Shown: positions 1 to 64,000, counted from the stretch's first letter. The stretch: 64,000 bases of DNA from a bacterium (GCA_963692865.2 OY843592.1:3744001-3808000); one strand, 5' to 3'. Program-made: numbers and translations. The notes: a model not told the origin generated them from the sequence alone.

Positions 1-263
1 GGCGCCAGGGCGCGGGTCCGAAGCGGCCCGTCGGGAAGCGGCTCACGCCCGGAGGAGGCGGAGAACCAGCCTCGCGCGGCCATCAGGGCGGCCAAAATCG
101 CCAGCAGGGAGAGGGCGAGCGAGGGAAAGGCGCCGGGCGGGAACGGAATGGTGCGCTCTCCCATCTTTCGGAGCAGCACCTGGCTGGGTATCAGCGCCAG
201 TCCGGTCAGGCTGATGGCGAGAACGGCAAGCCCGACCCAGGTTTCCCAGTGGAACCGCTTCAT
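1..263 (-). CDS. TctB-like small membrane subunit of a tripartite tricarboxylate transporter (N-terminal part; runs off the window edge)
   Basis: Not in the ORF track. Manual translation from ATG at 263 gives MKRFHWETWVGLAVLAISLTGLALIPSQV...PFPPGAFPSLALSLLAILAALMAARGW, with a GGAGGG RBS upstream. Two TM helices and a P-x-x-FP motif are typical of TctB. Confidence 0.55.
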   Translation of the reverse strand, partial: MKRFHWETWVGLAVLAISLTGLALIPSQVLLRKMGERTIPFPPGAFPSLALSLLAILAALMAARGWFSASSGREPLPDGPLRTRALA

Positions 264-524
264 GGTGCTTGCCCTCCAGCGGGGCGCTCACGACCACGAG
301 GCCCGCTCCCGGAGCAAAGCGATGCGGCTATCGACCCAACGCGCTCCCGCGAAAATGCATCCCGGCGAAGGGCCACGCTTGCGTCGACCGCTTTGGGGCC
401 AAGGGAGCCGTTATTTCGATTTTTGCAATGAACGCAGGATACGGGAGCGTATCCTGCCGGTCAAACGGCGTAGTTTCTCGAACTATACCGCGACCGCTTC
501 CTTCTCGGAAAAGTGAAGTGAGAA

Positions 525-1010
525 CTCCTGCTCGCTGCGGTAGGACGCGAACAAGTCGCGCAGTTGCACAGCAACTGAATGAGAAGCCCGCAGTTGCGAA
601 TCAGGTCGTGAGCACATTTTCTGAGATATGCCGACTCGCCGATGGCAAAGGGATGGTTCTCGTGGGAATAAAGCCGTGCTGCGCGTTCGACTGCGGTCAA
701 GGTTCTAGTCTCTCTACCGCGCCTTCTCCAAGCCCCCTAGGTCATCCCTAAAAATAAATCGGGGACAAACCTGCAAATGTTCGCTGACGCCTAGAATGCC
801 GTCCACTCGAACGCAAGTCTTGAAGATAAGCGCCGACCTGCGGCATTGATATGACTCGCGCGCTCTGGTGCCCAAGGTGAGTTTCTCTATGATCGGTAAA
901 CTCCTGGGTCACGCCCGGATCGAGATAATAGCGTACTACGCGTATTTAGTGCAGGAATCGGTTAGGGGGTAGCTGAGCAGGTCGCCAATTCAGTTAAGAA
1001 TACCATTAGC
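525..1010 (+). pseudogene. Decayed tyrosine recombinase/integrase remnant, homologous to the integrase at 62854-64000
   Basis: Fragments LLLAAVGREQVAQLH / QQLNEKPAVANQVVSTFSEICRLADGKGMVLVGIKPC / P*VIPKNKSGTNLQMFADA*NAVHSNASLEDKR / DLRH*YDSRALVPKVSFSMIGKLLGHARIEIIAYYAYL / VAEQVANSV align colinearly with the intact copy (...LHQSLCETPVVANMVV...NPC...PWVIPGRKPG...HDLRHSYASRALALGEGLPVIAKLLGHAHVQTTARYAHL...AAERVAGSI). It contains stops, frameshifts and an internal deletion. Confidence 0.85.
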
Positions 1011-1049
1011 GTAACAGGAAGACCGGCTGACTACCGCCTTACCGGTGAG

Positions 1050-4000
1050 TCAATTCAATGACCTGCGTCTCAAGGCAAATTTAGCGTTAGCAATGATGGG
1101 CTGAATATTATTTTTTGAATCTATGTTGTGGCTGGACAAAATACCGAGGTGGTGCCGTTTCCCAAACTGGATGACAATGGTTGCAGCAAGCTCCAGCGCC
1201 TTAATGTCTCTTTGGTGGCTTAACCAAGTCTCCAAGACATTCATCATGTGGTCAGCAGTTCTTGCGGTCTTAAGAAATCTTTCGGCCCAATTACGAGCCC
1301 ATAACCCGTGCGCTTGGCCTATTTTGTTGTCTAACTCTGCCATTGCCCGGTTGTCATCTAGATACATATTATAATTGGTTGATTTTACCCGAGTGTCGAG
1401 GTGCTGTCGGCGTAATTCCAACCAGCCATGAGTGTTGCACGTTTCCCAGAGTCGCAAGATTTCATGCTCTCCAAGATAATCGAAATACGGCAATAGAACC
1501 TGAACCTGCTCAATTCGTGTAATTCCCTGTCGGCCTTTTGTCCAGAGCCCAAATTTTATCGCGAGGTGTTGAAACATGGATTTTGGATCGGGGCAGTTAT
1601 TGATCGTTTCCCCGACGAGATCCGAAAGGCGAGGGTTTGCTGTGTATAGAGCCGCCTGCACGAAATAGCGCGAAAAGCGTAAACTTTCCCAGTGCTTAAT
1701 CAGCAACTGTGTCGATTTCCCTGTGGGAAGTTCCATCAATCGCTCAGCTAATATCCAGTCGATATCCGAAGTGTTATCGCAATCCCAACTACGTTTCACC
1801 GTCTCACCTCGTCGATTCAAAGCCTTGTCGAGGCAATCCGTTAAATCATCTGACCAGATGTAACGCCCGGCTTGCCACCAATAAGGGCCAGCGTCCTGTT
1901 GCAGTTTTTCAACTAGTCCAGGGATGGCCTCAATGTCTTCTCGGCGCAGCCTTTGAAACAACGCTTTATCTGAGAGTTCGTCATCAGCGCAGACGGCTCG
2001 AAGAGCTAGAATGTCTCCTTCCGCTGTTGTAGAGCACCAAACCTGGAAGGCTCGCGACCTTAAATGCTTGCCATGATATTTTTCTGACCAAATCTGATGA
2101 AGTCGGTTACGTGATGCTTTTGACATCGCACGCCCTGTTTTTTCTTGCCGTAGCTCCCATTCATCTTCTGCCGTTATCCCGAATATTGAAATATTGCCCG
2201 TTTGTTCTAGTCGTTTGTCGGTTTCAGCTTGTTCCCGCACTACGAACTCTACCGCATCAGGATGGTCGACGCCGCTCAACATATAAGTAATTGGCCATCG
2301 CAACTCCGGCGAAATTGCCCGCTCGATAAAATACCGGATGGCGCTTTCAGGGAGTTTGTCCCGAAATGCCCAACGAATGTTATAAGCAGCTAGGCTATCT
2401 CGGGGTGAACTTGAATGTTCTTTTTCTGGTTGATCCGACAGCATCGCCCAACTATCGCAAACGGGAGCTAGGAGATCCGCAACTGAATCACCACAGCATT
2501 GAGCACTGGCCCACAAGTAATCCGCAAGCCTTTCAATCCGACTCCCATCGCTCAACCACGCCGTCATGATTGCATCCGCAAGCTTCGGGTTTCCGAGATG
2601 GCCAGCCAATCTCAGTGCACCGGATCTGCTACCGTGTGCCAGTTGGTCTTTGTGCAAAAATTTTTCCAGCGCGCGCATAAGACTTCTGGGAAATCGTTGT
2701 TGTACATGTTCGATTAACTCCAAATGTCCGATGACCGTTATGCCCGGTTCATTAAGGTGACACAGTTTGATGCCCGCCACGAAATCGCCGTTCCGAAATC
2801 TGGCACGTAATCCCCACCAATTATCTTTATCGTGGCGATAACTTTGAACAAGCGAAGTGATATATGATGCATCGATTTCAGAGAGGACCCGGAGCGTATT
2901 CCATCGTAAATCGTGGTTTTGAGCGCCATGGGTAGAGTCTCTATCCAGCCAAGCTTCGGCGGCCTTGAGAATGGCTTGATGCAGATGATTTGTGGGTTCT
3001 CCAAAGATTCGCATTGCGTAGAAAAGCGCAAGGGGATTGGCTTCCTTGACCTTTTCAACCGTTCCCACTGGAATATCTTCACGAGCCAACGCTGCTCCGA
3101 TGATTTCTGCGAAATAAGGTTCCTCAAGCATTTTGTCCGGCATGGCATTGCGGCGTAAGAGATCCGCGGCAGCATCGACATGAAGCCAATCGAGAACGCG
3201 ATCATGACGAAATTCTATTTGCTCGTTTGACGTGGAGCCGACAATGCGAACGACTTCGCCAAACTGAATAATATGGCGGAGCATTTTCGTGGTATCGGGA
3301 GTGTTTTTGAACCAAGAGGTGACGTCAGTCATGACAGGTTCAAGACAACGTCGCTCAAGCATCTCCGTGGCGAAATATCTTAACGTCTCTTGATATTCTC
3401 TTGCTGTAAACTCACTGCGACTTCCAGAAAGTCGTTCAAGACTGCCTCCGATAAATTTACGAATAACGTGTTCGGGAGCTGGTGCTACTCCGGGACCCTG
3501 CAGGCTTATAAGAAGGGGGTCGTGGCCTAGGGCTGACGCCACCGTTTCCGCTTCGAGCTTTGTTACTGGAGTGTCCGCTAACTCGCAACGCCGCTGTACG
3601 GCGGCGAGCCCTTCTTCTGTGGTGAAGGAAGAGACCGTAAGCACTAACTCGCCAATCTTCTTGCGGGCTTCATGAGCAAGCGATGTGAGCATCTTGGGCC
3701 ATACAGGACAAAGAATCTGCCAACTCCCGAGATGATTGTGACCTATCTGCCTGGAGCGCCACTGCATTAGCCTTTCGATGAGTATGGTAGGTTGTCCTGA
3801 TTTCTTGATATCTTCTACTACCATTAACAATGGCATACGCTCCGACGACATGGCGCAAGCTTCCCTTCCCGTACCAGAAGCAAGCCATGGATGTAGTTGT
3901 CTTAGTGTGTCTTCGATAGCCTGCTCAAGTGAGGAAGTTGTTGCGATTACTTCATGTGGAACGATTAATCCAAATCCTCCTGCCTCAATATGTGCATTCA

Positions 4001-4742
4001 GGCGCTTATGGCATGCAACGCTCTTACCGAAACCCGACTCGCCGGTGATAAAAACCAGATCGCGACCGGCTGTGTTTTCCAATGCTTGGTCTAGCTGGCG
4101 GTCGATCCACAACTCGCTACTGTCGAATAATCTGCTGTTTTGAAGACTACGTTGCGATAAATCACGCAACAACTCTTCTGACAGACGCTCCTGATCTATT
4201 CCAAAATATTTGTTACGAATCCACTGTCCCGTTGCATCGTAGTCGAGAAAATGCGCTATCGCCGACCTTGACCAGATAACGACATCAAGGCCAACGGCAT
4301 TACCGGCAGCAGTGACTTCACTCATTAGTGACGCCGACGGTTCTTTGTTTGTCGTCAGGATAAGTGTCGCCCGCAGGTCAGGTATACGCTGCCGATGTTC
4401 CGCGAACAGTTCAGCAGTCTTTACCAGATCTCCGGGTGGACTGGTCGTCTTTCGCTGTTGCTCCGGTTTGCTTTTTGATGGGTCATGGAGCCATTTTGAT
4501 TTTAGTTTCTCGCTACTACTGATGGTATGTTGTACCGTAATCATGTGCGGTGGGTCTGCGCCGGGCACAAAGCCGAGCCCATCGACTGGACCAGGAATTG
4601 TCTTCCCCTGCAGGTTCACTCCAAGATGAGTGAGCAGACGATATCGCTGATCCGCCTCGCGTAATACGGCCGTCGCAAGATCCTCAAACAGGCCTTCATC
4701 TGTGATCTCAGATAACCTTCGCTGTGTCTCTCTATTCGACAT
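1050..4742 (-). CDS. Putative antiviral STAND (Avs-like) protein: N-terminal Mrr/PD-(D/E)xK-like domain, P-loop NTPase and long helical (HEAT-like) C-terminus, 1230 aa
   Basis: N-terminal FEDLATAVL...GPVDG...VQHT, Walker A ITGESGFGKS, Walker B LLMVVED, and GHDPLL (GxP-like). Visibly AT-richer than the flanks. Confidence 0.7.
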   Translation of the reverse strand: MSNRETQRRLSEITDEGLFEDLATAVLREADQRYRLLTHLGVNLQGKTIPGPVDGLGFVPGADPPHMITVQHTISSSEKLKSKWLHDPSKSKPEQQRKTTSPPGDLVKTAELFAEHRQRIPDLRATLILTTNKEPSASLMSEVTAAGNAVGLDVVIWSRSAIAHFLDYDATGQWIRNKYFGIDQERLSEELLRDLSQRSLQNSRLFDSSELWIDRQLDQALENTAGRDLVFITGESGFGKSVACHKRLNAHIEAGGFGLIVPHEVIATTSSLEQAIEDTLRQLHPWLASGTGREACAMSSERMPLLMVVEDIKKSGQPTILIERLMQWRSRQIGHNHLGSWQILCPVWPKMLTSLAHEARKKIGELVLTVSSFTTEEGLAAVQRRCELADTPVTKLEAETVASALGHDPLLISLQGPGVAPAPEHVIRKFIGGSLERLSGSRSEFTAREYQETLRYFATEMLERRCLEPVMTDVTSWFKNTPDTTKMLRHIIQFGEVVRIVGSTSNEQIEFRHDRVLDWLHVDAAADLLRRNAMPDKMLEEPYFAEIIGAALAREDIPVGTVEKVKEANPLALFYAMRIFGEPTNHLHQAILKAAEAWLDRDSTHGAQNHDLRWNTLRVLSEIDASYITSLVQSYRHDKDNWWGLRARFRNGDFVAGIKLCHLNEPGITVIGHLELIEHVQQRFPRSLMRALEKFLHKDQLAHGSRSGALRLAGHLGNPKLADAIMTAWLSDGSRIERLADYLWASAQCCGDSVADLLAPVCDSWAMLSDQPEKEHSSSPRDSLAAYNIRWAFRDKLPESAIRYFIERAISPELRWPITYMLSGVDHPDAVEFVVREQAETDKRLEQTGNISIFGITAEDEWELRQEKTGRAMSKASRNRLHQIWSEKYHGKHLRSRAFQVWCSTTAEGDILALRAVCADDELSDKALFQRLRREDIEAIPGLVEKLQQDAGPYWWQAGRYIWSDDLTDCLDKALNRRGETVKRSWDCDNTSDIDWILAERLMELPTGKSTQLLIKHWESLRFSRYFVQAALYTANPRLSDLVGETINNCPDPKSMFQHLAIKFGLWTKGRQGITRIEQVQVLLPYFDYLGEHEILRLWETCNTHGWLELRRQHLDTRVKSTNYNMYLDDNRAMAELDNKIGQAHGLWARNWAERFLKTARTADHMMNVLETWLSHQRDIKALELAATIVIQFGKRHHLGILSSHNIDSKNNIQPIIANAKFALRRRSLN

Positions 4743-5259
4743 GGGCTAGTACTTGGATATGGAATATAGAGGAATCGTTCCCTGCAAATCGAAACCCTGT
4801 CACCCAGGGAATCCCAAAGATGCTACCGGTATCCGGCACTTTTCGACAGCAGCATTTTTTTCCAAGTTGTGAAATCTCCTTCGTAATAATAGCTTGGAAA
4901 GAACCCATCAAGCCATGGATAATCAGAAACGACTCTTGTCTCACTTCGTCAGCTATGACACGTAATTAGTGTCGGTGTCTAGGTTGAATTGTATATCCTT
5001 AAAATTGGAATCGTATTAAGCTTGTCTTACATTCGACCGAGGATTCCGAGAACAGGACACATTCCTTCGAACATTGCTGTCCCTTAGAGGATCGTAAAGC
5101 TAGAAGTTCTCCGCGACCGCTACTCCACCGGGTAAGGGAAAAATCTACCAAACGCTTAACCTATGCTCTTTCGCCTCGGTTGTCATCAAAAACCCCCTTG
5201 TGTAGGGTTTATTTATAGCAATTTTCAAATCTCTGAAATCCTGCGCAGGGGGGGACGCC

Positions 5260-6648
5260 ATGGCCACAAAGACCAGGGTGGATGTCCTGATTGAGAACGG
5301 AACCGTCGTCACCGTGGACCCGGAGCGGAGGGTCATCCGGCGCGGCGCGGTCGCCATCACGAGGAACCGCATCAAGGACGTCGGGAAGGCATCGGCGCTC
5401 AAGAAAAAATACGAGGCCAGACGCACCTACGACGCCGCCATGAAGCTCGTCACCCCAGGTCTCATCAACGCGCACATCCACTTCTATCACCACATGCACC
5501 GGGGGCTCTCGCCCGAGACCCTGGCGGGGATGCAATGGTCCGACTTCGTCCACCGCAAGGTCGCCACCATCGTGAACGCCGAGGACGAGATATGGGGCGG
5601 CCTCGGCATTCTGGTCGAAACCTTGAAGACGGGCGTGACGACCTTCCTCGAGGCGGGTTCCTACAACCCCGGCCCCGTCATCGAAGGCGTCTCGCGAATC
5701 GGGATGCGCGGCCTCATGGGCCGAAGGTCGTTCGACATGGTGAGCCAGGGCCACGAGATGCTGGTCGAGAGCACCCGGAAGTGCCTGAACGAGAACGAGA
5801 AGTTCATGAAGGACTACCGGGGCGGGGTGGGGCTGGTGAAGCCCTGCGTCGTCGTGGTCGGGATGGGGCGCTGCTCGGACCGGCTCTACGTCAAGTCCAA
5901 GGAGATGGCGGACAACTACAGGACCATCCTCCACATGCACCAGGCCAACATGATCGAGAACGTCCAGGAGAGCCTGAGCCTGAACGGCGCCCGCCCCATC
6001 GAGCATCTCTACGACATCGGCGTCCTCGGGAAGAACGTGGCCCTCACACACATGATCCACGTGAGCGCAAAGGAGATCGGGCTTCTCGCCGAGACGCGGA
6101 CGAACGTCCTGCACTGTCCGAGCACCGCCATGAAGATCAGCTACGGCCTCGCCGCCTTCGGGAAATTCCCGGAGATGATGGAGGCGGGCGTCAACGTCGC
6201 CATCGGCACCGACGCGTCCGACTGCTCGAACTTCAACGACATGGTGCGCCTCATCTACCTGGCGGCGGCGACGCCCAAGGACTACCGCTACGACCCGGCC
6301 GCCGGCAGCGCAGAGAAGGCCATCGAGATGGCGACCATCAACGCCGCCAGGGCGTTGAACATGGAACAAGAGATCGGCTCCATCGAACCGGGGAAGAAGG
6401 CCGACATCGCCATCTTCGACATGAATCGGCCGGACTGGGTCCCCCTCTACAACGAGATACAGAATTTCGTCTATTCGGCCCAGGGGAACAGCTGCGAGAG
6501 CGTCATGGTCGACGGGAAGTTCCTGATGGAGAACCGCGAGGTCAAATCGGTGGACGAGGCGGAGATCGTGGAGCGGATCGGGCGCCTGGCGAAAGGAGTC
6601 CTGAAGCGGAGCAAGGTGCCGCTCTACAGCCCGTGGAAATTCGTCTAG
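5260..6648 (+). CDS. Amidohydrolase family protein (MTA/SAH deaminase / Atz-Trz subgroup)
   Basis: PGLINAHIH metal motif, HCP, GTD and GSIEPGKKADI motifs. Confidence 0.85.
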   Translation: MATKTRVDVLIENGTVVTVDPERRVIRRGAVAITRNRIKDVGKASALKKKYEARRTYDAAMKLVTPGLINAHIHFYHHMHRGLSPETLAGMQWSDFVHRKVATIVNAEDEIWGGLGILVETLKTGVTTFLEAGSYNPGPVIEGVSRIGMRGLMGRRSFDMVSQGHEMLVESTRKCLNENEKFMKDYRGGVGLVKPCVVVVGMGRCSDRLYVKSKEMADNYRTILHMHQANMIENVQESLSLNGARPIEHLYDIGVLGKNVALTHMIHVSAKEIGLLAETRTNVLHCPSTAMKISYGLAAFGKFPEMMEAGVNVAIGTDASDCSNFNDMVRLIYLAAATPKDYRYDPAAGSAEKAIEMATINAARALNMEQEIGSIEPGKKADIAIFDMNRPDWVPLYNEIQNFVYSAQGNSCESVMVDGKFLMENREVKSVDEAEIVERIGRLAKGVLKRSKVPLYSPWKFV

Positions 6649-6686
6649 GCGGGCGGAGCGCTTTCCCGGACGAGGAGGAGCCCCTC

Positions 6687-7820
6687 ATGACGCGCATCGC
6701 CACCACGCACGTCGGTTCGCTTCCCAGAAGCAGGCGGACGCTCGATTTTCTCTTCGCCCGCGACCGGGGCGAGGCCTGCGACCCGGACGAGTTCGCCGCC
6801 TGCATGGCGGAGGAATGCGCGGAGACGGTCCGCCGGCAGGTCGACGCCGGGGTCGACATCGTCTCCGACGGCGAGACGTCCAAGATTTCCTACACCACCT
6901 ACGTCAAGAACCGCTACACGGGCTTCTCGGGCAACAGCGAACGCGCCGTGCCGGGGGACCTCAAGCTCTTCCCGCGCTATCTCGAACGCCTCGCGCGCGA
7001 AGGCGGCACGCCGAAACTCGTCCGTCCGCAATGCACCGGGCCGGTGGAGCCCAAGGACGACGCGGAGCTTAAGGCCGACATCGAAAATTTCCAGAACGCG
7101 ATGGCGGCGCACGGCGCCGAGCGCGGATTCCTGAACGCGGCGTCGCCCGGCGTCGTCGCGCTGTTCATGCCGAACGCCTACTACCCCTCGCGCGACGCCT
7201 ACCTGGAAGCCCTCGCCGACGCGATGAAGCCCGAATACGACGCGATCTTAGCGGCCGGCTTCGACCTGCAGCTCGACTGCCCGGACCTGGGTCTCGCGCG
7301 CCACGTGCTGTACGAGGACCGCTCCGACGCAGAGTTCGGCGATATCGCGGCGGCCAACGTGGAAGTGCTGAACCACGCCCTGCGCGACGCCGACCCGGCG
7401 CGGGTGCGCGTCCACATCTGCTGGGGAAACTACGAGGGGCCGCACGTGTGCGACGTTGCGCTGGACCACGTGTTCTCCGCGCTCATGTCCGCCCGCGCCC
7501 GCTGCGTGCTGTTCGAGAACGCGAACCCGAGGCATGAGCACGAATGGACCGTATTCCGCGACCGCCGGGACGAGATTCCGGAAGACATGATCCTCGCGCC
7601 CGGCGTCATCGACACGACGAGCAACTTCGTGGAGCATCCCGAACTCGTCGCGCAGCGGATCTTGCGCTTCGTGGAGCTCGTGGGTCCCGAGCGGGTGGTC
7701 GCCGGAACCGACTGCGGGTTCGGGACGTTCGCCGGCTTCGGTTCGGTCGACCCCGACATCGTCTACGTCAAGCTGGCGGCCCTGGCCGAGGGCGCCGCCA
7801 TCGCGTCCGGGAGAATCTAA
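6687..7820 (+). CDS. Cobalamin-independent methionine synthase II family (MetE C-terminal-like) protein
   Basis: TTHVGSLPR, SDGE, Zn ligands HICWGN and DCGF. ATG at 6687 follows a GAGGAGGAG RBS (the ORF-track upstream extension is spurious). Confidence 0.88.
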   Translation: MTRIATTHVGSLPRSRRTLDFLFARDRGEACDPDEFAACMAEECAETVRRQVDAGVDIVSDGETSKISYTTYVKNRYTGFSGNSERAVPGDLKLFPRYLERLAREGGTPKLVRPQCTGPVEPKDDAELKADIENFQNAMAAHGAERGFLNAASPGVVALFMPNAYYPSRDAYLEALADAMKPEYDAILAAGFDLQLDCPDLGLARHVLYEDRSDAEFGDIAAANVEVLNHALRDADPARVRVHICWGNYEGPHVCDVALDHVFSALMSARARCVLFENANPRHEHEWTVFRDRRDEIPEDMILAPGVIDTTSNFVEHPELVAQRILRFVELVGPERVVAGTDCGFGTFAGFGSVDPDIVYVKLAALAEGAAIASGRI

Positions 7821-7960
7821 GGCCAACCGGAACTGGCGCGCGAAACCCGGCGCCTCCCCCCTGACCGGCGATAAAGAGGAGTGAAAACAATTGGCTCGAC
7901 GACGGGGCTTGCATGACGATCTGTTTATGGACTATATTTGGTTCGATAAGGAGAGAGTCG

Positions 7961-8236
7961 ATGGGGTTGTCCGGCCGAATCAAGCCAATCAGTTATCTCA
8001 AGGCCCATGCCTCGGAAATCATGCGCACGCTTCGTGACGAACAGGAGCCCCTAATCGTCACCCAGAACGGCGAAGCCAAGGCGGTCGTGCAGGATATCGA
8101 CGCCTACGAGCAGACGCAGGAGACCATGGCGCTGCTCAAGATACTTGCGCTTGGTAATCGCCAGATCGAAGCAGGCCGGGTACGGCCTGCCGCCGATCAC
8201 ATCGCGAGGCTGCGGGAGCGGCGACAAACTCCCTGA
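7961..8236 (+). CDS. Phd/YefM family antitoxin
   Basis: IKPISYLKAHA...PLIVTQNGEAKAVVQD motif, AAGGAG RBS, stop overlaps the toxin start. Confidence 0.9.
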   Translation: MGLSGRIKPISYLKAHASEIMRTLRDEQEPLIVTQNGEAKAVVQDIDAYEQTQETMALLKILALGNRQIEAGRVRPAADHIARLRERRQTP

Positions 8237-8562
8237 TGCCTTTCTCGGTTCAATTGACCGATGACGCGGCGCGCGACCTTGAAGAACTCTACGATTACGT
8301 AGAAAGACACGATGCGCCGGGCAGGGCCGAGAATATTCTGGAGCGGCTCGAAAAGGTATTCGAAAGCCTTTCTGAACATCCCCACCGCGGAAATTACCCG
8401 AACGAATTGTTGGAAATCGGTATTCGAGAATACCGGGAAGTCTTCTTTAAGCCCTACCGCGTCATCTACCAAGTAATGGAAAACGACGTCTATGTGCTCC
8501 TTATCGCCGACGGGCGGCGTGACATGCAGACGTTGCTGCAGCGGCGCTTGCTCCAGACTTGA
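8236..8562 (+). CDS. RelE/ParE family toxin
   Basis: VQLTDDAARDLEELYDY...YREVFFKPYRVIY...DGRRDM. TGATG translational coupling to the antitoxin. Confidence 0.9.
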   Translation: MPFSVQLTDDAARDLEELYDYVERHDAPGRAENILERLEKVFESLSEHPHRGNYPNELLEIGIREYREVFFKPYRVIYQVMENDVYVLLIADGRRDMQTLLQRRLLQT

Positions 8563-8689
8563 ACCCCGGCTTGTGTGCTGTTTTCAAAAAGATTGGAGAG
8601 GAAGACGCAGTAGGTTCTGAACAAATGCGTATTTCCCGGGATCGGCCCCGTTCTCGCCAGATGATGAAAACTCCCCGGGGCGGAGTTTG

Positions 8690-10096
8690 TTACGCCGATT
8701 CCGTCTCCGACCTCACGGACGCCCCGCGCGGGACGAACCGGCCGTAGCCCGGCTCCTGCGCGAGCGCCCCGTCTCTCAGGAGCGGCTTTCCGCGCAGGAG
8801 GCTCAGTTCCAGCCGTCCGTTCAGTTCCCATCCCTCGAAGAGCGAGTAATCGGAATTCGTGTGCTGCCCCGCCGCCGTCACGGTCGAGTTTCCTCCGGGG
8901 TCGATCACGACGAGGTCGGCGTCCGAGCCGACCCCGAGCGCGCCTTTCTGCGGGTAGAGACCCAGCGCGCGCGCCGGGTTCTCGCTCGTGAGCTGCACGA
9001 GGCGCTCCTCCGTAATCCGCCCGCGCGCCACGCCCTCGCTGTAGACGACGGGCAGCAGGGTCTCGATGCCGGGCGCGCCGTAGGGCGCCTCGGTGAAGGG
9101 CGGGTCGTTCTTCTGCGCCTTCGTGTAGGGGGCGTGGTCGCTCCCGATGAGGTTGATCCATCCCTCCCGGATCCCCTCCCAGAGCGCTGCGACGTCCGCC
9201 TCCGTCCGCATCGGAGGCGCCACCTTGGCCGGGGCGCCCATCTCGCGCACGGCGTCCCCGGTGAGGGTCAGGTACTGCGGGCAGGTTTCCACGACCATGT
9301 CCTTGCCGGCCGCCAGCCCGCGCCGCGCCTCTTCGAGCGCGAGCGCCGAGGTGAGATGGACGATGTAGAGCGGGCAGCCCGCCAGATCGGCGAGGTGGAT
9401 GGAGCGCGCGACGTTTTCGGCCTCCAGTTCGGGCGGACGCGTGTATTCGAGGAAATCGGCGCCGTCCAGGCCTTCGCCCAGGGCCTTGTTCTCCAGGTAG
9501 TCGATGACCATGCCGTTTTCCGCGTGCACGAGCACGGTGCCGCCGTGCCGCCCCACGATGTCGAGCGCGGCGTAGAAGTAATCGTCCGGGATGCAGCGGC
9601 CCCAGCCCCGTTTCCGGTAGCCCATCATGACCTTGAAGCTCGTGACGCCGCCCTCGACGGCCTTGGGGATATCGGCGAGGTAGTCGAAGTCCTCGAATAT
9701 CCAGGCGTGCAGCGCGAAGTCGACCACGCTCCTCGCCTCGCCCTCCTCGCGGATGCGCTCAAGCGTGGTGAGCATGGTCTCGTTCTCCTCGCCCGTGGCG
9801 AAGGCGACCATGGTCGTCACGCCCCCGTGCGCGGCGCTGCGCGCAACGTCTTCCAGGGAATCGATGTGGCTCGAATACGCCCGGAAGTGGACGTGGGGGT
9901 CGATGACGCCCGGCAGAACGAGCCTGCCCGAGGCGTCGATCACCTCATCGGCCGCGGGCATGCTCTCGGGCGCGCCCACGCAGGCGACCCTCCCGTCGCG
10001 AACGCCGACGGCGGCCTCCTGCCTGCCGTGGCCGGATACGACCGTGCCGCCCGCAACGATCAGGTCGAGCGGTTTCTCGTGGGTTCTATCCGTCAT
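8690..10096 (-). CDS. Cyclic amidohydrolase (dihydropyrimidinase/allantoinase/dihydroorotase family)
   Basis: PGVIDPHVH, SFKV (carbamylated Lys), VHAEN, IVHLT and GSDHAP motifs. GGGAGG RBS before MTDRT. Confidence 0.88.
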   Translation of the reverse strand: MTDRTHEKPLDLIVAGGTVVSGHGRQEAAVGVRDGRVACVGAPESMPAADEVIDASGRLVLPGVIDPHVHFRAYSSHIDSLEDVARSAAHGGVTTMVAFATGEENETMLTTLERIREEGEARSVVDFALHAWIFEDFDYLADIPKAVEGGVTSFKVMMGYRKRGWGRCIPDDYFYAALDIVGRHGGTVLVHAENGMVIDYLENKALGEGLDGADFLEYTRPPELEAENVARSIHLADLAGCPLYIVHLTSALALEEARRGLAAGKDMVVETCPQYLTLTGDAVREMGAPAKVAPPMRTEADVAALWEGIREGWINLIGSDHAPYTKAQKNDPPFTEAPYGAPGIETLLPVVYSEGVARGRITEERLVQLTSENPARALGLYPQKGALGVGSDADLVVIDPGGNSTVTAAGQHTNSDYSLFEGWELNGRLELSLLRGKPLLRDGALAQEPGYGRFVPRGASVRSETESA

Positions 10097-10273
10097 GAAA
10101 ACCTCCCTTGGGGACAGCCGCCCGAGACGGGGCAAACCGTCGCTTCACGCCGTCTCCTCGTTCGTGAAACGACCCGGCATCGAGGCGGTAATCGAACTTT
10201 GGCGCTTTGGCCGATCAGGGGGGAAGCATACCATAAAACCCGGGCGGGCCGCCCCTTTCAACGCAAGCGCCAC

Positions 10274-12002
10274 TCAACACGCAGGCCGTGCGCTCTCCGC
10301 CACGCGGACAATCGCATCCAGCGTTTCAGCGATTTCGGGAGCAATTTCCTCTTCGGGAACATGGGAGGCGAGTTCATAAAACTGCTTCTTGGCCATGAGG
10401 TTGGGCAAACTCGAGTTTGTCGAAATACGTCTGGAACAAAGGGGTGAGGAAGTCATCGCTCGCCTTGATGTCGTCTCCCCATGGCGAACCTCTGCCGAGC
10501 CTCTCCAGGGCCCCTTCTATCTCGGCGATGGCTTCGCCCATCGCCCCGAGCCGCTTATCCACTTGCGGTGTGAAGAGGGTCTGTTCTCCCAGGTCCGCAG
10601 AACCTCGCGCATAGTCCTCCAGGGTCGCCCGGGTGCAGAAATAGTTTTCGATTTCGCACCTTCGCCACATCAGGCATTGAAGAGCGCCGCTCTCCGGCAT
10701 ACCGGCTTCGAGTCGGTCGAAGAGCGCCACGCCCTGAAGCGCCGGACACGCTTCCCTCAGACCGTGATAGTGGTCTGCGGCCTGCCTCGGCTGGTTCCCG
10801 ACGTAATGCGCGAAAGGCCGCTCCAGCGCCTTTACCGCCCTCTCATGGCCGAGGCGTTCGGCGAAAGCCCGCAATATCGCCAGATCCGTCGAGCCTTCCA
10901 GGTAAAACACCCAGCCCGTCTGTTGGGCCTGGTAATACTGATCGAATCCGATCTCGCGGAGCGCCTTCTGCACTTGGCTCCCCTTGTCGTCGATGCGGTG
11001 AGGCGCGCCGACGAAGGCGATGACCATATCCTTGCCTGCGGCTTCGTTCAAAAGAACTTCCGAATGGCTCGCCGCGATGATCTGGTTGCCGCGTTCTTCC
11101 GCTACGTCGGTGATCAGCCTGTAGATTTGCCGCTGCCGAAGAATTTCGAGGTGCGCGTCGGGTTCGTCCAGAAGGATGACCGCGCCGGGATTCGCGTACA
11201 TATACGCTAAGAGCAACAGGGTTTGCTGCAAACCCCGTCCGCTGGAGGAGAGATCGAGGAGCGTTTCATGCTCTCGGTAATCCATCACTATCTCCCCCCG
11301 TTCCGCAACGTAGCGGGGGTCGTTGAGTCTGGAGCCGAACAGGTCGTCAATCCGGCCCACCAATTCTTTCCATCGCTCCGGATCATCGCTCTTCACCTTG
11401 AAGCAGAGATTGCGCAACACCTCCGCCGTGCGCCCTTCTCCCACCCGCACGTTCACGGCCCCTTGATCGAGCCGCGTTTCCGTGGCCGCAAGACCGGACA
11501 TCGGGGGGAGGAAAGCGATTTGCGTGGAGCCGGCCTCCTCGGGCACCGGCATTCGGTCCGGCGTCTTGCCTTCACCTCTGCGCAACGGCCTGCAATAGAA
11601 CGACTCGGGGTTCGCGTAGTCGAATTCGAGGCCGCAGGTCCACGCCTTGTCTTGCGAGACTCCCTCGACGATTAAGTCGATCCGTATGTTGTCCGTCCGC
11701 TGGCTGCCTTCGACTTTCTGCACGATCCTCGTGTGGAGTTCGCGCCACAGGAGAGCCGCGTTCGGAACGGGAGTGGCGAGGAGGTCCCTGCGATTGATGG
11801 TGACGCCCGGGCGATTCTCCGGCGCCGTTTTGCCTGAGCGTTTCTCCTTCCAGCGCTTCAGCCCGATGTCCCAAAGGGCCAGGGCCTGCATGGCGGAGGT
11901 TTTACCCGAATTGTTCGGGCCGATGAACACCACGGGGTTCCCCAACTCGATCTCCACCTCGCCGAAACGCTTGAAGTTGCGGACGGTGAGTTTGGTGAAC
12001 AT
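10274..12002 (-). CDS. ABC/AAA ATPase plus TOPRIM-like domain (OLD-like); apparent 1-nt frameshift near 10408 (as read, the ORF ends at 10374)
   Basis: GPNNSGKTS, LSSSGRGLQQ, ILLDEPDAHLE, ASHS and YLEGSTD motifs. A plausible helical tail LPNLMAKKQFYELASHV...ETLDAIV lies in a shifted frame. Confidence 0.75.
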
Positions 12003-12302
12003 GGGAGAACTCCTCGCGGTTTCAATTCGCGATCAGGGCGCGCATTCGTTCCATCAAATAGGCAGACAACATATCACGAAGGGCGGTAAGAACACGGCTG
12101 TGGAAACATTAAACCCGATTTTTCGAGCTGAAACTAGCCCGTAGGGGCGGTTGCGGCTTTACCTCACCACTTCCCGGCGCGCCTGCTCAATGCGCGTCCG
12201 ACCGCTCCGGAAGGCGTCGCAGCCCTCGCGCGGGAGGCCGCTCCGGTCGAACCGGCCCGCGCCCACCGCGCCTCCCGCGATTTATTTTTCCGAAACAAGC
12301 CC

Positions 12303-12331
12303 TTGACAAAACCAGCCTGATTTTTCATCAT
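12303..12331 (+). promoter_or_regulatory. Putative sigma70 promoter
   Basis: TTGACA-17 nt-CATCAT. The predicted TSS near 12337 coincides with the 5' end of the structured leader. Confidence 0.5.
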
Positions 12332-12335
12332 GCTC

Positions 12336-12469
12336 TCGCCAAACAAATCCCAAGGCCCTGAAGTCGGGCCGCCTGCCGAATACAAGACCGCTTCCTTGCG
12401 GAAATAGGCAGGAACCCCTTCACAATTGGGATTTGTTTGGCGACCGACCCGGCCTCACTGGGAGGTCGG
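12336..12469 (+). ncRNA. Candidate structured RNA leader (three-way junction with possible pseudoknot), family not recognised
   Basis: A perfect 18-bp stem 12336-12353/12426-12443 encloses two sub-stems. Loop TGAAG is complementary to single-stranded CTTCA. A hairpin follows at 12444-12469. Confidence 0.45.
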
Positions 12470-12503
12470 AGAAATCTCAACACCTGCAAGGGGGAAAGTC
12501 AAA

Positions 12504-12872
12504 ATGAAAAAGCTGCTGATCGTTTGCGCCGTCTTGATGTTTGTTTTCGTCTCAGCACCGGACACGAGAGCCGAGACGAAGGAAGAAAGAATGCTGGTCT
12601 GCTCCAAAACATTGAAGAACCTAGGCGCATCAAAGGATGTGATCGCCGGAGTCTGCAAGAGCTACGGGAATTCGAAGCAGAAATTCCTGACGCCGAAAGT
12701 AATAGAACTCATGGAAACGCGGACTACGTATACAGCGTTCTGCGGATGGGTGCGGGACCTTCTGGCGAGCGGAGGCAATCTAAATGACAGGAATATGTGG
12801 GGCGTAGGGTGCGCTCCCGCTCACTTGTCGGACGGCCAGATCGGGCGACACGGACGAAGCTACGGAAATTAA
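12504..12872 (+). CDS. Orphan secreted protein (signal peptide, 4 Cys in the mature part)
   Basis: MKKLLIVCAVLMFVFVSAPDTRA signal peptide, AAGGGGG RBS. Confidence 0.7.
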   Translation: MKKLLIVCAVLMFVFVSAPDTRAETKEERMLVCSKTLKNLGASKDVIAGVCKSYGNSKQKFLTPKVIELMETRTTYTAFCGWVRDLLASGGNLNDRNMWGVGCAPAHLSDGQIGRHGRSYGN

Positions 12873-12988
12873 AATCCCCGTTGCGGGGCATGGTGCTCTT
12901 TTCTCGGAGGAAAGGGCGCGGAGCGGATGCCCCGCAGCCTAAAGCCCCTCTCTATCGGAGGGGCTTTTCGCTTCTGGAGGAAACTGAA

Positions 12989-13312
12989 ATGACACGTCTG
13001 GCGATCGGCGTCATGGCGCTTTTGTTTCTTGCCGCCTGCTCGACTACGGCGGTGGAAATCGACCAAGAAAACACCGCTCTCAAGGTGAAAGCGACTACGC
13101 AAATTCCACTCATAGATGATCTGGATATGCTTATGGAGGATACACGCTCAAGGGTTGAAAAAGTGTGCAGATTCAACCAGGCCCATAAAAACCTTAACAT
13201 CAAGAAGATAGGTGAAATAGTAGGAGTAACGAAGGGAATTTTGGGTTTATTCCCCGTGCACAGCTATACGTGGTCCGGCACGTGTTCGAAAAACCCTGTT
13301 ATTTCTCAATAG
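12989..13312 (+). CDS. Orphan lipoprotein
   Basis: MTRLAIGVMALLFLAAC lipobox, GGAGG RBS, AT-richer codons. Confidence 0.7.
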   Translation: MTRLAIGVMALLFLAACSTTAVEIDQENTALKVKATTQIPLIDDLDMLMEDTRSRVEKVCRFNQAHKNLNIKKIGEIVGVTKGILGLFPVHSYTWSGTCSKNPVISQ

Positions 13313-13548
13313 ACAAACCAAAACCAAGGCTGCCGCACATCAAAGCGCACGCGCTCCCATAACCCCCTACCCCGCCGCCTCCCGGCGCGCCTGCTCAATG
13401 CGCATCCGGCCGCCTCGGCGGGCGCGCGCGTCGATGCGCCCGAGATCAGGCGCGCCGAGTGCGGCGAACAACGCGACCGCGCGCGGCGGGCGTATTCCGC
13501 CTCCGCGCTGGGCGGTCGCCCGAAAGCCGCCCCGCTCCGCGGCGGGGC

Positions 13549-15144
13549 TTATGAGAGCTGCTTCGAAGCCGCCCGCAGGCCGACCCAGGTGCTGTAGCAC
13601 ATCGCCAGGAGCACCAGGGTGAACGGCAATCCGGTCGAGACCGTCATCGCCTGCAGGGCGCTCAGCGCTTCGGCGCCGCCGACCAGCAGCAGCACCGCCG
13701 CCACCAGCCCCTCGAACGTGGCCCAGAACACCCGCTGGCTCTTCGGCGCGTTTTCCTTGCCGCCCGCGGTGATGGTGTCGATCACCAGCGAGCCGGAGTC
13801 CGACGAGGTAACGAAGAACACCAGCACCAGGATGATGCCGATGAACGAAAGCAGCCCGCTCAGCGGGAACTGCTGGGCCATGACGAACAGCTTGACCTCC
13901 AGGGCCGCGCTCGCCACCGGCGCCTTGGCGTTGGCCATCACCTGCGAGATCGCCGCGCCGCCGAACGCGGCCATCCAGATGGTGCAGACCAGGGTCGGAA
14001 TCAGGATGACGCAGATCACGAATTCGCGCACCGTGCGGCCGCGCGAGACCCGCGCGATGAACATGCCGACGAACGGCGACCACGATACCCACCAGGCCCA
14101 GTAGAAGGAAGTCCAGCCCCGGGCGAAGTTGGCGTCTTCGCGGCCGAAGGGCATCGACAGCGGGACGAGCTCCTTGACGTAGGCGAGCCCGCCGCTCAGC
14201 GCGGTGGCGAGTATCTCGCCGGTGGGGCCGAGGAGGATGACCGCCAGCAACAGGAGAAACGCCAGCACCATGTTGATTTCGGACAGCACCTTGACCCCGC
14301 CGTCGAGGCCGCGCAGCACCGACGCCAGGGCGAGGCCGGTGATGATCGCGATCAGCACCACGACGGCCACCGCGCCGGTGCCCCAGCCGTACAGGAAATT
14401 GAACCCCGCCAGCGCCTGGGTGGTTCCGAAGCCGAGCGAGGTGGCCAGCCCGAACAGGGTCGCGAACACCGCCAGGGTGTCGACGATGTGCCCCCACCAG
14501 CCCCACACCCTCTCGCCCAGGATCGGGTAGAACGCCGATCGCAGCGTCAACGGCAGGTTGTGGTTGTAGGCGAAGAACGCGAGCGCCAGGCCCACCACCG
14601 CGTAGATCGCCCACGGGTGCAGTCCCCAGTGGAAGATGCTTGCGGCCATGGCCAGATCGCGCGCTTCGGCGGCGGCGCCGGCCGCGCCGGCGAGCGGCGC
14701 CCAGTCGGTGCGCACCCCGTTCTCGACCGACGCGCCGCCTATCGACGACGCGTAGTGCGAGAGGGGCTCGGAGACGCCGAAGAACATCAGTCCGATGCCC
14801 ATGCCGGCGGCGAACAGCATGGCGAACCAGCCGGGATAGCCGAAATCCGGGGTCGCGTCCTGGCCGCCGAGACGGACCTTCCCGACGGGCGGAAGCATCA
14901 GCAACACGGCGAAGATCACGAACAGGTTGCCCGCCGAAAGGAAGAACCAGTCGAAGGCGCCGGTGATGGCCGGGCGCAGCCAGCCGAAAAACGCCGCCGC
15001 CTGGGCCTGGAATATCAGCGTGCACGCGACGAATACGATGATGCTAAGTCCCGAGATCACGAATACCGGATTGTGGATATCCAGCCCGAAGGGCGTGATG
15101 TTGTCCTGCCCGATACGGTAGCTGGATTGCTTCGACTCATCCAT
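13549..15144 (-). CDS. BCCT family (betaine/carnitine/choline) transporter
   Basis: WFAMLFAAGMGIGLMFFGVSEP, FHWGLHPWAIY and WTSFYWAWWVSWSPFVGMFIARVSRGRT motifs. Strong RBS before MDES. Confidence 0.93.
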   Translation of the reverse strand: MDESKQSSYRIGQDNITPFGLDIHNPVFVISGLSIIVFVACTLIFQAQAAAFFGWLRPAITGAFDWFFLSAGNLFVIFAVLLMLPPVGKVRLGGQDATPDFGYPGWFAMLFAAGMGIGLMFFGVSEPLSHYASSIGGASVENGVRTDWAPLAGAAGAAAEARDLAMAASIFHWGLHPWAIYAVVGLALAFFAYNHNLPLTLRSAFYPILGERVWGWWGHIVDTLAVFATLFGLATSLGFGTTQALAGFNFLYGWGTGAVAVVVLIAIITGLALASVLRGLDGGVKVLSEINMVLAFLLLLAVILLGPTGEILATALSGGLAYVKELVPLSMPFGREDANFARGWTSFYWAWWVSWSPFVGMFIARVSRGRTVREFVICVILIPTLVCTIWMAAFGGAAISQVMANAKAPVASAALEVKLFVMAQQFPLSGLLSFIGIILVLVFFVTSSDSGSLVIDTITAGGKENAPKSQRVFWATFEGLVAAVLLLVGGAEALSALQAMTVSTGLPFTLVLLAMCYSTWVGLRAASKQLS

Positions 15145-15404
15145 GGCTCCCTCCCCCCTTGGATACACCGGGTTGTTTTCATCGGTCATGAAATCTTTCG
15201 CCCGATGAAACGATGATGGACTCCCATTTCTTGAACGTCGTTCGGAACCAGCATTCCATGAGACGCAACCCAAACGCAAGCGGACTCGTCAAAACTCCCG
15301 CGCATCCCGGCGCGTTTTTGCCCGATCGTCGCGGAGCCTTTCCCAAAAACCCGGCTCGCCTGCGCTCGCGCGCCGGCGCCCCGACGAGCAGGGAATGAAC
15401 CTTT

Positions 15405-17777
15405 TCACCCCACCGCCTCCCGGCACGCACTCTCGATGTGCGCCTGGCCGATTTGCAAGGCGTCGTAGACTTCGTGCGGGAGGCCGCTCTGGCCGAACTG
15501 GTCGGTGCCGAGACAGGTCTGCTCAGCACCCAAGGCGCCGCCGAGGAAGGAGAGGGCGAGCGAGTGGCCGTCCAGCACCGAGACGACCGGGTTGTCGCGG
15601 TGCTCGTCTCCCACCATCATCTCGAGGCGCGAGAGACGGCCCGCGCGTTTCGCCTTCTTGTGTTCGGCGTAAATCCTGTCCGCGCTCGTGAGGACGAAGA
15701 CGTTCGCGTATACGCCCTCGGCTTCCAACGCGCGGGCGGCGGCGAGGGCTTCGGGCGTCATCACCCCGCTCACGAAGAGGTTCACCGCGTTCACGCCCGC
15801 GCGGTAGCCGGGCGCCTCTTTCGCCGAGTGGAGCAGGTAGCCGCCGCCCAGGACGTTCTTCCTCAACACCTCGCGCTTCAGGGGGTCTTGGAGCCAGTCT
15901 TCCGGCAGGAGGTTCTGATCCACCTGCTTCGTGCTTAAGCGCAGGTAGAAGGCCGGGCAATCGGCATCCCCCAGAACGCGGCCGATGGCTGATAAGAGCA
16001 GCCACTCGACCTCGACGGCGAAGGTCGGCTCGTAAGCCTCCAGCCCCGGCATCTCAAGCGAAATGGCGGGCGTGAGGATGCTCTGGTGCGCGCCGCCTTC
16101 GGGCGAGAGGCTCACGCCGCTCGGCGTCGCCACCACGATGAAGCGGCCGCCGTTATAGACCGCGTAGCGGAGCGCGTCGAGACAGCGGCTGATGAAGGTG
16201 TCGTACACCGTGCCGATGGGGCAGACGCGCACCCCGCAGAGCTCCTTCGAGACCCCGAAGGCGGCGAGAAGGAGCATGAGGTTGTTCTCGGAGATTCCCA
16301 GCTCGATGTGCCGGCCCGCGGGCGACTCCTCCCACTTGAGGAGCCTCTGCACCTGCTGTAAGGCGAAGAAATCCGCCTTGCCCTCGGGGTGGTACACGCC
16401 GCGCCGGTTGATCCAGCCGCCCAGGTTCGTGCTCACCGCCACGTCGGGCGAGGTGGTGACGATGTGGCGCGCGAGGGCGTCCTCCCGCGCAAGGTTCGTC
16501 ATGATGGCGCCGAACGCCTCCTGCGTGGAAGTGGTGGAGGCGAAGTTCGCCCCCACTTCCCGGGGGACGGGAGCGGGGGTTATCTCTTCTCTTTCAAGGG
16601 CGGCCCTCGCGTCGTAGCGCGCCACCGCTCGTTCAACCGCGCGCGCCTCGGGGCTATCTCCTGCCAAGGGCGCGAGTTCCTCGCCCTCGCCCAGGCCCGC
16701 GGATTCGCGCAGGTCGGCGATTTGCGCTTCGGTCAGGAGCTGGGAGTGGTTCATCGGGTCGCCCGCGATGGGAAGCCCCCAGCCCTTGACGGTGTAGGCG
16801 AGGATCATCACGGGCTTGTCTCGAACGCCGTCCGCTTCTTCGAGCGCCTCCAATATGCACTCGATGTCGTGGCCGCCGAGGTCGGACAGGAGCGCGGGCA
16901 GGTCTTCATCCGCATATCGATCCAGAAGGCCCGCGAGACCCTCGTATTCGCCCGCCTCACCGCGCGTGAGGCCCTCCCTTATCTCGCGCCCGCTTCTTCC
17001 GATGAGCATCTGGTACTCGCCGTTCGACATGTCGTCGATGCGCCGCCTGAGAGACTCGCCGTTTTTGAGCGCGAACGCGGCCTGGAGGCGCTTTCCGTAT
17101 TTGAGCTCCACTACGCGCCAGCCGTGCAGGCGGAACTGATCGCGTATCTGCTGCGCCTTGCCGTCGGGCACGACGCGGTCGAGGCTCTGGCGGTTCAGGT
17201 CCACCACCCAGATGACGTTGCCCAGATGCGCGACGTATTCCTCCGCCAGCGCCTCCCAGACGTTGCCCTCGTCTAACTCCGCGTCCCCCACGAGGGAGAT
17301 GAAGCGCTGCCTCGGGCCCTCGCCGAAGTGATCGTCGATGTAGGACTGCATGAGCGCGGCGAACGAGGCGGCGACCGAGGGCAGCCCGAGCGAGCCGGTG
17401 GAGAAATCGACGGGGTATTCGTCCTTCGAGCGGCTGGGATAGGCTTGTAAGCCGCCGAAGGCGCGCAGGTCGCGCAGGCGCTCCATCGGCAAATCGCCCC
17501 GGAGCGCATGGGCCGCGTGCAGGACGGGCGAGGCGTGGGGCTTTATCGCCAGCCTGTCTCCCGTCTTGAGCCAGCGGAAGAACATGGCCGTCATCAGGCT
17601 CACGACGGAGGATGAACTCGCCTGGTGGCCGCCTATCTTGATGCCCTCGGAGCCTGCGCGGAGGTTGTTCGCGTAATGAACGCTGTAGGTGGAGAGCCAC
17701 AGGAGCCGCTTTTCGATGCGCCGCAGAACCTCGGCCTCGTCCTGCTCGATGGCGTTCGTCTCTGGCGGAGGGTTCAC
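15405..17777 (-). CDS. aceE: Pyruvate dehydrogenase E1 component (homodimeric AceE/transketolase-like)
   Basis: GGHQASS, STGSLG, TPP motif GDAELDEG...NRQSLD, ELGISE and EGGAHQ. Confidence 0.8.
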   Translation of the reverse strand: MNPPPETNAIEQDEAEVLRRIEKRLLWLSTYSVHYANNLRAGSEGIKIGGHQASSSSVVSLMTAMFFRWLKTGDRLAIKPHASPVLHAAHALRGDLPMERLRDLRAFGGLQAYPSRSKDEYPVDFSTGSLGLPSVAASFAALMQSYIDDHFGEGPRQRFISLVGDAELDEGNVWEALAEEYVAHLGNVIWVVDLNRQSLDRVVPDGKAQQIRDQFRLHGWRVVELKYGKRLQAAFALKNGESLRRRIDDMSNGEYQMLIGRSGREIREGLTRGEAGEYEGLAGLLDRYADEDLPALLSDLGGHDIECILEALEEADGVRDKPVMILAYTVKGWGLPIAGDPMNHSQLLTEAQIADLRESAGLGEGEELAPLAGDSPEARAVERAVARYDARAALEREEITPAPVPREVGANFASTTSTQEAFGAIMTNLAREDALARHIVTTSPDVAVSTNLGGWINRRGVYHPEGKADFFALQQVQRLLKWEESPAGRHIELGISENNLMLLLAAFGVSKELCGVRVCPIGTVYDTFISRCLDALRYAVYNGGRFIVVATPSGVSLSPEGGAHQSILTPAISLEMPGLEAYEPTFAVEVEWLLLSAIGRVLGDADCPAFYLRLSTKQVDQNLLPEDWLQDPLKREVLRKNVLGGGYLLHSAKEAPGYRAGVNAVNLFVSGVMTPEALAAARALEAEGVYANVFVLTSADRIYAEHKKAKRAGRLSRLEMMVGDEHRDNPVVSVLDGHSLALSFLGGALGAEQTCLGTDQFGQSGLPHEVYDALQIGQAHIESACREAVG

Positions 17778-17812
17778 GCCCGTCCCTCCCTCGGGAGCGC
17801 GGGGTCTGCGGA

Positions 17813-18535
17813 TTATCCACGCACCCCGGTGTGAAGCTCGGCGATGCCGCCCGTCATCGGGCGATGGCCCACCTCGCGGAAACCCGCATCGCGCATCATC
17901 GCCGAGAGCCTCTCGGCTTCGGGAAATTCATATACCGTGCTGGGAAGGTAATTATACGCGCTTCGGTGCGCGGAGACGAGCCTCCCCGCGACGGGGAGGA
18001 GCGCCCGGAAGTAAAAGGCGTACAAAAGCCCGAACAGGCCCACAGGATGCCCGAATTCCAGCACCACGAGTCTGCCGCCCTCTTTCAATACGCGGCCCAT
18101 CTCGGCCAGACCGGCTTCCCTATCCTCGAAATTGCGCAGGCCGAACGCGATGATCACCCCGTCGAACGCGCCGTCATGAAAGGGCAGACTCAAGCCGTCT
18201 CCCTGAATCAGGGAGAGAGTTGCGCCCTGCTTCTCGGCCTTTACCTTCCCGCGCGCGAGCATGGGATACGCGAAATCGACGCCGAAGATGCGCGCGCCGC
18301 GTCCGGCTTGGGCGTGCGCTTCCAGCGCGACGTCCGCCGTCCCCGTCGCCAGATCGAGAAAACGCGCCTCTTCCCCGCCCGAACCTTGGAGAAGGCTCGC
18401 GACTGCGCGCGCGCGCCAGAGGCGGTCCACGCCGAAGCTTAAGATTCGGTTCAGGAGGTCGTAGGTGGGCGCGATGTCCGAGAACATCGCCTGGACTTGG
18501 CGTTTCTCGACGCGGGTCGGCACGAGCGCGTTCAA
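17813..18535 (-). CDS. menG: UbiE/MenG menaquinone biosynthesis methyltransferase (start approximate)
   Basis: MFSDIAPTYDLLNRILSFG, LDLATGTAD, AFGLRN and RVLKEGG motifs. Lies downstream of mqnP. Confidence 0.88.
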   Translation of the reverse strand: MNALVPTRVEKRQVQAMFSDIAPTYDLLNRILSFGVDRLWRARAVASLLQGSGGEEARFLDLATGTADVALEAHAQAGRGARIFGVDFAYPMLARGKVKAEKQGATLSLIQGDGLSLPFHDGAFDGVIIAFGLRNFEDREAGLAEMGRVLKEGGRLVVLEFGHPVGLFGLLYAFYFRALLPVAGRLVSAHRSAYNYLPSTVYEFPEAERLSAMMRDAGFREVGHRPMTGGIAELHTGVRG

Positions 18536-19392
18536 CCCGCGCGGATGAGCACGTCGGCGACCGCGCCCGATGCGATGACCACGGACACCCAGGCGTTCAA
18601 GTTGAAGAACGATATGTCCACGCGGCTCAGGTCGTCGGGCCGAACGATCCAGTGCTCCCAGAAGAGGAGGCACCCCGCCGCCGCGAGCGCAGTCCAGTAA
18701 ACGGGTCCCAGACCGGAGGCCAGGCCCGCCGCGAAGAAACAGGCCATCGTCCCCAGGTGGGCGACGGCGGAGACGATGAGCGCGCCCTTGACGCCCAGAA
18801 GGCGCGGCAGGGAATGGATGTCCTCCTCGTCGTCGAAATCCACGTCCAGACAGGCGTATATGAGGTCGAATCCGCCCACCCAGAGGGTGACGCCCAAGAA
18901 GAGCAAGACGGGCACGAAGTCCAGATCGCCGCGCACGGCCACCCACGCGCCCGCGGGCGCGCAACCCAGCACGAAGCCCAGGAACAGGTGCGTCGAGGAG
19001 GTGAAGCGCTTGGAATACGAATAGAAGACGATTACAGCCACCACGGCGAAGGAAAGCGCGAACGCGAGCGGGTTCAGCATCCAGGCCGAGAGGATGAACA
19101 ACGCCAGAAAGCCCGCCAGCATCCCGAGGATGGATTTCGAATGCAGCAGCGCCTGGAACTCGGCGCGGTCTTTCGTCCTCGGGTTCTTGGGGTCGATGTC
19201 CCTGTCGGCGAAGCGGTTGAGCGACATGGCGAAATTGCGCGCGCCCACCGCCGCCGTCACCATCCAGAACAGTACCCACGCCGAGGGCACCCCGCCTGCG
19301 GCCATCACGCCGCCCATCAGCACGAAGGGAAGGCCGAAGATGGTGTGCTCGAACTTCACCATGCGCAGGAACTGCCGGAAACTCCTCGCCAT
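18532..19392 (-). CDS. UbiA-like polyprenyltransferase (MqnP-like, futalosine pathway)
   Basis: KFEHTIFGLPF, NRFADRDIDPKNPRT, YSYSKRF and FDLIYACLD motifs. Confidence 0.88.
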   Translation of the reverse strand: MARSFRQFLRMVKFEHTIFGLPFVLMGGVMAAGGVPSAWVLFWMVTAAVGARNFAMSLNRFADRDIDPKNPRTKDRAEFQALLHSKSILGMLAGFLALFILSAWMLNPLAFALSFAVVAVIVFYSYSKRFTSSTHLFLGFVLGCAPAGAWVAVRGDLDFVPVLLFLGVTLWVGGFDLIYACLDVDFDDEEDIHSLPRLLGVKGALIVSAVAHLGTMACFFAAGLASGLGPVYWTALAAAGCLLFWEHWIVRPDDLSRVDISFFNLNAWVSVVIASGAVADVLIRAG

Positions 19393-19399
19393 CGACGCC

Positions 19400-20863
19400 T
19401 CAGCCGCCAAGGCCGTACTCCTGCCAGCGCCTCGTGACGCGCTCCTTGATCTCGTCCGTCATCACGATCTCCGGCGGCCATTCGCGCTCGAAACCCTCGG
19501 ACGCCCACTTGCGGGTGCCGTCCACCCCCACCTTGCTGCCCACGTGGAGGCGCGGGGCGGCGTGTTCGAGCGCGTCCACGGGGCCGTCGACGAACACCAT
19601 GTCGCGCCTCGGGTCGATGCTGCCGAGCGCCTTCCAGGCGACCTCGCTGATGTCGTGCACGTTCACGTCCTCATCCACGATGACGATGACCTTCGCCAGC
19701 GCCATCTGCCCCATCCCCCACAGGGCGTACATCACCTTCCGCGCGTGGTAGGGATAGGACTTGCGTATCGAGACGATCACCATGTTGTGGAACACGCCCT
19801 CCGCCGGCATGTGCACGTCCACGATCTCAGGCAACTGCATCTTCATGAGCGGCAGGAAGATGCGCCCCGTCGCCCCGCCGAGCCAGTAGTCCTCCATCGG
19901 CGGGCGGCCCACGATGGTGGTGGGGTAGATGGCCTCGCGCTTCCTCGTGATGGCCGTTACGTGAAAGACGGGGTAATCGTCCGCCAGCGAATACCAGCCC
20001 GTGTGATCGCCGAAGGGTCCCTCTTCCCTCAACTCGCCGGGGTTCAGGTAGCCCTCCACCACGATGTCCGAATCGGCGGGAACCTCCACGTCCACCGTCT
20101 TGCACTTGACGAGTTCGGCGCTCTTTCGCCTCAGGAAACCCGCGAGGTTCAACTCGTCAATCGCGGGCGGGAGCGGCGCGCTCGCCGCGTAGACGTAGAC
20201 GGGGTCGCCGCCCAGGGCGATGGCCATCTCCATGCGCGCGCCCATCTTCGAGCTTTCCTGGAAGTTCTGCGCCCCGTCGTGGTGTAAGTGCATGTGCATG
20301 CCCGCTGTCTTCTCGTCGAAGAACTGCACGCGGTAGAGGCCCACGTTCCGCCTGCCCGTCCGGGGGTTTCGCGAGTAGATGTGCCCGAAGGTGATGTAGC
20401 GGCCCGCGTCCTCGGGCCAGCACTTGATGGCGGGAATCGAGAAGAGGTTCGGGTTTTCGGTCTCCACGATCTCCTGGCACGGCGCCGCGCTCACCGTCTT
20501 GGGCGAGAAGGACGCGAGCCGCGCGAGCTTGGGCAGCATCTTCACCTTCTCGATGATGCCCTCGGGCGGCTTGATCTCCAGAAGCTCCGCCACCTCGTCC
20601 GCCACCGCGTCCATGCTGTCTACCCCTAAGGCCATCTTCATGCGCAAGTCCGAGGCGTAGGCGTTGATGAGGACGGGAACGTCGTATTCATGCCCGTCCG
20701 GGGCGACCGGCTTTTCGAACAGAAGTGCTGGGCCGCCGCTCTTCACCGAGCGGTCGGCGATCTCGGTGATCTCGAGTTCGATATCGACCGGAACCCGGAC
20801 GCGGCGCAACTCGCCCGCGCGCTCCAGCGAATCGACGAATTCTTTGAGGGAGGCGTACGCCAT
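19400..20863 (-). CDS. UbiD family menaquinone biosynthesis decarboxylase (MqnL-like)
   Basis: EITEIADR, NVGLYR, EGPFGDHTGWY and GRPPMED motifs. Confidence 0.92.
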   Translation of the reverse strand: MAYASLKEFVDSLERAGELRRVRVPVDIELEITEIADRSVKSGGPALLFEKPVAPDGHEYDVPVLINAYASDLRMKMALGVDSMDAVADEVAELLEIKPPEGIIEKVKMLPKLARLASFSPKTVSAAPCQEIVETENPNLFSIPAIKCWPEDAGRYITFGHIYSRNPRTGRRNVGLYRVQFFDEKTAGMHMHLHHDGAQNFQESSKMGARMEMAIALGGDPVYVYAASAPLPPAIDELNLAGFLRRKSAELVKCKTVDVEVPADSDIVVEGYLNPGELREEGPFGDHTGWYSLADDYPVFHVTAITRKREAIYPTTIVGRPPMEDYWLGGATGRIFLPLMKMQLPEIVDVHMPAEGVFHNMVIVSIRKSYPYHARKVMYALWGMGQMALAKVIVIVDEDVNVHDISEVAWKALGSIDPRRDMVFVDGPVDALEHAAPRLHVGSKVGVDGTRKWASEGFEREWPPEIVMTDEIKERVTRRWQEYGLGG

Positions 20864-20876
20864 GTTTCCGGAAAAA

Positions 20877-21164
20877 CTACTCGATGACCTTGGGAACGCG
20901 GAAATGGCCCCTTGCGAAATCGGGCGCCATCTTCTCGATATTCTCGATGGGGGATTCGGTGACCGCATCCTCTCGGAACACGTTCACGATGTCGAGAACG
21001 TGCGAGGTGGGCGCCACTCCTTCCGTATTCACCTCGTTCAGCTTGGCGATGTGCTCGAGAATGGCGCCGAGCTGTTCGGTGAACTTCTCGACCTCATCCT
21101 CGCTGAGGTTCAGCCGCGCCAGCCTGGACACGTGGATCACGTCTTCCCGCGAAATCGACATCAC
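20877..21164 (-). CDS. gatC: Asp/Glu-tRNA amidotransferase subunit C
   Basis: ISREDVIHVSRLARL...VAPTSH...FRED...FRVPKVIE. Confidence 0.95.
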   Translation of the reverse strand: MMSISREDVIHVSRLARLNLSEDEVEKFTEQLGAILEHIAKLNEVNTEGVAPTSHVLDIVNVFREDAVTESPIENIEKMAPDFARGHFRVPKVIE

Positions 21165-21179
21165 TCCCCCTTTGCGCCC

Positions 21180-23489
21180 TTATACCGCCCGGTTCTCGCC
21201 CCCGTCAACGCCCTCATCCGCAGGCGAGAGCGGCGCGTACTTCAAAACCAGCTTCCTGGGTCCCGCCTTTTCGAACTCCACGCTCACCGTCGCCCGGTCT
21301 CCCGTTCCCTCGCGCGAGCGGACCACGCCGATCCCGAATTTCTTGTGCTTGACGCGCGCGCCGGGCGCAAAGGGGCCGAGCGCGGCGGGGGATACTATGG
21401 GCGCGCTCTCCTCTTTTCGGGAAGGAGCGGCTTTCGCTTCCGCCAGAATATCGGCGTAGCGCGAGTCGGTGGGATCACGCGGCGTTCTGAAATCGCGGGG
21501 TGCGCGCCGCCTCGTCTGCGCGTGATCGCCCACCCGCCTGATGAGTTCCGGCCCGATTCCATCCAGGAAGCGGCTCGGATGCGACGTCCAGCTTTCCTTC
21601 TTGCCATCGGGCCGCCGCTCCTTCGCCCAGGAGAGACACAAGATCTCCTTCGCCCGCGTGACGCCCACGTAGAGGAGCCTCCTCTCCTCATCCAGACCGG
21701 CCGGCTCGTCCCGCGAGCGGCTGTGCGGAATCAATCCCTCCTGCACGCCGACGACGCACACGGCGGCGAACTCCAGGCCCTTCGCCGCATGAAGCGTCAT
21801 CAGGGAGAGCGCCCCGCTCTCTTCTGACATCTCATCCGCCTCGCCCATCAAGGCCAACTCCTCCAGGAACAGGGTCTTGGCCTCATCCGATTCGGGATGC
21901 ACCCCCTCTTCCTCAAGAATCCGCTCCTCGAACGCGCGCGCGGCGGCGGCGAACTCCGCTGCGCCCTCCATCGCGCGCGCGGCGGCGCGGCGGCGCTCCT
22001 GTGAAGTGCTTCTCTGCGCAGCGCCCTCCAGCCAGGCACGGTAACCCGTCCGATCGAGCGCCTCTTCGATCAGGCGCGCGGGGCCCGTCCTTAACGAGGC
22101 GAGCGCATCGAGCGTATCCAGAAGCGCCCCGAGGCTTTGCGCGGCATTCCCCCTGATGCGGCCCTGGTCCAGAGCGGCCCGCGCACCGGCCAAAGTGACT
22201 TCCGCCGCGCCTTCGCCCGCTATCGCCTTCAGGCGCTCCGGCCCCAGCCCGCGGGGCGGGCGGTTCACGACCCGCGAGAACGCCGCGCCGTCATCCGGCC
22301 GGATGAGCACGCGCAAGTAGGCGGCCAGGTCCTGCACCTCGGCGCGGTCGAAAAACCGCTGGCCCTTCACCACCTGGTAGGGAATCCCCCGCCTTCGGGC
22401 CGCCTCCTCCAGCGGGCGCGATTGCGTGTTGATGCGGTAGAAGACGGCGGCCTCTCCCCAGGGGATATCGCCGCCCGCTCCTGATTCGATTAAGCGCTCG
22501 ATGACGCCTTCCGCCTCTTCTTCGGGGTTCGCCGCCGCCAGATAGCAGACGGCTTCCCCCGCAGGATTCCGGGTGAAAAGGCGCTTCTCGTGCCGCGCCC
22601 CGGCCCCGCCCACGATGCGCGAGGCGAGGTTCAGTATCGCGCCGCTCGATCGGTAGTTCTCCTCCAGCCGGAACACCCTGGCGCCGGGGAACCTGCGCTC
22701 GAAATCGAGGATGTTCTCCACCCGCGCGCCCCGCCAGCCGTAGATTCCCTGATCGTCGTCCCCCACGGCGAACACGCGCCCGTGAGCGCGCGACAGCAGG
22801 GCCACGAGTTCGTCCTGCGCGGGGTTGGTGTCCTGGTATTCGTCTACGAGTATTTCCTCGAAGCGCTCCTGGTATTTCTTGAGAACGTCGGGGCGCCGCC
22901 GGAACATGCTTAATGGTCGCGCCAGCAAATCATCAAAATCCACGGCCCCCGCCTCACGCATGGCGCGCTCATAGGCGGGCGTGATCTTGAGGGCGGTGGC
23001 GTCGATGCTGAAGGGGGGCGGATCGGAATCATCCGTCTCCCCGAGCGAGGTCTTGCGGCGTCCAATCTGCTCCAGAACCGCTCTGGGCGCGTAGCGCTCC
23101 TCGCTGATGTTCGCCGCCGCCAGACACCGCTTGACGAGCGCGAGGCACTCCCCGCGCGAGAAAATGGTGAAGTTTTTCGATAAACCCGCCGCTTCGGCTT
23201 CGGCCCTCAAAATCCTCGCGCACACCGCGTGAAAGGTGCCCACCCAGACGCCCTGGGCGCCCTCGCCCAGTGAGGCGAAAAGGCGCGCCCGCATCTCGCC
23301 CGCCGCCTTGTTCGTGAACGTGATGGCGAGAATCCGGTTCGGCGCGAGACCCTCGGCGAGCAGGCGCAGGACGCGGTGGACGAGCACCCGCGTCTTGCCC
23401 GAACCCGCGCCCGCCAGCACCAGGTTCGCGCCCGGCGGCGCGAGCGCCGCCTCTTTCTGCTGGGGATTCAGGTCTTTCAGATAGCCCAC
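21180..23489 (-). CDS. uvrD: UvrD/PcrA family ATP-dependent DNA helicase
   Basis: AGAGSGKT, TFTNKAA, VDEYQDTN, LEENYRS, MTLHAAKGLEF and EERRLLYVGVTRA motifs, plus a C-terminal Tudor-like domain. Confidence 0.92.
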   Translation of the reverse strand: MGYLKDLNPQQKEAALAPPGANLVLAGAGSGKTRVLVHRVLRLLAEGLAPNRILAITFTNKAAGEMRARLFASLGEGAQGVWVGTFHAVCARILRAEAEAAGLSKNFTIFSRGECLALVKRCLAAANISEERYAPRAVLEQIGRRKTSLGETDDSDPPPFSIDATALKITPAYERAMREAGAVDFDDLLARPLSMFRRRPDVLKKYQERFEEILVDEYQDTNPAQDELVALLSRAHGRVFAVGDDDQGIYGWRGARVENILDFERRFPGARVFRLEENYRSSGAILNLASRIVGGAGARHEKRLFTRNPAGEAVCYLAAANPEEEAEGVIERLIESGAGGDIPWGEAAVFYRINTQSRPLEEAARRRGIPYQVVKGQRFFDRAEVQDLAAYLRVLIRPDDGAAFSRVVNRPPRGLGPERLKAIAGEGAAEVTLAGARAALDQGRIRGNAAQSLGALLDTLDALASLRTGPARLIEEALDRTGYRAWLEGAAQRSTSQERRRAAARAMEGAAEFAAAARAFEERILEEEGVHPESDEAKTLFLEELALMGEADEMSEESGALSLMTLHAAKGLEFAAVCVVGVQEGLIPHSRSRDEPAGLDEERRLLYVGVTRAKEILCLSWAKERRPDGKKESWTSHPSRFLDGIGPELIRRVGDHAQTRRRAPRDFRTPRDPTDSRYADILAEAKAAPSRKEESAPIVSPAALGPFAPGARVKHKKFGIGVVRSREGTGDRATVSVEFEKAGPRKLVLKYAPLSPADEGVDGGENRAV

Positions 23490-23505
23490 GGGTATGTTTT
23501 TCGGA

Positions 23506-24282
23506 TCAGAACCGGCGGCGGCCCACGCTCGGCTTGGGAGCGCGGATGAGCGTTCGCCCGGGATAGACCCCCTTGGAGACGGTCGCGTTCGGCGCGACCC
23601 AGGAGCCGGGACCCAGCAAGGCGCCCGGAGAGGTCACGGCGTTGCACCCGATCTCGACGTCATCGCCGATGACGGCGCCCAGTTTCGTGAGGCCGGTGTC
23701 GATTCGTTCTCCCTCGGCCCTGAGAACAATGTTTTTCACCACACCCGTTCTTTTCTCCTCCTCGGTCCTCAGTTCGAGGTTCGCCAGCTTCGCGCCGGCG
23801 CCCAGGTTGGCGTCCGCGCCCAGAATGCTGTCCCCCACGTAGGCGAAATGCCCCGCCTGCGCGCCGTTCAAAAAGACGCTGTTCTTGACTTCCGTGGCAT
23901 GGCCCACGACGGCGCCCGGCCCGATGAGGCAGCCGCCCCGCAAATACGCGCCGTGCCTCACCTCCGCGCCCGCGCAAAGCGCCGTCGGCCCCTTGATGAC
24001 GACGCCGGGCTCCACCCGCGCGCCCGCCTCCACGAGCAGGCCGACAGAGGCGATTTTCAGGCGCTCTCCTGTTACGAGCAGCCCCTCGCTCACCACGAGG
24101 CCCTCTTCCACCCGAAGCGCTGCGGCCTCGCTCAAAGGCGCATCCGCCTCATCCACCAGTTTCTGGACGAAACCCTCCAGAAGGCCGACCGCCTCCCAGG
24201 CGTGGGCCGCACCATCGAACAAGCCGGCGTGGGGAAATTCGCCGAGCCTGCGGAAATAGGTTTCCGGCGTCGTCGCGCTCAT
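23506..24282 (-). CDS. Stand-alone left-handed beta-helix acetyltransferase (GlmU C-terminal / archaeal-type LbH)
   Basis: EVKNSVF, HFAYVGDSILG, NLGAG and KLGAVIGD hexapeptide repeats. Confidence 0.8.
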   Translation of the reverse strand: MSATTPETYFRRLGEFPHAGLFDGAAHAWEAVGLLEGFVQKLVDEADAPLSEAAALRVEEGLVVSEGLLVTGERLKIASVGLLVEAGARVEPGVVIKGPTALCAGAEVRHGAYLRGGCLIGPGAVVGHATEVKNSVFLNGAQAGHFAYVGDSILGADANLGAGAKLANLELRTEEEKRTGVVKNIVLRAEGERIDTGLTKLGAVIGDDVEIGCNAVTSPGALLGPGSWVAPNATVSKGVYPGRTLIRAPKPSVGRRRF

Positions 24283-26210
24283 TTTTTCATCTCCAGATAC
24301 CACTCGCCCAAAGGCGTGATACTTAAATTCCCTGCATCTTCGCGCGCCAGGCCGCCGCGCAACGCCTCTTTTCTGACGCCCGCTGCGCGAACGGGCGCGC
24401 CGAAGCGGGCTTGGGCGTCTGTTTCCAGAAGCGCATCAACCGCCTGGGCGTCCATCTCACGCTCGCGCAAGGCTTCGAGCAAGCAGGCCTCCGCCCGCGC
24501 GCCGGGAGCGTCATGATCCTTCATGCGGTTTAGAATCTCGCGCAGCACCTCTTCTCCCACGGCGCAGAGTTTCTGTTCCCATTCGGCGGGGCCCCTCATC
24601 ACCACGCCCGTCCTGCTCTCGGTCCCTGAGTTCCTCACATAAACCGCGCCCAGCGGCCCGCCCGCATCGTCTTCCAGGGCGAGATACATGACGCCCGCGT
24701 CGTCCTCCAAAGGCGCAAAGCGCGGGGCGGCTACGCCTGAGAAGGCGCTCCTGGCACTCTCCATGAGTTTCTTGGCAATGGCCTCCCACGCCTCCGCGCC
24801 CGGCGCGAAGCGGCTCCGCTCCACGTGGTAGGCATAATAAGACCTCTTGAACCCGCGGGGAAACGGCGCGGCGACCGCCGCATACGCATCTTCGAGGTCC
24901 GCCTCCTTCAAAAGGCTCCGCAGCGCGGCGCAGGTGTTGAGAAAACACTTCAAGCCGTCTCCCGCGGCGAGCCTGCGCCCCTCGCCCGCCGCGTTCGCGA
25001 GCAGGCCCGGCGCGATAGTGTGGCCGGACTCCTCGCCCCCCAGGGCGAAGCGGTCCCCCCATTTGCGCGCCTCGTTCAATATCCACTTGTCCCCCACCGG
25101 GGTGAAGACGACCCGAAGCCCCGCCTCGTTCAGGGCCGCCGCCGCGCCCGAATCGCTCTCTATCGTGAGGGCGGCTACGCCCCCATCGGGCAGTTCGCCC
25201 TCCTGCTTCAGGAAGCGGGCCTGCAGGACGAGCGCGTCGTCCCCGTCCAGGACGTGAAGCGCGTCTTGATGCGGATTGTAGACGAGGGCGCAGCTCCTGT
25301 CGCCGTCGGCGTCCAGGACGCATGCCGCCGCCAGACCGTCGCCTCGCTTCAGTTCTTCGCGCCGCGCGCGGCCCGCCTCAAAAAGCGCCCGCGCGCCCGC
25401 GTGGACGTCGATGAAACCGGCGTCCGCGCCCTCGACCACGCGCCTGCCTTCGAGCGCGACCACGCCGCCGTTCTCGTTCACGCGGCCATCGCCCAGGGCG
25501 TTCACCTCCTGCACGCTCAATGGGCCAAGCTCCTCCAGAACCCCCGCGGCCAGCCCGCTCCAGGCCCCCGCCGCCGGGTCCACCACGAGGCTCCACCGGG
25601 CGAGGTCCCCCTCGCGCAGCCAGCAGTTGGGAAGTTTGGTAACGTAATCCAGGTAAAAGGCGCGCGCCTCGGCGGCCGCTTCCACGCCGCGGCCGCTCTC
25701 GGGCGTCTGCGCCACCGCGCTCCACTCGCTCGCCCGGACGCGGGCGCTGAGCGCCGCGTCCTCATCCGGCAGGGGCTTCATCGAATCGGGGGCCAAAAGG
25801 ATTTTCACGCCGTTCTGATCCGCCGGGTTATGAGAGGCGGTGAGCACCACCGCGCCCGCCGCGCCCACGCCCGCCAGATAGGCGGCCGCCACAGGCGCGG
25901 GCATCACCCCGAGCGAGAGTAGGTGCGCCCCCGCGCGCAGGAGGCCGTTCACGCAAGCGGCGGTTAATTCCCCGCCCACGTCCCGGGGGTCCCAGGCAAG
26001 CACGACCGCCGCGGGGGAGATGAGCTGCTCGGAGGCTCTCTCCAGAAGCCATCTACCGGCCTCGAAGGCGTAGTGTTCGACGAACCGGGGCGTGAGGACG
26101 CCATGCTCCACGAAAGCCGCGCGCGGGTCGCGGCCCGAAGCCTGCGGGTGATCCCCATCCACCGCGAGGCCGCGAACCCCGTCCGTTCCCTGAAACTTCG
26201 CGTCCGGCAT
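24279..26210 (-). CDS. Phosphoglucosamine mutase-like alpha-D-phosphohexomutase with C-terminal extension
   Basis: GTDGVRG, TASHNP, DADGDR, TPVGDK, GGEESGH and RNSGTE motifs. Adjacent to glmS. Confidence 0.85.
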   Translation of the reverse strand: MPDAKFQGTDGVRGLAVDGDHPQASGRDPRAAFVEHGVLTPRFVEHYAFEAGRWLLERASEQLISPAAVVLAWDPRDVGGELTAACVNGLLRAGAHLLSLGVMPAPVAAAYLAGVGAAGAVVLTASHNPADQNGVKILLAPDSMKPLPDEDAALSARVRASEWSAVAQTPESGRGVEAAAEARAFYLDYVTKLPNCWLREGDLARWSLVVDPAAGAWSGLAAGVLEELGPLSVQEVNALGDGRVNENGGVVALEGRRVVEGADAGFIDVHAGARALFEAGRARREELKRGDGLAAACVLDADGDRSCALVYNPHQDALHVLDGDDALVLQARFLKQEGELPDGGVAALTIESDSGAAAALNEAGLRVVFTPVGDKWILNEARKWGDRFALGGEESGHTIAPGLLANAAGEGRRLAAGDGLKCFLNTCAALRSLLKEADLEDAYAAVAAPFPRGFKRSYYAYHVERSRFAPGAEAWEAIAKKLMESARSAFSGVAAPRFAPLEDDAGVMYLALEDDAGGPLGAVYVRNSGTESRTGVVMRGPAEWEQKLCAVGEEVLREILNRMKDHDAPGARAEACLLEALREREMDAQAVDALLETDAQARFGAPVRAAGVRKEALRGGLAREDAGNLSITPLGEWYLEMKK

Positions 26211-26227
26211 TGCGGGAGTCCGCGCCC

Positions 26228-28051
26228 TCAGGCGACGGTGACGGACTTCGCCAGCGCGCGCGGCCTGTCTACGTCGCGCTTCAAGGCCACGGCGAGGAAG
26301 TAGGCCAGCAACTGCCCGGAGACCAGATGCAGGAAGGGCGCCAGCAGGGGGGAGACCCTCGGCAGCACGATCTCCTCGCTGAACAGCCCTTCCACCACGT
26401 CGTCCCCTTCGAAGCGGTAGCCCAGGACGAAGCCGCCGCGCGCGCGAACCTCTTCCGCGCTGCTCCTGGTGAGCGCGTGGAGCTCGGCTTCTTCTGGCGT
26501 GGGCATGAGGACGATGGTGTGCATGTTCTCGTCGATGAGGGAGATGGTGCCGTGCTTGAGGAAGCCTGCGCTCATCCCCTCCGCGTGGAGGTAGGTGACT
26601 TCCTTCATCTTGAGCGCGCACTCCAGCGCGGCGGGATAATAGATGCCCCGGCCCAGGTAGAGCCAGTTCTTCATGTGCTGATGCGCCTGCGCCGCCGTGT
26701 GGAAAAAGCCCGAGCGTTCGTTGAGCGTCTCGAGCACGAGGTCGGACAAGGCGGCGACTTCTTCTCTCAGCGCCGCGACCTCCGACTCGCTCAAGCGCCC
26801 CGCGAGCAGGCCCAGCTCCATCGAGGCGAGCAGCAACACCACCGCCTGGCTCAGGGCCGTCTTGGTGCTGATGACGCACTTTTCGGGTCCCGCGCCCTGG
26901 AGGATCGGCACGTCCACCGAGCGGACGAGGGTGGAGCCCATCATGTTCACGATGCCCGCCGTCCTGGCGCCGCTTGCTTTCGCATGGCGCAGGGCGCTCA
27001 GGGTGTCGTAGGTCTCCCCCGACTGGCTGATGGCGCAAAAGCCGTCCTCGGGCCCGATTTCCGCGATGTGGGCGAACTCGTCCGTGCTGACGACGGGCAG
27101 ATATCTCCCCCCCAGGCGGCTGAAGAAATACTGCCCCATCGAAGCGATGTAATACGTCGTCCCCACGCCGCCCAGGAAGCATTGCCGCGATTCGTGGATC
27201 ATCCCGGCCAGGGCCTGGATATCCTCCAGGGGAATCTGGAGGGCGGCCTGGACGGTGGTGGGCTGATCGTAAATCTCCTTGAGCATGAAATGGGGATAGC
27301 CGCCCCGGCGCGCCTTCTCCGCGTCCCACTCGATCTCGGTGACTTCCTTGTCGACGCGCTCTCTGGTGAGCAGGCTCTTGACCGCGTGACTCTCCGGCGT
27401 GATGAGGGCGTATTCGCCGTCTTCCATGATGATCGCCCGGCGGGTGTACTCGAAGAACGCGCTGAAATCCGACCCCACGTAGTTGGCGTCGTCCCCAAGG
27501 CCGATGATGAGGGGCGATTCACGCTTCACGCAGAAAATCCGGCCCGGCGCGTCCACCGAGATGACGGCAAGCGCGAAGGTGCCCTCCAACTCGTCGATGG
27601 CCTCGACGAAACCCTCCTCCACGTCCCGGCCGTTGCGCGCGATTTTCTGCGCCACCAGATGCGCGATGACCTCGGAATCCGTCTCGGAGCGGAACGCGGC
27701 GCCGTCGCGCGCGAGCCTCTCCCTGAGTTCCTTGTAGTTCGAGATGATGCCGTTGTGGACCACGGCCAGGCGGCTCTCGTTGTCCGCGTGGGGGTGCGCG
27801 TTCGCCCGCGTCACCCCGCCGTGCGTCGCCCAGCGCGTGTGCGCGATGCCGACCAGGCCCTTCATGTCCGTGAAGCGTTCGAGAGAATTCACCGCCTCCA
27901 CGGTGCCCACGTTCTTGCGGATGTCTATCGCGCCGTTTCTCTGAACGGCCATGCCGCAGGAGTCGTACCCCCGGTATTCCAGGGCGGCGATGGAGCGCAG
28001 GAGTTTTTGCGAGACGTTCGCGCTCGCCGCCATGCCCGCGATGCCGCACAT
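26228..28051 (-). CDS. glmS: Glutamine--fructose-6-phosphate transaminase (isomerizing)
   Basis: MCGI N-terminus, LEYRGYDS, HTRWATHG, SQSGET and PRALAKSVTV motifs. Confidence 0.97.
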   Translation of the reverse strand: MCGIAGMAASANVSQKLLRSIAALEYRGYDSCGMAVQRNGAIDIRKNVGTVEAVNSLERFTDMKGLVGIAHTRWATHGGVTRANAHPHADNESRLAVVHNGIISNYKELRERLARDGAAFRSETDSEVIAHLVAQKIARNGRDVEEGFVEAIDELEGTFALAVISVDAPGRIFCVKRESPLIIGLGDDANYVGSDFSAFFEYTRRAIIMEDGEYALITPESHAVKSLLTRERVDKEVTEIEWDAEKARRGGYPHFMLKEIYDQPTTVQAALQIPLEDIQALAGMIHESRQCFLGGVGTTYYIASMGQYFFSRLGGRYLPVVSTDEFAHIAEIGPEDGFCAISQSGETYDTLSALRHAKASGARTAGIVNMMGSTLVRSVDVPILQGAGPEKCVISTKTALSQAVVLLLASMELGLLAGRLSESEVAALREEVAALSDLVLETLNERSGFFHTAAQAHQHMKNWLYLGRGIYYPAALECALKMKEVTYLHAEGMSAGFLKHGTISLIDENMHTIVLMPTPEEAELHALTRSSAEEVRARGGFVLGYRFEGDDVVEGLFSEEIVLPRVSPLLAPFLHLVSGQLLAYFLAVALKRDVDRPRALAKSVTVA

Positions 28052-28128
28052 TTTAATACGCTCTCCGTTGACGGGCGCAGTCCGAAAATTTCCGTGAAAC
28101 ACCCGAGTCCGCCACGACGCGGCTCATG

Positions 28129-29334
28129 TCAGTTCCTTCCCCTCGGATAGGTGTAATGGTGCGGGATGACTTCACCGGGCGGGACGACGGTTCCCGAGGC
28201 CAGCGTATTCGCGGCGCCTACCTTCACGCCGTCGCCCAGGAAGGAACCCACCTTGTCGAGACCCGAATCGACCTCTCCCTCCGGCATGCGCACCACGACG
28301 GGGGCCGGGTCCAGATCCTGGGTCAGCGTTATCGTCCCCGAACCCACCACGGCGTCCTCGCCGATGACGCTGTCGCCCACGAAGGAGAGTCGCCCCACGC
28401 GAACGCCGTTGAACAGGATGCAGTTCTTGAGCTCCACGCCGAAGCCGATGGTCGCGTTCGCGCCGACCGACGTATACGGGCGCACCAGAACCCCGTTTCC
28501 CAGAAACGTGTTCTCCCCGATGAAGCACGGCCCGAAGATGGAGGCGCCCGACTCGATCACCACGTTTTTCTCGATCACCACCGGCCCGCGAAACTGCACC
28601 GCGCCCCGAAGGCGCACGCTGCCGTCCACGCGGGCCTCGCTCCAGGCGTCCATGACCATGCGGTTGCCCTTGAGCAGATCCCAGGGATGCTGGGCGTCCA
28701 GCCAGGGCTCCTCCCAGATCGAGGAGCGCAGCCCCTCGCCCGCGCACAATTCGTTGAGCGCCTCGTCCATCTCGAGGCTCTCCAGCAAATCGAACAGCCG
28801 GTAGGGCATCACGAACACGCCGGCCAGCACGTAATTGCCCACCTCGCGCTCCACGGGCTTCTCCACCAGGCGCTCAATCTGCATGTCCTTGCCGAGATAG
28901 ACGGTGCCGTAGTTCTGGGCGTGGGGGGTATGGCAGATCGCCGCCACGGGCCGTTGAAACGTACCGAACGCCTGCACGACCTGGCGGTACATGTTCTCGG
29001 ACGCCAGCACGTCCGCATAGACCAGCAGGAACGACTCGTCCTCCTGAAAATGCCCTTTCGCGAGACGGACGGCCTCGCGGATTCCCGCGGGCTCGTCCTG
29101 GCGAATGTACTGAATCGTCATCCCGTAGCGCGAACCCTGCCCGAATTCGTTGACGATCCTCTCGGCGCGGTGGCCGACGACGACGACGAGGTCGCTCACG
29201 CCGGCGGCGCGTATTTTCTTGAGCGCCGAATGCAGGAGCATCTCGCCCGCCATCGGCAGCATCGCCTTGGGCCGGGTGTTCGTGAACGGATACAGACCGG
29301 CCCCGCGGCCGGCCGCCAGAATCAACGCTCTCAC
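28129..29334 (-). CDS. Archaeal-type bifunctional sugar-1-phosphate nucleotidyltransferase/acetyltransferase (GlmU-like)
   Basis: LAAGRGAGLYPFTNTRPKAM N-terminal domain plus LbH (ELKNC, LSFVGDSVIG, KVGSFLGD). Confidence 0.82.
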   Translation of the reverse strand: MRALILAAGRGAGLYPFTNTRPKAMLPMAGEMLLHSALKKIRAAGVSDLVVVVGHRAERIVNEFGQGSRYGMTIQYIRQDEPAGIREAVRLAKGHFQEDESFLLVYADVLASENMYRQVVQAFGTFQRPVAAICHTPHAQNYGTVYLGKDMQIERLVEKPVEREVGNYVLAGVFVMPYRLFDLLESLEMDEALNELCAGEGLRSSIWEEPWLDAQHPWDLLKGNRMVMDAWSEARVDGSVRLRGAVQFRGPVVIEKNVVIESGASIFGPCFIGENTFLGNGVLVRPYTSVGANATIGFGVELKNCILFNGVRVGRLSFVGDSVIGEDAVVGSGTITLTQDLDPAPVVVRMPEGEVDSGLDKVGSFLGDGVKVGAANTLASGTVVPPGEVIPHHYTYPRGRN

Positions 29335-29441
29335 GGGACGCCTTCCTGAAATTCGCTCAAAATAGCCTCGAAACGGGCGTTTTCTTTCGCTTTTTCTATC
29401 TCGCGCGGGAAATTATAGCAAATCGAGCGGCTCCATGCGCA

Positions 29442-30203
29442 TCAGCTCTTGAGTTCGCGCTTCTCATGGATTTTCTGCGCCCGGCGCAGATCCGCTTTCG
29501 TGTTCACGCCCAGCGCCTCTTCCGCCGGAGCCAGAGAGACGCCGAGAATCGCGCGGCCCTCGGCGCGCGCGATGGGGAAAACGTCGGGCAGATAGAACTC
29601 CCCCTGGTTGTTCTCGGGCTTTATCCTCGGCAGGGCGGCTCGCAGGAAAGCGGCCTCGAAGGCGTAGGCGCCCGTGTTGATCTCGGGGATCTCTTTCTGC
29701 GCGTCCGTCGCGTCCGCTTCCTCGACCACCCCGATGAGTTCGGCTCCATCCCGCAGCACGCGGCCATAGCCGCGCGGCGCATCGACCACCGCCGTGAGCA
29801 TGGTGGCCGCCGCGCGCGATTCGCGATGGAGACGGCTCAAGCTTCTTAAGGTTGAAGTCCGTATCAAGGGCGCATCGCCGCACAGGAGATACAGATGTTT
29901 CGCCTCGGCGGGCAGAGCGGACAAGCCCACCTCGGCGGCATGGCCGGTGCCGAGTTGCTCCTCCTGAACGGCGAAGACGACATCCGCATCATCACCCGAA
30001 AACGCCTCCTGGACGTCGCGGGCCTGGTGGCCCACGACGATGACGACGGGCCGGGCGCCCGCCTCTCTCGCGGCGGCCGCGACGCGGCGGATCATGGGTT
30101 TCCCGCCGACGGGATGCAGCACCTTCGCCAGCGGGGATTCCATGCGCTTCCCCTCGCCCGCCGCGAGGATGACCGCGGCGAACCCATCGCCTCGATGCGC
30201 CAA
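29442..30203 (-). CDS. GlmU N-terminal (UDP-GlcNAc pyrophosphorylase) domain only
   Basis: LAAGEGKRMES...KVLH, QEEQLGTGHA, CGDAPL, GYGRV, EINTG, NNQGEFYLPD and GVN motifs. Stops before the LbH domain. Confidence 0.85.
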   Translation of the reverse strand: MAHRGDGFAAVILAAGEGKRMESPLAKVLHPVGGKPMIRRVAAAAREAGARPVVIVVGHQARDVQEAFSGDDADVVFAVQEEQLGTGHAAEVGLSALPAEAKHLYLLCGDAPLIRTSTLRSLSRLHRESRAAATMLTAVVDAPRGYGRVLRDGAELIGVVEEADATDAQKEIPEINTGAYAFEAAFLRAALPRIKPENNQGEFYLPDVFPIARAEGRAILGVSLAPAEEALGVNTKADLRRAQKIHEKRELKS

Positions 30204-30207
30204 AAAT

Positions 30208-31596
30208 TTATCTCCGCCGGGAGGAGGAAGGCTTGGTGAGTCCGAATTCCAGGAGTTTTCTTCTCAGCGTGTTGCGGTTCATGCCCAACAGTCGCGCCGC
30301 CTGCACCTGGTTCCCGCCCGCTTCGCGGAGCACCAGTTCGAGCAGGGGTTTCTCGACGCTGCGTATGGTGTGCTCGTAGAAGTCGCTGCTCCCCCCGTCG
30401 CCCAGGGCGGTGACCACCGAGGAGAGCCTTTCGCGGAAAAAGCCCTCGATGTCGTTGCTTCTCTTTCTCTGGGGAGAGGGGCTCAAGTCATCGAGCGAAA
30501 TCGAGTTGCCCTCGCTCACGAGGAAGGCGCGGCACACGGCCATTTCGAGTTCGGATTCATTCCCCCACCACTTCTGCGCACAGAACCAATCCATCGCCGC
30601 CGGCGTGATCCGCCTCCTCGGCTGACCGATGCGGCTCGAGAATTCATCCAGAATCCCCTCGGCCACGAGCGAAATGTCCTTTTTCCTCTCGCGCAGCGGA
30701 GGAATCTTGATGAAACAAGTCGTCTCTTTGCGATACAGACGCTTGAGAATCGTGTCCTGTATCAGCCTTTCGGGATCGTTCATGCACCCGAATATCACGC
30801 GAAACTCCTGGGGGAGGCTTTTTTTCCTCAAAACCCCGGCCAACGCCTTCTGGTGGTCCCTGCCGATGAGCTGGGCGTCCTCGATGAAGAGCGTACCACC
30901 TTTTTCGACGATGTCCCCCTCTTCGCCGCGCTTCTCTTCCATGCGCTTGATGGCCTTCTCCAGCGTCGAGGCGCGCCTCATTTTCGGCCCCCAGTGCAGA
31001 AACGGGTGCCGCGTCCCCGGATGCAGGGCATGCAGCGCGCGGGCGACGATCATGAAATTCAGCCCCTTCTCCCCCTCCAGGACAACCGTCCCGTACTTGG
31101 GGCCCGCTCGCTGAATCGAGCGCCTGAGCCTCTCGGCCGCCGCGCTCGTTCCCTCGAACCGCCATCCGCCTTGCTCTTCGCGCGCATCGGTGCGAAGCCA
31201 CCTGATCTCCCGGCGCAGATAACCCTCCTCGCTCAACACCCGTGAGAACTGGAACACTTCCTCGGGATGCACCTCGTCCACGAAAACGGCCCGCGCCCCC
31301 GCCTGGATGCTCGAGGGCGTGATGCCCTTGTCCTCGGGGCGCAGAACCGCGGCGAAAGGCTTGCCCGTCTCCGCGATTCTTCGCATCGGAGCCGCCTCTG
31401 CGGGGTCGGATGCTCCGTAAAGAATGAAATCGCACCAGTTCATGCGGGCGCGCGCTTTATGGGGGGTATCGAAATACAGCGTCTCCATGCCGATGTTCCG
31501 CAAGCCGCCGAGCAAACCCTCTCTTTCCGGCGTGAGGCGGCCTACGAAGAGCGCCTTGGCGCGAGTCGCGTCCTTGTCGATCAAGTTCACCGTCAC
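30208..31596 (-). CDS. Degenerate NtrC-like regulator (receiver-like, degenerate AAA+, Fis HTH)
   Basis: GGTLFIED, IPPLRERKKDI, WWGNESEL and GNQVQAARLLGMNRNTLRRK are present. Walker A and GAFTGA are absent. Confidence 0.8.
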   Translation of the reverse strand: MTVNLIDKDATRAKALFVGRLTPEREGLLGGLRNIGMETLYFDTPHKARARMNWCDFILYGASDPAEAAPMRRIAETGKPFAAVLRPEDKGITPSSIQAGARAVFVDEVHPEEVFQFSRVLSEEGYLRREIRWLRTDAREEQGGWRFEGTSAAAERLRRSIQRAGPKYGTVVLEGEKGLNFMIVARALHALHPGTRHPFLHWGPKMRRASTLEKAIKRMEEKRGEEGDIVEKGGTLFIEDAQLIGRDHQKALAGVLRKKSLPQEFRVIFGCMNDPERLIQDTILKRLYRKETTCFIKIPPLRERKKDISLVAEGILDEFSSRIGQPRRRITPAAMDWFCAQKWWGNESELEMAVCRAFLVSEGNSISLDDLSPSPQRKRSNDIEGFFRERLSSVVTALGDGGSSDFYEHTIRSVEKPLLELVLREAGGNQVQAARLLGMNRNTLRRKLLEFGLTKPSSSRRR

Positions 31597-31602
31597 ATGC
31601 CC

Positions 31603-31914
31603 TCAAGACACCCGAAAAACCGGCCCGGTATCCGAAAGGCCGGAAAAAACCACCTTGTCGCCGATCGACGGCTCACTTTCATCATCATCCGCCAGGCGGG
31701 CGAGAATCCGCCCCCCCTCTTCCAGTTCAACCAACGCGAGCAGATAAGGCGTCGGCATCCCCCGGGCTCCCATGTGAACCGATGAGAAGCTGTAGACGAC
31801 TCCCCGCCCGGAGGCCGGCCGCTCCTCCGTCTCGGCGCCGCAATGCCCGCAGCGCTCCGAGTTTTCGAGGTAAATCCGCCCGCATCCGGCGCAAACGAAG
31901 GTCTCCATGAGCAA
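31603..31914 (-). CDS. DUF35 Zn-ribbon/OB-fold protein (thiolase partner)
   Basis: CxxC...CxxC, SGRGVVYSFS and PYLLALVELEEG motifs. Confidence 0.88.
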   Translation of the reverse strand: MLMETFVCAGCGRIYLENSERCGHCGAETEERPASGRGVVYSFSSVHMGARGMPTPYLLALVELEEGGRILARLADDDESEPSIGDKVVFSGLSDTGPVFRVS

Positions 31915-31953
31915 TCATCCATCCTTCTGCGCGCTCAGACGGTCGACCTCCGT

Positions 31954-33117
31954 TCAGGAGGTCGACCCCAGGATGTGCACCGCGCACGTGGCCCCGGAGC
32001 CTCCGAGATTGTGGGCCAACCCCACCCCGGCGCCCGGAACCTGGCGGGCGCCCGCCTCTCCGCGCAACTGAAGCGTGAGTTCATGAATCTGCGCCACGCC
32101 CGTCGCCCCCACCGGGTGGCCTTTCGACTTCAGGCCGCCGCTGGTGTTGACCGGCATCGCGCCGCCGAGCTTCGTCATCCCCTCGCTCGCGCCGCGGCCT
32201 CCCTCGCCTCTGGCGAAAAACCCCAAGTCCTCGAGCGCGATGATCTCGGCCATCGTGAAACAATCGTGGATCTCGGCCAGGTCTACGTCCTCGCGGCTGA
32301 GTCCCGCCTGGGAGAAGGCCTCCTCTCCCGCCTTTTGCGTGGCGTAAAACGAGGTGATGTCGCGCTTGTCGGAAAGCGCGGGCGAATCCGAAGCCTGCGC
32401 CGACGCGAGGATATCTACCGGCTTTCCATGATGCGCAGATGCCGTTTCGGACGGGCACAGCACGACGGCCGCCGCCCCGTCGCTGATGAGCGAGCAATCG
32501 AAAAGACCGAGCGGCTCGGCCACCGGCCTGGCGTCGAGCACCTGGGGGAGCGTCACGTCCTTTTGCATGTGCGCGTTCGGGTTGAGCTTGCCGTGGGCGT
32601 GGTTTTTCACCGCCACGTGGGCGATCTCCTCGCGCGTCGTGCCGTGCTCGTGCATGTGGCGTCTGGCGATGAGGCCGAAAAGGGCGGGGAACGTGGAGCC
32701 GACGCTCGCCTCCACCGCCACGTCCCCGGCGGCGGCGAGGATGGAGGCCGTCTCGTCCGTCTCGGCGGAAGTCATCTTCTCCACCCCCGCGACGAGGGCG
32801 AAATCCACCTGGCCCGAAGCCACGCTCAGCACCCCCTGGCGCATGGCGAGCCCCCCGGAGGCGCAAGCGCCCTCCAGACGGGTGCAGGGCACCGCCCCCA
32901 GCCCCGCCGCGTGCGCCACCATGGGCGCCACGTGGTTCTGCCCGACGAAGGCATGGCCGGCGAAATTCCCCAGAAAAAACGCCTCGATTCGCTCGGGCGC
33001 GAGACCCGCGTCCTCAAGCGCGTCCCTGCAGGCGATGGCCCCCAGGGCGACGAGGCTCTCCGCCCGTACCCCGAAGGGCGTGATGCCCGCACCTACGATC
33101 GACACGCCGCGCACCAT
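31954..33117 (-). CDS. SCP-x type thiolase-domain protein
   Basis: EGACASGG, GVEKM, DCSLISDGAAA, HDCF and SGGLKSKGHPVGATG motifs. Confidence 0.92.
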   Translation of the reverse strand: MVRGVSIVGAGITPFGVRAESLVALGAIACRDALEDAGLAPERIEAFFLGNFAGHAFVGQNHVAPMVAHAAGLGAVPCTRLEGACASGGLAMRQGVLSVASGQVDFALVAGVEKMTSAETDETASILAAAGDVAVEASVGSTFPALFGLIARRHMHEHGTTREEIAHVAVKNHAHGKLNPNAHMQKDVTLPQVLDARPVAEPLGLFDCSLISDGAAAVVLCPSETASAHHGKPVDILASAQASDSPALSDKRDITSFYATQKAGEEAFSQAGLSREDVDLAEIHDCFTMAEIIALEDLGFFARGEGGRGASEGMTKLGGAMPVNTSGGLKSKGHPVGATGVAQIHELTLQLRGEAGARQVPGAGVGLAHNLGGSGATCAVHILGSTS

Positions 33118-33134
33118 TCACCCCCCCGCCGTAT

Positions 33135-34463
33135 TCATACGCGCGATTCGCGCAAATCCAGGAATCTCTTCGCCTTGAAGGTCGTTCTCTCGAAAGAGCC
33201 CGCCGGCAAAACCTCCACCTCGGGCGTCACGAGGAGCTCCGTCCCGAGCCTCTTGCGCAACTCATCGCCCAAGCCCGAGTTCGCCTCCCCCCCGACGGCT
33301 TCGGCCACGACGACGCAGCGGTCCCGCCCCGTCGACTCGTCCGGGCGCAATTCCACCCGAAACTCGTTGCTGAGGCCCGAGAAACTGCGCACCACTTCCT
33401 CCACCTGGATGGGGTAGAACTTCGCCCCCTTGTAGATGACGAGATCGTCGTGCCGCCCGAGAATTCCCCCGGGCGAGCGCAGGTGCGTTCTGCCGCAAGG
33501 GCTGGGGGAACTCTCCACGCGCGCGAAATCGTTCGTCCAGTAGCGCAGCATGGGCGTGGCCTCGCGCGTGAGGTGCGTGATGACGAGGATGCCCACCCCG
33601 CCCTCGGGCGTCGGCTCTTTCGTCTCGGGGTCGACCACCTCGATGATGTGGTGATCCTCCGCCCAGATGAGGCCCGACTTCGCCGCCGATTCACTCGCGA
33701 AGGTCGGCCCGATCTCGCCCAGTCCGTAGTAGTCATAGGCGTCGACGCCGAGGGCGGCCTCGATTCGAGCGCGCGTGGAGGGGTTCTGCGCCCCCGCCTC
33801 GCCGCCGAAAGAGCCGATTTTCAGGGGGATCTCACCGGGGTCCACGCCGCTTTCGGTGAGTTTCTCGCCGATGTAGAGGCCGTAGCTCGGCGTGCTCAGA
33901 AGCACCGTCGAGCCGATGGTGGTGAGGTAGAGTATCTGCCTTTCGGTCATGGCGGCGCCGATGGGTATCACGAAACAGCCGATCTTCTGCGTGGCGTAGT
34001 GCACGCTCATCCCGGCGACCCACAGGCCGTAGCTGAACGCGTTCTGGACGACGTCGCCCGGCCGCACGCCGAAGCTCCACATCGTGCGCGCCGTGAAATC
34101 CGCGATGTTCTCGACGTCGTTCTTGCTCCAGATGGTGCTCACGGGAACGCCGGTCGTGCCCGTGGAGGGGTGGAGTTCTCCCCAGGCTTCCGGCGGAGCG
34201 ACCGTGTACCGCCCGAAGGGCGGATGCGCTTGCTGTTCGTCTCTGAGTTCCTGTTTTGTGACGAAGGGAATTTTTTGCAGATCATCGAGCGCGCGAACCG
34301 AATCGGGCCCCACGCCCGCCGCGTCGAGACGCTCGCGGTAGAATCCGGATTCCTGATGGCAGCGGCGCACCTGCCACTTGAGCCGTTCGAGCTGGAGGGA
34401 GGCGAGTTCATCGCGCGCCATGCATTCGATGCGCTGATCCCAAAAATCGCCGTTTCCCACCAT
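33135..34463 (-). CDS. Phenylacetate-CoA ligase family protein
   Basis: STGTTG, YGLGE, TREATPMLRYWT and GRHDDLVIYKG motifs. Confidence 0.88.
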   Translation of the reverse strand: MVGNGDFWDQRIECMARDELASLQLERLKWQVRRCHQESGFYRERLDAAGVGPDSVRALDDLQKIPFVTKQELRDEQQAHPPFGRYTVAPPEAWGELHPSTGTTGVPVSTIWSKNDVENIADFTARTMWSFGVRPGDVVQNAFSYGLWVAGMSVHYATQKIGCFVIPIGAAMTERQILYLTTIGSTVLLSTPSYGLYIGEKLTESGVDPGEIPLKIGSFGGEAGAQNPSTRARIEAALGVDAYDYYGLGEIGPTFASESAAKSGLIWAEDHHIIEVVDPETKEPTPEGGVGILVITHLTREATPMLRYWTNDFARVESSPSPCGRTHLRSPGGILGRHDDLVIYKGAKFYPIQVEEVVRSFSGLSNEFRVELRPDESTGRDRCVVVAEAVGGEANSGLGDELRKRLGTELLVTPEVEVLPAGSFERTTFKAKRFLDLRESRV

Positions 34464-34654
34464 GGCCGCGGAACCTTCTTGTAGAGAAAAAAGCGAGCGA
34501 ATCCGTCCCGCACCCCACAACCCGTATTCAATTTGCCGACGAAAATCCCGGAAAGAGACGCTGGAAAAAATAGCACACCGAAAGGTGGCGCGCAAGAAGG
34601 TGTTTTTTCAAAAAAACCGCACCGCCGTCCCGCCGGGCGCAGCGCGGAGAGAGA

Positions 34655-36577
34655 TCAAAGGGTGATCGTGGTTCCCGCCGCCTGCGGGTCGTCGAGCGCG
34701 CCGAGGAACGCCTCCATCACGCGCGCCGGGGGGGCGCCGCCCTCGATATTCAGCATGAACCCATCCATCAACTCCCGCCTCATCCAGCTCGCGAACACCG
34801 CCGCCTCGTCCAAATCCTCCCGGTTCGCCTTCGCGGCCTCGAAGCTCTCCTCCAGAAAAATCTCGCTCACCTTCTCTTCGAGGACGCGAACGGGCGGCTC
34901 GCTCTTCTCGAAAGACACTTCATGGGCCAGGAGCCCGTCCTTGATGAAATAACAGTATCTCTCCTCGCGCGTTTGTCCGGGTTCGACGATGACGAGCCTT
35001 CTCCTCTCGACGGACGGCCCCGAGAGAGCGTACATCCTCGCCAGATGATGAAGGCGGGCGATATGGCGCCTCAGCCTGCCGGGCGAAAGGCCCTCCTCTC
35101 CCCAGGCCTTCTTGAGCAAGGAGAATACGCTCTCGTCCTCTTTCGGGAGACGGCCCTCCAGGATGCCCCGCAAGGCCTCGAACAGTTCCGCGTATTCAGA
35201 ATCCGGCAACCGGGGCGGTTTTTTGCCGCCCTTGGACCCGCCGCGCTTCCTGGCGTCGCGGTGCGCTTCCGGCGCTTTATGGGGGAGCGGAAAGGCGGCG
35301 CAAACGGCCTGCATCAAATCGAGGAGCTGCGCTTTTTTCCGAAACGGGCCGTAGTAGCGGGCGCCGTCGCGAACGAGGCGGGAGGCGAGGGACACCCCGG
35401 GCCGGGCGCCGCCCGCCGAAAGTCTCAGAAAACCCCCGCCCGTTACGGCGAGGTTCCCGTTCATGAGGCTGGCTTTCCGCATCGCCCGGAAAGCCTCCAC
35501 GTTCATGGCCAGTTCGCTTCGCAGCCTCTTCGCCTCCACGCGGCAAACGCCCTTGAGCCTGAGGGCGAACCGGCCGGCGGAGCGATTCCTGGGGTAGAAC
35601 ATATCCCGCACCGTTCGTCGTATGTCGTTGGCCTTGCCCGCGAACACGAGTCTTTCGTCCTTGTCGTAGAGGCGATAAACGCCGCGACCACGGGGGAGGG
35701 ATTCAATCTCCGCCGGGTCAAGCCGCATCCCCTCCGCCATCGGTGGAGAAACCTCCTCGTCGGGCTGCTGAAACGCGAGCAGGGATTCGAGGCTGTCCAG
35801 CCCCAGAAGGCGGCACATCTGCGCGAAGCGGATGAATATCTGCGCCGTCGCCTGCGCGTCGCCCAGGGCGCGATGCCTCCCGTCCTCGGAATCTGAAAGC
35901 CCCAGGGCCGCGCTCAACTCTCCGAGGTTGAAGCGCTTCTGGTCCGGCAAAAGCCGGTTCGCCAGCTCGAACGTGCAAAGAACCCGAGGCGAAAAATCGC
36001 GCTCAAGATATTCTTCTGCGTAATACTGAAGAAAATGGAGGTCGAAATTCGCGCAATGGGCGACGAACACGCACCCGTCGATGAAATCCAGGAACCCGGG
36101 CAGCACCTCCATCAGCCCCGGCTTGTCCGCCACCATGGCGTCGGTGATGCCCGTGAGGCGAACGACGTTCCATGGAATCTCCCGGCCCGGGTTGACCAGG
36201 GCGTCCCGGGAATCCACCACCTCGCCTGCGCGCACCTTGACGGCGGCCAGCTCCGTGATCCGGTGCTGGGGGGGCCGCCCGCCCGTGGTCTCGATGTCGA
36301 CGACGGCGAAGGTGGTGTCGGGAAGATGAGGGCCGGAAAGCAAACGGGCCGCCTCATCCGCGCTCATGAGGCCGCCCGCTCCGTTCGCCGTGCTCCTTTC
36401 GAGAAGGGGCCCGAGGATACCGAGCGCCGCCGAATCATCCATCTCTTTGAGGTTCAAGGCGTTGCGGACATATTGAAAGGCGGCTGATCCTTGAATCGCC
36501 GCCCGGCTCTCCCGCTTCGTTTCCTGATCCATTTGCCTGCGCTTTTGTGAATACATGGAGCTTGAGTCGTTACTCAT
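34655..36577 (-). CDS. DEDDh 3'-5' exonuclease (DNA Pol III epsilon-like) fused to a degenerate GIY-YIG/UvrC-like domain
   Basis: VVDIETTG, HCANFD and HRALGDA, then LPRGRGVYRLYD...VFAGKANDIR and YYGPF. Confidence 0.82.
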   Translation of the reverse strand: MSNDSSSMYSQKRRQMDQETKRESRAAIQGSAAFQYVRNALNLKEMDDSAALGILGPLLERSTANGAGGLMSADEAARLLSGPHLPDTTFAVVDIETTGGRPPQHRITELAAVKVRAGEVVDSRDALVNPGREIPWNVVRLTGITDAMVADKPGLMEVLPGFLDFIDGCVFVAHCANFDLHFLQYYAEEYLERDFSPRVLCTFELANRLLPDQKRFNLGELSAALGLSDSEDGRHRALGDAQATAQIFIRFAQMCRLLGLDSLESLLAFQQPDEEVSPPMAEGMRLDPAEIESLPRGRGVYRLYDKDERLVFAGKANDIRRTVRDMFYPRNRSAGRFALRLKGVCRVEAKRLRSELAMNVEAFRAMRKASLMNGNLAVTGGGFLRLSAGGARPGVSLASRLVRDGARYYGPFRKKAQLLDLMQAVCAAFPLPHKAPEAHRDARKRGGSKGGKKPPRLPDSEYAELFEALRGILEGRLPKEDESVFSLLKKAWGEEGLSPGRLRRHIARLHHLARMYALSGPSVERRRLVIVEPGQTREERYCYFIKDGLLAHEVSFEKSEPPVRVLEEKVSEIFLEESFEAAKANREDLDEAAVFASWMRRELMDGFMLNIEGGAPPARVMEAFLGALDDPQAAGTTITL

Positions 36578-36695
36578 GCTCCGAATGTAGCAGAAAGCGC
36601 GCGAGGATCATAGCCCGCTACCCGTAAGCTCGTTCACCAGGCGCGCATGTTTTGGTATAACCGGAGGACGTGGTTTTCCCGGGAGGAGAGCAGCC

Positions 36696-37130
36696 TTGTT
36701 CGGAAGCATCGGAATGACGGAGTTGATCGTGATCATGGTGGTCGCCCTGGTCGTCATCGGGCCCAAGCGTCTGCCGGAGCTGGCCCGCACGCTCGGCAAG
36801 GCCCTGGGCGACTTCAAGCGCGCCACGTCGGATTTCCAGAACAGCTTCAGCGTGGAGGACGACTACGATCTCGACGTGCTCGATGAGGAAGCAAAGGAAA
36901 AGGACAAAAAAACGGGCGCCGAAGAATCAGACGAAGGCGACGCCGACGAAGACCATGACGGAGAAGGAGACGAGGCGGCGGAGCAAATCTCCGAACCGGA
37001 CCGGACCGAAACGCAAGAACCCACGCCCGAGGCGGGCGACGCCGAGCCTGAGGCCGAGGCCGCCGCCACGGAGAGCGAAGCGGCCGCGGATGAGACCGGG
37101 GCCGCGCGAGAGGACGACAAGCAGACGTGA
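36696..37130 (+). CDS. tatB: Twin-arginine translocase TatA/TatB subunit
   Basis: FGSIGMTELIVIMVVALVVIGPKRLPELAR with an acidic tail. Upstream of tatC. Confidence 0.85.
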   Translation: MFGSIGMTELIVIMVVALVVIGPKRLPELARTLGKALGDFKRATSDFQNSFSVEDDYDLDVLDEEAKEKDKKTGAEESDEGDADEDHDGEGDEAAEQISEPDRTETQEPTPEAGDAEPEAEAAATESEAAADETGAAREDDKQT

Positions 37131-37894
37131 GCGGCGATAGTTCCATGCCCCTCACCGGGCACCTGACGGAATTGCGCAACAGAATCCTCTACATCCTCGG
37201 CACGATTCTCGTCGTGTTCGTGGGGGCTTATTATTTCTCGGGCGAACTGCTGACCCTCATGCAGCGCCCCATCGCCGATCAGAAGCTCGTTTTCCTCTCG
37301 CCGACCGAGGCCTTTTTCGCGCACATCAAGGTCTCGTTTTTCTGTTCGGTGTTCATCAGCCTTCCCATCATCCTGTTCCAGATCTGGCGCTTCTGCGCCC
37401 CGGGGCTGATGGACCGGGAGAAACGCTACATCGTGCCCTTCGTGTTCTTCTCGACGCTGAGCTTCATCGTCGGCGCCCTTTTCTGCTATTTCCTGATTCT
37501 GCCTTACGGCCTCGCCTTTCTGCTGAGTTTCGCCACCGAATCCCTGACGCCCCAGATTTCCATAGGCTTCTACATCTCCTTCGCCTTCAAGCTCATCTTC
37601 ACGTTCGGCCTGGTGTTCGAGGTGCCCATCGTCACCATCCTGCTCGTGCAGATCGGCGTCATCACGCCGGAGTTCCTCTCGAAAAACCGCGGGTACGTCA
37701 TCGTCGGCGCGTTCGTCCTGTCCGCCCTGCTCACGCCGCCCGACGTGGTGACGCAGGTGTTCCTCGCGGGTCCCGTCATCGTGCTGTTCGAGATCAGCAT
37801 CATCGTCTCGAAGATCATCATGAAGCGGAAGAAAAAGCGCCGGGAGGAGTGGGAAAAGGAATGGGCGGACGATGAAGACGATGACCCGGATTAG
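37127..37894 (+). CDS. tatC: Twin-arginine translocase subunit TatC
   Basis: HLTELRNR, QIWRFCAPGL, FGLVFEVP and TPPD motifs. Confidence 0.96.
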   Translation: MSGDSSMPLTGHLTELRNRILYILGTILVVFVGAYYFSGELLTLMQRPIADQKLVFLSPTEAFFAHIKVSFFCSVFISLPIILFQIWRFCAPGLMDREKRYIVPFVFFSTLSFIVGALFCYFLILPYGLAFLLSFATESLTPQISIGFYISFAFKLIFTFGLVFEVPIVTILLVQIGVITPEFLSKNRGYVIVGAFVLSALLTPPDVVTQVFLAGPVIVLFEISIIVSKIIMKRKKKRREEWEKEWADDEDDDPD

Positions 37895-37919
37895 CTCATC
37901 GCGAGCGCCCCGCCCCTGG

Positions 37920-38259
37920 CGGCTGTTGAAAAAGCCCCTGGGTGGAGGAAAACCGACGTCATTCCGGCCTTGAGCCGGAATGACGTCGGTGGTCGATTCC
38001 GACCGATGAGGAACTGTTGAAAAACCCTGTTCCAGGGTCGGGCGGACACACAGGTCCGCCCCTACGTTTCGTTTCGCAGAGGTTGGCAGGTCAGACATGT
38101 ATGTCTGACATATCATGCGACCCGTATTGTGAAGGCGAAAAGGCAGGGCCGCATGATATGCGGCCCCTACGGTGAGATCCCGACCGGCCCGCAAGGGGTT
38201 TTTCAACAGCGCCGATGAGGAAGGAATCGACCGAGCGGGCCGGGTTATTCAACACCTCT
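37920..38259. mobile_element. Outer MITE (GGCTGTTGAAAAA...TTATTCAACACC) containing a nested MITE
   Basis: Degenerate TIRs, probable CCTGG duplication at 37915-19/38260-64, and a palindrome with 17-bp arms at 37952-37990. Confidence 0.6.
38010..38213. mobile_element. Nested MITE with REP cargo
   Basis: GGAACTGTTGAAAAA / TTTTTCAACAGCGCC ends, TSD GATGA at 38005-09 and 38214-18. Inserted in the loop of ggtcgattcc...ggaatcgacc. Confidence 0.8.
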
Positions 38260-38367
38260 CCTGGTGGCGAATCCTTCCCGCATACACGAAGGAAAAGGCC
38301 CCTTGCGTTCCTCGAATTCTCGCGGCGATACAGTCCCCACCGATAGAATTGTCCGGGCGTCGTACAT

Positions 38368-38752
38368 GGGGTCGTTGAAGAAGCCCCGTCTGCGACCCCC
38401 GCAAACCGCCAACGCCTCTTTCCACACCCTGAGTAGCCGCCGAAGGTCAAACGCGACTGAGAAGGGGTTGTTGAAAAACCCATCCCTCTCGCATCAACCA
38501 CGTTTTACCCGTAGGGGCCGCATATCATGCGGCCCTGCCTTTTTGCCTTCACAATACGGGCCGCATACTATGTCAGACATATATGTCTGACCTACCAACC
38601 TCTGCGAAACGAAACGTAGGGGAGGACCTGTGTGTCCGCCCGACCCTGGAACAGGATTTTTCAACAGCCCCTCATCGGTCGGGTTCGCGCCTTCGATACG
38701 CGGCTTCGCCGCTACTCAGGATGAAGCAGAGAGGCGGTTTTTCGACAGCCCC
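38368..38752. mobile_element. Outer MITE containing the nested MITE 38464-38671
   Basis: GGGGTCGTTGAAGAA / TTTTTCGACAGCCCC outer ends and GGGGTTGTTGAAAAA / TTTTTCAACAGCCCC inner ends. The inner part is a near-identical inverted copy of 37999-38172. Confidence 0.7.
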
Positions 38753-38806
38753 GCATACCCGCGCCGGACGAAACCCGCGCGCCATCCGGATGAGCGACGA
38801 TTCGCC

Positions 38807-39088
38807 ATGAAAGAGGAGACGCGGCGGATTCGCCTCATCATCCGGGGCCGGGTGCAGGGCGTATGGTACCGGGGCGGCGCGCAGGAGGTCGCCCGCGAAC
38901 TCGGCCTCACCGGATGGGTGAGAAACCTGGCCGACGGGAGCGTGGAACTCGTCGCCGAAGGCGAAGTCTCCGCGCTCGACGCCCTCAAGGGGTGGTGCCG
39001 GGAGGGGCCGCCCCTGGCGAGAGTCCACGACGTCTCCGAGGAGCCGTTGACGCCCCGCGGGGCGCCGGCCTCGTTCGAGGTGCGCTGA
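38807..39088 (+). CDS. acyP: Acylphosphatase
   Basis: GRVQGVWYR, GWVRNLADGSVE and GPPLARV motifs. Confidence 0.93.
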   Translation: MKEETRRIRLIIRGRVQGVWYRGGAQEVARELGLTGWVRNLADGSVELVAEGEVSALDALKGWCREGPPLARVHDVSEEPLTPRGAPASFEVR

Positions 39089-39091
39089 ACG

Positions 39092-39991
39092 CTAGATGCC
39101 CGTAAATCCCGTCCAGAAGATGAGATAGGCGGAAACGGCGTTCAGGTAGTTCGAGATCAGCAGAACCCCCACCAGCAGGAGCATGGCGCTGCTCGCGATT
39201 TCGACTCCGTGGAAATAGCGCCTGAACGATTGATGGAACCGGAAGAAATACCCCACGCCCAGGCCGCTCAGGAGGAACGGAACGCCCAGGCCTGCGGAAT
39301 AGCCCGCCAGCAGAACGACGCCCTGTCCCGCCGTTTGCTGCGTTCCGGCGAACAGGAGGATGCTGCCCAGAATCGGGCCGACGCAGGGCGTCCAGCCGGC
39401 GGCGAAGGTGACGCCCACCAGCATGCTGCCGAGCCAGCCTGCGGGCTTGCTCTTGAGCACGATGCGGTTCTCCGAGGAGAGCAGCACGGGCGCGAAGACG
39501 GCCACGAAGGCGTACAGAGCGGCGGCGGTGAGCGCCCCGCCCAGCGCGGGGTAGCCCTTTCGCAGGCCCGCCAGCCCCGCCAGGAAAACCAGGGCGGCGA
39601 AAGCGCCGCTCGCGCCGGTCGGCTTTTCGGAGAAAAACCGCTGCACCCTGAAGTCGAAGGCCCTGTCGCCGACGTAGAGGCCGAACATGGTGATCAGGAT
39701 GCCGCCCAGAAGCCTGACGTGGTCCTGATACTCGAAGAGTATCCTGCCCGCGTAGGAGGCGCCGGCGCCCAACAGGACGAAGACGAGAGAAAACCCCGCC
39801 ACGAAGAACAGGGAGTTCACCAGGATGACGGCTCTCACGCGGGCGGCCTCGCCGCTCTCGCGTATCTCCTCATAGGACAGGCCGGTCAGGTAGGAAAGAT
39901 AGCTGGGAACCAGCGGGAGGATGCACGGGGAGGCGAAACTCAAAACCCCCGCCGCGAAAGCCAGGCTCAAGGACACGTTTTCCGGGGCCAT
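39092..39991 (-). CDS. ccdA: Cytochrome c biogenesis protein CcdA (with an internal hydrophobic insertion)
   Basis: AGVLSFASPCILPLVP, GWTPCVGPILG and YSAGLGVPF motifs. Confidence 0.9.
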   Translation of the reverse strand: MAPENVSLSLAFAAGVLSFASPCILPLVPSYLSYLTGLSYEEIRESGEAARVRAVILVNSLFFVAGFSLVFVLLGAGASYAGRILFEYQDHVRLLGGILITMFGLYVGDRAFDFRVQRFFSEKPTGASGAFAALVFLAGLAGLRKGYPALGGALTAAALYAFVAVFAPVLLSSENRIVLKSKPAGWLGSMLVGVTFAAGWTPCVGPILGSILLFAGTQQTAGQGVVLLAGYSAGLGVPFLLSGLGVGYFFRFHQSFRRYFHGVEIASSAMLLLVGVLLISNYLNAVSAYLIFWTGFTGI

Positions 39992-40120
39992 CGTTTTCCC
40001 CTGTCGGAATCGCCGGCGGCCATGGGGGTGATCCGGTTGTTTCACTCCTTCCCGGCGAACCATCTTATCACAACGAAAACGATGGCCGGGACGATATTGC
40101 CGGGATGAAGAAAATCCGGA

Positions 40121-41443
40121 TCAGTTTCGACGCATCCCGTCTCCATCGAAGGGATTGTGGATGCATATGGTGTCATCGCGGCTCGGGCCCGTGGAGACGA
40201 GCCATACGGGCCTGTCGGTCAACTCTTCGAGACTTTTGATGTAATCCTTCGCCCGGGGAGGCAGTGCGTCATATTCCCGCACGCCCCCGGTGGGGGACAT
40301 CCAGCCGGGAAATTCCGCATATACGGGTTCGCACCGCTCCAGAATCGAGGTCTCCGCGGGGAAGACCGTGACGCGCTCGCCCTCGTATTCATAGCCCACG
40401 CAAACGCGAATCGTCTCCTGGTTGTCGAGCACGTCGAGCTTCGTCACCGCTATCGCGTCCATCCCGGCCACCTGGATGCAGTGGCGGGCCGCCACGGCGT
40501 CGAACCACCCGCACCGCCTGGGCCTCCCCGTCGTGGCGCCGAACTCGCCGCCCTCTTCTCTGAGAAGCCCGGCTTCGACCTCTCCCATCTCGGAGGGAAA
40601 CGGGCCCTGCCCCACCCGCGTGCAATACGCCTTCATGATGCCGAACACCGTGTTCAGCCGCCTGTAGGGCAGGCCCAGGCCGCTCATCGCCCCCCCGACG
40701 CCGGTGTTGCTCGACGTCACGAAGGGATAGGTGCCCATGTCCAGGTCGAGGAGGATCCCCTGCGCGCCTTCGAGCAGGATTTTCTTGTTCCCGTTCAAGG
40801 CGTCGTTGATCTCCGCGTCCGTGTTGCGCACGTGGGGGCCCAGCGTTTTCCGCACCTGGGAGCACACGTCCAGAACGTGGCCCTCGTCGAGCGCCCTCGT
40901 TTCCTCCTCGTTCAGATCGATGCCGCCCAGAAGCCGCTTCTTGATGGCCAGACTGACGCGGATGCGCTCCGTCAATATCTTCTCGTCGAACAGGTCCGAA
41001 ATCCGAACGCCCAGCCGCGCCGCCTTGTCGGAATAGGCCGGCCCGATGCCCCGGCCCGTCGTGCCGATGCGGTTGACGCCCAGAAGCTCCTCCATGTGGG
41101 AGTCGAGAACCTTGTGGTAGGGCATGATGAGGTGCGCGCGCTTGCCGAGGACGAGGTTCTCGCCGATCCCGATGCCCACGGAGCGGAGGTATTCGATCTC
41201 CTCCACCAGGGCCAGCGGGTCCACCACGACGCCCGAGCCGATGATGCACTTGACGCCCGCGTGCAGTATGCCGGTCGGTATCAGGTGGAGGATGTACCGG
41301 TTTCCCTCGACGACCACGGTATGGCCCGCGTTCGCGCCGCCCTGGTAGCGGGCCACCACGTCCGCCTGGCTCGCCAGCCAGTCGATGACCTTCCCTTTTC
41401 CCTCATCGCCCCACTGGCCGCCCAGAATCGCCAAAACGCTCAT
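40121..41443 (-). CDS. purA: Adenylosuccinate synthetase
   Basis: QWGDEGKGK, GGANAGHT, GTTGRGIGP, GATTGRPRRCGWFD and TKLDVL motifs. Confidence 0.98.
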   Translation of the reverse strand: MSVLAILGGQWGDEGKGKVIDWLASQADVVARYQGGANAGHTVVVEGNRYILHLIPTGILHAGVKCIIGSGVVVDPLALVEEIEYLRSVGIGIGENLVLGKRAHLIMPYHKVLDSHMEELLGVNRIGTTGRGIGPAYSDKAARLGVRISDLFDEKILTERIRVSLAIKKRLLGGIDLNEEETRALDEGHVLDVCSQVRKTLGPHVRNTDAEINDALNGNKKILLEGAQGILLDLDMGTYPFVTSSNTGVGGAMSGLGLPYRRLNTVFGIMKAYCTRVGQGPFPSEMGEVEAGLLREEGGEFGATTGRPRRCGWFDAVAARHCIQVAGMDAIAVTKLDVLDNQETIRVCVGYEYEGERVTVFPAETSILERCEPVYAEFPGWMSPTGGVREYDALPPRAKDYIKSLEELTDRPVWLVSTGPSRDDTICIHNPFDGDGMRRN

Positions 41444-42729
41444 CGGTCGTCATCCCTTCCGCCCACGCGGGCGAGAATTTCCTCGATCGGATACGCGCCC
41501 AGATCCTCCCCGTCCGGCTCGAGCAGCCTGGCGCGGCCTCCCCTCTTCCCGCCGCGCTCGATGACGAGGCATTTCGACACGCCCGACGCCCGCGCGTATT
41601 CCAGCGAGCCCGCGAGGTCGCGGCGGATGATGTCGCGCGCCACCCGCCAGCCCCGCGCCCTGAGTTTGCGGGAAAGAACGATGCCCGAGCGCTTCTCTCG
41701 CGTGAGGTCGATGACGAGGAAATCCGTTCCGTTCCTGTTCCGCGCCCCTTGCGTCACGAGGGGAAGCATCTGGTTCAGGTCGACGGCGAATCCCGTTCCG
41801 AGCGCGTCGTCGCCGTACAGCCCCAGGAGCTTGTCGTAGCGGCCGCCGCCGCACACCGGGTATCCCGAACCCTCGACGAACCCCTCGAATATCACCCCCG
41901 TATAGTAGTCGAAATCCTTGAAATCGCACAAATCGAAGATGACCCGCTCGGACAGCCCGTACAACTCCAGGATCCGGAACACCTTCAGCAGTTCGCGAAC
42001 CGCGCCCCTGGCCGCCGGCGTCCTTATTTTTTCCTCCACGCCCCGGATCACCTCTATCCCGCCGAAACACTCCGGAATCCGCTCGAGCAGCCCGGCGTCC
42101 GTCTTCTCGCGCGGGACGCCCCGGAGGAGGCCCGCCACGCCCGAGGAATCGCGCAGGCCTATCGCTTCGAGCAACTCGGCCCTTTGCGCGCCCGCCAGGC
42201 CCAGGCCGTTCAGAACCCCGCGCAGGAACGCGCCGTGGCTGAGCGACATGCGGAAGTTGTCCACCCCGTTCGCCCGCAGGCATTCCACGGCGATGGCGAT
42301 CATCTCGGCGTCGGCTTCCAGGGAGACCAGGCCGATCAGCTCCACGCCCGCCTGCCAGAACTCCCGCTGCAACTCCCCCGCCACGTGGGCGTGGCGAAAG
42401 ACGTTCGCCGCGTAGGAGAGCCTCAGGGGCCGGGGATGGGCGGCGAGAATCGTGCCGGCCGCCCTCGCGATTTGAGGCGTCATGTCCGCCCGGAGGGCCA
42501 GCAGGCCGCCGCTTTCCAGATCGACCATCCGGTAGGTCTGCGCGTCGAGAACCTCCGAACCCGCCCTGGGGACGTAGAACTCGAACGCGGGCGTGAGGAG
42601 TTCCCGGAAGCCCCACTGCTCGAACACGCCGAGGAGGCTCTCCTCCACCTCTCTCTTGCGCTTCGCTTCGCCCGGCAGGAAAACGCGCGAACCACCCGGA
42701 ATGGCCCGCAGGGACGCCGTCTGTCTCAT
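41440..42729 (-). CDS. hisZ: ATP phosphoribosyltransferase regulatory subunit
   Basis: LRADMTPQIAR, RLSYAANVFR, QAGVELIG, YYTG and GGGRYD motifs. Upstream of purA. Confidence 0.9.
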   Translation of the reverse strand: MRQTASLRAIPGGSRVFLPGEAKRKREVEESLLGVFEQWGFRELLTPAFEFYVPRAGSEVLDAQTYRMVDLESGGLLALRADMTPQIARAAGTILAAHPRPLRLSYAANVFRHAHVAGELQREFWQAGVELIGLVSLEADAEMIAIAVECLRANGVDNFRMSLSHGAFLRGVLNGLGLAGAQRAELLEAIGLRDSSGVAGLLRGVPREKTDAGLLERIPECFGGIEVIRGVEEKIRTPAARGAVRELLKVFRILELYGLSERVIFDLCDFKDFDYYTGVIFEGFVEGSGYPVCGGGRYDKLLGLYGDDALGTGFAVDLNQMLPLVTQGARNRNGTDFLVIDLTREKRSGIVLSRKLRARGWRVARDIIRRDLAGSLEYARASGVSKCLVIERGGKRGGRARLLEPDGEDLGAYPIEEILARVGGRDDDR

Positions 42730-44330
42730 GAAAAGCCCAACCGGACGAGGCAGGCGTCATAGACGTGGGGAATGGCCCGAACGCCCTCCATGACGGGCTC
42801 GGGCACCGGGTCGTCGAGTATGAGGACGGCGACGGCCATATCCTGCTGCCACACCCTGCCCAACTGCATCCCGGCGATGTTGATGTTGTGGTTCCCCAGC
42901 AGGGTGCCGATCTTGCCGATCATCCCGGGCCGGTCCTCGTTCCGGAATATGAGGAGATAGCCGCGGAGCGCCACGTCGACCGAGTAGTCGTCGATGCGGA
43001 CGATCCGGGGATCGTTCTTGCGGAGAAAAGTCCCCGCCACGGAGCGCTCGCCCGAGTCGGTCTTCACGCGAAGCTCGATCAGGTCGGTATAGAGGAGGTT
43101 CTCCGTCCGGGTCGTCGTCCTCACCTCGATGCCGCGCTCTTTCGCGAGCAGGAGGCCGTTCACCATGTTCACGCGGACGCTGGAGAGGAACCGGCCCAGC
43201 ATCCCCTTGATGGCCGAGGCGGCCAGCGCCCTCATGGGCATGTCGATGGCGCCGCCGTAGACCACTTCGAGCGTCTGCAGTCCCCCGCCCGCGAGCTGGG
43301 CCAGAAAATCGCCGAGGCGGTCGGCCAGGTCCAGGTGGGGGCCGATTTGCTCGAGCACCTCGGGACTTAAGGAAGGCAGGTTCACGGCGTGCCCGACCAC
43401 GCCTTCGGTCAGGTACGCCACGACCTGCTTCGCCACGCTGACCGCCACGTTCTCCTGCGCCTCCGCCGTCGATGCGCCCAGGTGCGGCGTGCAGACGACG
43501 TCCTCGCGCCCGATGAGCGGGTCGTTCGGGTCGGGAGGCTCCTGCTGGTATACGTCCACCGCCACGCCCCCGACCTTTCCGCCGTCGAGCGCCTCGGCCA
43601 GCGCCCCCTCGTCTATCAGCCCCCCGCGCGCGCAGTTGATGATGCGGACGCCGTCGCGCATCCGGGCGATTTCCTCTGCGCCGATGAGGTTTCCCGTTTC
43701 GGTGTTCTTCGGCACGTGCAGGGTGATGTAGTCGGACCTGGCCAGGAGTTCCTCGAAGTCCACCGGGCTCACCCCGCGCTGGGAGAGCACCTCGGCGGAG
43801 ATGTAGGGATCGTAGGCGAGGACGTCCATGCCCAGGCTGCGGGCGAACGTCGCCGTCTGCGAACCCACGCGCCCCATGCCGACGACGCCCAGGGTCTTAG
43901 AAGACAGCTCGCTGCCCACGAAGCGGCTCCGCTCCCACTTCCCCTGCTTGAGGGAGGAGACGGCGGAGGGAATCTTGCGCGCCAGCGAGAACATCATGGC
44001 GACGGTGTGCTCCGCCGTGGTGATGACGTTGCCGTCGGGCGCGTTCACCACCAGGATGCCGCGCACGCTGGCGGCTTCGAGGTCCACGTTGTCCACCCCG
44101 ATGCCTGCGCGCGCGACCACCTTGAGCGCCTCGCCCGCGCCCAGAAGCTCGTCGTCCACCCGCGTGCCGCTGCGGACGATGAGGGCGTCGGCCGTCTTTG
44201 CGGCTTCGAGTATCTCTTCGCGCGCCGCCGAGGTGCGGTCGAGGACTTCAAAGCCCTCCTGGTCCGCGAGTATCTCGTGCGCCCTCGGCGAGAGCGGCTC
44301 GGCAATCAGAACGCGAAACGCCCGGCTCAT
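42726..44330 (-). CDS. serA: D-3-phosphoglycerate dehydrogenase (with ASB and ACT domains)
   Basis: RAGIGVDNVD, GMGRVG, INCARGG, PHLGASTAEAQ and DRPGMIG motifs. Start at MSRAF. Confidence 0.95.
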   Translation of the reverse strand: MSRAFRVLIAEPLSPRAHEILADQEGFEVLDRTSAAREEILEAAKTADALIVRSGTRVDDELLGAGEALKVVARAGIGVDNVDLEAASVRGILVVNAPDGNVITTAEHTVAMMFSLARKIPSAVSSLKQGKWERSRFVGSELSSKTLGVVGMGRVGSQTATFARSLGMDVLAYDPYISAEVLSQRGVSPVDFEELLARSDYITLHVPKNTETGNLIGAEEIARMRDGVRIINCARGGLIDEGALAEALDGGKVGGVAVDVYQQEPPDPNDPLIGREDVVCTPHLGASTAEAQENVAVSVAKQVVAYLTEGVVGHAVNLPSLSPEVLEQIGPHLDLADRLGDFLAQLAGGGLQTLEVVYGGAIDMPMRALAASAIKGMLGRFLSSVRVNMVNGLLLAKERGIEVRTTTRTENLLYTDLIELRVKTDSGERSVAGTFLRKNDPRIVRIDDYSVDVALRGYLLIFRNEDRPGMIGKIGTLLGNHNINIAGMQLGRVWQQDMAVAVLILDDPVPEPVMEGVRAIPHVYDACLVRLGFS

Positions 44331-45466
44331 TCGTCGAATACCTCCTGCGCCGCCGCGAGGCCGCGCCCCCCCTCCACCGGAAAGCCCAGTTCGGCGAGGG
44401 TGGATTCCAGCGCGCCGACCGCCGTCAGCACGTCGGAGGAATCCACGTACCCCAGGTGGCCGATCCGGAAAATCCTGCCGCTCAGGGCGTCCTGCCCGCC
44501 GGCGATGGTCACCCCGTGCGCATCCTGCATTTTTCGGGGAATCGCCTTTCCGTCCACGCCCTCCGGCGCGCAGACGGCGGTGAGCGCCTCGCTCCTCAGG
44601 TCTCGGGGGAATATCTCGAGGCCCATCGCCTCGACGGCCGCCCCCGTCGCCCGCGCGAGCCGCGCATGACGCGCGAAGACGTTCTCCAGCCCCTCCTCGC
44701 GCATCATGTCGAGCGCGACCGCCAGGCCCGACAGGAGGGAGATGGCCGGCGTCCAGGCGGTGGTGTTCTTCATCTGGCTCTTCCGCTCGATGGCGAGGTC
44801 GAAGTAGTACCTCGGCGAGGCGGAGGCCGAAACGGCGCGCCAGGCCCGCTCGCTCAGCCAGACGAAGGCCAGCCCCGGCGGTAGCATCAGCGCCTTCTGG
44901 CTCCCCGTGATCACGGCGTCCAGGCCCCATTCCTCGGGCTTGAGGTCGTACACGCCCAGGGCGGTGATGGCGTCCACCGCCACGAGCGTATCGGGCGAGC
45001 GCTCGCGCACGAGGCGCGCGACGGCCCCCACGTCGTGCTTGGCGCCGGTGGAGGTTTCGCTCGCCTGCATCAGCAGGGCCTTGTGTCCGCCCCGCGCGAG
45101 GCGCGCCTCCAGGACTTCGAGATCGACCGAACGGCCCCATTCCACCTTCACGGCGTCCGCCTCGACCCCGTACGCCGCGCAGATCTCCGTCCAGCGTTCG
45201 CCGAACTTGCCGCCCTCGACGACGAGCGCGGAATCGCCCGGGGAGAGCAGGTTGGCCGCCGCCGCCTCCATGCCGCCCGAACCCGACGCGGCGAGGGTGA
45301 TGACGTCCCCGCTCGTCTGGAAGAGCCATTCGAGGCCGCGCCGCGTCTCCTCGAAGTGCGCCTCGAACTCCCGCGTGCGGTGGTGGATGAGGGGGCGCGC
45401 CATGGCTTCGAGCACCCGGTGCGGGACCGGCGTGGGGCCGGGGGCCATGAGATGGTGCTTGTTCAT
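44327..45466 (-). CDS. Class V aminotransferase (AGT/serine-pyruvate type; probable phosphoserine aminotransferase role)
   Basis: PGPT, ETSTG, VDAI, GSQKALMLPPGL and FRIGHLG motifs. Coupled to serA. Confidence 0.9.
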   Translation of the reverse strand: MNKHHLMAPGPTPVPHRVLEAMARPLIHHRTREFEAHFEETRRGLEWLFQTSGDVITLAASGSGGMEAAAANLLSPGDSALVVEGGKFGERWTEICAAYGVEADAVKVEWGRSVDLEVLEARLARGGHKALLMQASETSTGAKHDVGAVARLVRERSPDTLVAVDAITALGVYDLKPEEWGLDAVITGSQKALMLPPGLAFVWLSERAWRAVSASASPRYYFDLAIERKSQMKNTTAWTPAISLLSGLAVALDMMREEGLENVFARHARLARATGAAVEAMGLEIFPRDLRSEALTAVCAPEGVDGKAIPRKMQDAHGVTIAGGQDALSGRIFRIGHLGYVDSSDVLTAVGALESTLAELGFPVEGGRGLAAAQEVFDE

Positions 45467-45637
45467 TTTTCGTTCTTTCCCCGATTGTCGTTGCGGACGA
45501 ACGCGCGGCTGCACCCCAAGGATATACCATCCCCCGCGAAACCCCTCAAGCGGATGCCGTCTGAAAAGCGGGGGCGATGCGTGAAGAAACGAGCGCAAAA
45601 GCCGGATTTCGCGCCCCTTTTCGCGAGTATTTATAAG

Positions 45638-46491
45638 GCCGTTCGCGAACGGCCCTCGCCGAAGAAAGCGGGCGCTTCGCGAACCGCCCCTGCGGGAAAA
45701 TCGCGGGGAAGGCGGAAGGCAGGAAGACAATGCCTTTCGTAGGTCGGACATATATGTCCGACATATCATGCGACCCTGATTTTTCGCCCCTCCGGCAACG
45801 GGCCGCATACTATGCGGCCCCTACGGGTGAAAACCCGATTGGCGCGGGAGGGGAGCCCGATCATCGAATTGTTCACCGTCATTCCGGCGGCATCGCCGTT
45901 TCCGTAGGTCGGACATATATGTCCGACATATCATGCGACCCGGCCTTTTTCGCCGCCCCTGGACGCGGGCCGCATGATATGCGGCCCCTACAGTCGTCAT
46001 TCGAGGGGGCGCACGGGAACCGCGACGGGGCCGTTGAAAAAACCCCCTGCCGGTCGGGACCCCACCGTAGGTCAGACATATATGTCTGACATGATATGCG
46101 GCCCCTGCGGGAAAATCGCGGGGGCGGCGCGGAAGGCGGAAGACAATGCCTTTCGTAGGTCGGACATATATGTCCGACATATCATGCGACCCTGATTTTT
46201 CGCCCCTCCGGCAACGGGCCGCATGATATGCGGCCCCTACAGTCGTCATTCGAGGGGGCGCACGGGAACCGCGACGGGGCCGTTGAAAAAACCCCCTGCC
46301 GGTCGGGACCCCACCGTAGGCCAGACATATATGTCTGACATGATATGCGGCCCCTGCGGGAAAATCGCGGGGACGGCGCGGAAGGCGGGAAGACAATGCC
46401 TTTCGTAGGTCGGACATATATGTCCGACATATCATGCGGCCCGGCCTTTTTTCGCCGCCCGGACGCGGGCCGCATGATATGCGGCCCCTAC
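45638..46491. repeat. BIME/REPIN-like mosaic array of GTAG-REP doublets (about 249-bp period in part)
   Basis: Doublets GTAGGTCGGACATATATGTCCGAC...GGGCCGCATGATATGCGGCCCCTAC at 45739, 45904, 46155 and 46405, with short forms near 46067 and 46316. Linkers recur. Confidence 0.9.
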
Positions 46492-46520
46492 AAAAACCAA
46501 CCCCGCGGATATCCACCCAC

Positions 46521-46550
46521 AAAAAAACCGGGGGGCCGAAGCCCCCCGGT
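46521..46550 (-). terminator. Intrinsic terminator of the porin gene
   Basis: ACCGGGGGGC-TTCG-GCCCCCCGGT followed by a T-run on the minus strand. Confidence 0.85.
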
Positions 46551-46591
46551 CGGTTTCGCGTCAGGATGGGACGCGAACGTCCTTCATGCGG

Positions 46592-47821
46592 CTAGAAGAT
46601 GTGGCGAATCGTCCAGCCTGCCGCCCAACCATCGTCGGGAGTGTCGGCGTCGGCGGCCTTGCCGTAGTCGCCTCGCATGAGCATGGCGGCCACAGCCCTG
46701 AGCTCCAGGTTCGAGTGGATCTTCCACTTGAGGGCGACGTTCAGCTCGGTGCCGAAGTCCTTCGCGTCGTCCGTGCCGGCATCCATGGAACTCTCGGCGG
46801 CGCTGTAGAGGGATACGCCGCCGCCCAGCGTCAGGGTCTTGGAGACCTTGTAGTCGGCCAGGCCCTCGATCACGACCGCGCCGTTCATGCGGCTTTGCAG
46901 GGCGACGTCACGGATGTTGTTCCCGAACGTCGTCCAGCGGCGCGAACTCATGATGTGACTGCCGATGAACCAGCCGGAGCCGCCCAGCTGAGGCGTTTTG
47001 AACCTGCCTTCTTCGTTGTCGCCGGCGGTGTCGTCGCCGGAGAGCATGGTGAGGTTGCCCATGAGCTTCAGCTTGCCGAAGCTGGCGGAAGTCCGCAGCA
47101 GGAGCGCCCAGGCCGAGAGCTCGGTGCTGTCGTCGATATCGCCGCTCTGGAAGACGCCCGAGGCGTTGATGTTCAGCATGCCGGCCTTGGTCTTGGCGTG
47201 GAGGCCGAGGAAGCTGTAGTTGTAGCCGTTGTCCTTCCCGCTTCTGGAGTTGGCCGCCCAAGGCGTGAGCGTGAGGGTGGGGGCCACCTTGATGGAGAGG
47301 CCGCCGTAGTAGTCCGACAGGTCGGCGTTGGCGGAACTGCCGTCTTCCGCCGCCTTGGTGTGGAACAGGCTGAGCGAGACGTTCTTGCTGAGTTTGCCGT
47401 AGACCGCGACGCCCGGCTCACGATGGCGGCCGCCGCTGTCGTAGATTTCCTTGTCCGGCGAGAAGTAGTCCGTCCGGCCCCAGCGCATGCGCAGCGCGCT
47501 GCCCGGAATGGCGTAGTCGATCACCCAGCGGTTGACGCCCACGGTCTGCCGTCCGGCAGAGGTGAAGCCGCCGTTCGCGCTCTGGAACTCGGGCTCCCAC
47601 ACCGCCGTTACGGCGCCGCTCTTCATCGTGAAGCGCGGGCGGATGAGCGCGTCCAGATAGGCCTCTTTGTCGTCCGCGTCGTCGTTGCCGTCCTTGTTGA
47701 CGTTTTCGCTGGAGCCGCGCACCCGGAAGAAGCCGCTGAACTTGAAGTCGGCCGCGTAGGAAGGCGCGGTGAACGCCACGAGCAGCGTCAGCGCGAATAA
47801 AGCTAGCAGAAGTTTCTTCAT
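46592..47821 (-). CDS. Outer membrane beta-barrel porin
   Basis: Signal peptide MKKLLLALF...SYA, alternating amphipathic strands, C-terminal Phe (WTIRHIF), GAGGAG RBS. Confidence 0.8.
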   Translation of the reverse strand: MKKLLLALFALTLLVAFTAPSYAADFKFSGFFRVRGSSENVNKDGNDDADDKEAYLDALIRPRFTMKSGAVTAVWEPEFQSANGGFTSAGRQTVGVNRWVIDYAIPGSALRMRWGRTDYFSPDKEIYDSGGRHREPGVAVYGKLSKNVSLSLFHTKAAEDGSSANADLSDYYGGLSIKVAPTLTLTPWAANSRSGKDNGYNYSFLGLHAKTKAGMLNINASGVFQSGDIDDSTELSAWALLLRTSASFGKLKLMGNLTMLSGDDTAGDNEEGRFKTPQLGGSGWFIGSHIMSSRRWTTFGNNIRDVALQSRMNGAVVIEGLADYKVSKTLTLGGGVSLYSAAESSMDAGTDDAKDFGTELNVALKWKIHSNLELRAVAAMLMRGDYGKAADADTPDDGWAAGWTIRHIF

Positions 47822-48064
47822 TGTGTATTTCTCCTCACTGGAGGTTGAAAAAATGTTGCCGCGTTCCTTCGTGTTCGATGTCCTTGATTTCATTCGCGTT
47901 TCTTTTTGCTTCCATTGCAGGGCTTCTCGCTCTCCGGTTACCCCCTCTCTTGCAATGTCGCCCTGCGCATCGAGAAATATTTATCAACCGAACCGGATAA
48001 AAACCGGTTGCGCAAACACTCTTCCGGCCTGCGAAAATGGCCGCGCCATTCCGTCTTTCTCCAA

Positions 48065-48093
48065 AGAATAGAGAAGACGGCGCTCTTTGTCAA
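48065..48093 (-). promoter_or_regulatory. Sigma70 promoter for the porin, overlapped by an inverted repeat (48051-48080)
   Basis: TTGACA-17-TATTCT on the minus strand; dyad ccgtctttctc...gagaagacgg. Confidence 0.65.
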
Positions 48094-48307
48094 CCGGCAA
48101 TCCCGGTCGAAACCCCGAAAACCATTGCCGCGCGATTCGCATCCTACACCGGATTCGAAGACGGAAGCAACCCCTCAAGGGGTTCAATATCAAATTCTTG
48201 CAGGAATCTCCCCGCCGGAGCCAAGGGGCTGGGAGTTCCCCGCTCCGTCCGCTTCCCGGGGGCGAAGAAAAATTTTCCGCGCGCGCCCCCGCCCGGTCCC
48301 CGAAAAT

Positions 48308-48344
48308 GCGCCTTGCGCCCATGAAACCTCCGGGCTATATTCGT
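48308..48344 (+). promoter_or_regulatory. Duplicated sigma70-like promoter (copy 2 at 49365-49401)
   Basis: TTGCGC-17-TATATT within a 37-bp block that has 2 mismatches between copies. Confidence 0.65.
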
Positions 48345-48437
48345 CCATGCAGACTCGAGGCCGGACGCCCGCCGTCCGGCGTGGGCTCCATCCGCCGGGG
48401 TCGCCGGTTCGGGCGTGAAAAACAGGGGGAAGAAGGC

Positions 48438-48758
48438 ATGACGATTGAATCGTGGGCCCTGCTGTTCCAGGGGCTGGCCCTCATCCCCGCCTACGGGGGG
48501 ATGCTCCTCATCTGGCACGGCATCCGCGTCATGTCGAAAAACGCCGAGATGCGGGCGGCGGACTCCGAACGCAAGCACGAGGAAGTGATGAGCGAATCCG
48601 CGCGCAGGCATGAGGAAGTAATGAGCGAATCCGTTCGCAGGCACGAGGAAGCAATGCGCAACCACGATAAGAGCATGGCGGCCTTGCGTGAACTCATCGA
48701 GGGGCAGGCCGAAAGCCGTCTGGCATTGCGCGAACTCATCGAGCGCACGGGGCGATAG
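48438..48758 (+). CDS. Small membrane-anchored coiled-coil protein with 11-aa repeats (paralog 1, 106 aa)
   Basis: N-terminal TM followed by RKHEEVMSESA/RRHEEVMSESV/RRHEEAM repeats. Purine-rich RBS. Confidence 0.8.
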   Translation: MTIESWALLFQGLALIPAYGGMLLIWHGIRVMSKNAEMRAADSERKHEEVMSESARRHEEVMSESVRRHEEAMRNHDKSMAALRELIEGQAESRLALRELIERTGR

Positions 48759-48789
48759 ATTTGACCGTGAAAACCGGAGGGGCGAAAGC

Positions 48790-49044
48790 ATGACGATTGA
48801 AGCGTGGGCCCTGCTGTTCCAGGGGCTGACCCTCATCCCCGCCTACGGGGGGATGCTTCTCATCTGGCACGGCATCCGCGTCATGTCGAAAAACGCCGAG
48901 ATGCGGGCGACGGATTCGGAACGCAAGCACGAGGAAGCAATGCGCAACCACGATGAAAGCATGACGGCCTTGCGTGAACTCATCGAGGGGCAGGCCGAAA
49001 GCCGGCAGGCCTTGCGCGAACTCATCAAGCGCACGGGCAGGTAG
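48790..49044 (+). CDS. Small membrane-anchored coiled-coil protein (paralog 2, 84 aa)
   Basis: Near-identical to paralog 1 but 66 nt shorter. GGAGGGG RBS. Confidence 0.8.
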   Translation: MTIEAWALLFQGLTLIPAYGGMLLIWHGIRVMSKNAEMRATDSERKHEEAMRNHDESMTALRELIEGQAESRQALRELIKRTGR

Positions 49045-49074
49045 AATCGCCTGAAAACCGGGGCGACTCGCCGC

Positions 49075-49358
49075 GGGCCGTTGAAAAAGCCCTCCTGACA
49101 GGGTAAAGGCAACCCCCCCTACCCCCCTTGTCAGGGGGGTAAAAAAAACAACGCCTCTCGTCGGGGGGGGAGTAAATTCAAATCCCCCCTTGACGGTGTT
49201 GTTGAAAAACCTATCCCTCTCGCATCAACCACGTTTTACCCGTAGGTCGGACATATATGTCCGACATAGTATGCGGCCCGCATTGTGAAGGCGAAAAGGC
49301 AGGGCCGCATGATATGCGGCCCCTACACACTTCCTTCTCCGGCTTTCTCAACAGCCCC
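49075..49358. mobile_element. Compound MITE/REP element
   Basis: TIR-like ends at 49075, 49195 and 49344-49358, with an 85-bp REP doublet at 49242-49326. Confidence 0.65.
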
Positions 49359-49424
49359 ATACACGCGCCTTGCGCCCATGGAACCCCCGGGCTATATTCG
49401 TTCACGTCAATCGGAGGAAGGCGG

Positions 49425-49634
49425 ATGCCCGCATTCGAGGCGCTCCGCGCATCCAATCAATGCCGGGAGATTTCCAACTTGCGGAGGGAAGTCTCCAGCC
49501 TACGCAAAGAAATTTCCGATTTGAAATCGACAATACGCCGATCCGAGCAGGAGGCGGATATGCGCCGATTCGCATGGTGTGTGAGCCTAGGGGTATCCGG
49601 CTCGATCGTCGCCCTGGTCAAGCTCCTGCCGTGA
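49425..49634 (+). CDS. Small coiled-coil protein with C-terminal TM (DUF1640/CCDC90-like)
   Basis: Heptads EISNLRR/EVSSLRK/EISDLKS and a GSIVALVKLLP terminus. GGAGG RBS and its own promoter. Confidence 0.6.
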   Translation: MPAFEALRASNQCREISNLRREVSSLRKEISDLKSTIRRSEQEADMRRFAWCVSLGVSGSIVALVKLLP

Positions 49635-49672
49635 GTCGGACCGGCGCCTCCCCGCCTTCACGGTAACGAACG

Positions 49673-51589
49673 CTATTCCCTGATCCTGTACAAGAAAACC
49701 CGGCTTTTCGTACCCTTCAACAACCCCGAGTCCGCCGCCGCCACGACGAGGTCGTCGGAACCGTCGTTGTCCGCGTCGCCGAAGGCGAAATCCACGACTC
49801 CCCGGCCCAGTTTTCTGGAGCGCCAAGTCTCGGCCAGACCGCCGCCGTCCCACACCAGGCTCGCTATCTGCCCCCCCGAAACGCCCAGGCCCGGCGCGAT
49901 GGCGGCGGCGTACTCGTTGCGGATCACCAGCACCTCGTCCACCCCGTCCCTGTCCACGTCTTCGACCAGCACGCGCGAGCGTATGGGGAGGTCCGGCGTG
50001 TGCGCCCCGTCGCCCGTGGTCTCGGCCCTGGCCTCGGAGAAGAACTTATGGACGGGCGCGCCGTATTTTTCCGAACTGGAGTAGATGCTTTGCCCGCTCC
50101 TCGAGAACACCCTCAGCCTGTCGTCCTCGCCCACCTCGACCACCTCCAGCGCGCCGTCCCCGTTGACGTCCCAAAGGCCGAAGCCGAGAATCGTCAAGTC
50201 GGGCGGAAGCTGATAGGGGGCGGCGGGCGCGAGTTTCCCGCCCGACCAGCGATAGCTGCGGATGGGGCCTTCGAAAGCCCTGTCGATCCCCTCGCTCTGG
50301 CCCAGGAGCAGGTAGGCTTCCGAATCGGGCATCTTCGCGCCCCTCTCGGGCCGCCGGACGCGAAGGAGGCGGTAGAATGTCCTGTCGTTGCGGACGAGGG
50401 TCGTGAACTTGCCGCCCTTGAACTGCAGGATCATCGAGAACAACTCGTTCGAGCGGTAGGAGGCGAGGTAGAACTCGGGCGCGCCGTCTCCGTTCATGTC
50501 GGCGACGTCGAGCCAGCGGAAATCGTTCGCCGGCCCCCCGTCGAAGCGGGCGACCTCGCGCATGCGCCTCTCCCCGAAGCGGTAGACGGTGAGACGGGTC
50601 GGCGTGATGAGGACGACCTCGTTCTTCCCGTCGCCGTCCACGTCCGAGACGGACATCCCCCGGACGGCGACCTTGTCGAAAAGATAGCTCTTCACGCCGC
50701 CGGCCCCGCCGGGCGCGCCCTCTCGGGCGAGCACGAAGCTCTCGTTCGCGGGTCCCGCGCGCCCCCCGCCCGCGCCGCGCTTGAGCGCCTGTTCCCTGAG
50801 CGGGCCCTGCTCGAAGGGCAACTCGTCCGCAATCGCCACGGCCCGGAAGAGTTCCTTCTTCGTGGTGAGGGACAAGAGACGGGTGGAGAGAACCTTCTTC
50901 CCCCGGACTTCGCGCAGTTCGTTCTCGAGGGCCATGTCGCCCCGCACCTGGTTGCGCAGGCGGATGGGGTTCTCGTTTTTCAGGATTTCATCGGTGGCGA
51001 TGCCCGTCTCGAGCAGCCACACGTGGAGCCTGTCCACGTCGTAGACGTCGAAGCGCCCGCTCCCGAGGAGTTGGCGCCCGAGTTCCCTCGTGAGCGTCTC
51101 CATGCTGACGGACTCTTCCGTCCGGTTCACGAAGGGCAGCACCGCCAGGCGGATCTTCGAGGCGGACATGCGCACCGTGTCCTTCACGCGCGGGGAAAGC
51201 CGCCCGCCGGGCGCCAGGCGCGCCAGACGGGCGATGGAGAATTTCTCCCGCACCTCGACGACCTCGACCTCGCCTATCTCCTCTTCCAGCCTGCCGAGGA
51301 CGACGCCCGTCGTCGGGTGGCGGAACGGCGCGCCCTCGCGGTAGACGCCCAGCCTGGCGCCCTTGACCACCTCGTCCTTCTCGCCGAAGCTCAGGTAGAG
51401 GTCCGCTCCCCGGACGGCGACCACCGCGCCGCGCAGGTTCGGGAACCTCCCGCGCAGCTTGTCGCTGATGAGGCCCAGGGCCTTGCGGTAATCGTTCTCC
51501 TGGGCGTGAATCCCGCCTCCGGGCGCGCCGAGGAGAACCGCGAAAGCGGACAGGACGAGCAGCGCCTTCTTGACGACGTGCGAAAACAT
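49673..51589 (-). CDS. Exported protein with FlgT/CsgG-like N-terminal domains and VCBS/FG-GAP repeats
   Basis: Signal peptide, LAVLPF, and five D-x-(D/N)-x-D-G repeats (DVDGDG, DMNGDG, DVNGDG, DVDRDG, DADNDG). Confidence 0.78.
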   Translation of the reverse strand: MFSHVVKKALLVLSAFAVLLGAPGGGIHAQENDYRKALGLISDKLRGRFPNLRGAVVAVRGADLYLSFGEKDEVVKGARLGVYREGAPFRHPTTGVVLGRLEEEIGEVEVVEVREKFSIARLARLAPGGRLSPRVKDTVRMSASKIRLAVLPFVNRTEESVSMETLTRELGRQLLGSGRFDVYDVDRLHVWLLETGIATDEILKNENPIRLRNQVRGDMALENELREVRGKKVLSTRLLSLTTKKELFRAVAIADELPFEQGPLREQALKRGAGGGRAGPANESFVLAREGAPGGAGGVKSYLFDKVAVRGMSVSDVDGDGKNEVVLITPTRLTVYRFGERRMREVARFDGGPANDFRWLDVADMNGDGAPEFYLASYRSNELFSMILQFKGGKFTTLVRNDRTFYRLLRVRRPERGAKMPDSEAYLLLGQSEGIDRAFEGPIRSYRWSGGKLAPAAPYQLPPDLTILGFGLWDVNGDGALEVVEVGEDDRLRVFSRSGQSIYSSSEKYGAPVHKFFSEARAETTGDGAHTPDLPIRSRVLVEDVDRDGVDEVLVIRNEYAAAIAPGLGVSGGQIASLVWDGGGLAETWRSRKLGRGVVDFAFGDADNDGSDDLVVAAADSGLLKGTKSRVFLYRIRE

Positions 51590-51762
51590 ATCAAATCCTC
51601 ATGCGCAGAGATGCGCTCTCAAGAGACCCGGGGCGCGGCTTCGGACGATCAATCGGCCGTCGTTCGACATCGAAGACGGAAAGCCGCGACCACCCCCAAA
51701 TATACCGCGTAAGAGGCAGAAAGCAAGTTTCTCCCGCCCATCGCGAAAAGCCTTCGGGGGTT

Positions 51763-52081
51763 GTGTTGAAACAGCCTCCTGACAGGGTAAAGGCAACCCC
51801 CTTGAAGGGGAAACCCCATAAAGGCACCCCCCTACCCCCCCCCCGCCTCATCCTTCGATACGCGGCTTCGCCGCTACTCAGGATGAGGGTGCAGGTCGGA
51901 CATATATGTCCGACATATCATGCGACCCGGCCTTTTCTCGCCCCTCCGCAACGGGCCGCATGATATGCGGCCCCTACAGGGGAGCCGGCGCAGGAACAGG
52001 CCCTTGGCTGAGGAACAGGGCGGTTCGCGAACCGCCCCGGCGGAGAAATCGTAGCCGGACAGGCCCTTGGCCTGTTCGGGG
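51763..52081. repeat. Cluster of palindromic repeats (C/G-run hairpins, CTTCGATACG...TACTCAGGATGA element, REP doublet, other GTAG REPs)
   Basis: The element at 51853-51886 matches the one at 38691-38724. REP doublet at 51891-51977; gggcggttcgcgaaccgccc; gtagccggacaggcc-ctt-ggcctgttcgg. Confidence 0.8.
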
Positions 52082-52105
52082 TCTCCGCGCCCGCCCGGCC
52101 CGCTA

Positions 52106-52213
52106 TTGACAAGCCAAACCCGCGCATGTAGATCGCTCTTCGCCATTATCCGCTACGCCCGTAGGCGGGCGCGTATTTCAAGGCCCCTCACGGGACTCAC
52201 CCGTGGGGGGCCT
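52106..52213 (+). promoter_or_regulatory. Promoter and two-hairpin leader of the NYN gene
   Basis: TTGACA-17-TAGATC. Hairpins at 52156-52171 and 52181-52213; the second contains the G-run RBS. Confidence 0.55.
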
Positions 52214-52219
52214 ATCCAC

Positions 52220-52807
52220 CTGAAAACAGCAGTCCTTATCGATGGCGGCCATCTTCGCGTTCTTGCCCGGCGAGCCGGGTATCGTTACGATCCGGATTAC
52301 ATTGAGGCCGTTGCCCACGCTTGTGTCATCCCTGATGAAATTTTGCTCCGTGTTCTTTACTATGACTGCGCTCCTTACCAAGGCAGCCCCAAGCTGCCGG
52401 TCTCGGGTAAACCCGCCAATTTCCGCGGATCGGACGAATGGCTCAAAGCCCCCGCCGCCAGACCTTGCTTCGCCGTCCGCCTCGGCGCCCTGAAGTTCCG
52501 GGGCTTCGTGCCGAAGAAGACGCCCCTCGTCCGGGGCGCTCTTTCCGATCAAGACTTCAAGCCTCGATTCGAGCAGAAGGGGGTCGATATGCGAATCGGT
52601 CTCGACATCGCCACCTACGCAACCAACCGGTCGGTAGAACGGATTATTCTGATCAGCGGAGACACCGACTGTTTGCCGGCCTTGAAGTTCGCCCGCATTG
52701 CCGGCCTCCAGATCGTGCTCGTTCAATTTCCGCAACAACAGTTCGCGCAAGAATTACTTTGGCACTCGGACTTCCAAAGACAAGTCAAGTGGCCTGAACA
52801 ACAATAG
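52220..52807 (+). CDS. NYN (LabA/DUF88, PIN-like) domain ribonuclease; probable CTG start
   Basis: AVLIDGG, RVLYYDC, EQKGVDMRIGLD and SGDTDCLPA motifs. Confidence 0.85.
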   Translation: MKTAVLIDGGHLRVLARRAGYRYDPDYIEAVAHACVIPDEILLRVLYYDCAPYQGSPKLPVSGKPANFRGSDEWLKAPAARPCFAVRLGALKFRGFVPKKTPLVRGALSDQDFKPRFEQKGVDMRIGLDIATYATNRSVERIILISGDTDCLPALKFARIAGLQIVLVQFPQQQFAQELLWHSDFQRQVKWPEQQ

Positions 52808-53402
52808 AAAGGCATTGAACGAGGCCTGTTCCGGGGTCGGGCTGACACACGGATCCGCCCCTGTAGTCGTCATCCAGGATGGTATTGCAGGCGGCGATTC
52901 CTCCCGCATCGGTCGAAATCGACCTCCCTCTCCGGTCGGAACCGACTCCTCGGGAGCGCCCCACACATATCATGCGGCACGGCCTTTTCCGCCCCTCCGA
53001 CGACGCGCCGCGCATTTCCCCGCATTTCGCGTCATGGGCGAGGCGGCGGCGCGTGGCAGGATCGCCCTCCGATACCGTGGGCCGTCCGTTTCCGAAAAAC
53101 GGGCGAATTCCCGTACAATAAGATAAATTCGGATAAAATTGGATAAATAAAGATAAATTTATTGAGGCCAAATAGCTGAAAATAAAGGCGTTCAGTCGTT
53201 TTTGCACGAAACGGCGCATGAGGGAAGGGATCGCGCCGAAAAGGCGTCCGCCTCTTTTTTGACGAAAACGTCCACCCGCCGGCGCGCCTCGTCAGAGCCG
53301 GGATAATCGGCCCGAAAGCCCGCGCGCAGGCGCCCCGTCCGCGCGGCGAACCCGGCCCGCAAGGGGTCTTCAAAAACGTCGAAACGCGGGGCGCGGCTCA
53401 AC

Positions 53403-55298
53403 TCAGGGCCGGGCGAGTCCCAGCTCCCTCATGAGCCTCGGGTGAAGCGGCGCGCCGAATTTCTCCGCCTCTCTCGCGTGTTTTCGGGCGCCGGCGCGGT
53501 CGCCCTCCAGGTACAGGGCCAGCGCCAGATTGTGATGGACGCCTCCGTGGCCGGGCTCGATCTTGAGCGCCGCCCTGAACTGCGCCGCCGCCAGCCGCCT
53601 CAAGCCCGCCTTGAGATAGAGCGTTCCCAGGTTGAAGCGCGCCTCCGCCAGCGCGGGTTTGAGGCTTACCGCCCGCTCGAAGCGCGGCCTCGCCAGATCG
53701 CCGCGACCGGCGCCCATATAGAGCGCCCCCAGCGCCAGGTGCGCCTCCGCGTTCGCGTCGTTCAGCCGCAGGGCGCGCTTCAGGGAAACCTCGGCGGCGG
53801 GCGCATCGCCGCTTTGCATCTGCGCTATGCCTAAATCCACCCAGGCGTAGTCGTAGACGGGATAGATGGCGACGGATTTCCTGAGCGGCGCGATGGCCTC
53901 GCGGAACCTGTTCCGGTCGATCAGGGCCTGCCCGTACACCCGGAGCGCGCGGGCGCTGTCGGGCGACACCTCCGCCGTTCGCCGCCAGAAACGAAGCGCG
54001 TCGCCCCACTCGTGGTTCCGCTTGAGCGTCAGCGCGCCGAAGAGCAGGCAGGCGGCTGCGAGCAGCGCCGCGCCGGTCCGCCAATCCTTTTCGGCGAGCA
54101 AGACGCCCACAGTAGGTACTACGGCGATCAGAAATCCCGCCGAGGGGATGTACATCACGCGCTCCGCCATGATGGTGCCCATGGGGATCAGCAGGTTGCT
54201 CACGGGCAGGTACGCGCCGATGAAAACGGCCAGACCGAAGGCGACCCACGGCATGGTCTTTCTCAAGCGCCAGGCGGCGTATAACCACGCCAGAAACATC
54301 AAGCCCCCCGCCGCCGCCCAGAGCGCGGCTTCGGCGCCTTCCACCGGAATCTGCGCGAAGGAATAATCCATGCTCAAGGGCCACGGCCAGACCAGGAGTT
54401 TGAAATAGCGGCCCAGAACGCCGACGGCGACGAAAATCCGCTCTCCGGCCGGCATCAGCGCCAGGACGTTGTCGAGCTTCGACGGCGGGTAGGGGCGCGC
54501 CAGCATCCCCAAAGCCGCGTATCGCATCCAAAGATAGACGATGAGCACGAGGACGAGCGCGAAGACGGCGATGAGCGTGCGCCCGAGAGGCGGGCGCTCG
54601 GCCTCTCCCGACGCATACCGGCCCCAGAGCCGCCACAACAAGACGCTGAACAGCAGGGCGACGCCGACTTCCTTGGAGAGCAGCGCGAAAAGACAAAGCG
54701 CGCACGCGAGGCCGACGGGCGCGAGCACGCCTCGATACGGGAGGCCTCCATCGCCTCCCCTCTCGCGGCTCCCCTGCGCAACGCCCGGTTTCGCCCCCGG
54801 CAGCGCGACGCCCATCAACAGGCCCAATCCCCCGAACACGCCGACGGCGGCCATCAGGTCGGCGCGCGCGACGACGGCGTTCACCGCTTCGGTATGGACC
54901 GGGTGGAGGGCGAACAGCAGGGAAACGGCCCCCGCCGCGTTGCGCGAAAGCCCGAAGCGGATGCACAGCCAGAACAGCGCGAGCGAGGCGAGGGCGTGAA
55001 GCAAGGCGTTGACGATTCTGTAACCCAGCGGATTCAGGCCGCCGAGCGCGTGGTTCAGCGCGAACGAGGCGATTGTGAGGGGCCGATAGAGGCGGTCTCT
55101 TCCCTCGTTCGTCTCGAGCACGGCCCAGTAGTCGCGCCGGAACGCTTCCAGCAGGCGGCCGCTCTCGCGGACGAGCGGATTCTCGCCGATGATGGCGACG
55201 TCGTCGTGCAGGAACGGGTTCGAAAACGCGCCCGCGAAGATGAGAAACGCGGATCCTGCGACGGCGCAGGCCCAACCCCATTTCACGAGCGAGCGCAT
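53403..55298 (-). CDS. TMTC-like GT-C glycosyltransferase with C-terminal TPR repeats
   Basis: HDD, YRPLT, HPVHTEAV..VVARADL, SKE, WPLSMDY and AERVMYIPS motifs, followed by several TPRs. Confidence 0.85.
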   Translation of the reverse strand: MRSLVKWGWACAVAGSAFLIFAGAFSNPFLHDDVAIIGENPLVRESGRLLEAFRRDYWAVLETNEGRDRLYRPLTIASFALNHALGGLNPLGYRIVNALLHALASLALFWLCIRFGLSRNAAGAVSLLFALHPVHTEAVNAVVARADLMAAVGVFGGLGLLMGVALPGAKPGVAQGSRERGGDGGLPYRGVLAPVGLACALCLFALLSKEVGVALLFSVLLWRLWGRYASGEAERPPLGRTLIAVFALVLVLIVYLWMRYAALGMLARPYPPSKLDNVLALMPAGERIFVAVGVLGRYFKLLVWPWPLSMDYSFAQIPVEGAEAALWAAAGGLMFLAWLYAAWRLRKTMPWVAFGLAVFIGAYLPVSNLLIPMGTIMAERVMYIPSAGFLIAVVPTVGVLLAEKDWRTGAALLAAACLLFGALTLKRNHEWGDALRFWRRTAEVSPDSARALRVYGQALIDRNRFREAIAPLRKSVAIYPVYDYAWVDLGIAQMQSGDAPAAEVSLKRALRLNDANAEAHLALGALYMGAGRGDLARPRFERAVSLKPALAEARFNLGTLYLKAGLRRLAAAQFRAALKIEPGHGGVHHNLALALYLEGDRAGARKHAREAEKFGAPLHPRLMRELGLARP

Positions 55299-55557
55299 GC
55301 GTCCTCTCTCATCCGTTGCCTGAACTATCGGGTTTCCCGCCAAGGCGCCGGCAGCCGCCCGGAAAAGAACGGCTGCCGCATGGAAAGGCTCCCGGTATGC
55401 GGCCCGGCTCAAGTAATTTCAGGGACATCCGAATCATCATGCCGCATCATGACAACAAAACCTCCGCCCCGCCAGCAGAAACGTCGATAAAATCGTCCAT
55501 CTCGTCCGCTTTTCCTTTTGACTCCCGGCGAAACGACTGCTAGTCTTTTCACTTACG

Positions 55558-55636
55558 AGTTCGCTGGGGGTGCCTTGCAGGCTGAGAACAAACCCTTCGA
55601 ACCTGAACCGGTTAGCGCCGGCGTAGGGAAGCGACA
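55558..55636 (+). ncRNA. TPP riboswitch
   Basis: GGGGTGC...GCTGAGA...ACCC...GAACCTGAACCGGTTAGCGCCGGCGTAGGGA upstream of thiC. The anti-SD ttctccgac can pair with gtcgggaga at the RBS. Confidence 0.95.
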
Positions 55637-55724
55637 GGTCTTCCAAATCCTCCGGTTTCCCTTCGCCGACATGTGAATAAAGAGGGTTCATCCCAGGGGA
55701 AAGCTTCATCCTTCTCCGACATGA

Positions 55725-57539
<1,815 letters not shown>

Positions 57540-57564
57540 TTCGCTTATACAAACAACCCGAACC

Positions 57565-57606
57565 AAACCCCGCTTGGGTTAAAACCCAGGCGGGGTTTTT
57601 GTTTTC
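57565..57606 (+). terminator. Intrinsic terminator after thiC
   Basis: aaaccccgcttgggtt-aa-aacccaggcggggttt followed by a T-rich tail. Confidence 0.85.
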
Positions 57607-57684
57607 ATTCGAAAATCAACACAAGACTTTGGCGCCGAATTGATGATAAATTTCTCTTATCGGACCAAGTCGAGGGGAGCCGTC

Positions 57685-58743
57685 ATGTCGCTGAGAATGG
57701 GCGTTTGGGCGCCGGTGTGGGGCACGTTTCTGGGGCGTGTCGAAAAGCCCGAGACGGTGAAGGAGGCCTCCTTCGAGCACAACGCGCGCTACATCCGGCG
57801 CGCGGAAGCGTTGGGCTTCGAGAGCACCCTGCTGCTGGACAGGAGCCTCAACAGCATCAAGGGCGTGGGCGCGCCGGTTCTGGAGGCCTGGATCACGGCG
57901 GCGGCGCTCGCGCCCATCACGGAGAAAATCGAGCTCATCGTCGCCGCCAAGAGCGCCTACCGCCACCCATCGCTCGTCGCCCAGATGGGGGCGAACATCG
58001 ACTGCATCAGCGGGGGGCGCTTCGCCATCAACATCGTCTCGGGCTGGTGGGGGCAGGAAAACGAGATGGCGGGCATCCCCTTCCCGCCGCACGATGAACG
58101 CTACGATCTGTCCGAAGAAGTCATGCGCATCCTCAAATCCTACTGGACGAAGGAGCGCTTCAGCTTCAAGGGCAGGTATTTCCAGATTACCGACGGCGTC
58201 ACCGCGCCCAAACCCGTCCGAAAGCCCTGGCCCACGTTTTATTTCGGGGGCGAATCGACCGCCGCCGTGAAGCTGGCCGGCAAGGCCGCGGACGTTTTCC
58301 TGTTCAACGGCCGTTCACTCGCAGAAGCGCGGGAGTTGATGGCCGCCGTGAACCATGAAGCGGAAGCAAATGACAGAACCATCCGCCACGGGATGAGCTC
58401 GTTCATCGTCTGCCGCGATACGGACGAGGAGGCCCGGTCGGAACTCGATCGCCTTTTCTCGCTCATCACCGAAACGCCCAGGCTCAAGGGCGTCGACAAG
58501 GCCGCCCAGCACAAGAAAACGAGCGCGAGAGGAGGCGGCGTGGGCTCGAACGGCGGCACGGCGACGGGCCTCGTCGGCTCGCCTGAAACCATCGCCGAGC
58601 GCATCATGGCGTTTCACGAGGCGGGTGTGGAGTTGTTCCTCCTCCAGTTCCATCCCATGTTCGAGGAGATGGAGCGCTTCGCGTCTGAGGTCATGCCGCT
58701 TTTGCCCCTGGGCGAGAAGGCGCCCGAGGCGGGGAAGGTCTAG
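57685..58743 (+). CDS. LLM class flavin-dependent oxidoreductase (SsuD/SfnG-like)
   Basis: AEALGFE, LEAW, ISGGRFAINIVSGW, HDERY, GGES and LVGSPETIA motifs. Confidence 0.9.
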   Translation: MSLRMGVWAPVWGTFLGRVEKPETVKEASFEHNARYIRRAEALGFESTLLLDRSLNSIKGVGAPVLEAWITAAALAPITEKIELIVAAKSAYRHPSLVAQMGANIDCISGGRFAINIVSGWWGQENEMAGIPFPPHDERYDLSEEVMRILKSYWTKERFSFKGRYFQITDGVTAPKPVRKPWPTFYFGGESTAAVKLAGKAADVFLFNGRSLAEARELMAAVNHEAEANDRTIRHGMSSFIVCRDTDEEARSELDRLFSLITETPRLKGVDKAAQHKKTSARGGGVGSNGGTATGLVGSPETIAERIMAFHEAGVELFLLQFHPMFEEMERFASEVMPLLPLGEKAPEAGKV

Positions 58744-58750
58744 TTCCCGT

Positions 58751-59227
58751 TCACTCCAGCGATACGCGCGCGCCCAGCCCGAAGCCGTTTCTGAGAAACC
58801 AGCCCTGGTTCACCTCCAGCACCCGGCGAACCTTGTTTCGCGAGCGATAGGAGGGAATCCGCGTCCCCGGCCTGTGGGGCTGCAAGTGGATGATTTCCAA
58901 CACCTTTCCGTTCTTGTCGATGAAGGCGAGCGAAAGCGGAATCAGCGTGTTCTTCATCCAGAAAAAGCGCCTCGCATCATCCTTGTAAACGAAGAGCATA
59001 CCGGCGTTTTCGGCCAGCCGCTCCCGGCCCATGAGGCCCTGCGCGCGGGTGAGGGCGTCAGCGGCGATCTCGACCGAGAGCCTGGCCTCGCGCCCCTCCT
59101 GGGTGACCCGCGCCACTCCCTTTTCGAACGTCTGGGCGGCGGCGGATGAGGGCGCGAGCAACGCCCATGCGAGCGCCGCGGCGCGGGCAAAGCCGATCCT
59201 TGAAATCGATCTCACGGATAACCTCAT
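58751..59227 (-). CDS. DUF192 domain exported protein
   Basis: VEIA...RAQGLMGR...GMLFVY...FWMKNTLIPL...VLEVNQG. Confidence 0.92.
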   Translation of the reverse strand: MRLSVRSISRIGFARAAALAWALLAPSSAAAQTFEKGVARVTQEGREARLSVEIAADALTRAQGLMGRERLAENAGMLFVYKDDARRFFWMKNTLIPLSLAFIDKNGKVLEIIHLQPHRPGTRIPSYRSRNKVRRVLEVNQGWFLRNGFGLGARVSLE

Positions 59228-59629
59228 ATGGAACAGCTACTTAAAGGGACACGCGAGGAGCGCCGCCCGGAGAAATTCGACCCCGCATTTCCCCGCATTT
59301 GCCGTCATCGCCGGCGCAGCGGACTATGGCAGAATTCTCCCGTGCTGCGCTCCGGCGGCGGCGTTTCCCAAGAAATAAATCCTCATTTATTTGTCGAAAA
59401 ACATCGTGAATTTATCCAATTTTATACAATTTCATCCAATTTTTCAGAAATTCGTTTCCCGGTTCGACAACCCTCGCGCAGCGCCGCCATACCCGGCCCG
59501 CAGCCTCGCCGCCGCGGGCGAATGCGGGAAAACGCGCGCCCGGTTCCGGGCGAAGCGGGAGGATTCGACCCGCCCGGGACAGGAGGCCGCCCGAGCCTCG
59601 CGGGAACGCCCCCCGCGCCTGCCGCTCCA

Positions 59630-59944
59630 GGGGTTGTTGAAAAACCCCTCCTCGCTCGGAATTGACCACCGCCGTCATTCCGGCGAAAGCCGGAATCCAT
59701 TTTCAAGCAGAATGACAATACTTCGGCTTTTCATCTCCTCGTCATTGGCGGGAGCCAATCAGGAAAAAACAAAGGCAAAACAAACAAATGGATTCCGGCT
59801 TTCGCCGGAATGACGAACAAAACCGAACCGCCTCGAAAGGACAGGCCGCGACCTCGAAAAGGCGAAAGGGCCTGTCCGCTACGCACCCCCTCCCCGGTTG
59901 GTTCCATTCACCAAATCACGAAAACGGGCTTTTTCAACAACCCC
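59630..59944. mobile_element. MITE with an inverted GTCATTCCGGCGAAAGCCGGAATCCA pair
   Basis: Perfect 15-bp TIR GGGGTTGTTGAAAAA/TTTTTCAACAACCCC, TSD CTCCA at 59625-29 and 59945-49. Confidence 0.88.
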
Positions 59945-60491
59945 CTCCAGGGCGGGTAGAGCGGTCCGCTTCCACGGCAAGTTCGGCCTCGCTCCTCATT
60001 CCGGCGCATGTCGAAACAGCGGCAACCCCGAAGTTCCCTCATGGTTTCCCGCGCTTGTCCCTGCCCCGGGTCGCCGCCCGTCAGGACAAGCGCGGCGCGG
60101 TGGCCCGTCCCGGCGGCCGGGACGCAAGATTCGCCGGGCGGCGCGGGGGCGCCGGACTTCCCGAAGAGGGGAGTTCGACCGTTGCCGCCCTTGCGATGAG
60201 AAAACTCCGGGCGGCAAGAATTGAATCTCGCCGCTGCGTCAGGATGGAGAATGACGAGGCTTCGCAGGGCCGGGACGGTTTGGGCCGCGCGCGTTCGCAT
60301 CAAAACCCGTTCAATGGGAGAATACCTCACCAAAGTCTCACGGAACTCGCGAAAGGGCCGGAAGCGGCGCCTGAACCCCCGGGCGGGCGTCCCGATTCGG
60401 GCGCGCGGCGGTGGGGCATCCACCGGGGTTCGGCGGGCGCGCTCCCGAAGCCCCCGCTCATTCATCCCGCCGCGGACAGGGAGGAACCACA

Positions 60492-60959
60492 ATGGCCGGA
60501 GACCATCATCACTTCATGGGGCTGGCGCTCGGGGAATCGCGTCTTGCGCTCGAGGCGGGGAACCCGCCCGTCGGCTCGATCATCGTCAGGGACGGAGAGG
60601 TGATCGGCAGGGGGCAGAACCGCGCCGTCTCCCGCAACGACCCCACCTGCCACGGCGAGACCGACGCCATCCGGAACGCATGCCGGGCGCTGGGCGCTCC
60701 CGATCTCCCCGGCTCGACGCTCTACACGGCGATGGAGCCCTGCCCGATGTGCTGCTGGGCCATCGTCCTGGCGAAGGTCGAAACGCTCGTCCTGGGCGCG
60801 CGCCACGCGGAAATGGGGCGAACCGACTACGGCGACTATTCCGTCGAGAAACTCCTGGACATGGGGAACCAGACCGTCGAGCTCGTCACGGGGGTCCGGG
60901 TGGCCGAATGCGAGGCGCTCCGGCGCAGCTGGTCGGGGTGGGTGGAGCCCGAAGCGTAG
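60492..60959 (+). CDS. Nucleoside deaminase (TadA/guanine deaminase-like)
   Basis: NPPVGSII, DPTCHGE and EPCPMC motifs. Confidence 0.9.
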   Translation: MAGDHHHFMGLALGESRLALEAGNPPVGSIIVRDGEVIGRGQNRAVSRNDPTCHGETDAIRNACRALGAPDLPGSTLYTAMEPCPMCCWAIVLAKVETLVLGARHAEMGRTDYGDYSVEKLLDMGNQTVELVTGVRVAECEALRRSWSGWVEPEA

Positions 60960-60974
60960 CCTTCGAGCGAAAAC

Positions 60975-61121
60975 GAGGCTGTTGAAAAAGTCCTGTGGAG
61001 TGAATTTAGTTGCACGCACGCTTTTGAAATTCACTCCCCCCTCAAGGGGGGAGTGGTTCTTCTCTCTCATCTGTTGATTCCAAACGCCGAACCATGAAAT
61101 CGGGACTTTTTCAACAACCCC
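60975..61121. mobile_element. MITE between the deaminase and creatininase genes
   Basis: GAGGCTGTTGAAAAA/TTTTTCAACAACCCC ends, TSD AAAAC at 60970-74 and 61122-26, internal cactcccccc-tcaa-ggggggagtg hairpin. Confidence 0.85.
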
Positions 61122-61139
61122 AAAACGAGGAGAAAATTC

Positions 61140-61964
61140 ATGAGCCGCTGGATACAGGAACTGACCTGGCCGGACGTGGCGGAATACCTCGAGCGCGCGG
61201 ATACGGCGCTCGTGCCCGTCGGCGCCACGGAGCAGCACGGGCCGCACTGCCCCATCGGAACGGACGCGGCCGAGGCCATCGCGACCGCGGAAGAAGTGGC
61301 CGGGCGGGCGGACGCCCTCATCGCCGCGCCCCTGTGGTTCGGGTGGTCGCCCCATCACCTGGGCTTTCCGGGAACGATATCCCTCGCCGCGGATACGCTG
61401 ACGCGCGTCGTCGAGGACGTGTGCAACAGCCTCGTGGTTCACGGCTTCCGGCACATCGTGATCCTGAACGGGCACCGGGTCGCGAACCTCCCGCCATTGG
61501 AGATCGCCGTCGTGCGGGTCAGGAACCTGACGGGCGCCGCCGTCGCCGTCGTGGACCTCGCCCTCATCGCCGGGAAGGAGATTCGAGACGTCTGCGAGAG
61601 TCCCCCCGGAGGCGTGGGCCACGGGTGCGAATCCGAGACCTCCTTCATGCTCTACAAGTACGGCGAGCAGGTGAAGATGGAGCGCGCCGTGGACGCGATT
61701 CCCGAGGTGGGCGATTTCGAGCGCCGCTTCGTGTCCGTGGACCACGCCGTCAACCGGGTCGAAAACCCGAAACTCTCCTTTCCGCCGACGATAGAGGAAT
61801 ACGGGAGCAACCGGGAAGCGATGGGCGTCGGCGGCGCGGCCACCCTGGCATCGGCTGAGAAGGGGGAGAAAATCTTCGAGGCCATCGCGGCGAACGCGAC
61901 GAGATTCGTCAAAACCTTTCAGAACGTGTCCGTCTCCATCAAGGCGACCGCCCCGCCTCTTTAG
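61140..61964 (+). CDS. Creatininase family protein
   Basis: PVGATEQHGPHCPIGTD, SPHH..FPGT, NGH and HGCESETS motifs. Confidence 0.92.
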   Translation: MSRWIQELTWPDVAEYLERADTALVPVGATEQHGPHCPIGTDAAEAIATAEEVAGRADALIAAPLWFGWSPHHLGFPGTISLAADTLTRVVEDVCNSLVVHGFRHIVILNGHRVANLPPLEIAVVRVRNLTGAAVAVVDLALIAGKEIRDVCESPPGGVGHGCESETSFMLYKYGEQVKMERAVDAIPEVGDFERRFVSVDHAVNRVENPKLSFPPTIEEYGSNREAMGVGGAATLASAEKGEKIFEAIAANATRFVKTFQNVSVSIKATAPPL

Positions 61965-62345
61965 GGAGGTGTTGAAAAACCCCTCCTCGCTCGGATTGAC
62001 CACCGCCGTTATTGTCGTTTCTATTGTAGGGGCCGCATATCATGCGGCCCGGCTTTTTCGCCTTCACAATACGGGTCGCATGATATGCGGCCCCTGCAAT
62101 CGAGATTGCACGCCGTCATTCCGGCGCATGCCGGAATCCAGGGACTTTGCTTTGGAATTCGTCTTTTCGCATATTGTTTTTCATGGTCGTCCTGCGGTTC
62201 GAAATTCACCTCGGCTCTGGATTCCGTCGAACCCTCCCTCCGCGGTCGGCTCCGACACCGGAATGACGAGCAAAACCGTCGAACCCTCCCTTCCCGGTCG
62301 GCTGCATTCGCCGAATCGCGAAATCAGGTGTTTTTCAACAGCCCC
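61965..62345. mobile_element. MITE carrying a REP doublet and a GTCATTCC pair
   Basis: GGAGGTGTTGAAAAA / TTTTTCAACAGCCCC ends. Left and right arms resemble those of 59630-59944. No TSD seen. Confidence 0.75.
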
Positions 62346-62531
62346 TTGTCAGGAGGGGTATAACAAGGCCATGTATCCGCGCTCGGTCGGCGACGCGATG
62401 ATCCCGTAGGGGCGGACCTGTGTGTCCGCCCGACTCCGGAACAGGGTTTTTCAACATCCTCTTGTCAGGGGGTATAAAAAGGCGATGTGCCCCGCCGGGT
62501 AGAGAGGCTTTTTCTTCTTACCCCCTGACAA

Positions 62532-62724
62532 GGGGCTGTTGAAAAAGCCCTCCTCGCTCGGATTGACCACCGCCGTCATTGTCGTTTCTATTGTAGGGGC
62601 CGCATATCATGCGGCCCGGCTTTTTCGCCTTCACAATACGGGTCGCATGATATGTCGGACATATATGTCCGACCTACGGGTAAAACGTGGTTGATCCGAG
62701 AGGGACAGGTTTTTCAACAACCCC
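62532..62724. mobile_element. MITE carrying an 85-bp REP doublet
   Basis: GGGGCTGTTGAAAAA / TTTTTCAACAACCCC ends, TSD GACAA at 62527-31 and 62725-29. Inserted in a C-run/G-run hairpin. Confidence 0.88.
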
Positions 62725-62853
62725 GACAAGGGGGGGGTTGCCTTTATCGGGTTTCCCCCTCAAGGGGGAGGGAGGGTTGCCTTTCCGGGGCGGCGCCCCT
62801 GGTGAAGCCGATGAGGCCGCCGCGCATCGCCGGGAATCCGGCGACCGGCTTTC

Positions 62854-64000
62854 TCAGAATATATCTTCCGCGATACTCCCCGCGACCCGTTCCGCCGCCT
62901 CGTGCGCGGAATCGCGCGCCAGGTGCGCGTAACGCGCCGTGGTCTGTACGTGGGCGTGGCCGAGGAGCTTCGCGATGACGGGGAGTCCTTCTCCCAGCGC
63001 GAGCGCTCTCGAGGCGTAGGAATGGCGAAGGTCGTGGAGCCGCACGTCGTCGAGGCCCGCCCGCGCGCGGACGGGCCGCCAGACGTGATCGAGGCCGCTC
63101 AGGCGCGCGCCCGGCTTCCTGCCGGGAATGACCCAGGGATTCCCCTCCGCCCGGGGGAGGGCGGCCAGGAGCGCGACCGCCTGCGGCGGAAGCGAGACCA
63201 CCCGCGCGCCCGTCTTGGAGTCCGGCAGCCTCAGCTCGCCCTCGTCCAGCGCCACGTCCTCCCAGCGGAGAGCGAGTATTTCGGACTTCCGGCACCCGGT
63301 CAGCATGAGCAGGCGTATGGCGGCCAGAGCGGGCGCGGACGCCCCGCGCTGATTCTCCATCTCTTCCAGAACGGACCCCAGGCGCGTGAACTCCTCATCC
63401 GTCAGGAACCGCTCCCTCTTGCGTTCGGGGTATTTGACGATCAGGCGGCAGGGGTTGCGGCCCTCGGGCGCCAGTCCCCAGTTCTCGGCCAGCCTGTACA
63501 TCGCATGGAGGATTCGGACGACCATGTTCGCGACAACGGGCGTCTCGCACAGGCTCTGGTGCAGTTCCGTCACCCGCGCCCGCTCCAGCGCCATGATCGG
63601 CGCCTTGCCCAAAGCGGGCACGATGTGCTTCCGCACGACCGCCCTGGTCTTCGCGGCGGTGCCCGGCTTGCAGCGCACCGAGACGTATTCGGTGAGATAC
63701 CGCTCGGCGAGGGCCGCCACGTTGGGCCCGCCCGCGGGCTTCAGCCGCTTCGGAATCGCCTCCTCGCCCGCCTTGATACGGGCGATGATGAGCGCCGCCC
63801 TCCGGCGCGCCTGCTCGGCGCCGATCACGCCGTGGCGGCCCACCGCCACCCGCCTGGGTCCTCCCGGGCCCCGCGCCTGGGCGACGTAGACTTTTGAGCC
63901 GGTGGGGTAGACCCTGACGCCGAAGCCCGTGAGGTCCCCGTCCCAGAACACCGTATCCTTGTGAACCGCCAGCTTCTCGACCGCCCGGTTCGAGAGCGTT
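62854..64000 (-). CDS. Tyrosine recombinase/integrase with Arm DNA-binding (DUF4102-like) domain; 5' end lies off the window
   Basis: FWDGDLTGFGVRV, TGCRKSE, DSKTG, LHDLRHSYAS, LLGH and TTARYAH motifs. The frame stays open to the window edge (TLSNRAVEKL). Confidence 0.93.
   Translation of the reverse strand, partial: TLSNRAVEKLAVHKDTVFWDGDLTGFGVRVYPTGSKVYVAQARGPGGPRRVAVGRHGVIGAEQARRRAALIIARIKAGEEAIPKRLKPAGGPNVAALAERYLTEYVSVRCKPGTAAKTRAVVRKHIVPALGKAPIMALERARVTELHQSLCETPVVANMVVRILHAMYRLAENWGLAPEGRNPCRLIVKYPERKRERFLTDEEFTRLGSVLEEMENQRGASAPALAAIRLLMLTGCRKSEILALRWEDVALDEGELRLPDSKTGARVVSLPPQAVALLAALPRAEGNPWVIPGRKPGARLSGLDHVWRPVRARAGLDDVRLHDLRHSYASRALALGEGLPVIAKLLGHAHVQTTARYAHLARDSAHEAAERVAGSIAEDIF

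Follow-up and report, generated by a model that had tools for sequence, protein, structure and literature searches.

Short extragenic palindromes are known to serve as landing sites for transposases, as in the case of IS1397 of Escherichia coli, which lands in palindromic units. The REP-specific insertion sequences ISPsy8, ISPa11, ISPpu9, ISPpu10, ISRm22 and ISRm19 provide further examples (PMC1525189). Stem-loop targeting has already been described for the IS1182 family: in the sections of PMC5678879 drawn on here, stem-loops are the insertion sites of its member IS1272, a 'loop only' duplication route forms part of the proposed model, and palindrome targeting in the family is credited to Siguier et al. 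MITEPye1 of Paracoccus yeei is an IS1182-related MITE (PMC11578231). Among repeats made of palindromes, REPINs with their RAYTs and the GTAG-tagged REPs comprise GTAG-headed inverted doublets with a spacer, present in hundreds of copies (PMC3116915, PMC3337134 and PMC3733652), and the bacterial interspersed mosaic elements (BIMEs) of enterobacteria are named in PMC2817692.

The 64-kb stretch of bacterial DNA analysed in this work (the window) contains repeats that belong to a very large, unusually abundant and modular family of small non-coding transposons. As for the REP-specific IS and IS1397, short extragenic palindromes are the landing sites; however, the elements described in the cited part of PMC1525189 are full-length IS, whereas the main product here is a high-copy MITE population carrying such palindromes inside. 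Like MITEPye1, the repeats are non-coding and have IS1182-like terminal repeats flanked by short direct repeats. By contrast, MITEPye1 is described with 4-bp direct repeats and one to three chromosomal copies (PMC11578231), and in the present genome the direct repeats are 5 bp long, ∼1070 ends fall in ∼490 islands, and the elements combine ∼20 arm classes with palindrome cargo.

Terminal ends, element architecture and the autonomous partner

In the window, 15 copies of the end motif TGTTGAAAAA are present against an expected 0.05 (100 shuffles; largest shuffle count, 2), and there are 658 in the 4.15-Mb genome. When the 15-mer GGGG[CT]TGTTGAAAAA was searched with up to two mismatches, 1073 ends were found genome-wide, compared with 12 in the reversed genome, and the motif first noticed in a preliminary description of this DNA is therefore real. 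Neighbouring copies were convergent (+ then −) and less than 800 bp apart in 143 cases, and divergent and less than 1000 bp apart in 26. A wider catalogue holds 328 paired elements with a median length of 267 bp (5th-95th percentile, 160-588 bp), which is below the room needed for a 480-amino acid ORF. These pairs make up 2.4% of the genome in total, and 417 ends are unpaired. Among the matches listed, no fewer than 9 of 12 same-genus genomes contain the same repeat family.

Each element consists of a terminal repeat of 15-19 bp, an arm of 15-45 bp, at least one palindrome module (in most cases an inverted doublet headed by GTAG), a second and different arm, and a closing terminal repeat. The interiors are thus combinations of arms and modules, as had been proposed, with the arms joining the palindromes at the GTAG head. 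The ∼20 arm classes are common to several families and are found almost only adjoining a terminal repeat (44 of 45 genome matches for arm 3, 32 of 32 for arm 5 and 23 of 23 for arm 11).

There are 21 ends in the window, making up eight paired elements and five solo ends, so the earlier count of about nine elements was a fair one. An outer element at 37919..38259 (+) has a left end with one mismatch (37919-37933) and a probable degenerate right end, TTATTCAACA, at 38245-38254, read by eye and unscored. It carries the GTCATTCC palindrome and hosts a 204-bp element at 38010..38213 (+), in which arms 9 and 7 surround a GTAG palindrome doublet core and the flanks carry the duplication GATGA. A 385-bp element at 38368..38752 (+) has arms 10 and 2, degenerate ends (two and one mismatches) and a core formed by a doublet of GAGTAGCGGCGAAGCCGC-type palindromes; nested within it is a 208-bp chimeric element at 38464..38671 (+; arms 3 and 9), flanked by gagaa and tcatc with no matching duplication. 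Solo left ends were located at 46027..46041 (+; one mismatch; arm related to class 7), at 46276..46290 (+; same small arm class) and at 49074..49088 (+; two mismatches; arm class 12), the last being followed by a target palindrome of the CTACCCCCC..GGGGGGTA type. A 164-bp element at 49195..49358 (+) combines arm 3 with a singleton arm.

Five further features lie towards the end of the window. The 315-bp element at 59630..59944 (+; arms 1 and 0) carries GTCATTCC palindrome cargo and lies in a non-repeat target with the duplication CTCCA; both of its junctions are bridged by short-read contigs, and a near-identical copy is present at C1:2186330-2186644. A 147-bp element at 60975..61121 (+; arms 4 and 0) has the duplication AAAAC, and a 381-bp element at 61965..62345 (+; arms 1 and 0) has no matching duplication (tttag and ttgtc). 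A solo right end with arm 9 and two mismatches is found at 62447..62461 (−). The 193-bp element at 62532..62724 (+) belongs to the arm 1/3 family and has the duplication GACAA inside a TACCCCCT..GGGGGG palindrome; four other copies of this family on contig C1 are mutually identical and their arm 1 starts with CCCC, compared with GCCC in the window copy. All four duplications named in the preliminary description are accordingly present, and its alpha, gamma, delta and zeta arms correspond to class 1 (at 59630, 61965 and 62532), class 3 (at 38464, 49195 and 62710-62724), class 9 (at 38010, 38657-38671 and 62447-62461) and class 7 (at 38199-38213; the arms at 46027 and 46276 form a small class related to it).

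No transposase is encoded in the window, as had been stated, and one is encoded twice elsewhere in the genome. The guess of an IS1182-type DDE enzyme proved right: two IS1182-family copies with the same ends lie elsewhere on the chromosome. Each is 1514 bp long, with no mismatches between them, and encodes a 480-amino acid DDE transposase scoring 345.5 bits against the NCBIfam IS1182 model NF033551 (cut-off, 270) and 91.6 bits against the next family, IS5, which is under the cut-off of the latter. A whole-genome profile scan recovered the same two copies. As judged by domain matches, one transposase ORF holds DUF772 (PF05598), DDE_Tnp_1_6 (PF13751) and DDE_Tnp_1 (PF01609), all above gathering scores. 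The IS is bounded by a perfect 19-bp terminal inverted repeat, GGGGCTGTTGAAAAACCCC, and the consensus end of the miniature elements, GGGG[CT]TGTTGAAAAA[GC]CC, equals this end. Both copies have a 5-bp duplication (ctcaa and ttgag) and both lie inside the same repeat family. Related IS in other metagenome-assembled chromosomes (76-82% amino acid identity) have the same ends and target kinds, and of 38 such copies whose ends are clear, 17 have a perfect 5-bp duplication. The IS1182-family transposase would then move in trans any short DNA bounded by matching terminal repeats. The terminal repeats, the 5-bp duplications and the IS-like ends all bear out the earlier reading of these repeats as MITEs.

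The arms gave no match to subterminal IS DNA, either in the IS copies of related chromosomes or in those of this genome, and the sequence matches that the comparison returned fall in flanking target repeats. The element interiors were consequently not recognised as internal-deletion derivatives of the parent IS, a feature that is usual for MITEs and not required of them. Comparison of the arms with one another likewise showed them to be unrelated.

Target duplications and the insertion site

Of the 143 exact-core pairs, 46 have identical 5-mers immediately outside the 15-bp ends, compared with 0-2 for unrelated offset cells. In the wider catalogue, perfect 5-bp duplications flank 59 of 328 pairs, compared with 1 of 328 in a shifted control, and the genome-wide scoring proposed in the preliminary description thus revealed clear enrichment. 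Five groups of identical copies were found at different loci, most copies having a perfect duplication, as expected for recent movement. Perfect duplications are nonetheless confined to 18% of the pairs and are nearly absent from whole families (2-10, 0 of 11; 4-6, 0 of 9; 0-1, 1 of 12). Many such units may never have transposed as a whole, or may have moved by a duplication-free mode. Target-like half-sites were present on both flanks of 81 of 201 pairs lacking a duplication, against 3.4% at random, so that separate insertions seem to have given rise to the two ends of these pairs.

The target consensus is a symmetric CCCCCY-N5-RGGGGG of which the central 5 bases are duplicated, with C at 58-85% from −6 to −1 and G at 51-85% from +1 to +6. 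At least four of six flanking positions are complementary at 43 of 59 sites, compared with 818 of 5000 random sites. Insertions lie mostly inside other short palindromic repeats, at the 5-nucleotide centre of a CCCCC-N5-GGGGG palindrome, and the reconstructed target sites also occur unoccupied in the genome, with up to 97 exact copies of one core. It is envisaged that the transposase makes staggered cuts at both feet of the palindrome loop, and that each junction would rebuild a similar stem-loop because the tips of the element are themselves GGGG...CCCC. IS1272 has the same transposase family, short inverted-repeat targets and termini that form a target-like inverted repeat. However, IS1272 reportedly replaces the target stem-loop without duplication, whereas here the stems remain in place around a duplicated 5-nucleotide centre; this corresponds to the 'loop only' route, which the cited sections of PMC5678879 drew only as a possibility. 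Furthermore, the present target has a sequence consensus (C-run, N5, G-run) and not merely a structure as for IS1272.

Insertion into other elements is frequent. Nested pairs account for 36 of 328, 525 of 1073 ends have at least three ends within 500 bp, and 16 of the 59 perfect-duplication insertions lie inside another element. Relative to the fraction of the genome that they occupy, elements receive ∼10-fold more insertions than predicted, giving rise to nests, and the families of the preferred targets also supply some of the cargo palindromes. Different elements were observed at neighbouring sites in two strain variants. Empty sites were sought, as had been recommended, and no clean filled-versus-empty pair was found between strain contigs or among the best-supported joints in the short-read contigs. 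The double role of the short repeats as insertion targets had been missed in the preliminary description.

Palindrome doublets and the RAYT question

A typical doublet comprises a GTAG-headed palindrome, e.g. GTAGGGGCCGCATATCATGCGGCCC, a spacer and an inverted copy ending in CTAC. Copies within 300 bp of an end numbered 197 of 225 for REP1 (merged copies on C1), 86 of 97 for REP2, 63 of 72 for REP3, 230 of 303 for REP4 and 72 of 114 for REP8, that is, 63-89% of GTAG/GTCATTCC palindrome copies compared with 10% of random positions, although this co-location could come in part from elements inserting beside palindromes. A distance of more than 600 bp to the nearest terminal repeat was seen for only 18 of 225 REP1 copies and 7 of 97 REP2 copies. 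Given that they sit almost only beside element ends, the GTAG doublets look like cargo of the DDE element and not an independent mobile layer, and their amplification would have occurred as such cargo. A dispersal of doublets independent of transposon ends, as expected of a REPIN-RAYT system, is not the pattern observed. By contrast with REPINs and RAYTs as described in the papers cited above, no RAYT gene was found here, and DDE-type terminal repeats with target duplications surround the doublets.

The preliminary description had proposed a two-layer system in which a DDE transposase moves the elements and their cargo is reshuffled by REP-directed recombination. In such a system, a RAYT or another enzyme with GTAG hairpins as its substrate would cut the interior modules and rejoin them. 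Several junctions have the form that such an enzyme predicts. The arms of the listed elements join the palindrome core exactly at GTAG/CTAC, and within one arm pair small palindromes replace a few bases right after GTAGG, as in the 5-11 variants of 169, 182, 206 and 225 bp. The linkage of arms to palindrome variants is mixed, arm 7 standing beside variant C in 18 of 19 cases and arms 3 and 5 each adjoining three or four variants; this pattern fits a crossover inside the core and an exchange exactly at the GTAG boundary alike and does not separate the two. Since a GTAG start defines the palindrome family, plain recombination between shared palindromes predicts the same boundary. Y1_Tnp matches occur in 6 of 12 same-genus genomes, where only two span most of the domain and one of these has an in-frame stop. 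A profile search for Y1/HUH (RAYT-type) transposases gave no PF01797 match in the present genome, which is 97.4% complete with 6.7% contamination, such that a single-copy gene could be unassembled. The best same-genus Y1-like ORF has no relative here and, in its own genome, is flanked by none of the palindromes tested. Thus, the DDE layer of the earlier proposal was upheld and the REP-directed RAYT layer was not, and the two-layer system as a whole is considered quite unlikely. Reshuffling at REPs, in the form of ordinary recombination or conversion, is the likeliest source of the mosaics.

Mosaic interiors and exchange of segments

Within the catalogue, the two arms of a pair never belong to one class. 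Favoured combinations are 5-11 (16 pairs), 7-9 (15), 0-1 (12), 2-10 (11), 1-3 (10) and 4-6 (9), in addition to many off-pairings. The chimeras 3-7 (162 bp) and 3-5 (172 bp) are each present in identical form at two loci; a perfect 5-bp duplication flanks both 3-7 copies and one of the two 3-5 copies. Like these elements, BIMEs are mosaics of palindromic units and a limited set of other short motifs. To our knowledge, BIMEs lack terminal inverted repeats, target duplications or a known DDE mobiliser. The module arrays described here are also combinatorial, yet are bounded by IS-type ends with duplications.

Strain-variant contigs with ∼97% identical flanks swap the segment between palindrome and terminal repeat at the same site. 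At three positions (C1:1183.2 kb versus C4, C1:1538.9 kb versus C8 and C1:3660.4 kb versus C6), the sequences are shared up to the palindrome, differ in the middle and are shared again from the terminal repeat outward. Such in situ replacement suggests recombination that uses shared palindromes and ends as anchors. Homologous recombination or gene conversion between elements would produce the mosaics, with the palindrome core that the elements have in common as one anchor and the common terminal repeat, together with its repeated target flank, as the other. With anchors on both sides, an arm would be exchanged as a block, and those chimeras that recur would have kept two good ends and then transposed again.

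Mosaics could also come from transposition, either by use of any two convergent ends in a nest or through families born independently by capture of different DNA. The nests, the 417 unpaired ends and the absence of kinship of the arms with one another or with the IS are all compatible with such an origin. However, use of outer ends would leave internal terminal repeats, of which there are none in the simple chimeras 3-7, 3-5, 3-9 and 3-11, and a given arm is found with several partners while the core stays the same. Furthermore, the three strain differences replace an arm block while the end and flank stay. An origin of the mosaics by transposition is therefore unlikely.

That the chimeras are assembly artefacts of a repeat-rich metagenome bin is highly improbable. 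Contamination of the bin amounts to 6.7%, parts of the main contig recur in seven small contigs (mostly at 95-99% identity), and short-read contigs over the region do not span whole elements. Against this, the structure is regular, identical chimera copies occur at different loci with different duplications, the family is shared by most of the same-genus genomes counted above, and flank-to-end junctions are bridged with no differences by short-read contigs from four runs (three samples of one study, possibly including the source sample). Taken as a whole, a model of IS1182-type MITEs with hairpin-loop targets, palindrome cargo and segment swapping by recombination probably accounts for the family.

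A more speculative and rather doubtful reading is that the arm and palindrome modules are exchanged at the hairpin feet (GTAG) by the stem-loop cleavage of the transposase itself, in line with the 'stem-loop replacing' that has been proposed for IS1272, and not by host recombination. The family would be a self-sustaining combinatorial system run by a single DDE enzyme, a structure-directed IS1182 transposase spreading REPIN-like doublets without a RAYT. If true, a REP population would be maintained by an enzyme class other than RAYT, and the elements, by bringing landing pads of their own, would seed new insertions.

Terminal repeats and the IS1182-type transposase

Within the window (main contig C1, 3744001-3808000), 15 copies of the terminal repeat core TGTTGAAAAA were counted, compared with 0.05 in shuffled sequence, and 658 copies are distributed across the 4.15-Mb genome. 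Alignment of all copies gave a conserved end of GGGG[CT]TGTTGAAAAA[GC]CC. When up to two mismatches were allowed, the 15-mer end gave 1073 genome matches and 12 in the reversed genome. Convergent (plus-then-minus) neighbours less than 800 bp apart numbered 143, mostly with a separation of 117-400 bp, and minus-then-plus neighbours less than 1000 bp apart numbered 26. The 21 ends within the window resolve into 8 pairs and 5 solo ends. All four of the 5-bp target duplications named in the preliminary description were found in the window, and the enrichment that it anticipated extends genome-wide. Outer 5-mers were identical in 46 of the 143 exact-core pairs (0-2 in unrelated offset cells) and, in a wider catalogue, in 59 of 328 pairs; when the comparison was shifted as a control, one pair of 328 matched. 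A hairpin within the terminal repeat itself (GGGGN-TGTTGAAAAA-N'CCCC) was considered and rejected, since paired counts matched the expectation under independence (393 observed and 376 expected for positions -1/+10, with similar results for the other four position pairs).

Two of the convergent pairs spaced 0.8-3.5 kb apart are copies of one and the same 1504-bp unit, which has an open frame of 485 codons. Including the outer GGGGC, these two insertion sequence (IS) copies are identical over 1514 bp, end in a perfect 19-bp inverted repeat and are bordered by 5-bp duplications. Given that the encoded 480-aa transposase (C1:1724400-1725842 in one copy) contains DUF772 and DDE domains and scored 345.5 bits against the NCBIfam IS1182 model (cut-off 270), the family guessed in the preliminary description was correct. 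Its remark that no transposase is encoded in the window is also true of the window; elsewhere, a whole-genome scan revealed the two IS copies and two weak fragments.

Relatives of the transposase with 76-82% identity are present in many copies in several metagenome-assembled chromosomes, and relatives with 59-60% identity were observed in alphaproteobacterial bins. The relatives' IS loci with clear ends (n = 38) share the same terminal repeat, 17 of the 38 have a perfect 5-bp duplication, and they are flanked by C-run/G-run repeats of the kinds found in the source genome. Two of three alphaproteobacterial relatives carry this terminal motif at each end, and for the third a one-mismatch left end alone was found. 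The miniature elements (MITEs) are likewise distributed through the genus: among the matches listed, the element part of the query was matched in 9 or more of the 12 same-genus genomes.

Other open frames were also observed between convergent MITE ends. One 364-aa ORF (start ...MNYFAGLDVSLEWTSVCVVD...) is found at two places on the main contig, C1:1779968-1781879 and C1:1957197-1959412, which suggests another insertion sequence landing inside these elements. At C1:2058298-2059898, where the flanks come from two different target families, a 433-458-aa ORF possibly represents a further IS inserted into an element.

Target sites and the duplicated pentamer

The end alignment revealed that bases outside the ends are also conserved, and a 15-base register was apparent in an offset scan. 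To reconstruct target sites, each element flanked by a perfect duplication was excised along with one of its two duplicate pentamers. The reconstructed sites fall into a few repeat families, examples being AAGCCCGACC-CTCAA-GGGGGGAGTG, CTACCCCCC-TTGTC-AGGGGGGTA and AAACGCGACT-GAGAA-AGGAGCGTTT, and many are present in the genome unoccupied too. Their logo is CCCCCY-N5-RGGGGG, and at least 4 of 6 complementary pairs surround the duplicated 5-mer at 43 of 59 sites, compared with 818 of 5000 random positions. Both IS copies keep GGGGC/GCCCC despite having different targets, and the left outer pentamer is not copied by the right inner pentamer. The inner GGGGY/RCCCC is therefore part of the element rather than of the target, such that the duplicated part consists of the five central bases. 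Insertion of this kind would rebuild a C-run, N5, G-run motif at each junction. Tandem re-insertion into stem-loops rebuilt at junctions was rejected, as no divergent end pair was found at the expected 25-bp spacing.

The target preference fits reports on the IS1182 family. In one such report (PMC5678879), insertion at stem-loops is described for IS1272, a member of the family, and some IS1182 members reportedly target palindromes. According to the same text, IS1272 replaces the stem-loop without duplication, a "loop only" duplication being shown only as a drawn alternative, whereas the elements analyzed here duplicate a loop-sized 5-mer. The elements are also preferred landing pads for one another, given that another element hosts 16 of the 59 insertions that have a perfect duplication, against a genome share of 2.4% for paired elements.

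Arms and probable palindrome cargo

Clustering of the 60 bases inside each end yielded about 20 arm classes with 9-88 members each, together with 189 singletons. The arms alpha, gamma, delta and zeta of the preliminary description correspond to classes 1, 3, 9 and 7, respectively, at the positions it reported. Arms are nearly always joined to an end, as observed for 44 of 45 genome matches of arm 3, 32 of 32 of arm 5 and 23 of 23 of arm 11. An origin of arms as remnants of IS subterminal DNA was rejected because no match was found inside any IS body compared. Similarly, the arms of favoured pairs do not behave as diverged inverted copies, since partner alignment scores (4-5) were no higher than background.

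The arm-to-palindrome boundary lies exactly at the GTAG head, or the arm enters a GTCATTCC- or CACTCCCCCC-type palindrome, and element cores are mostly inverted doublets. Palindromes lay within 300 bp of an end in 197 of 225 cases for family REP1, 86 of 97 for REP2, 63 of 72 for REP3, 230 of 303 for REP4 and 72 of 114 for REP8; the corresponding value for random positions was 10%. GTAG REPs and the RAYTs (REP-associated tyrosine transposases) proposed to mobilise them are well described (PMC3733652, PMC3116915 and PMC3337134). However, no Y1/HUH transposase domain was found in the source genome (97.4% complete, 6.7% contamination). Given this result and the rarity of palindromes far from an end, the doublets are read as cargo and appear to have been spread by the DDE element. 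The preliminary description was confirmed as an observation, and its two-layer interpretation is partly right: the DDE/IS1182 part stands and the RAYT layer is not supported. A RAYT may nevertheless be present in the source genome and unassembled, or may have been lost. Y1 matches, mostly partial, were obtained in 6 of 12 same-genus genomes. None of the palindromes tested flanks the best of these Y1-like ORFs, and a search of the source genome returned no relative of it. The cargo includes palindromes of the target type. Several IS are already known to insert into REP sequences (PMC1525189).

Locus L064 of one same-genus genome (G006:C2:233728-234072) contains a 169-aa Y1_Tnp-like ORF (40.2 bits). 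Inspection by eye revealed HWQ where His-hydrophobic-His would be expected, and no GTAG palindromes were found within 1.4 kb. Some members of the 5-11 family (named, as below, by arm pair), for example those at C1:381308, 439562 and 2791579 (members of 182, 206 and 225 bp), have the bases directly after GTAGG swapped for small palindromes, either TCAGACATATATGTCTGAC or TGACAACCCCTCCTCGGGGTTGTC..., once duplicated. Such differences within one arm pair imply that palindrome modules are modular at a fixed point.

Mosaic elements and probable strain variants

In none of the pairs do the two ends share an arm class. Six combinations are predominant (5-11, 7-9, 0-1, 2-10, 1-3 and 4-6), and many off-pairings occur besides. 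Several of the resulting chimeras have perfect duplications, and identical copies were found at different loci for chimeras 3-7 (162 bp, two copies) and 3-5 (172 bp, two copies), as well as for the 1-3 (four) and 5-11 (three) families. Chimeras are thus evidently able to move. In elements 1-3 (193 bp), 3-7 (175 bp) and 7-9 (204 bp), the core is essentially common to all three, the flanking arms being the sole difference.

The small contigs C2-C8 are mostly 95-99% identical to stretches of the main contig C1, with a few blocks at 82-92% (C7 corresponds to window 5164-21073). This level of identity suggests that they are strain variants of C1 regions, which would probably account for the 6.7% "contamination" figure and provide a built-in population sample. 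At three sites, strains match up to a palindrome and from the terminal repeat outward, and the block between differs; at a fourth, each strain has a different element at neighbouring positions. A fifth difference consists of 151 bp inserted or deleted within a GTCATTCC doublet. At C1:344526 and C5:28263-28415, a GTCATTCC doublet with a ∼130-bp spacer in one strain corresponds to a single hairpin in the other, and the missing stretch is bounded by the short direct repeat TTCCGGCA. A replaced block with conserved flanks was also observed between window 12501-13418 (C1:3756501-3757418; 916 bp) and C7:7657-8241 (583 bp); the end-core motif (10 bases, up to one mismatch) is present once in the former gap and absent from the latter.

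Target-like half-sites are present on either side of the element in 81 of the 201 pairs without duplication, compared with 3.4% at random, and the two ends of these 81 appear to be products of different insertions. Two insertions in the halves of one doublet followed by deletion were not supported as a general route of chimera formation. That route predicts reverse-complementary flanks; such flanks (at least 12 of 15 matches) occurred in 2 of 201 pairs and 2.0 in shuffles, and exact reverse-complement flanking 5-mers in 5 and 2.6, respectively. Mosaics may also have arisen by exchange through an enzyme acting at the hairpin foot; linkage of arms to palindrome variants, which contrasts crossover in the core with exchange at GTAG, was mixed. 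The combination of identical chimeras, shared cores, strain differences and two-event ends favours recombination or conversion between elements as the source of the mosaics. Exchange of this type would be anchored by shared palindromes on one side and by the terminal repeat and repeated flank on the other.

The assembly was checked against short-read contigs of four runs, which come from three samples in a single study and may include the source sample. These contigs contained 85-87% of sampled words. They bridge flank-to-end junctions without differences and end inside repeats, such that whole interiors are not spanned. The search for empty sites proposed in the preliminary description returned no clean example in the data searched: no contiguous one was evident in the match table for same-genus genomes (flanks ∼75% identical), strain contigs had replaced or neighbouring elements, and none was present among the best-supported joints listed for the short-read contigs, which break in repeats. 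In all four runs, summed contig depth over the GTCATTCC and arm 1 parts (window 59672-59795 and 62028-62151) exceeded that of unique flanks by factors of hundreds to thousands. The samples must therefore contain these modules in very high abundance, possibly in more than one organism.

An IS1182-related MITE of Paracoccus has 18-bp ends, 4-bp repeats and 1-3 copies (PMC11578231), whereas the present population is high-copy with a 5-bp duplication. In a literature search limited to article texts, no paper was found describing high-copy IS1182 MITEs that target palindrome centres with a loop-sized duplication, in combination with REP doublets carried without a RAYT in the genome and arm-block exchange; papers returned for chimeric or nested bacterial MITEs mostly concerned plants, and the matches listed for sponge Nitrospinota repeats contained nothing on these elements. 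The elements supply natural data on stem-loop insertion, a little-studied property of the IS1182 family, in that dozens of targets have been reconstructed, their consensus is clear and the duplication is loop-sized. GTAG doublets, usually credited to RAYT tyrosine transposases, are abundant here without one, and block-wise arm exchange between fixed anchors offers a natural example of mosaic-repeat formation. Annotators of these genomes should mask or name the elements before they interpret apparent "novel RNA" or "small ORF" signals at such places, as the elements account for a large part of the intergenic repeats in the genus, occupying at least 2.4% of the genome in about 490 islands.
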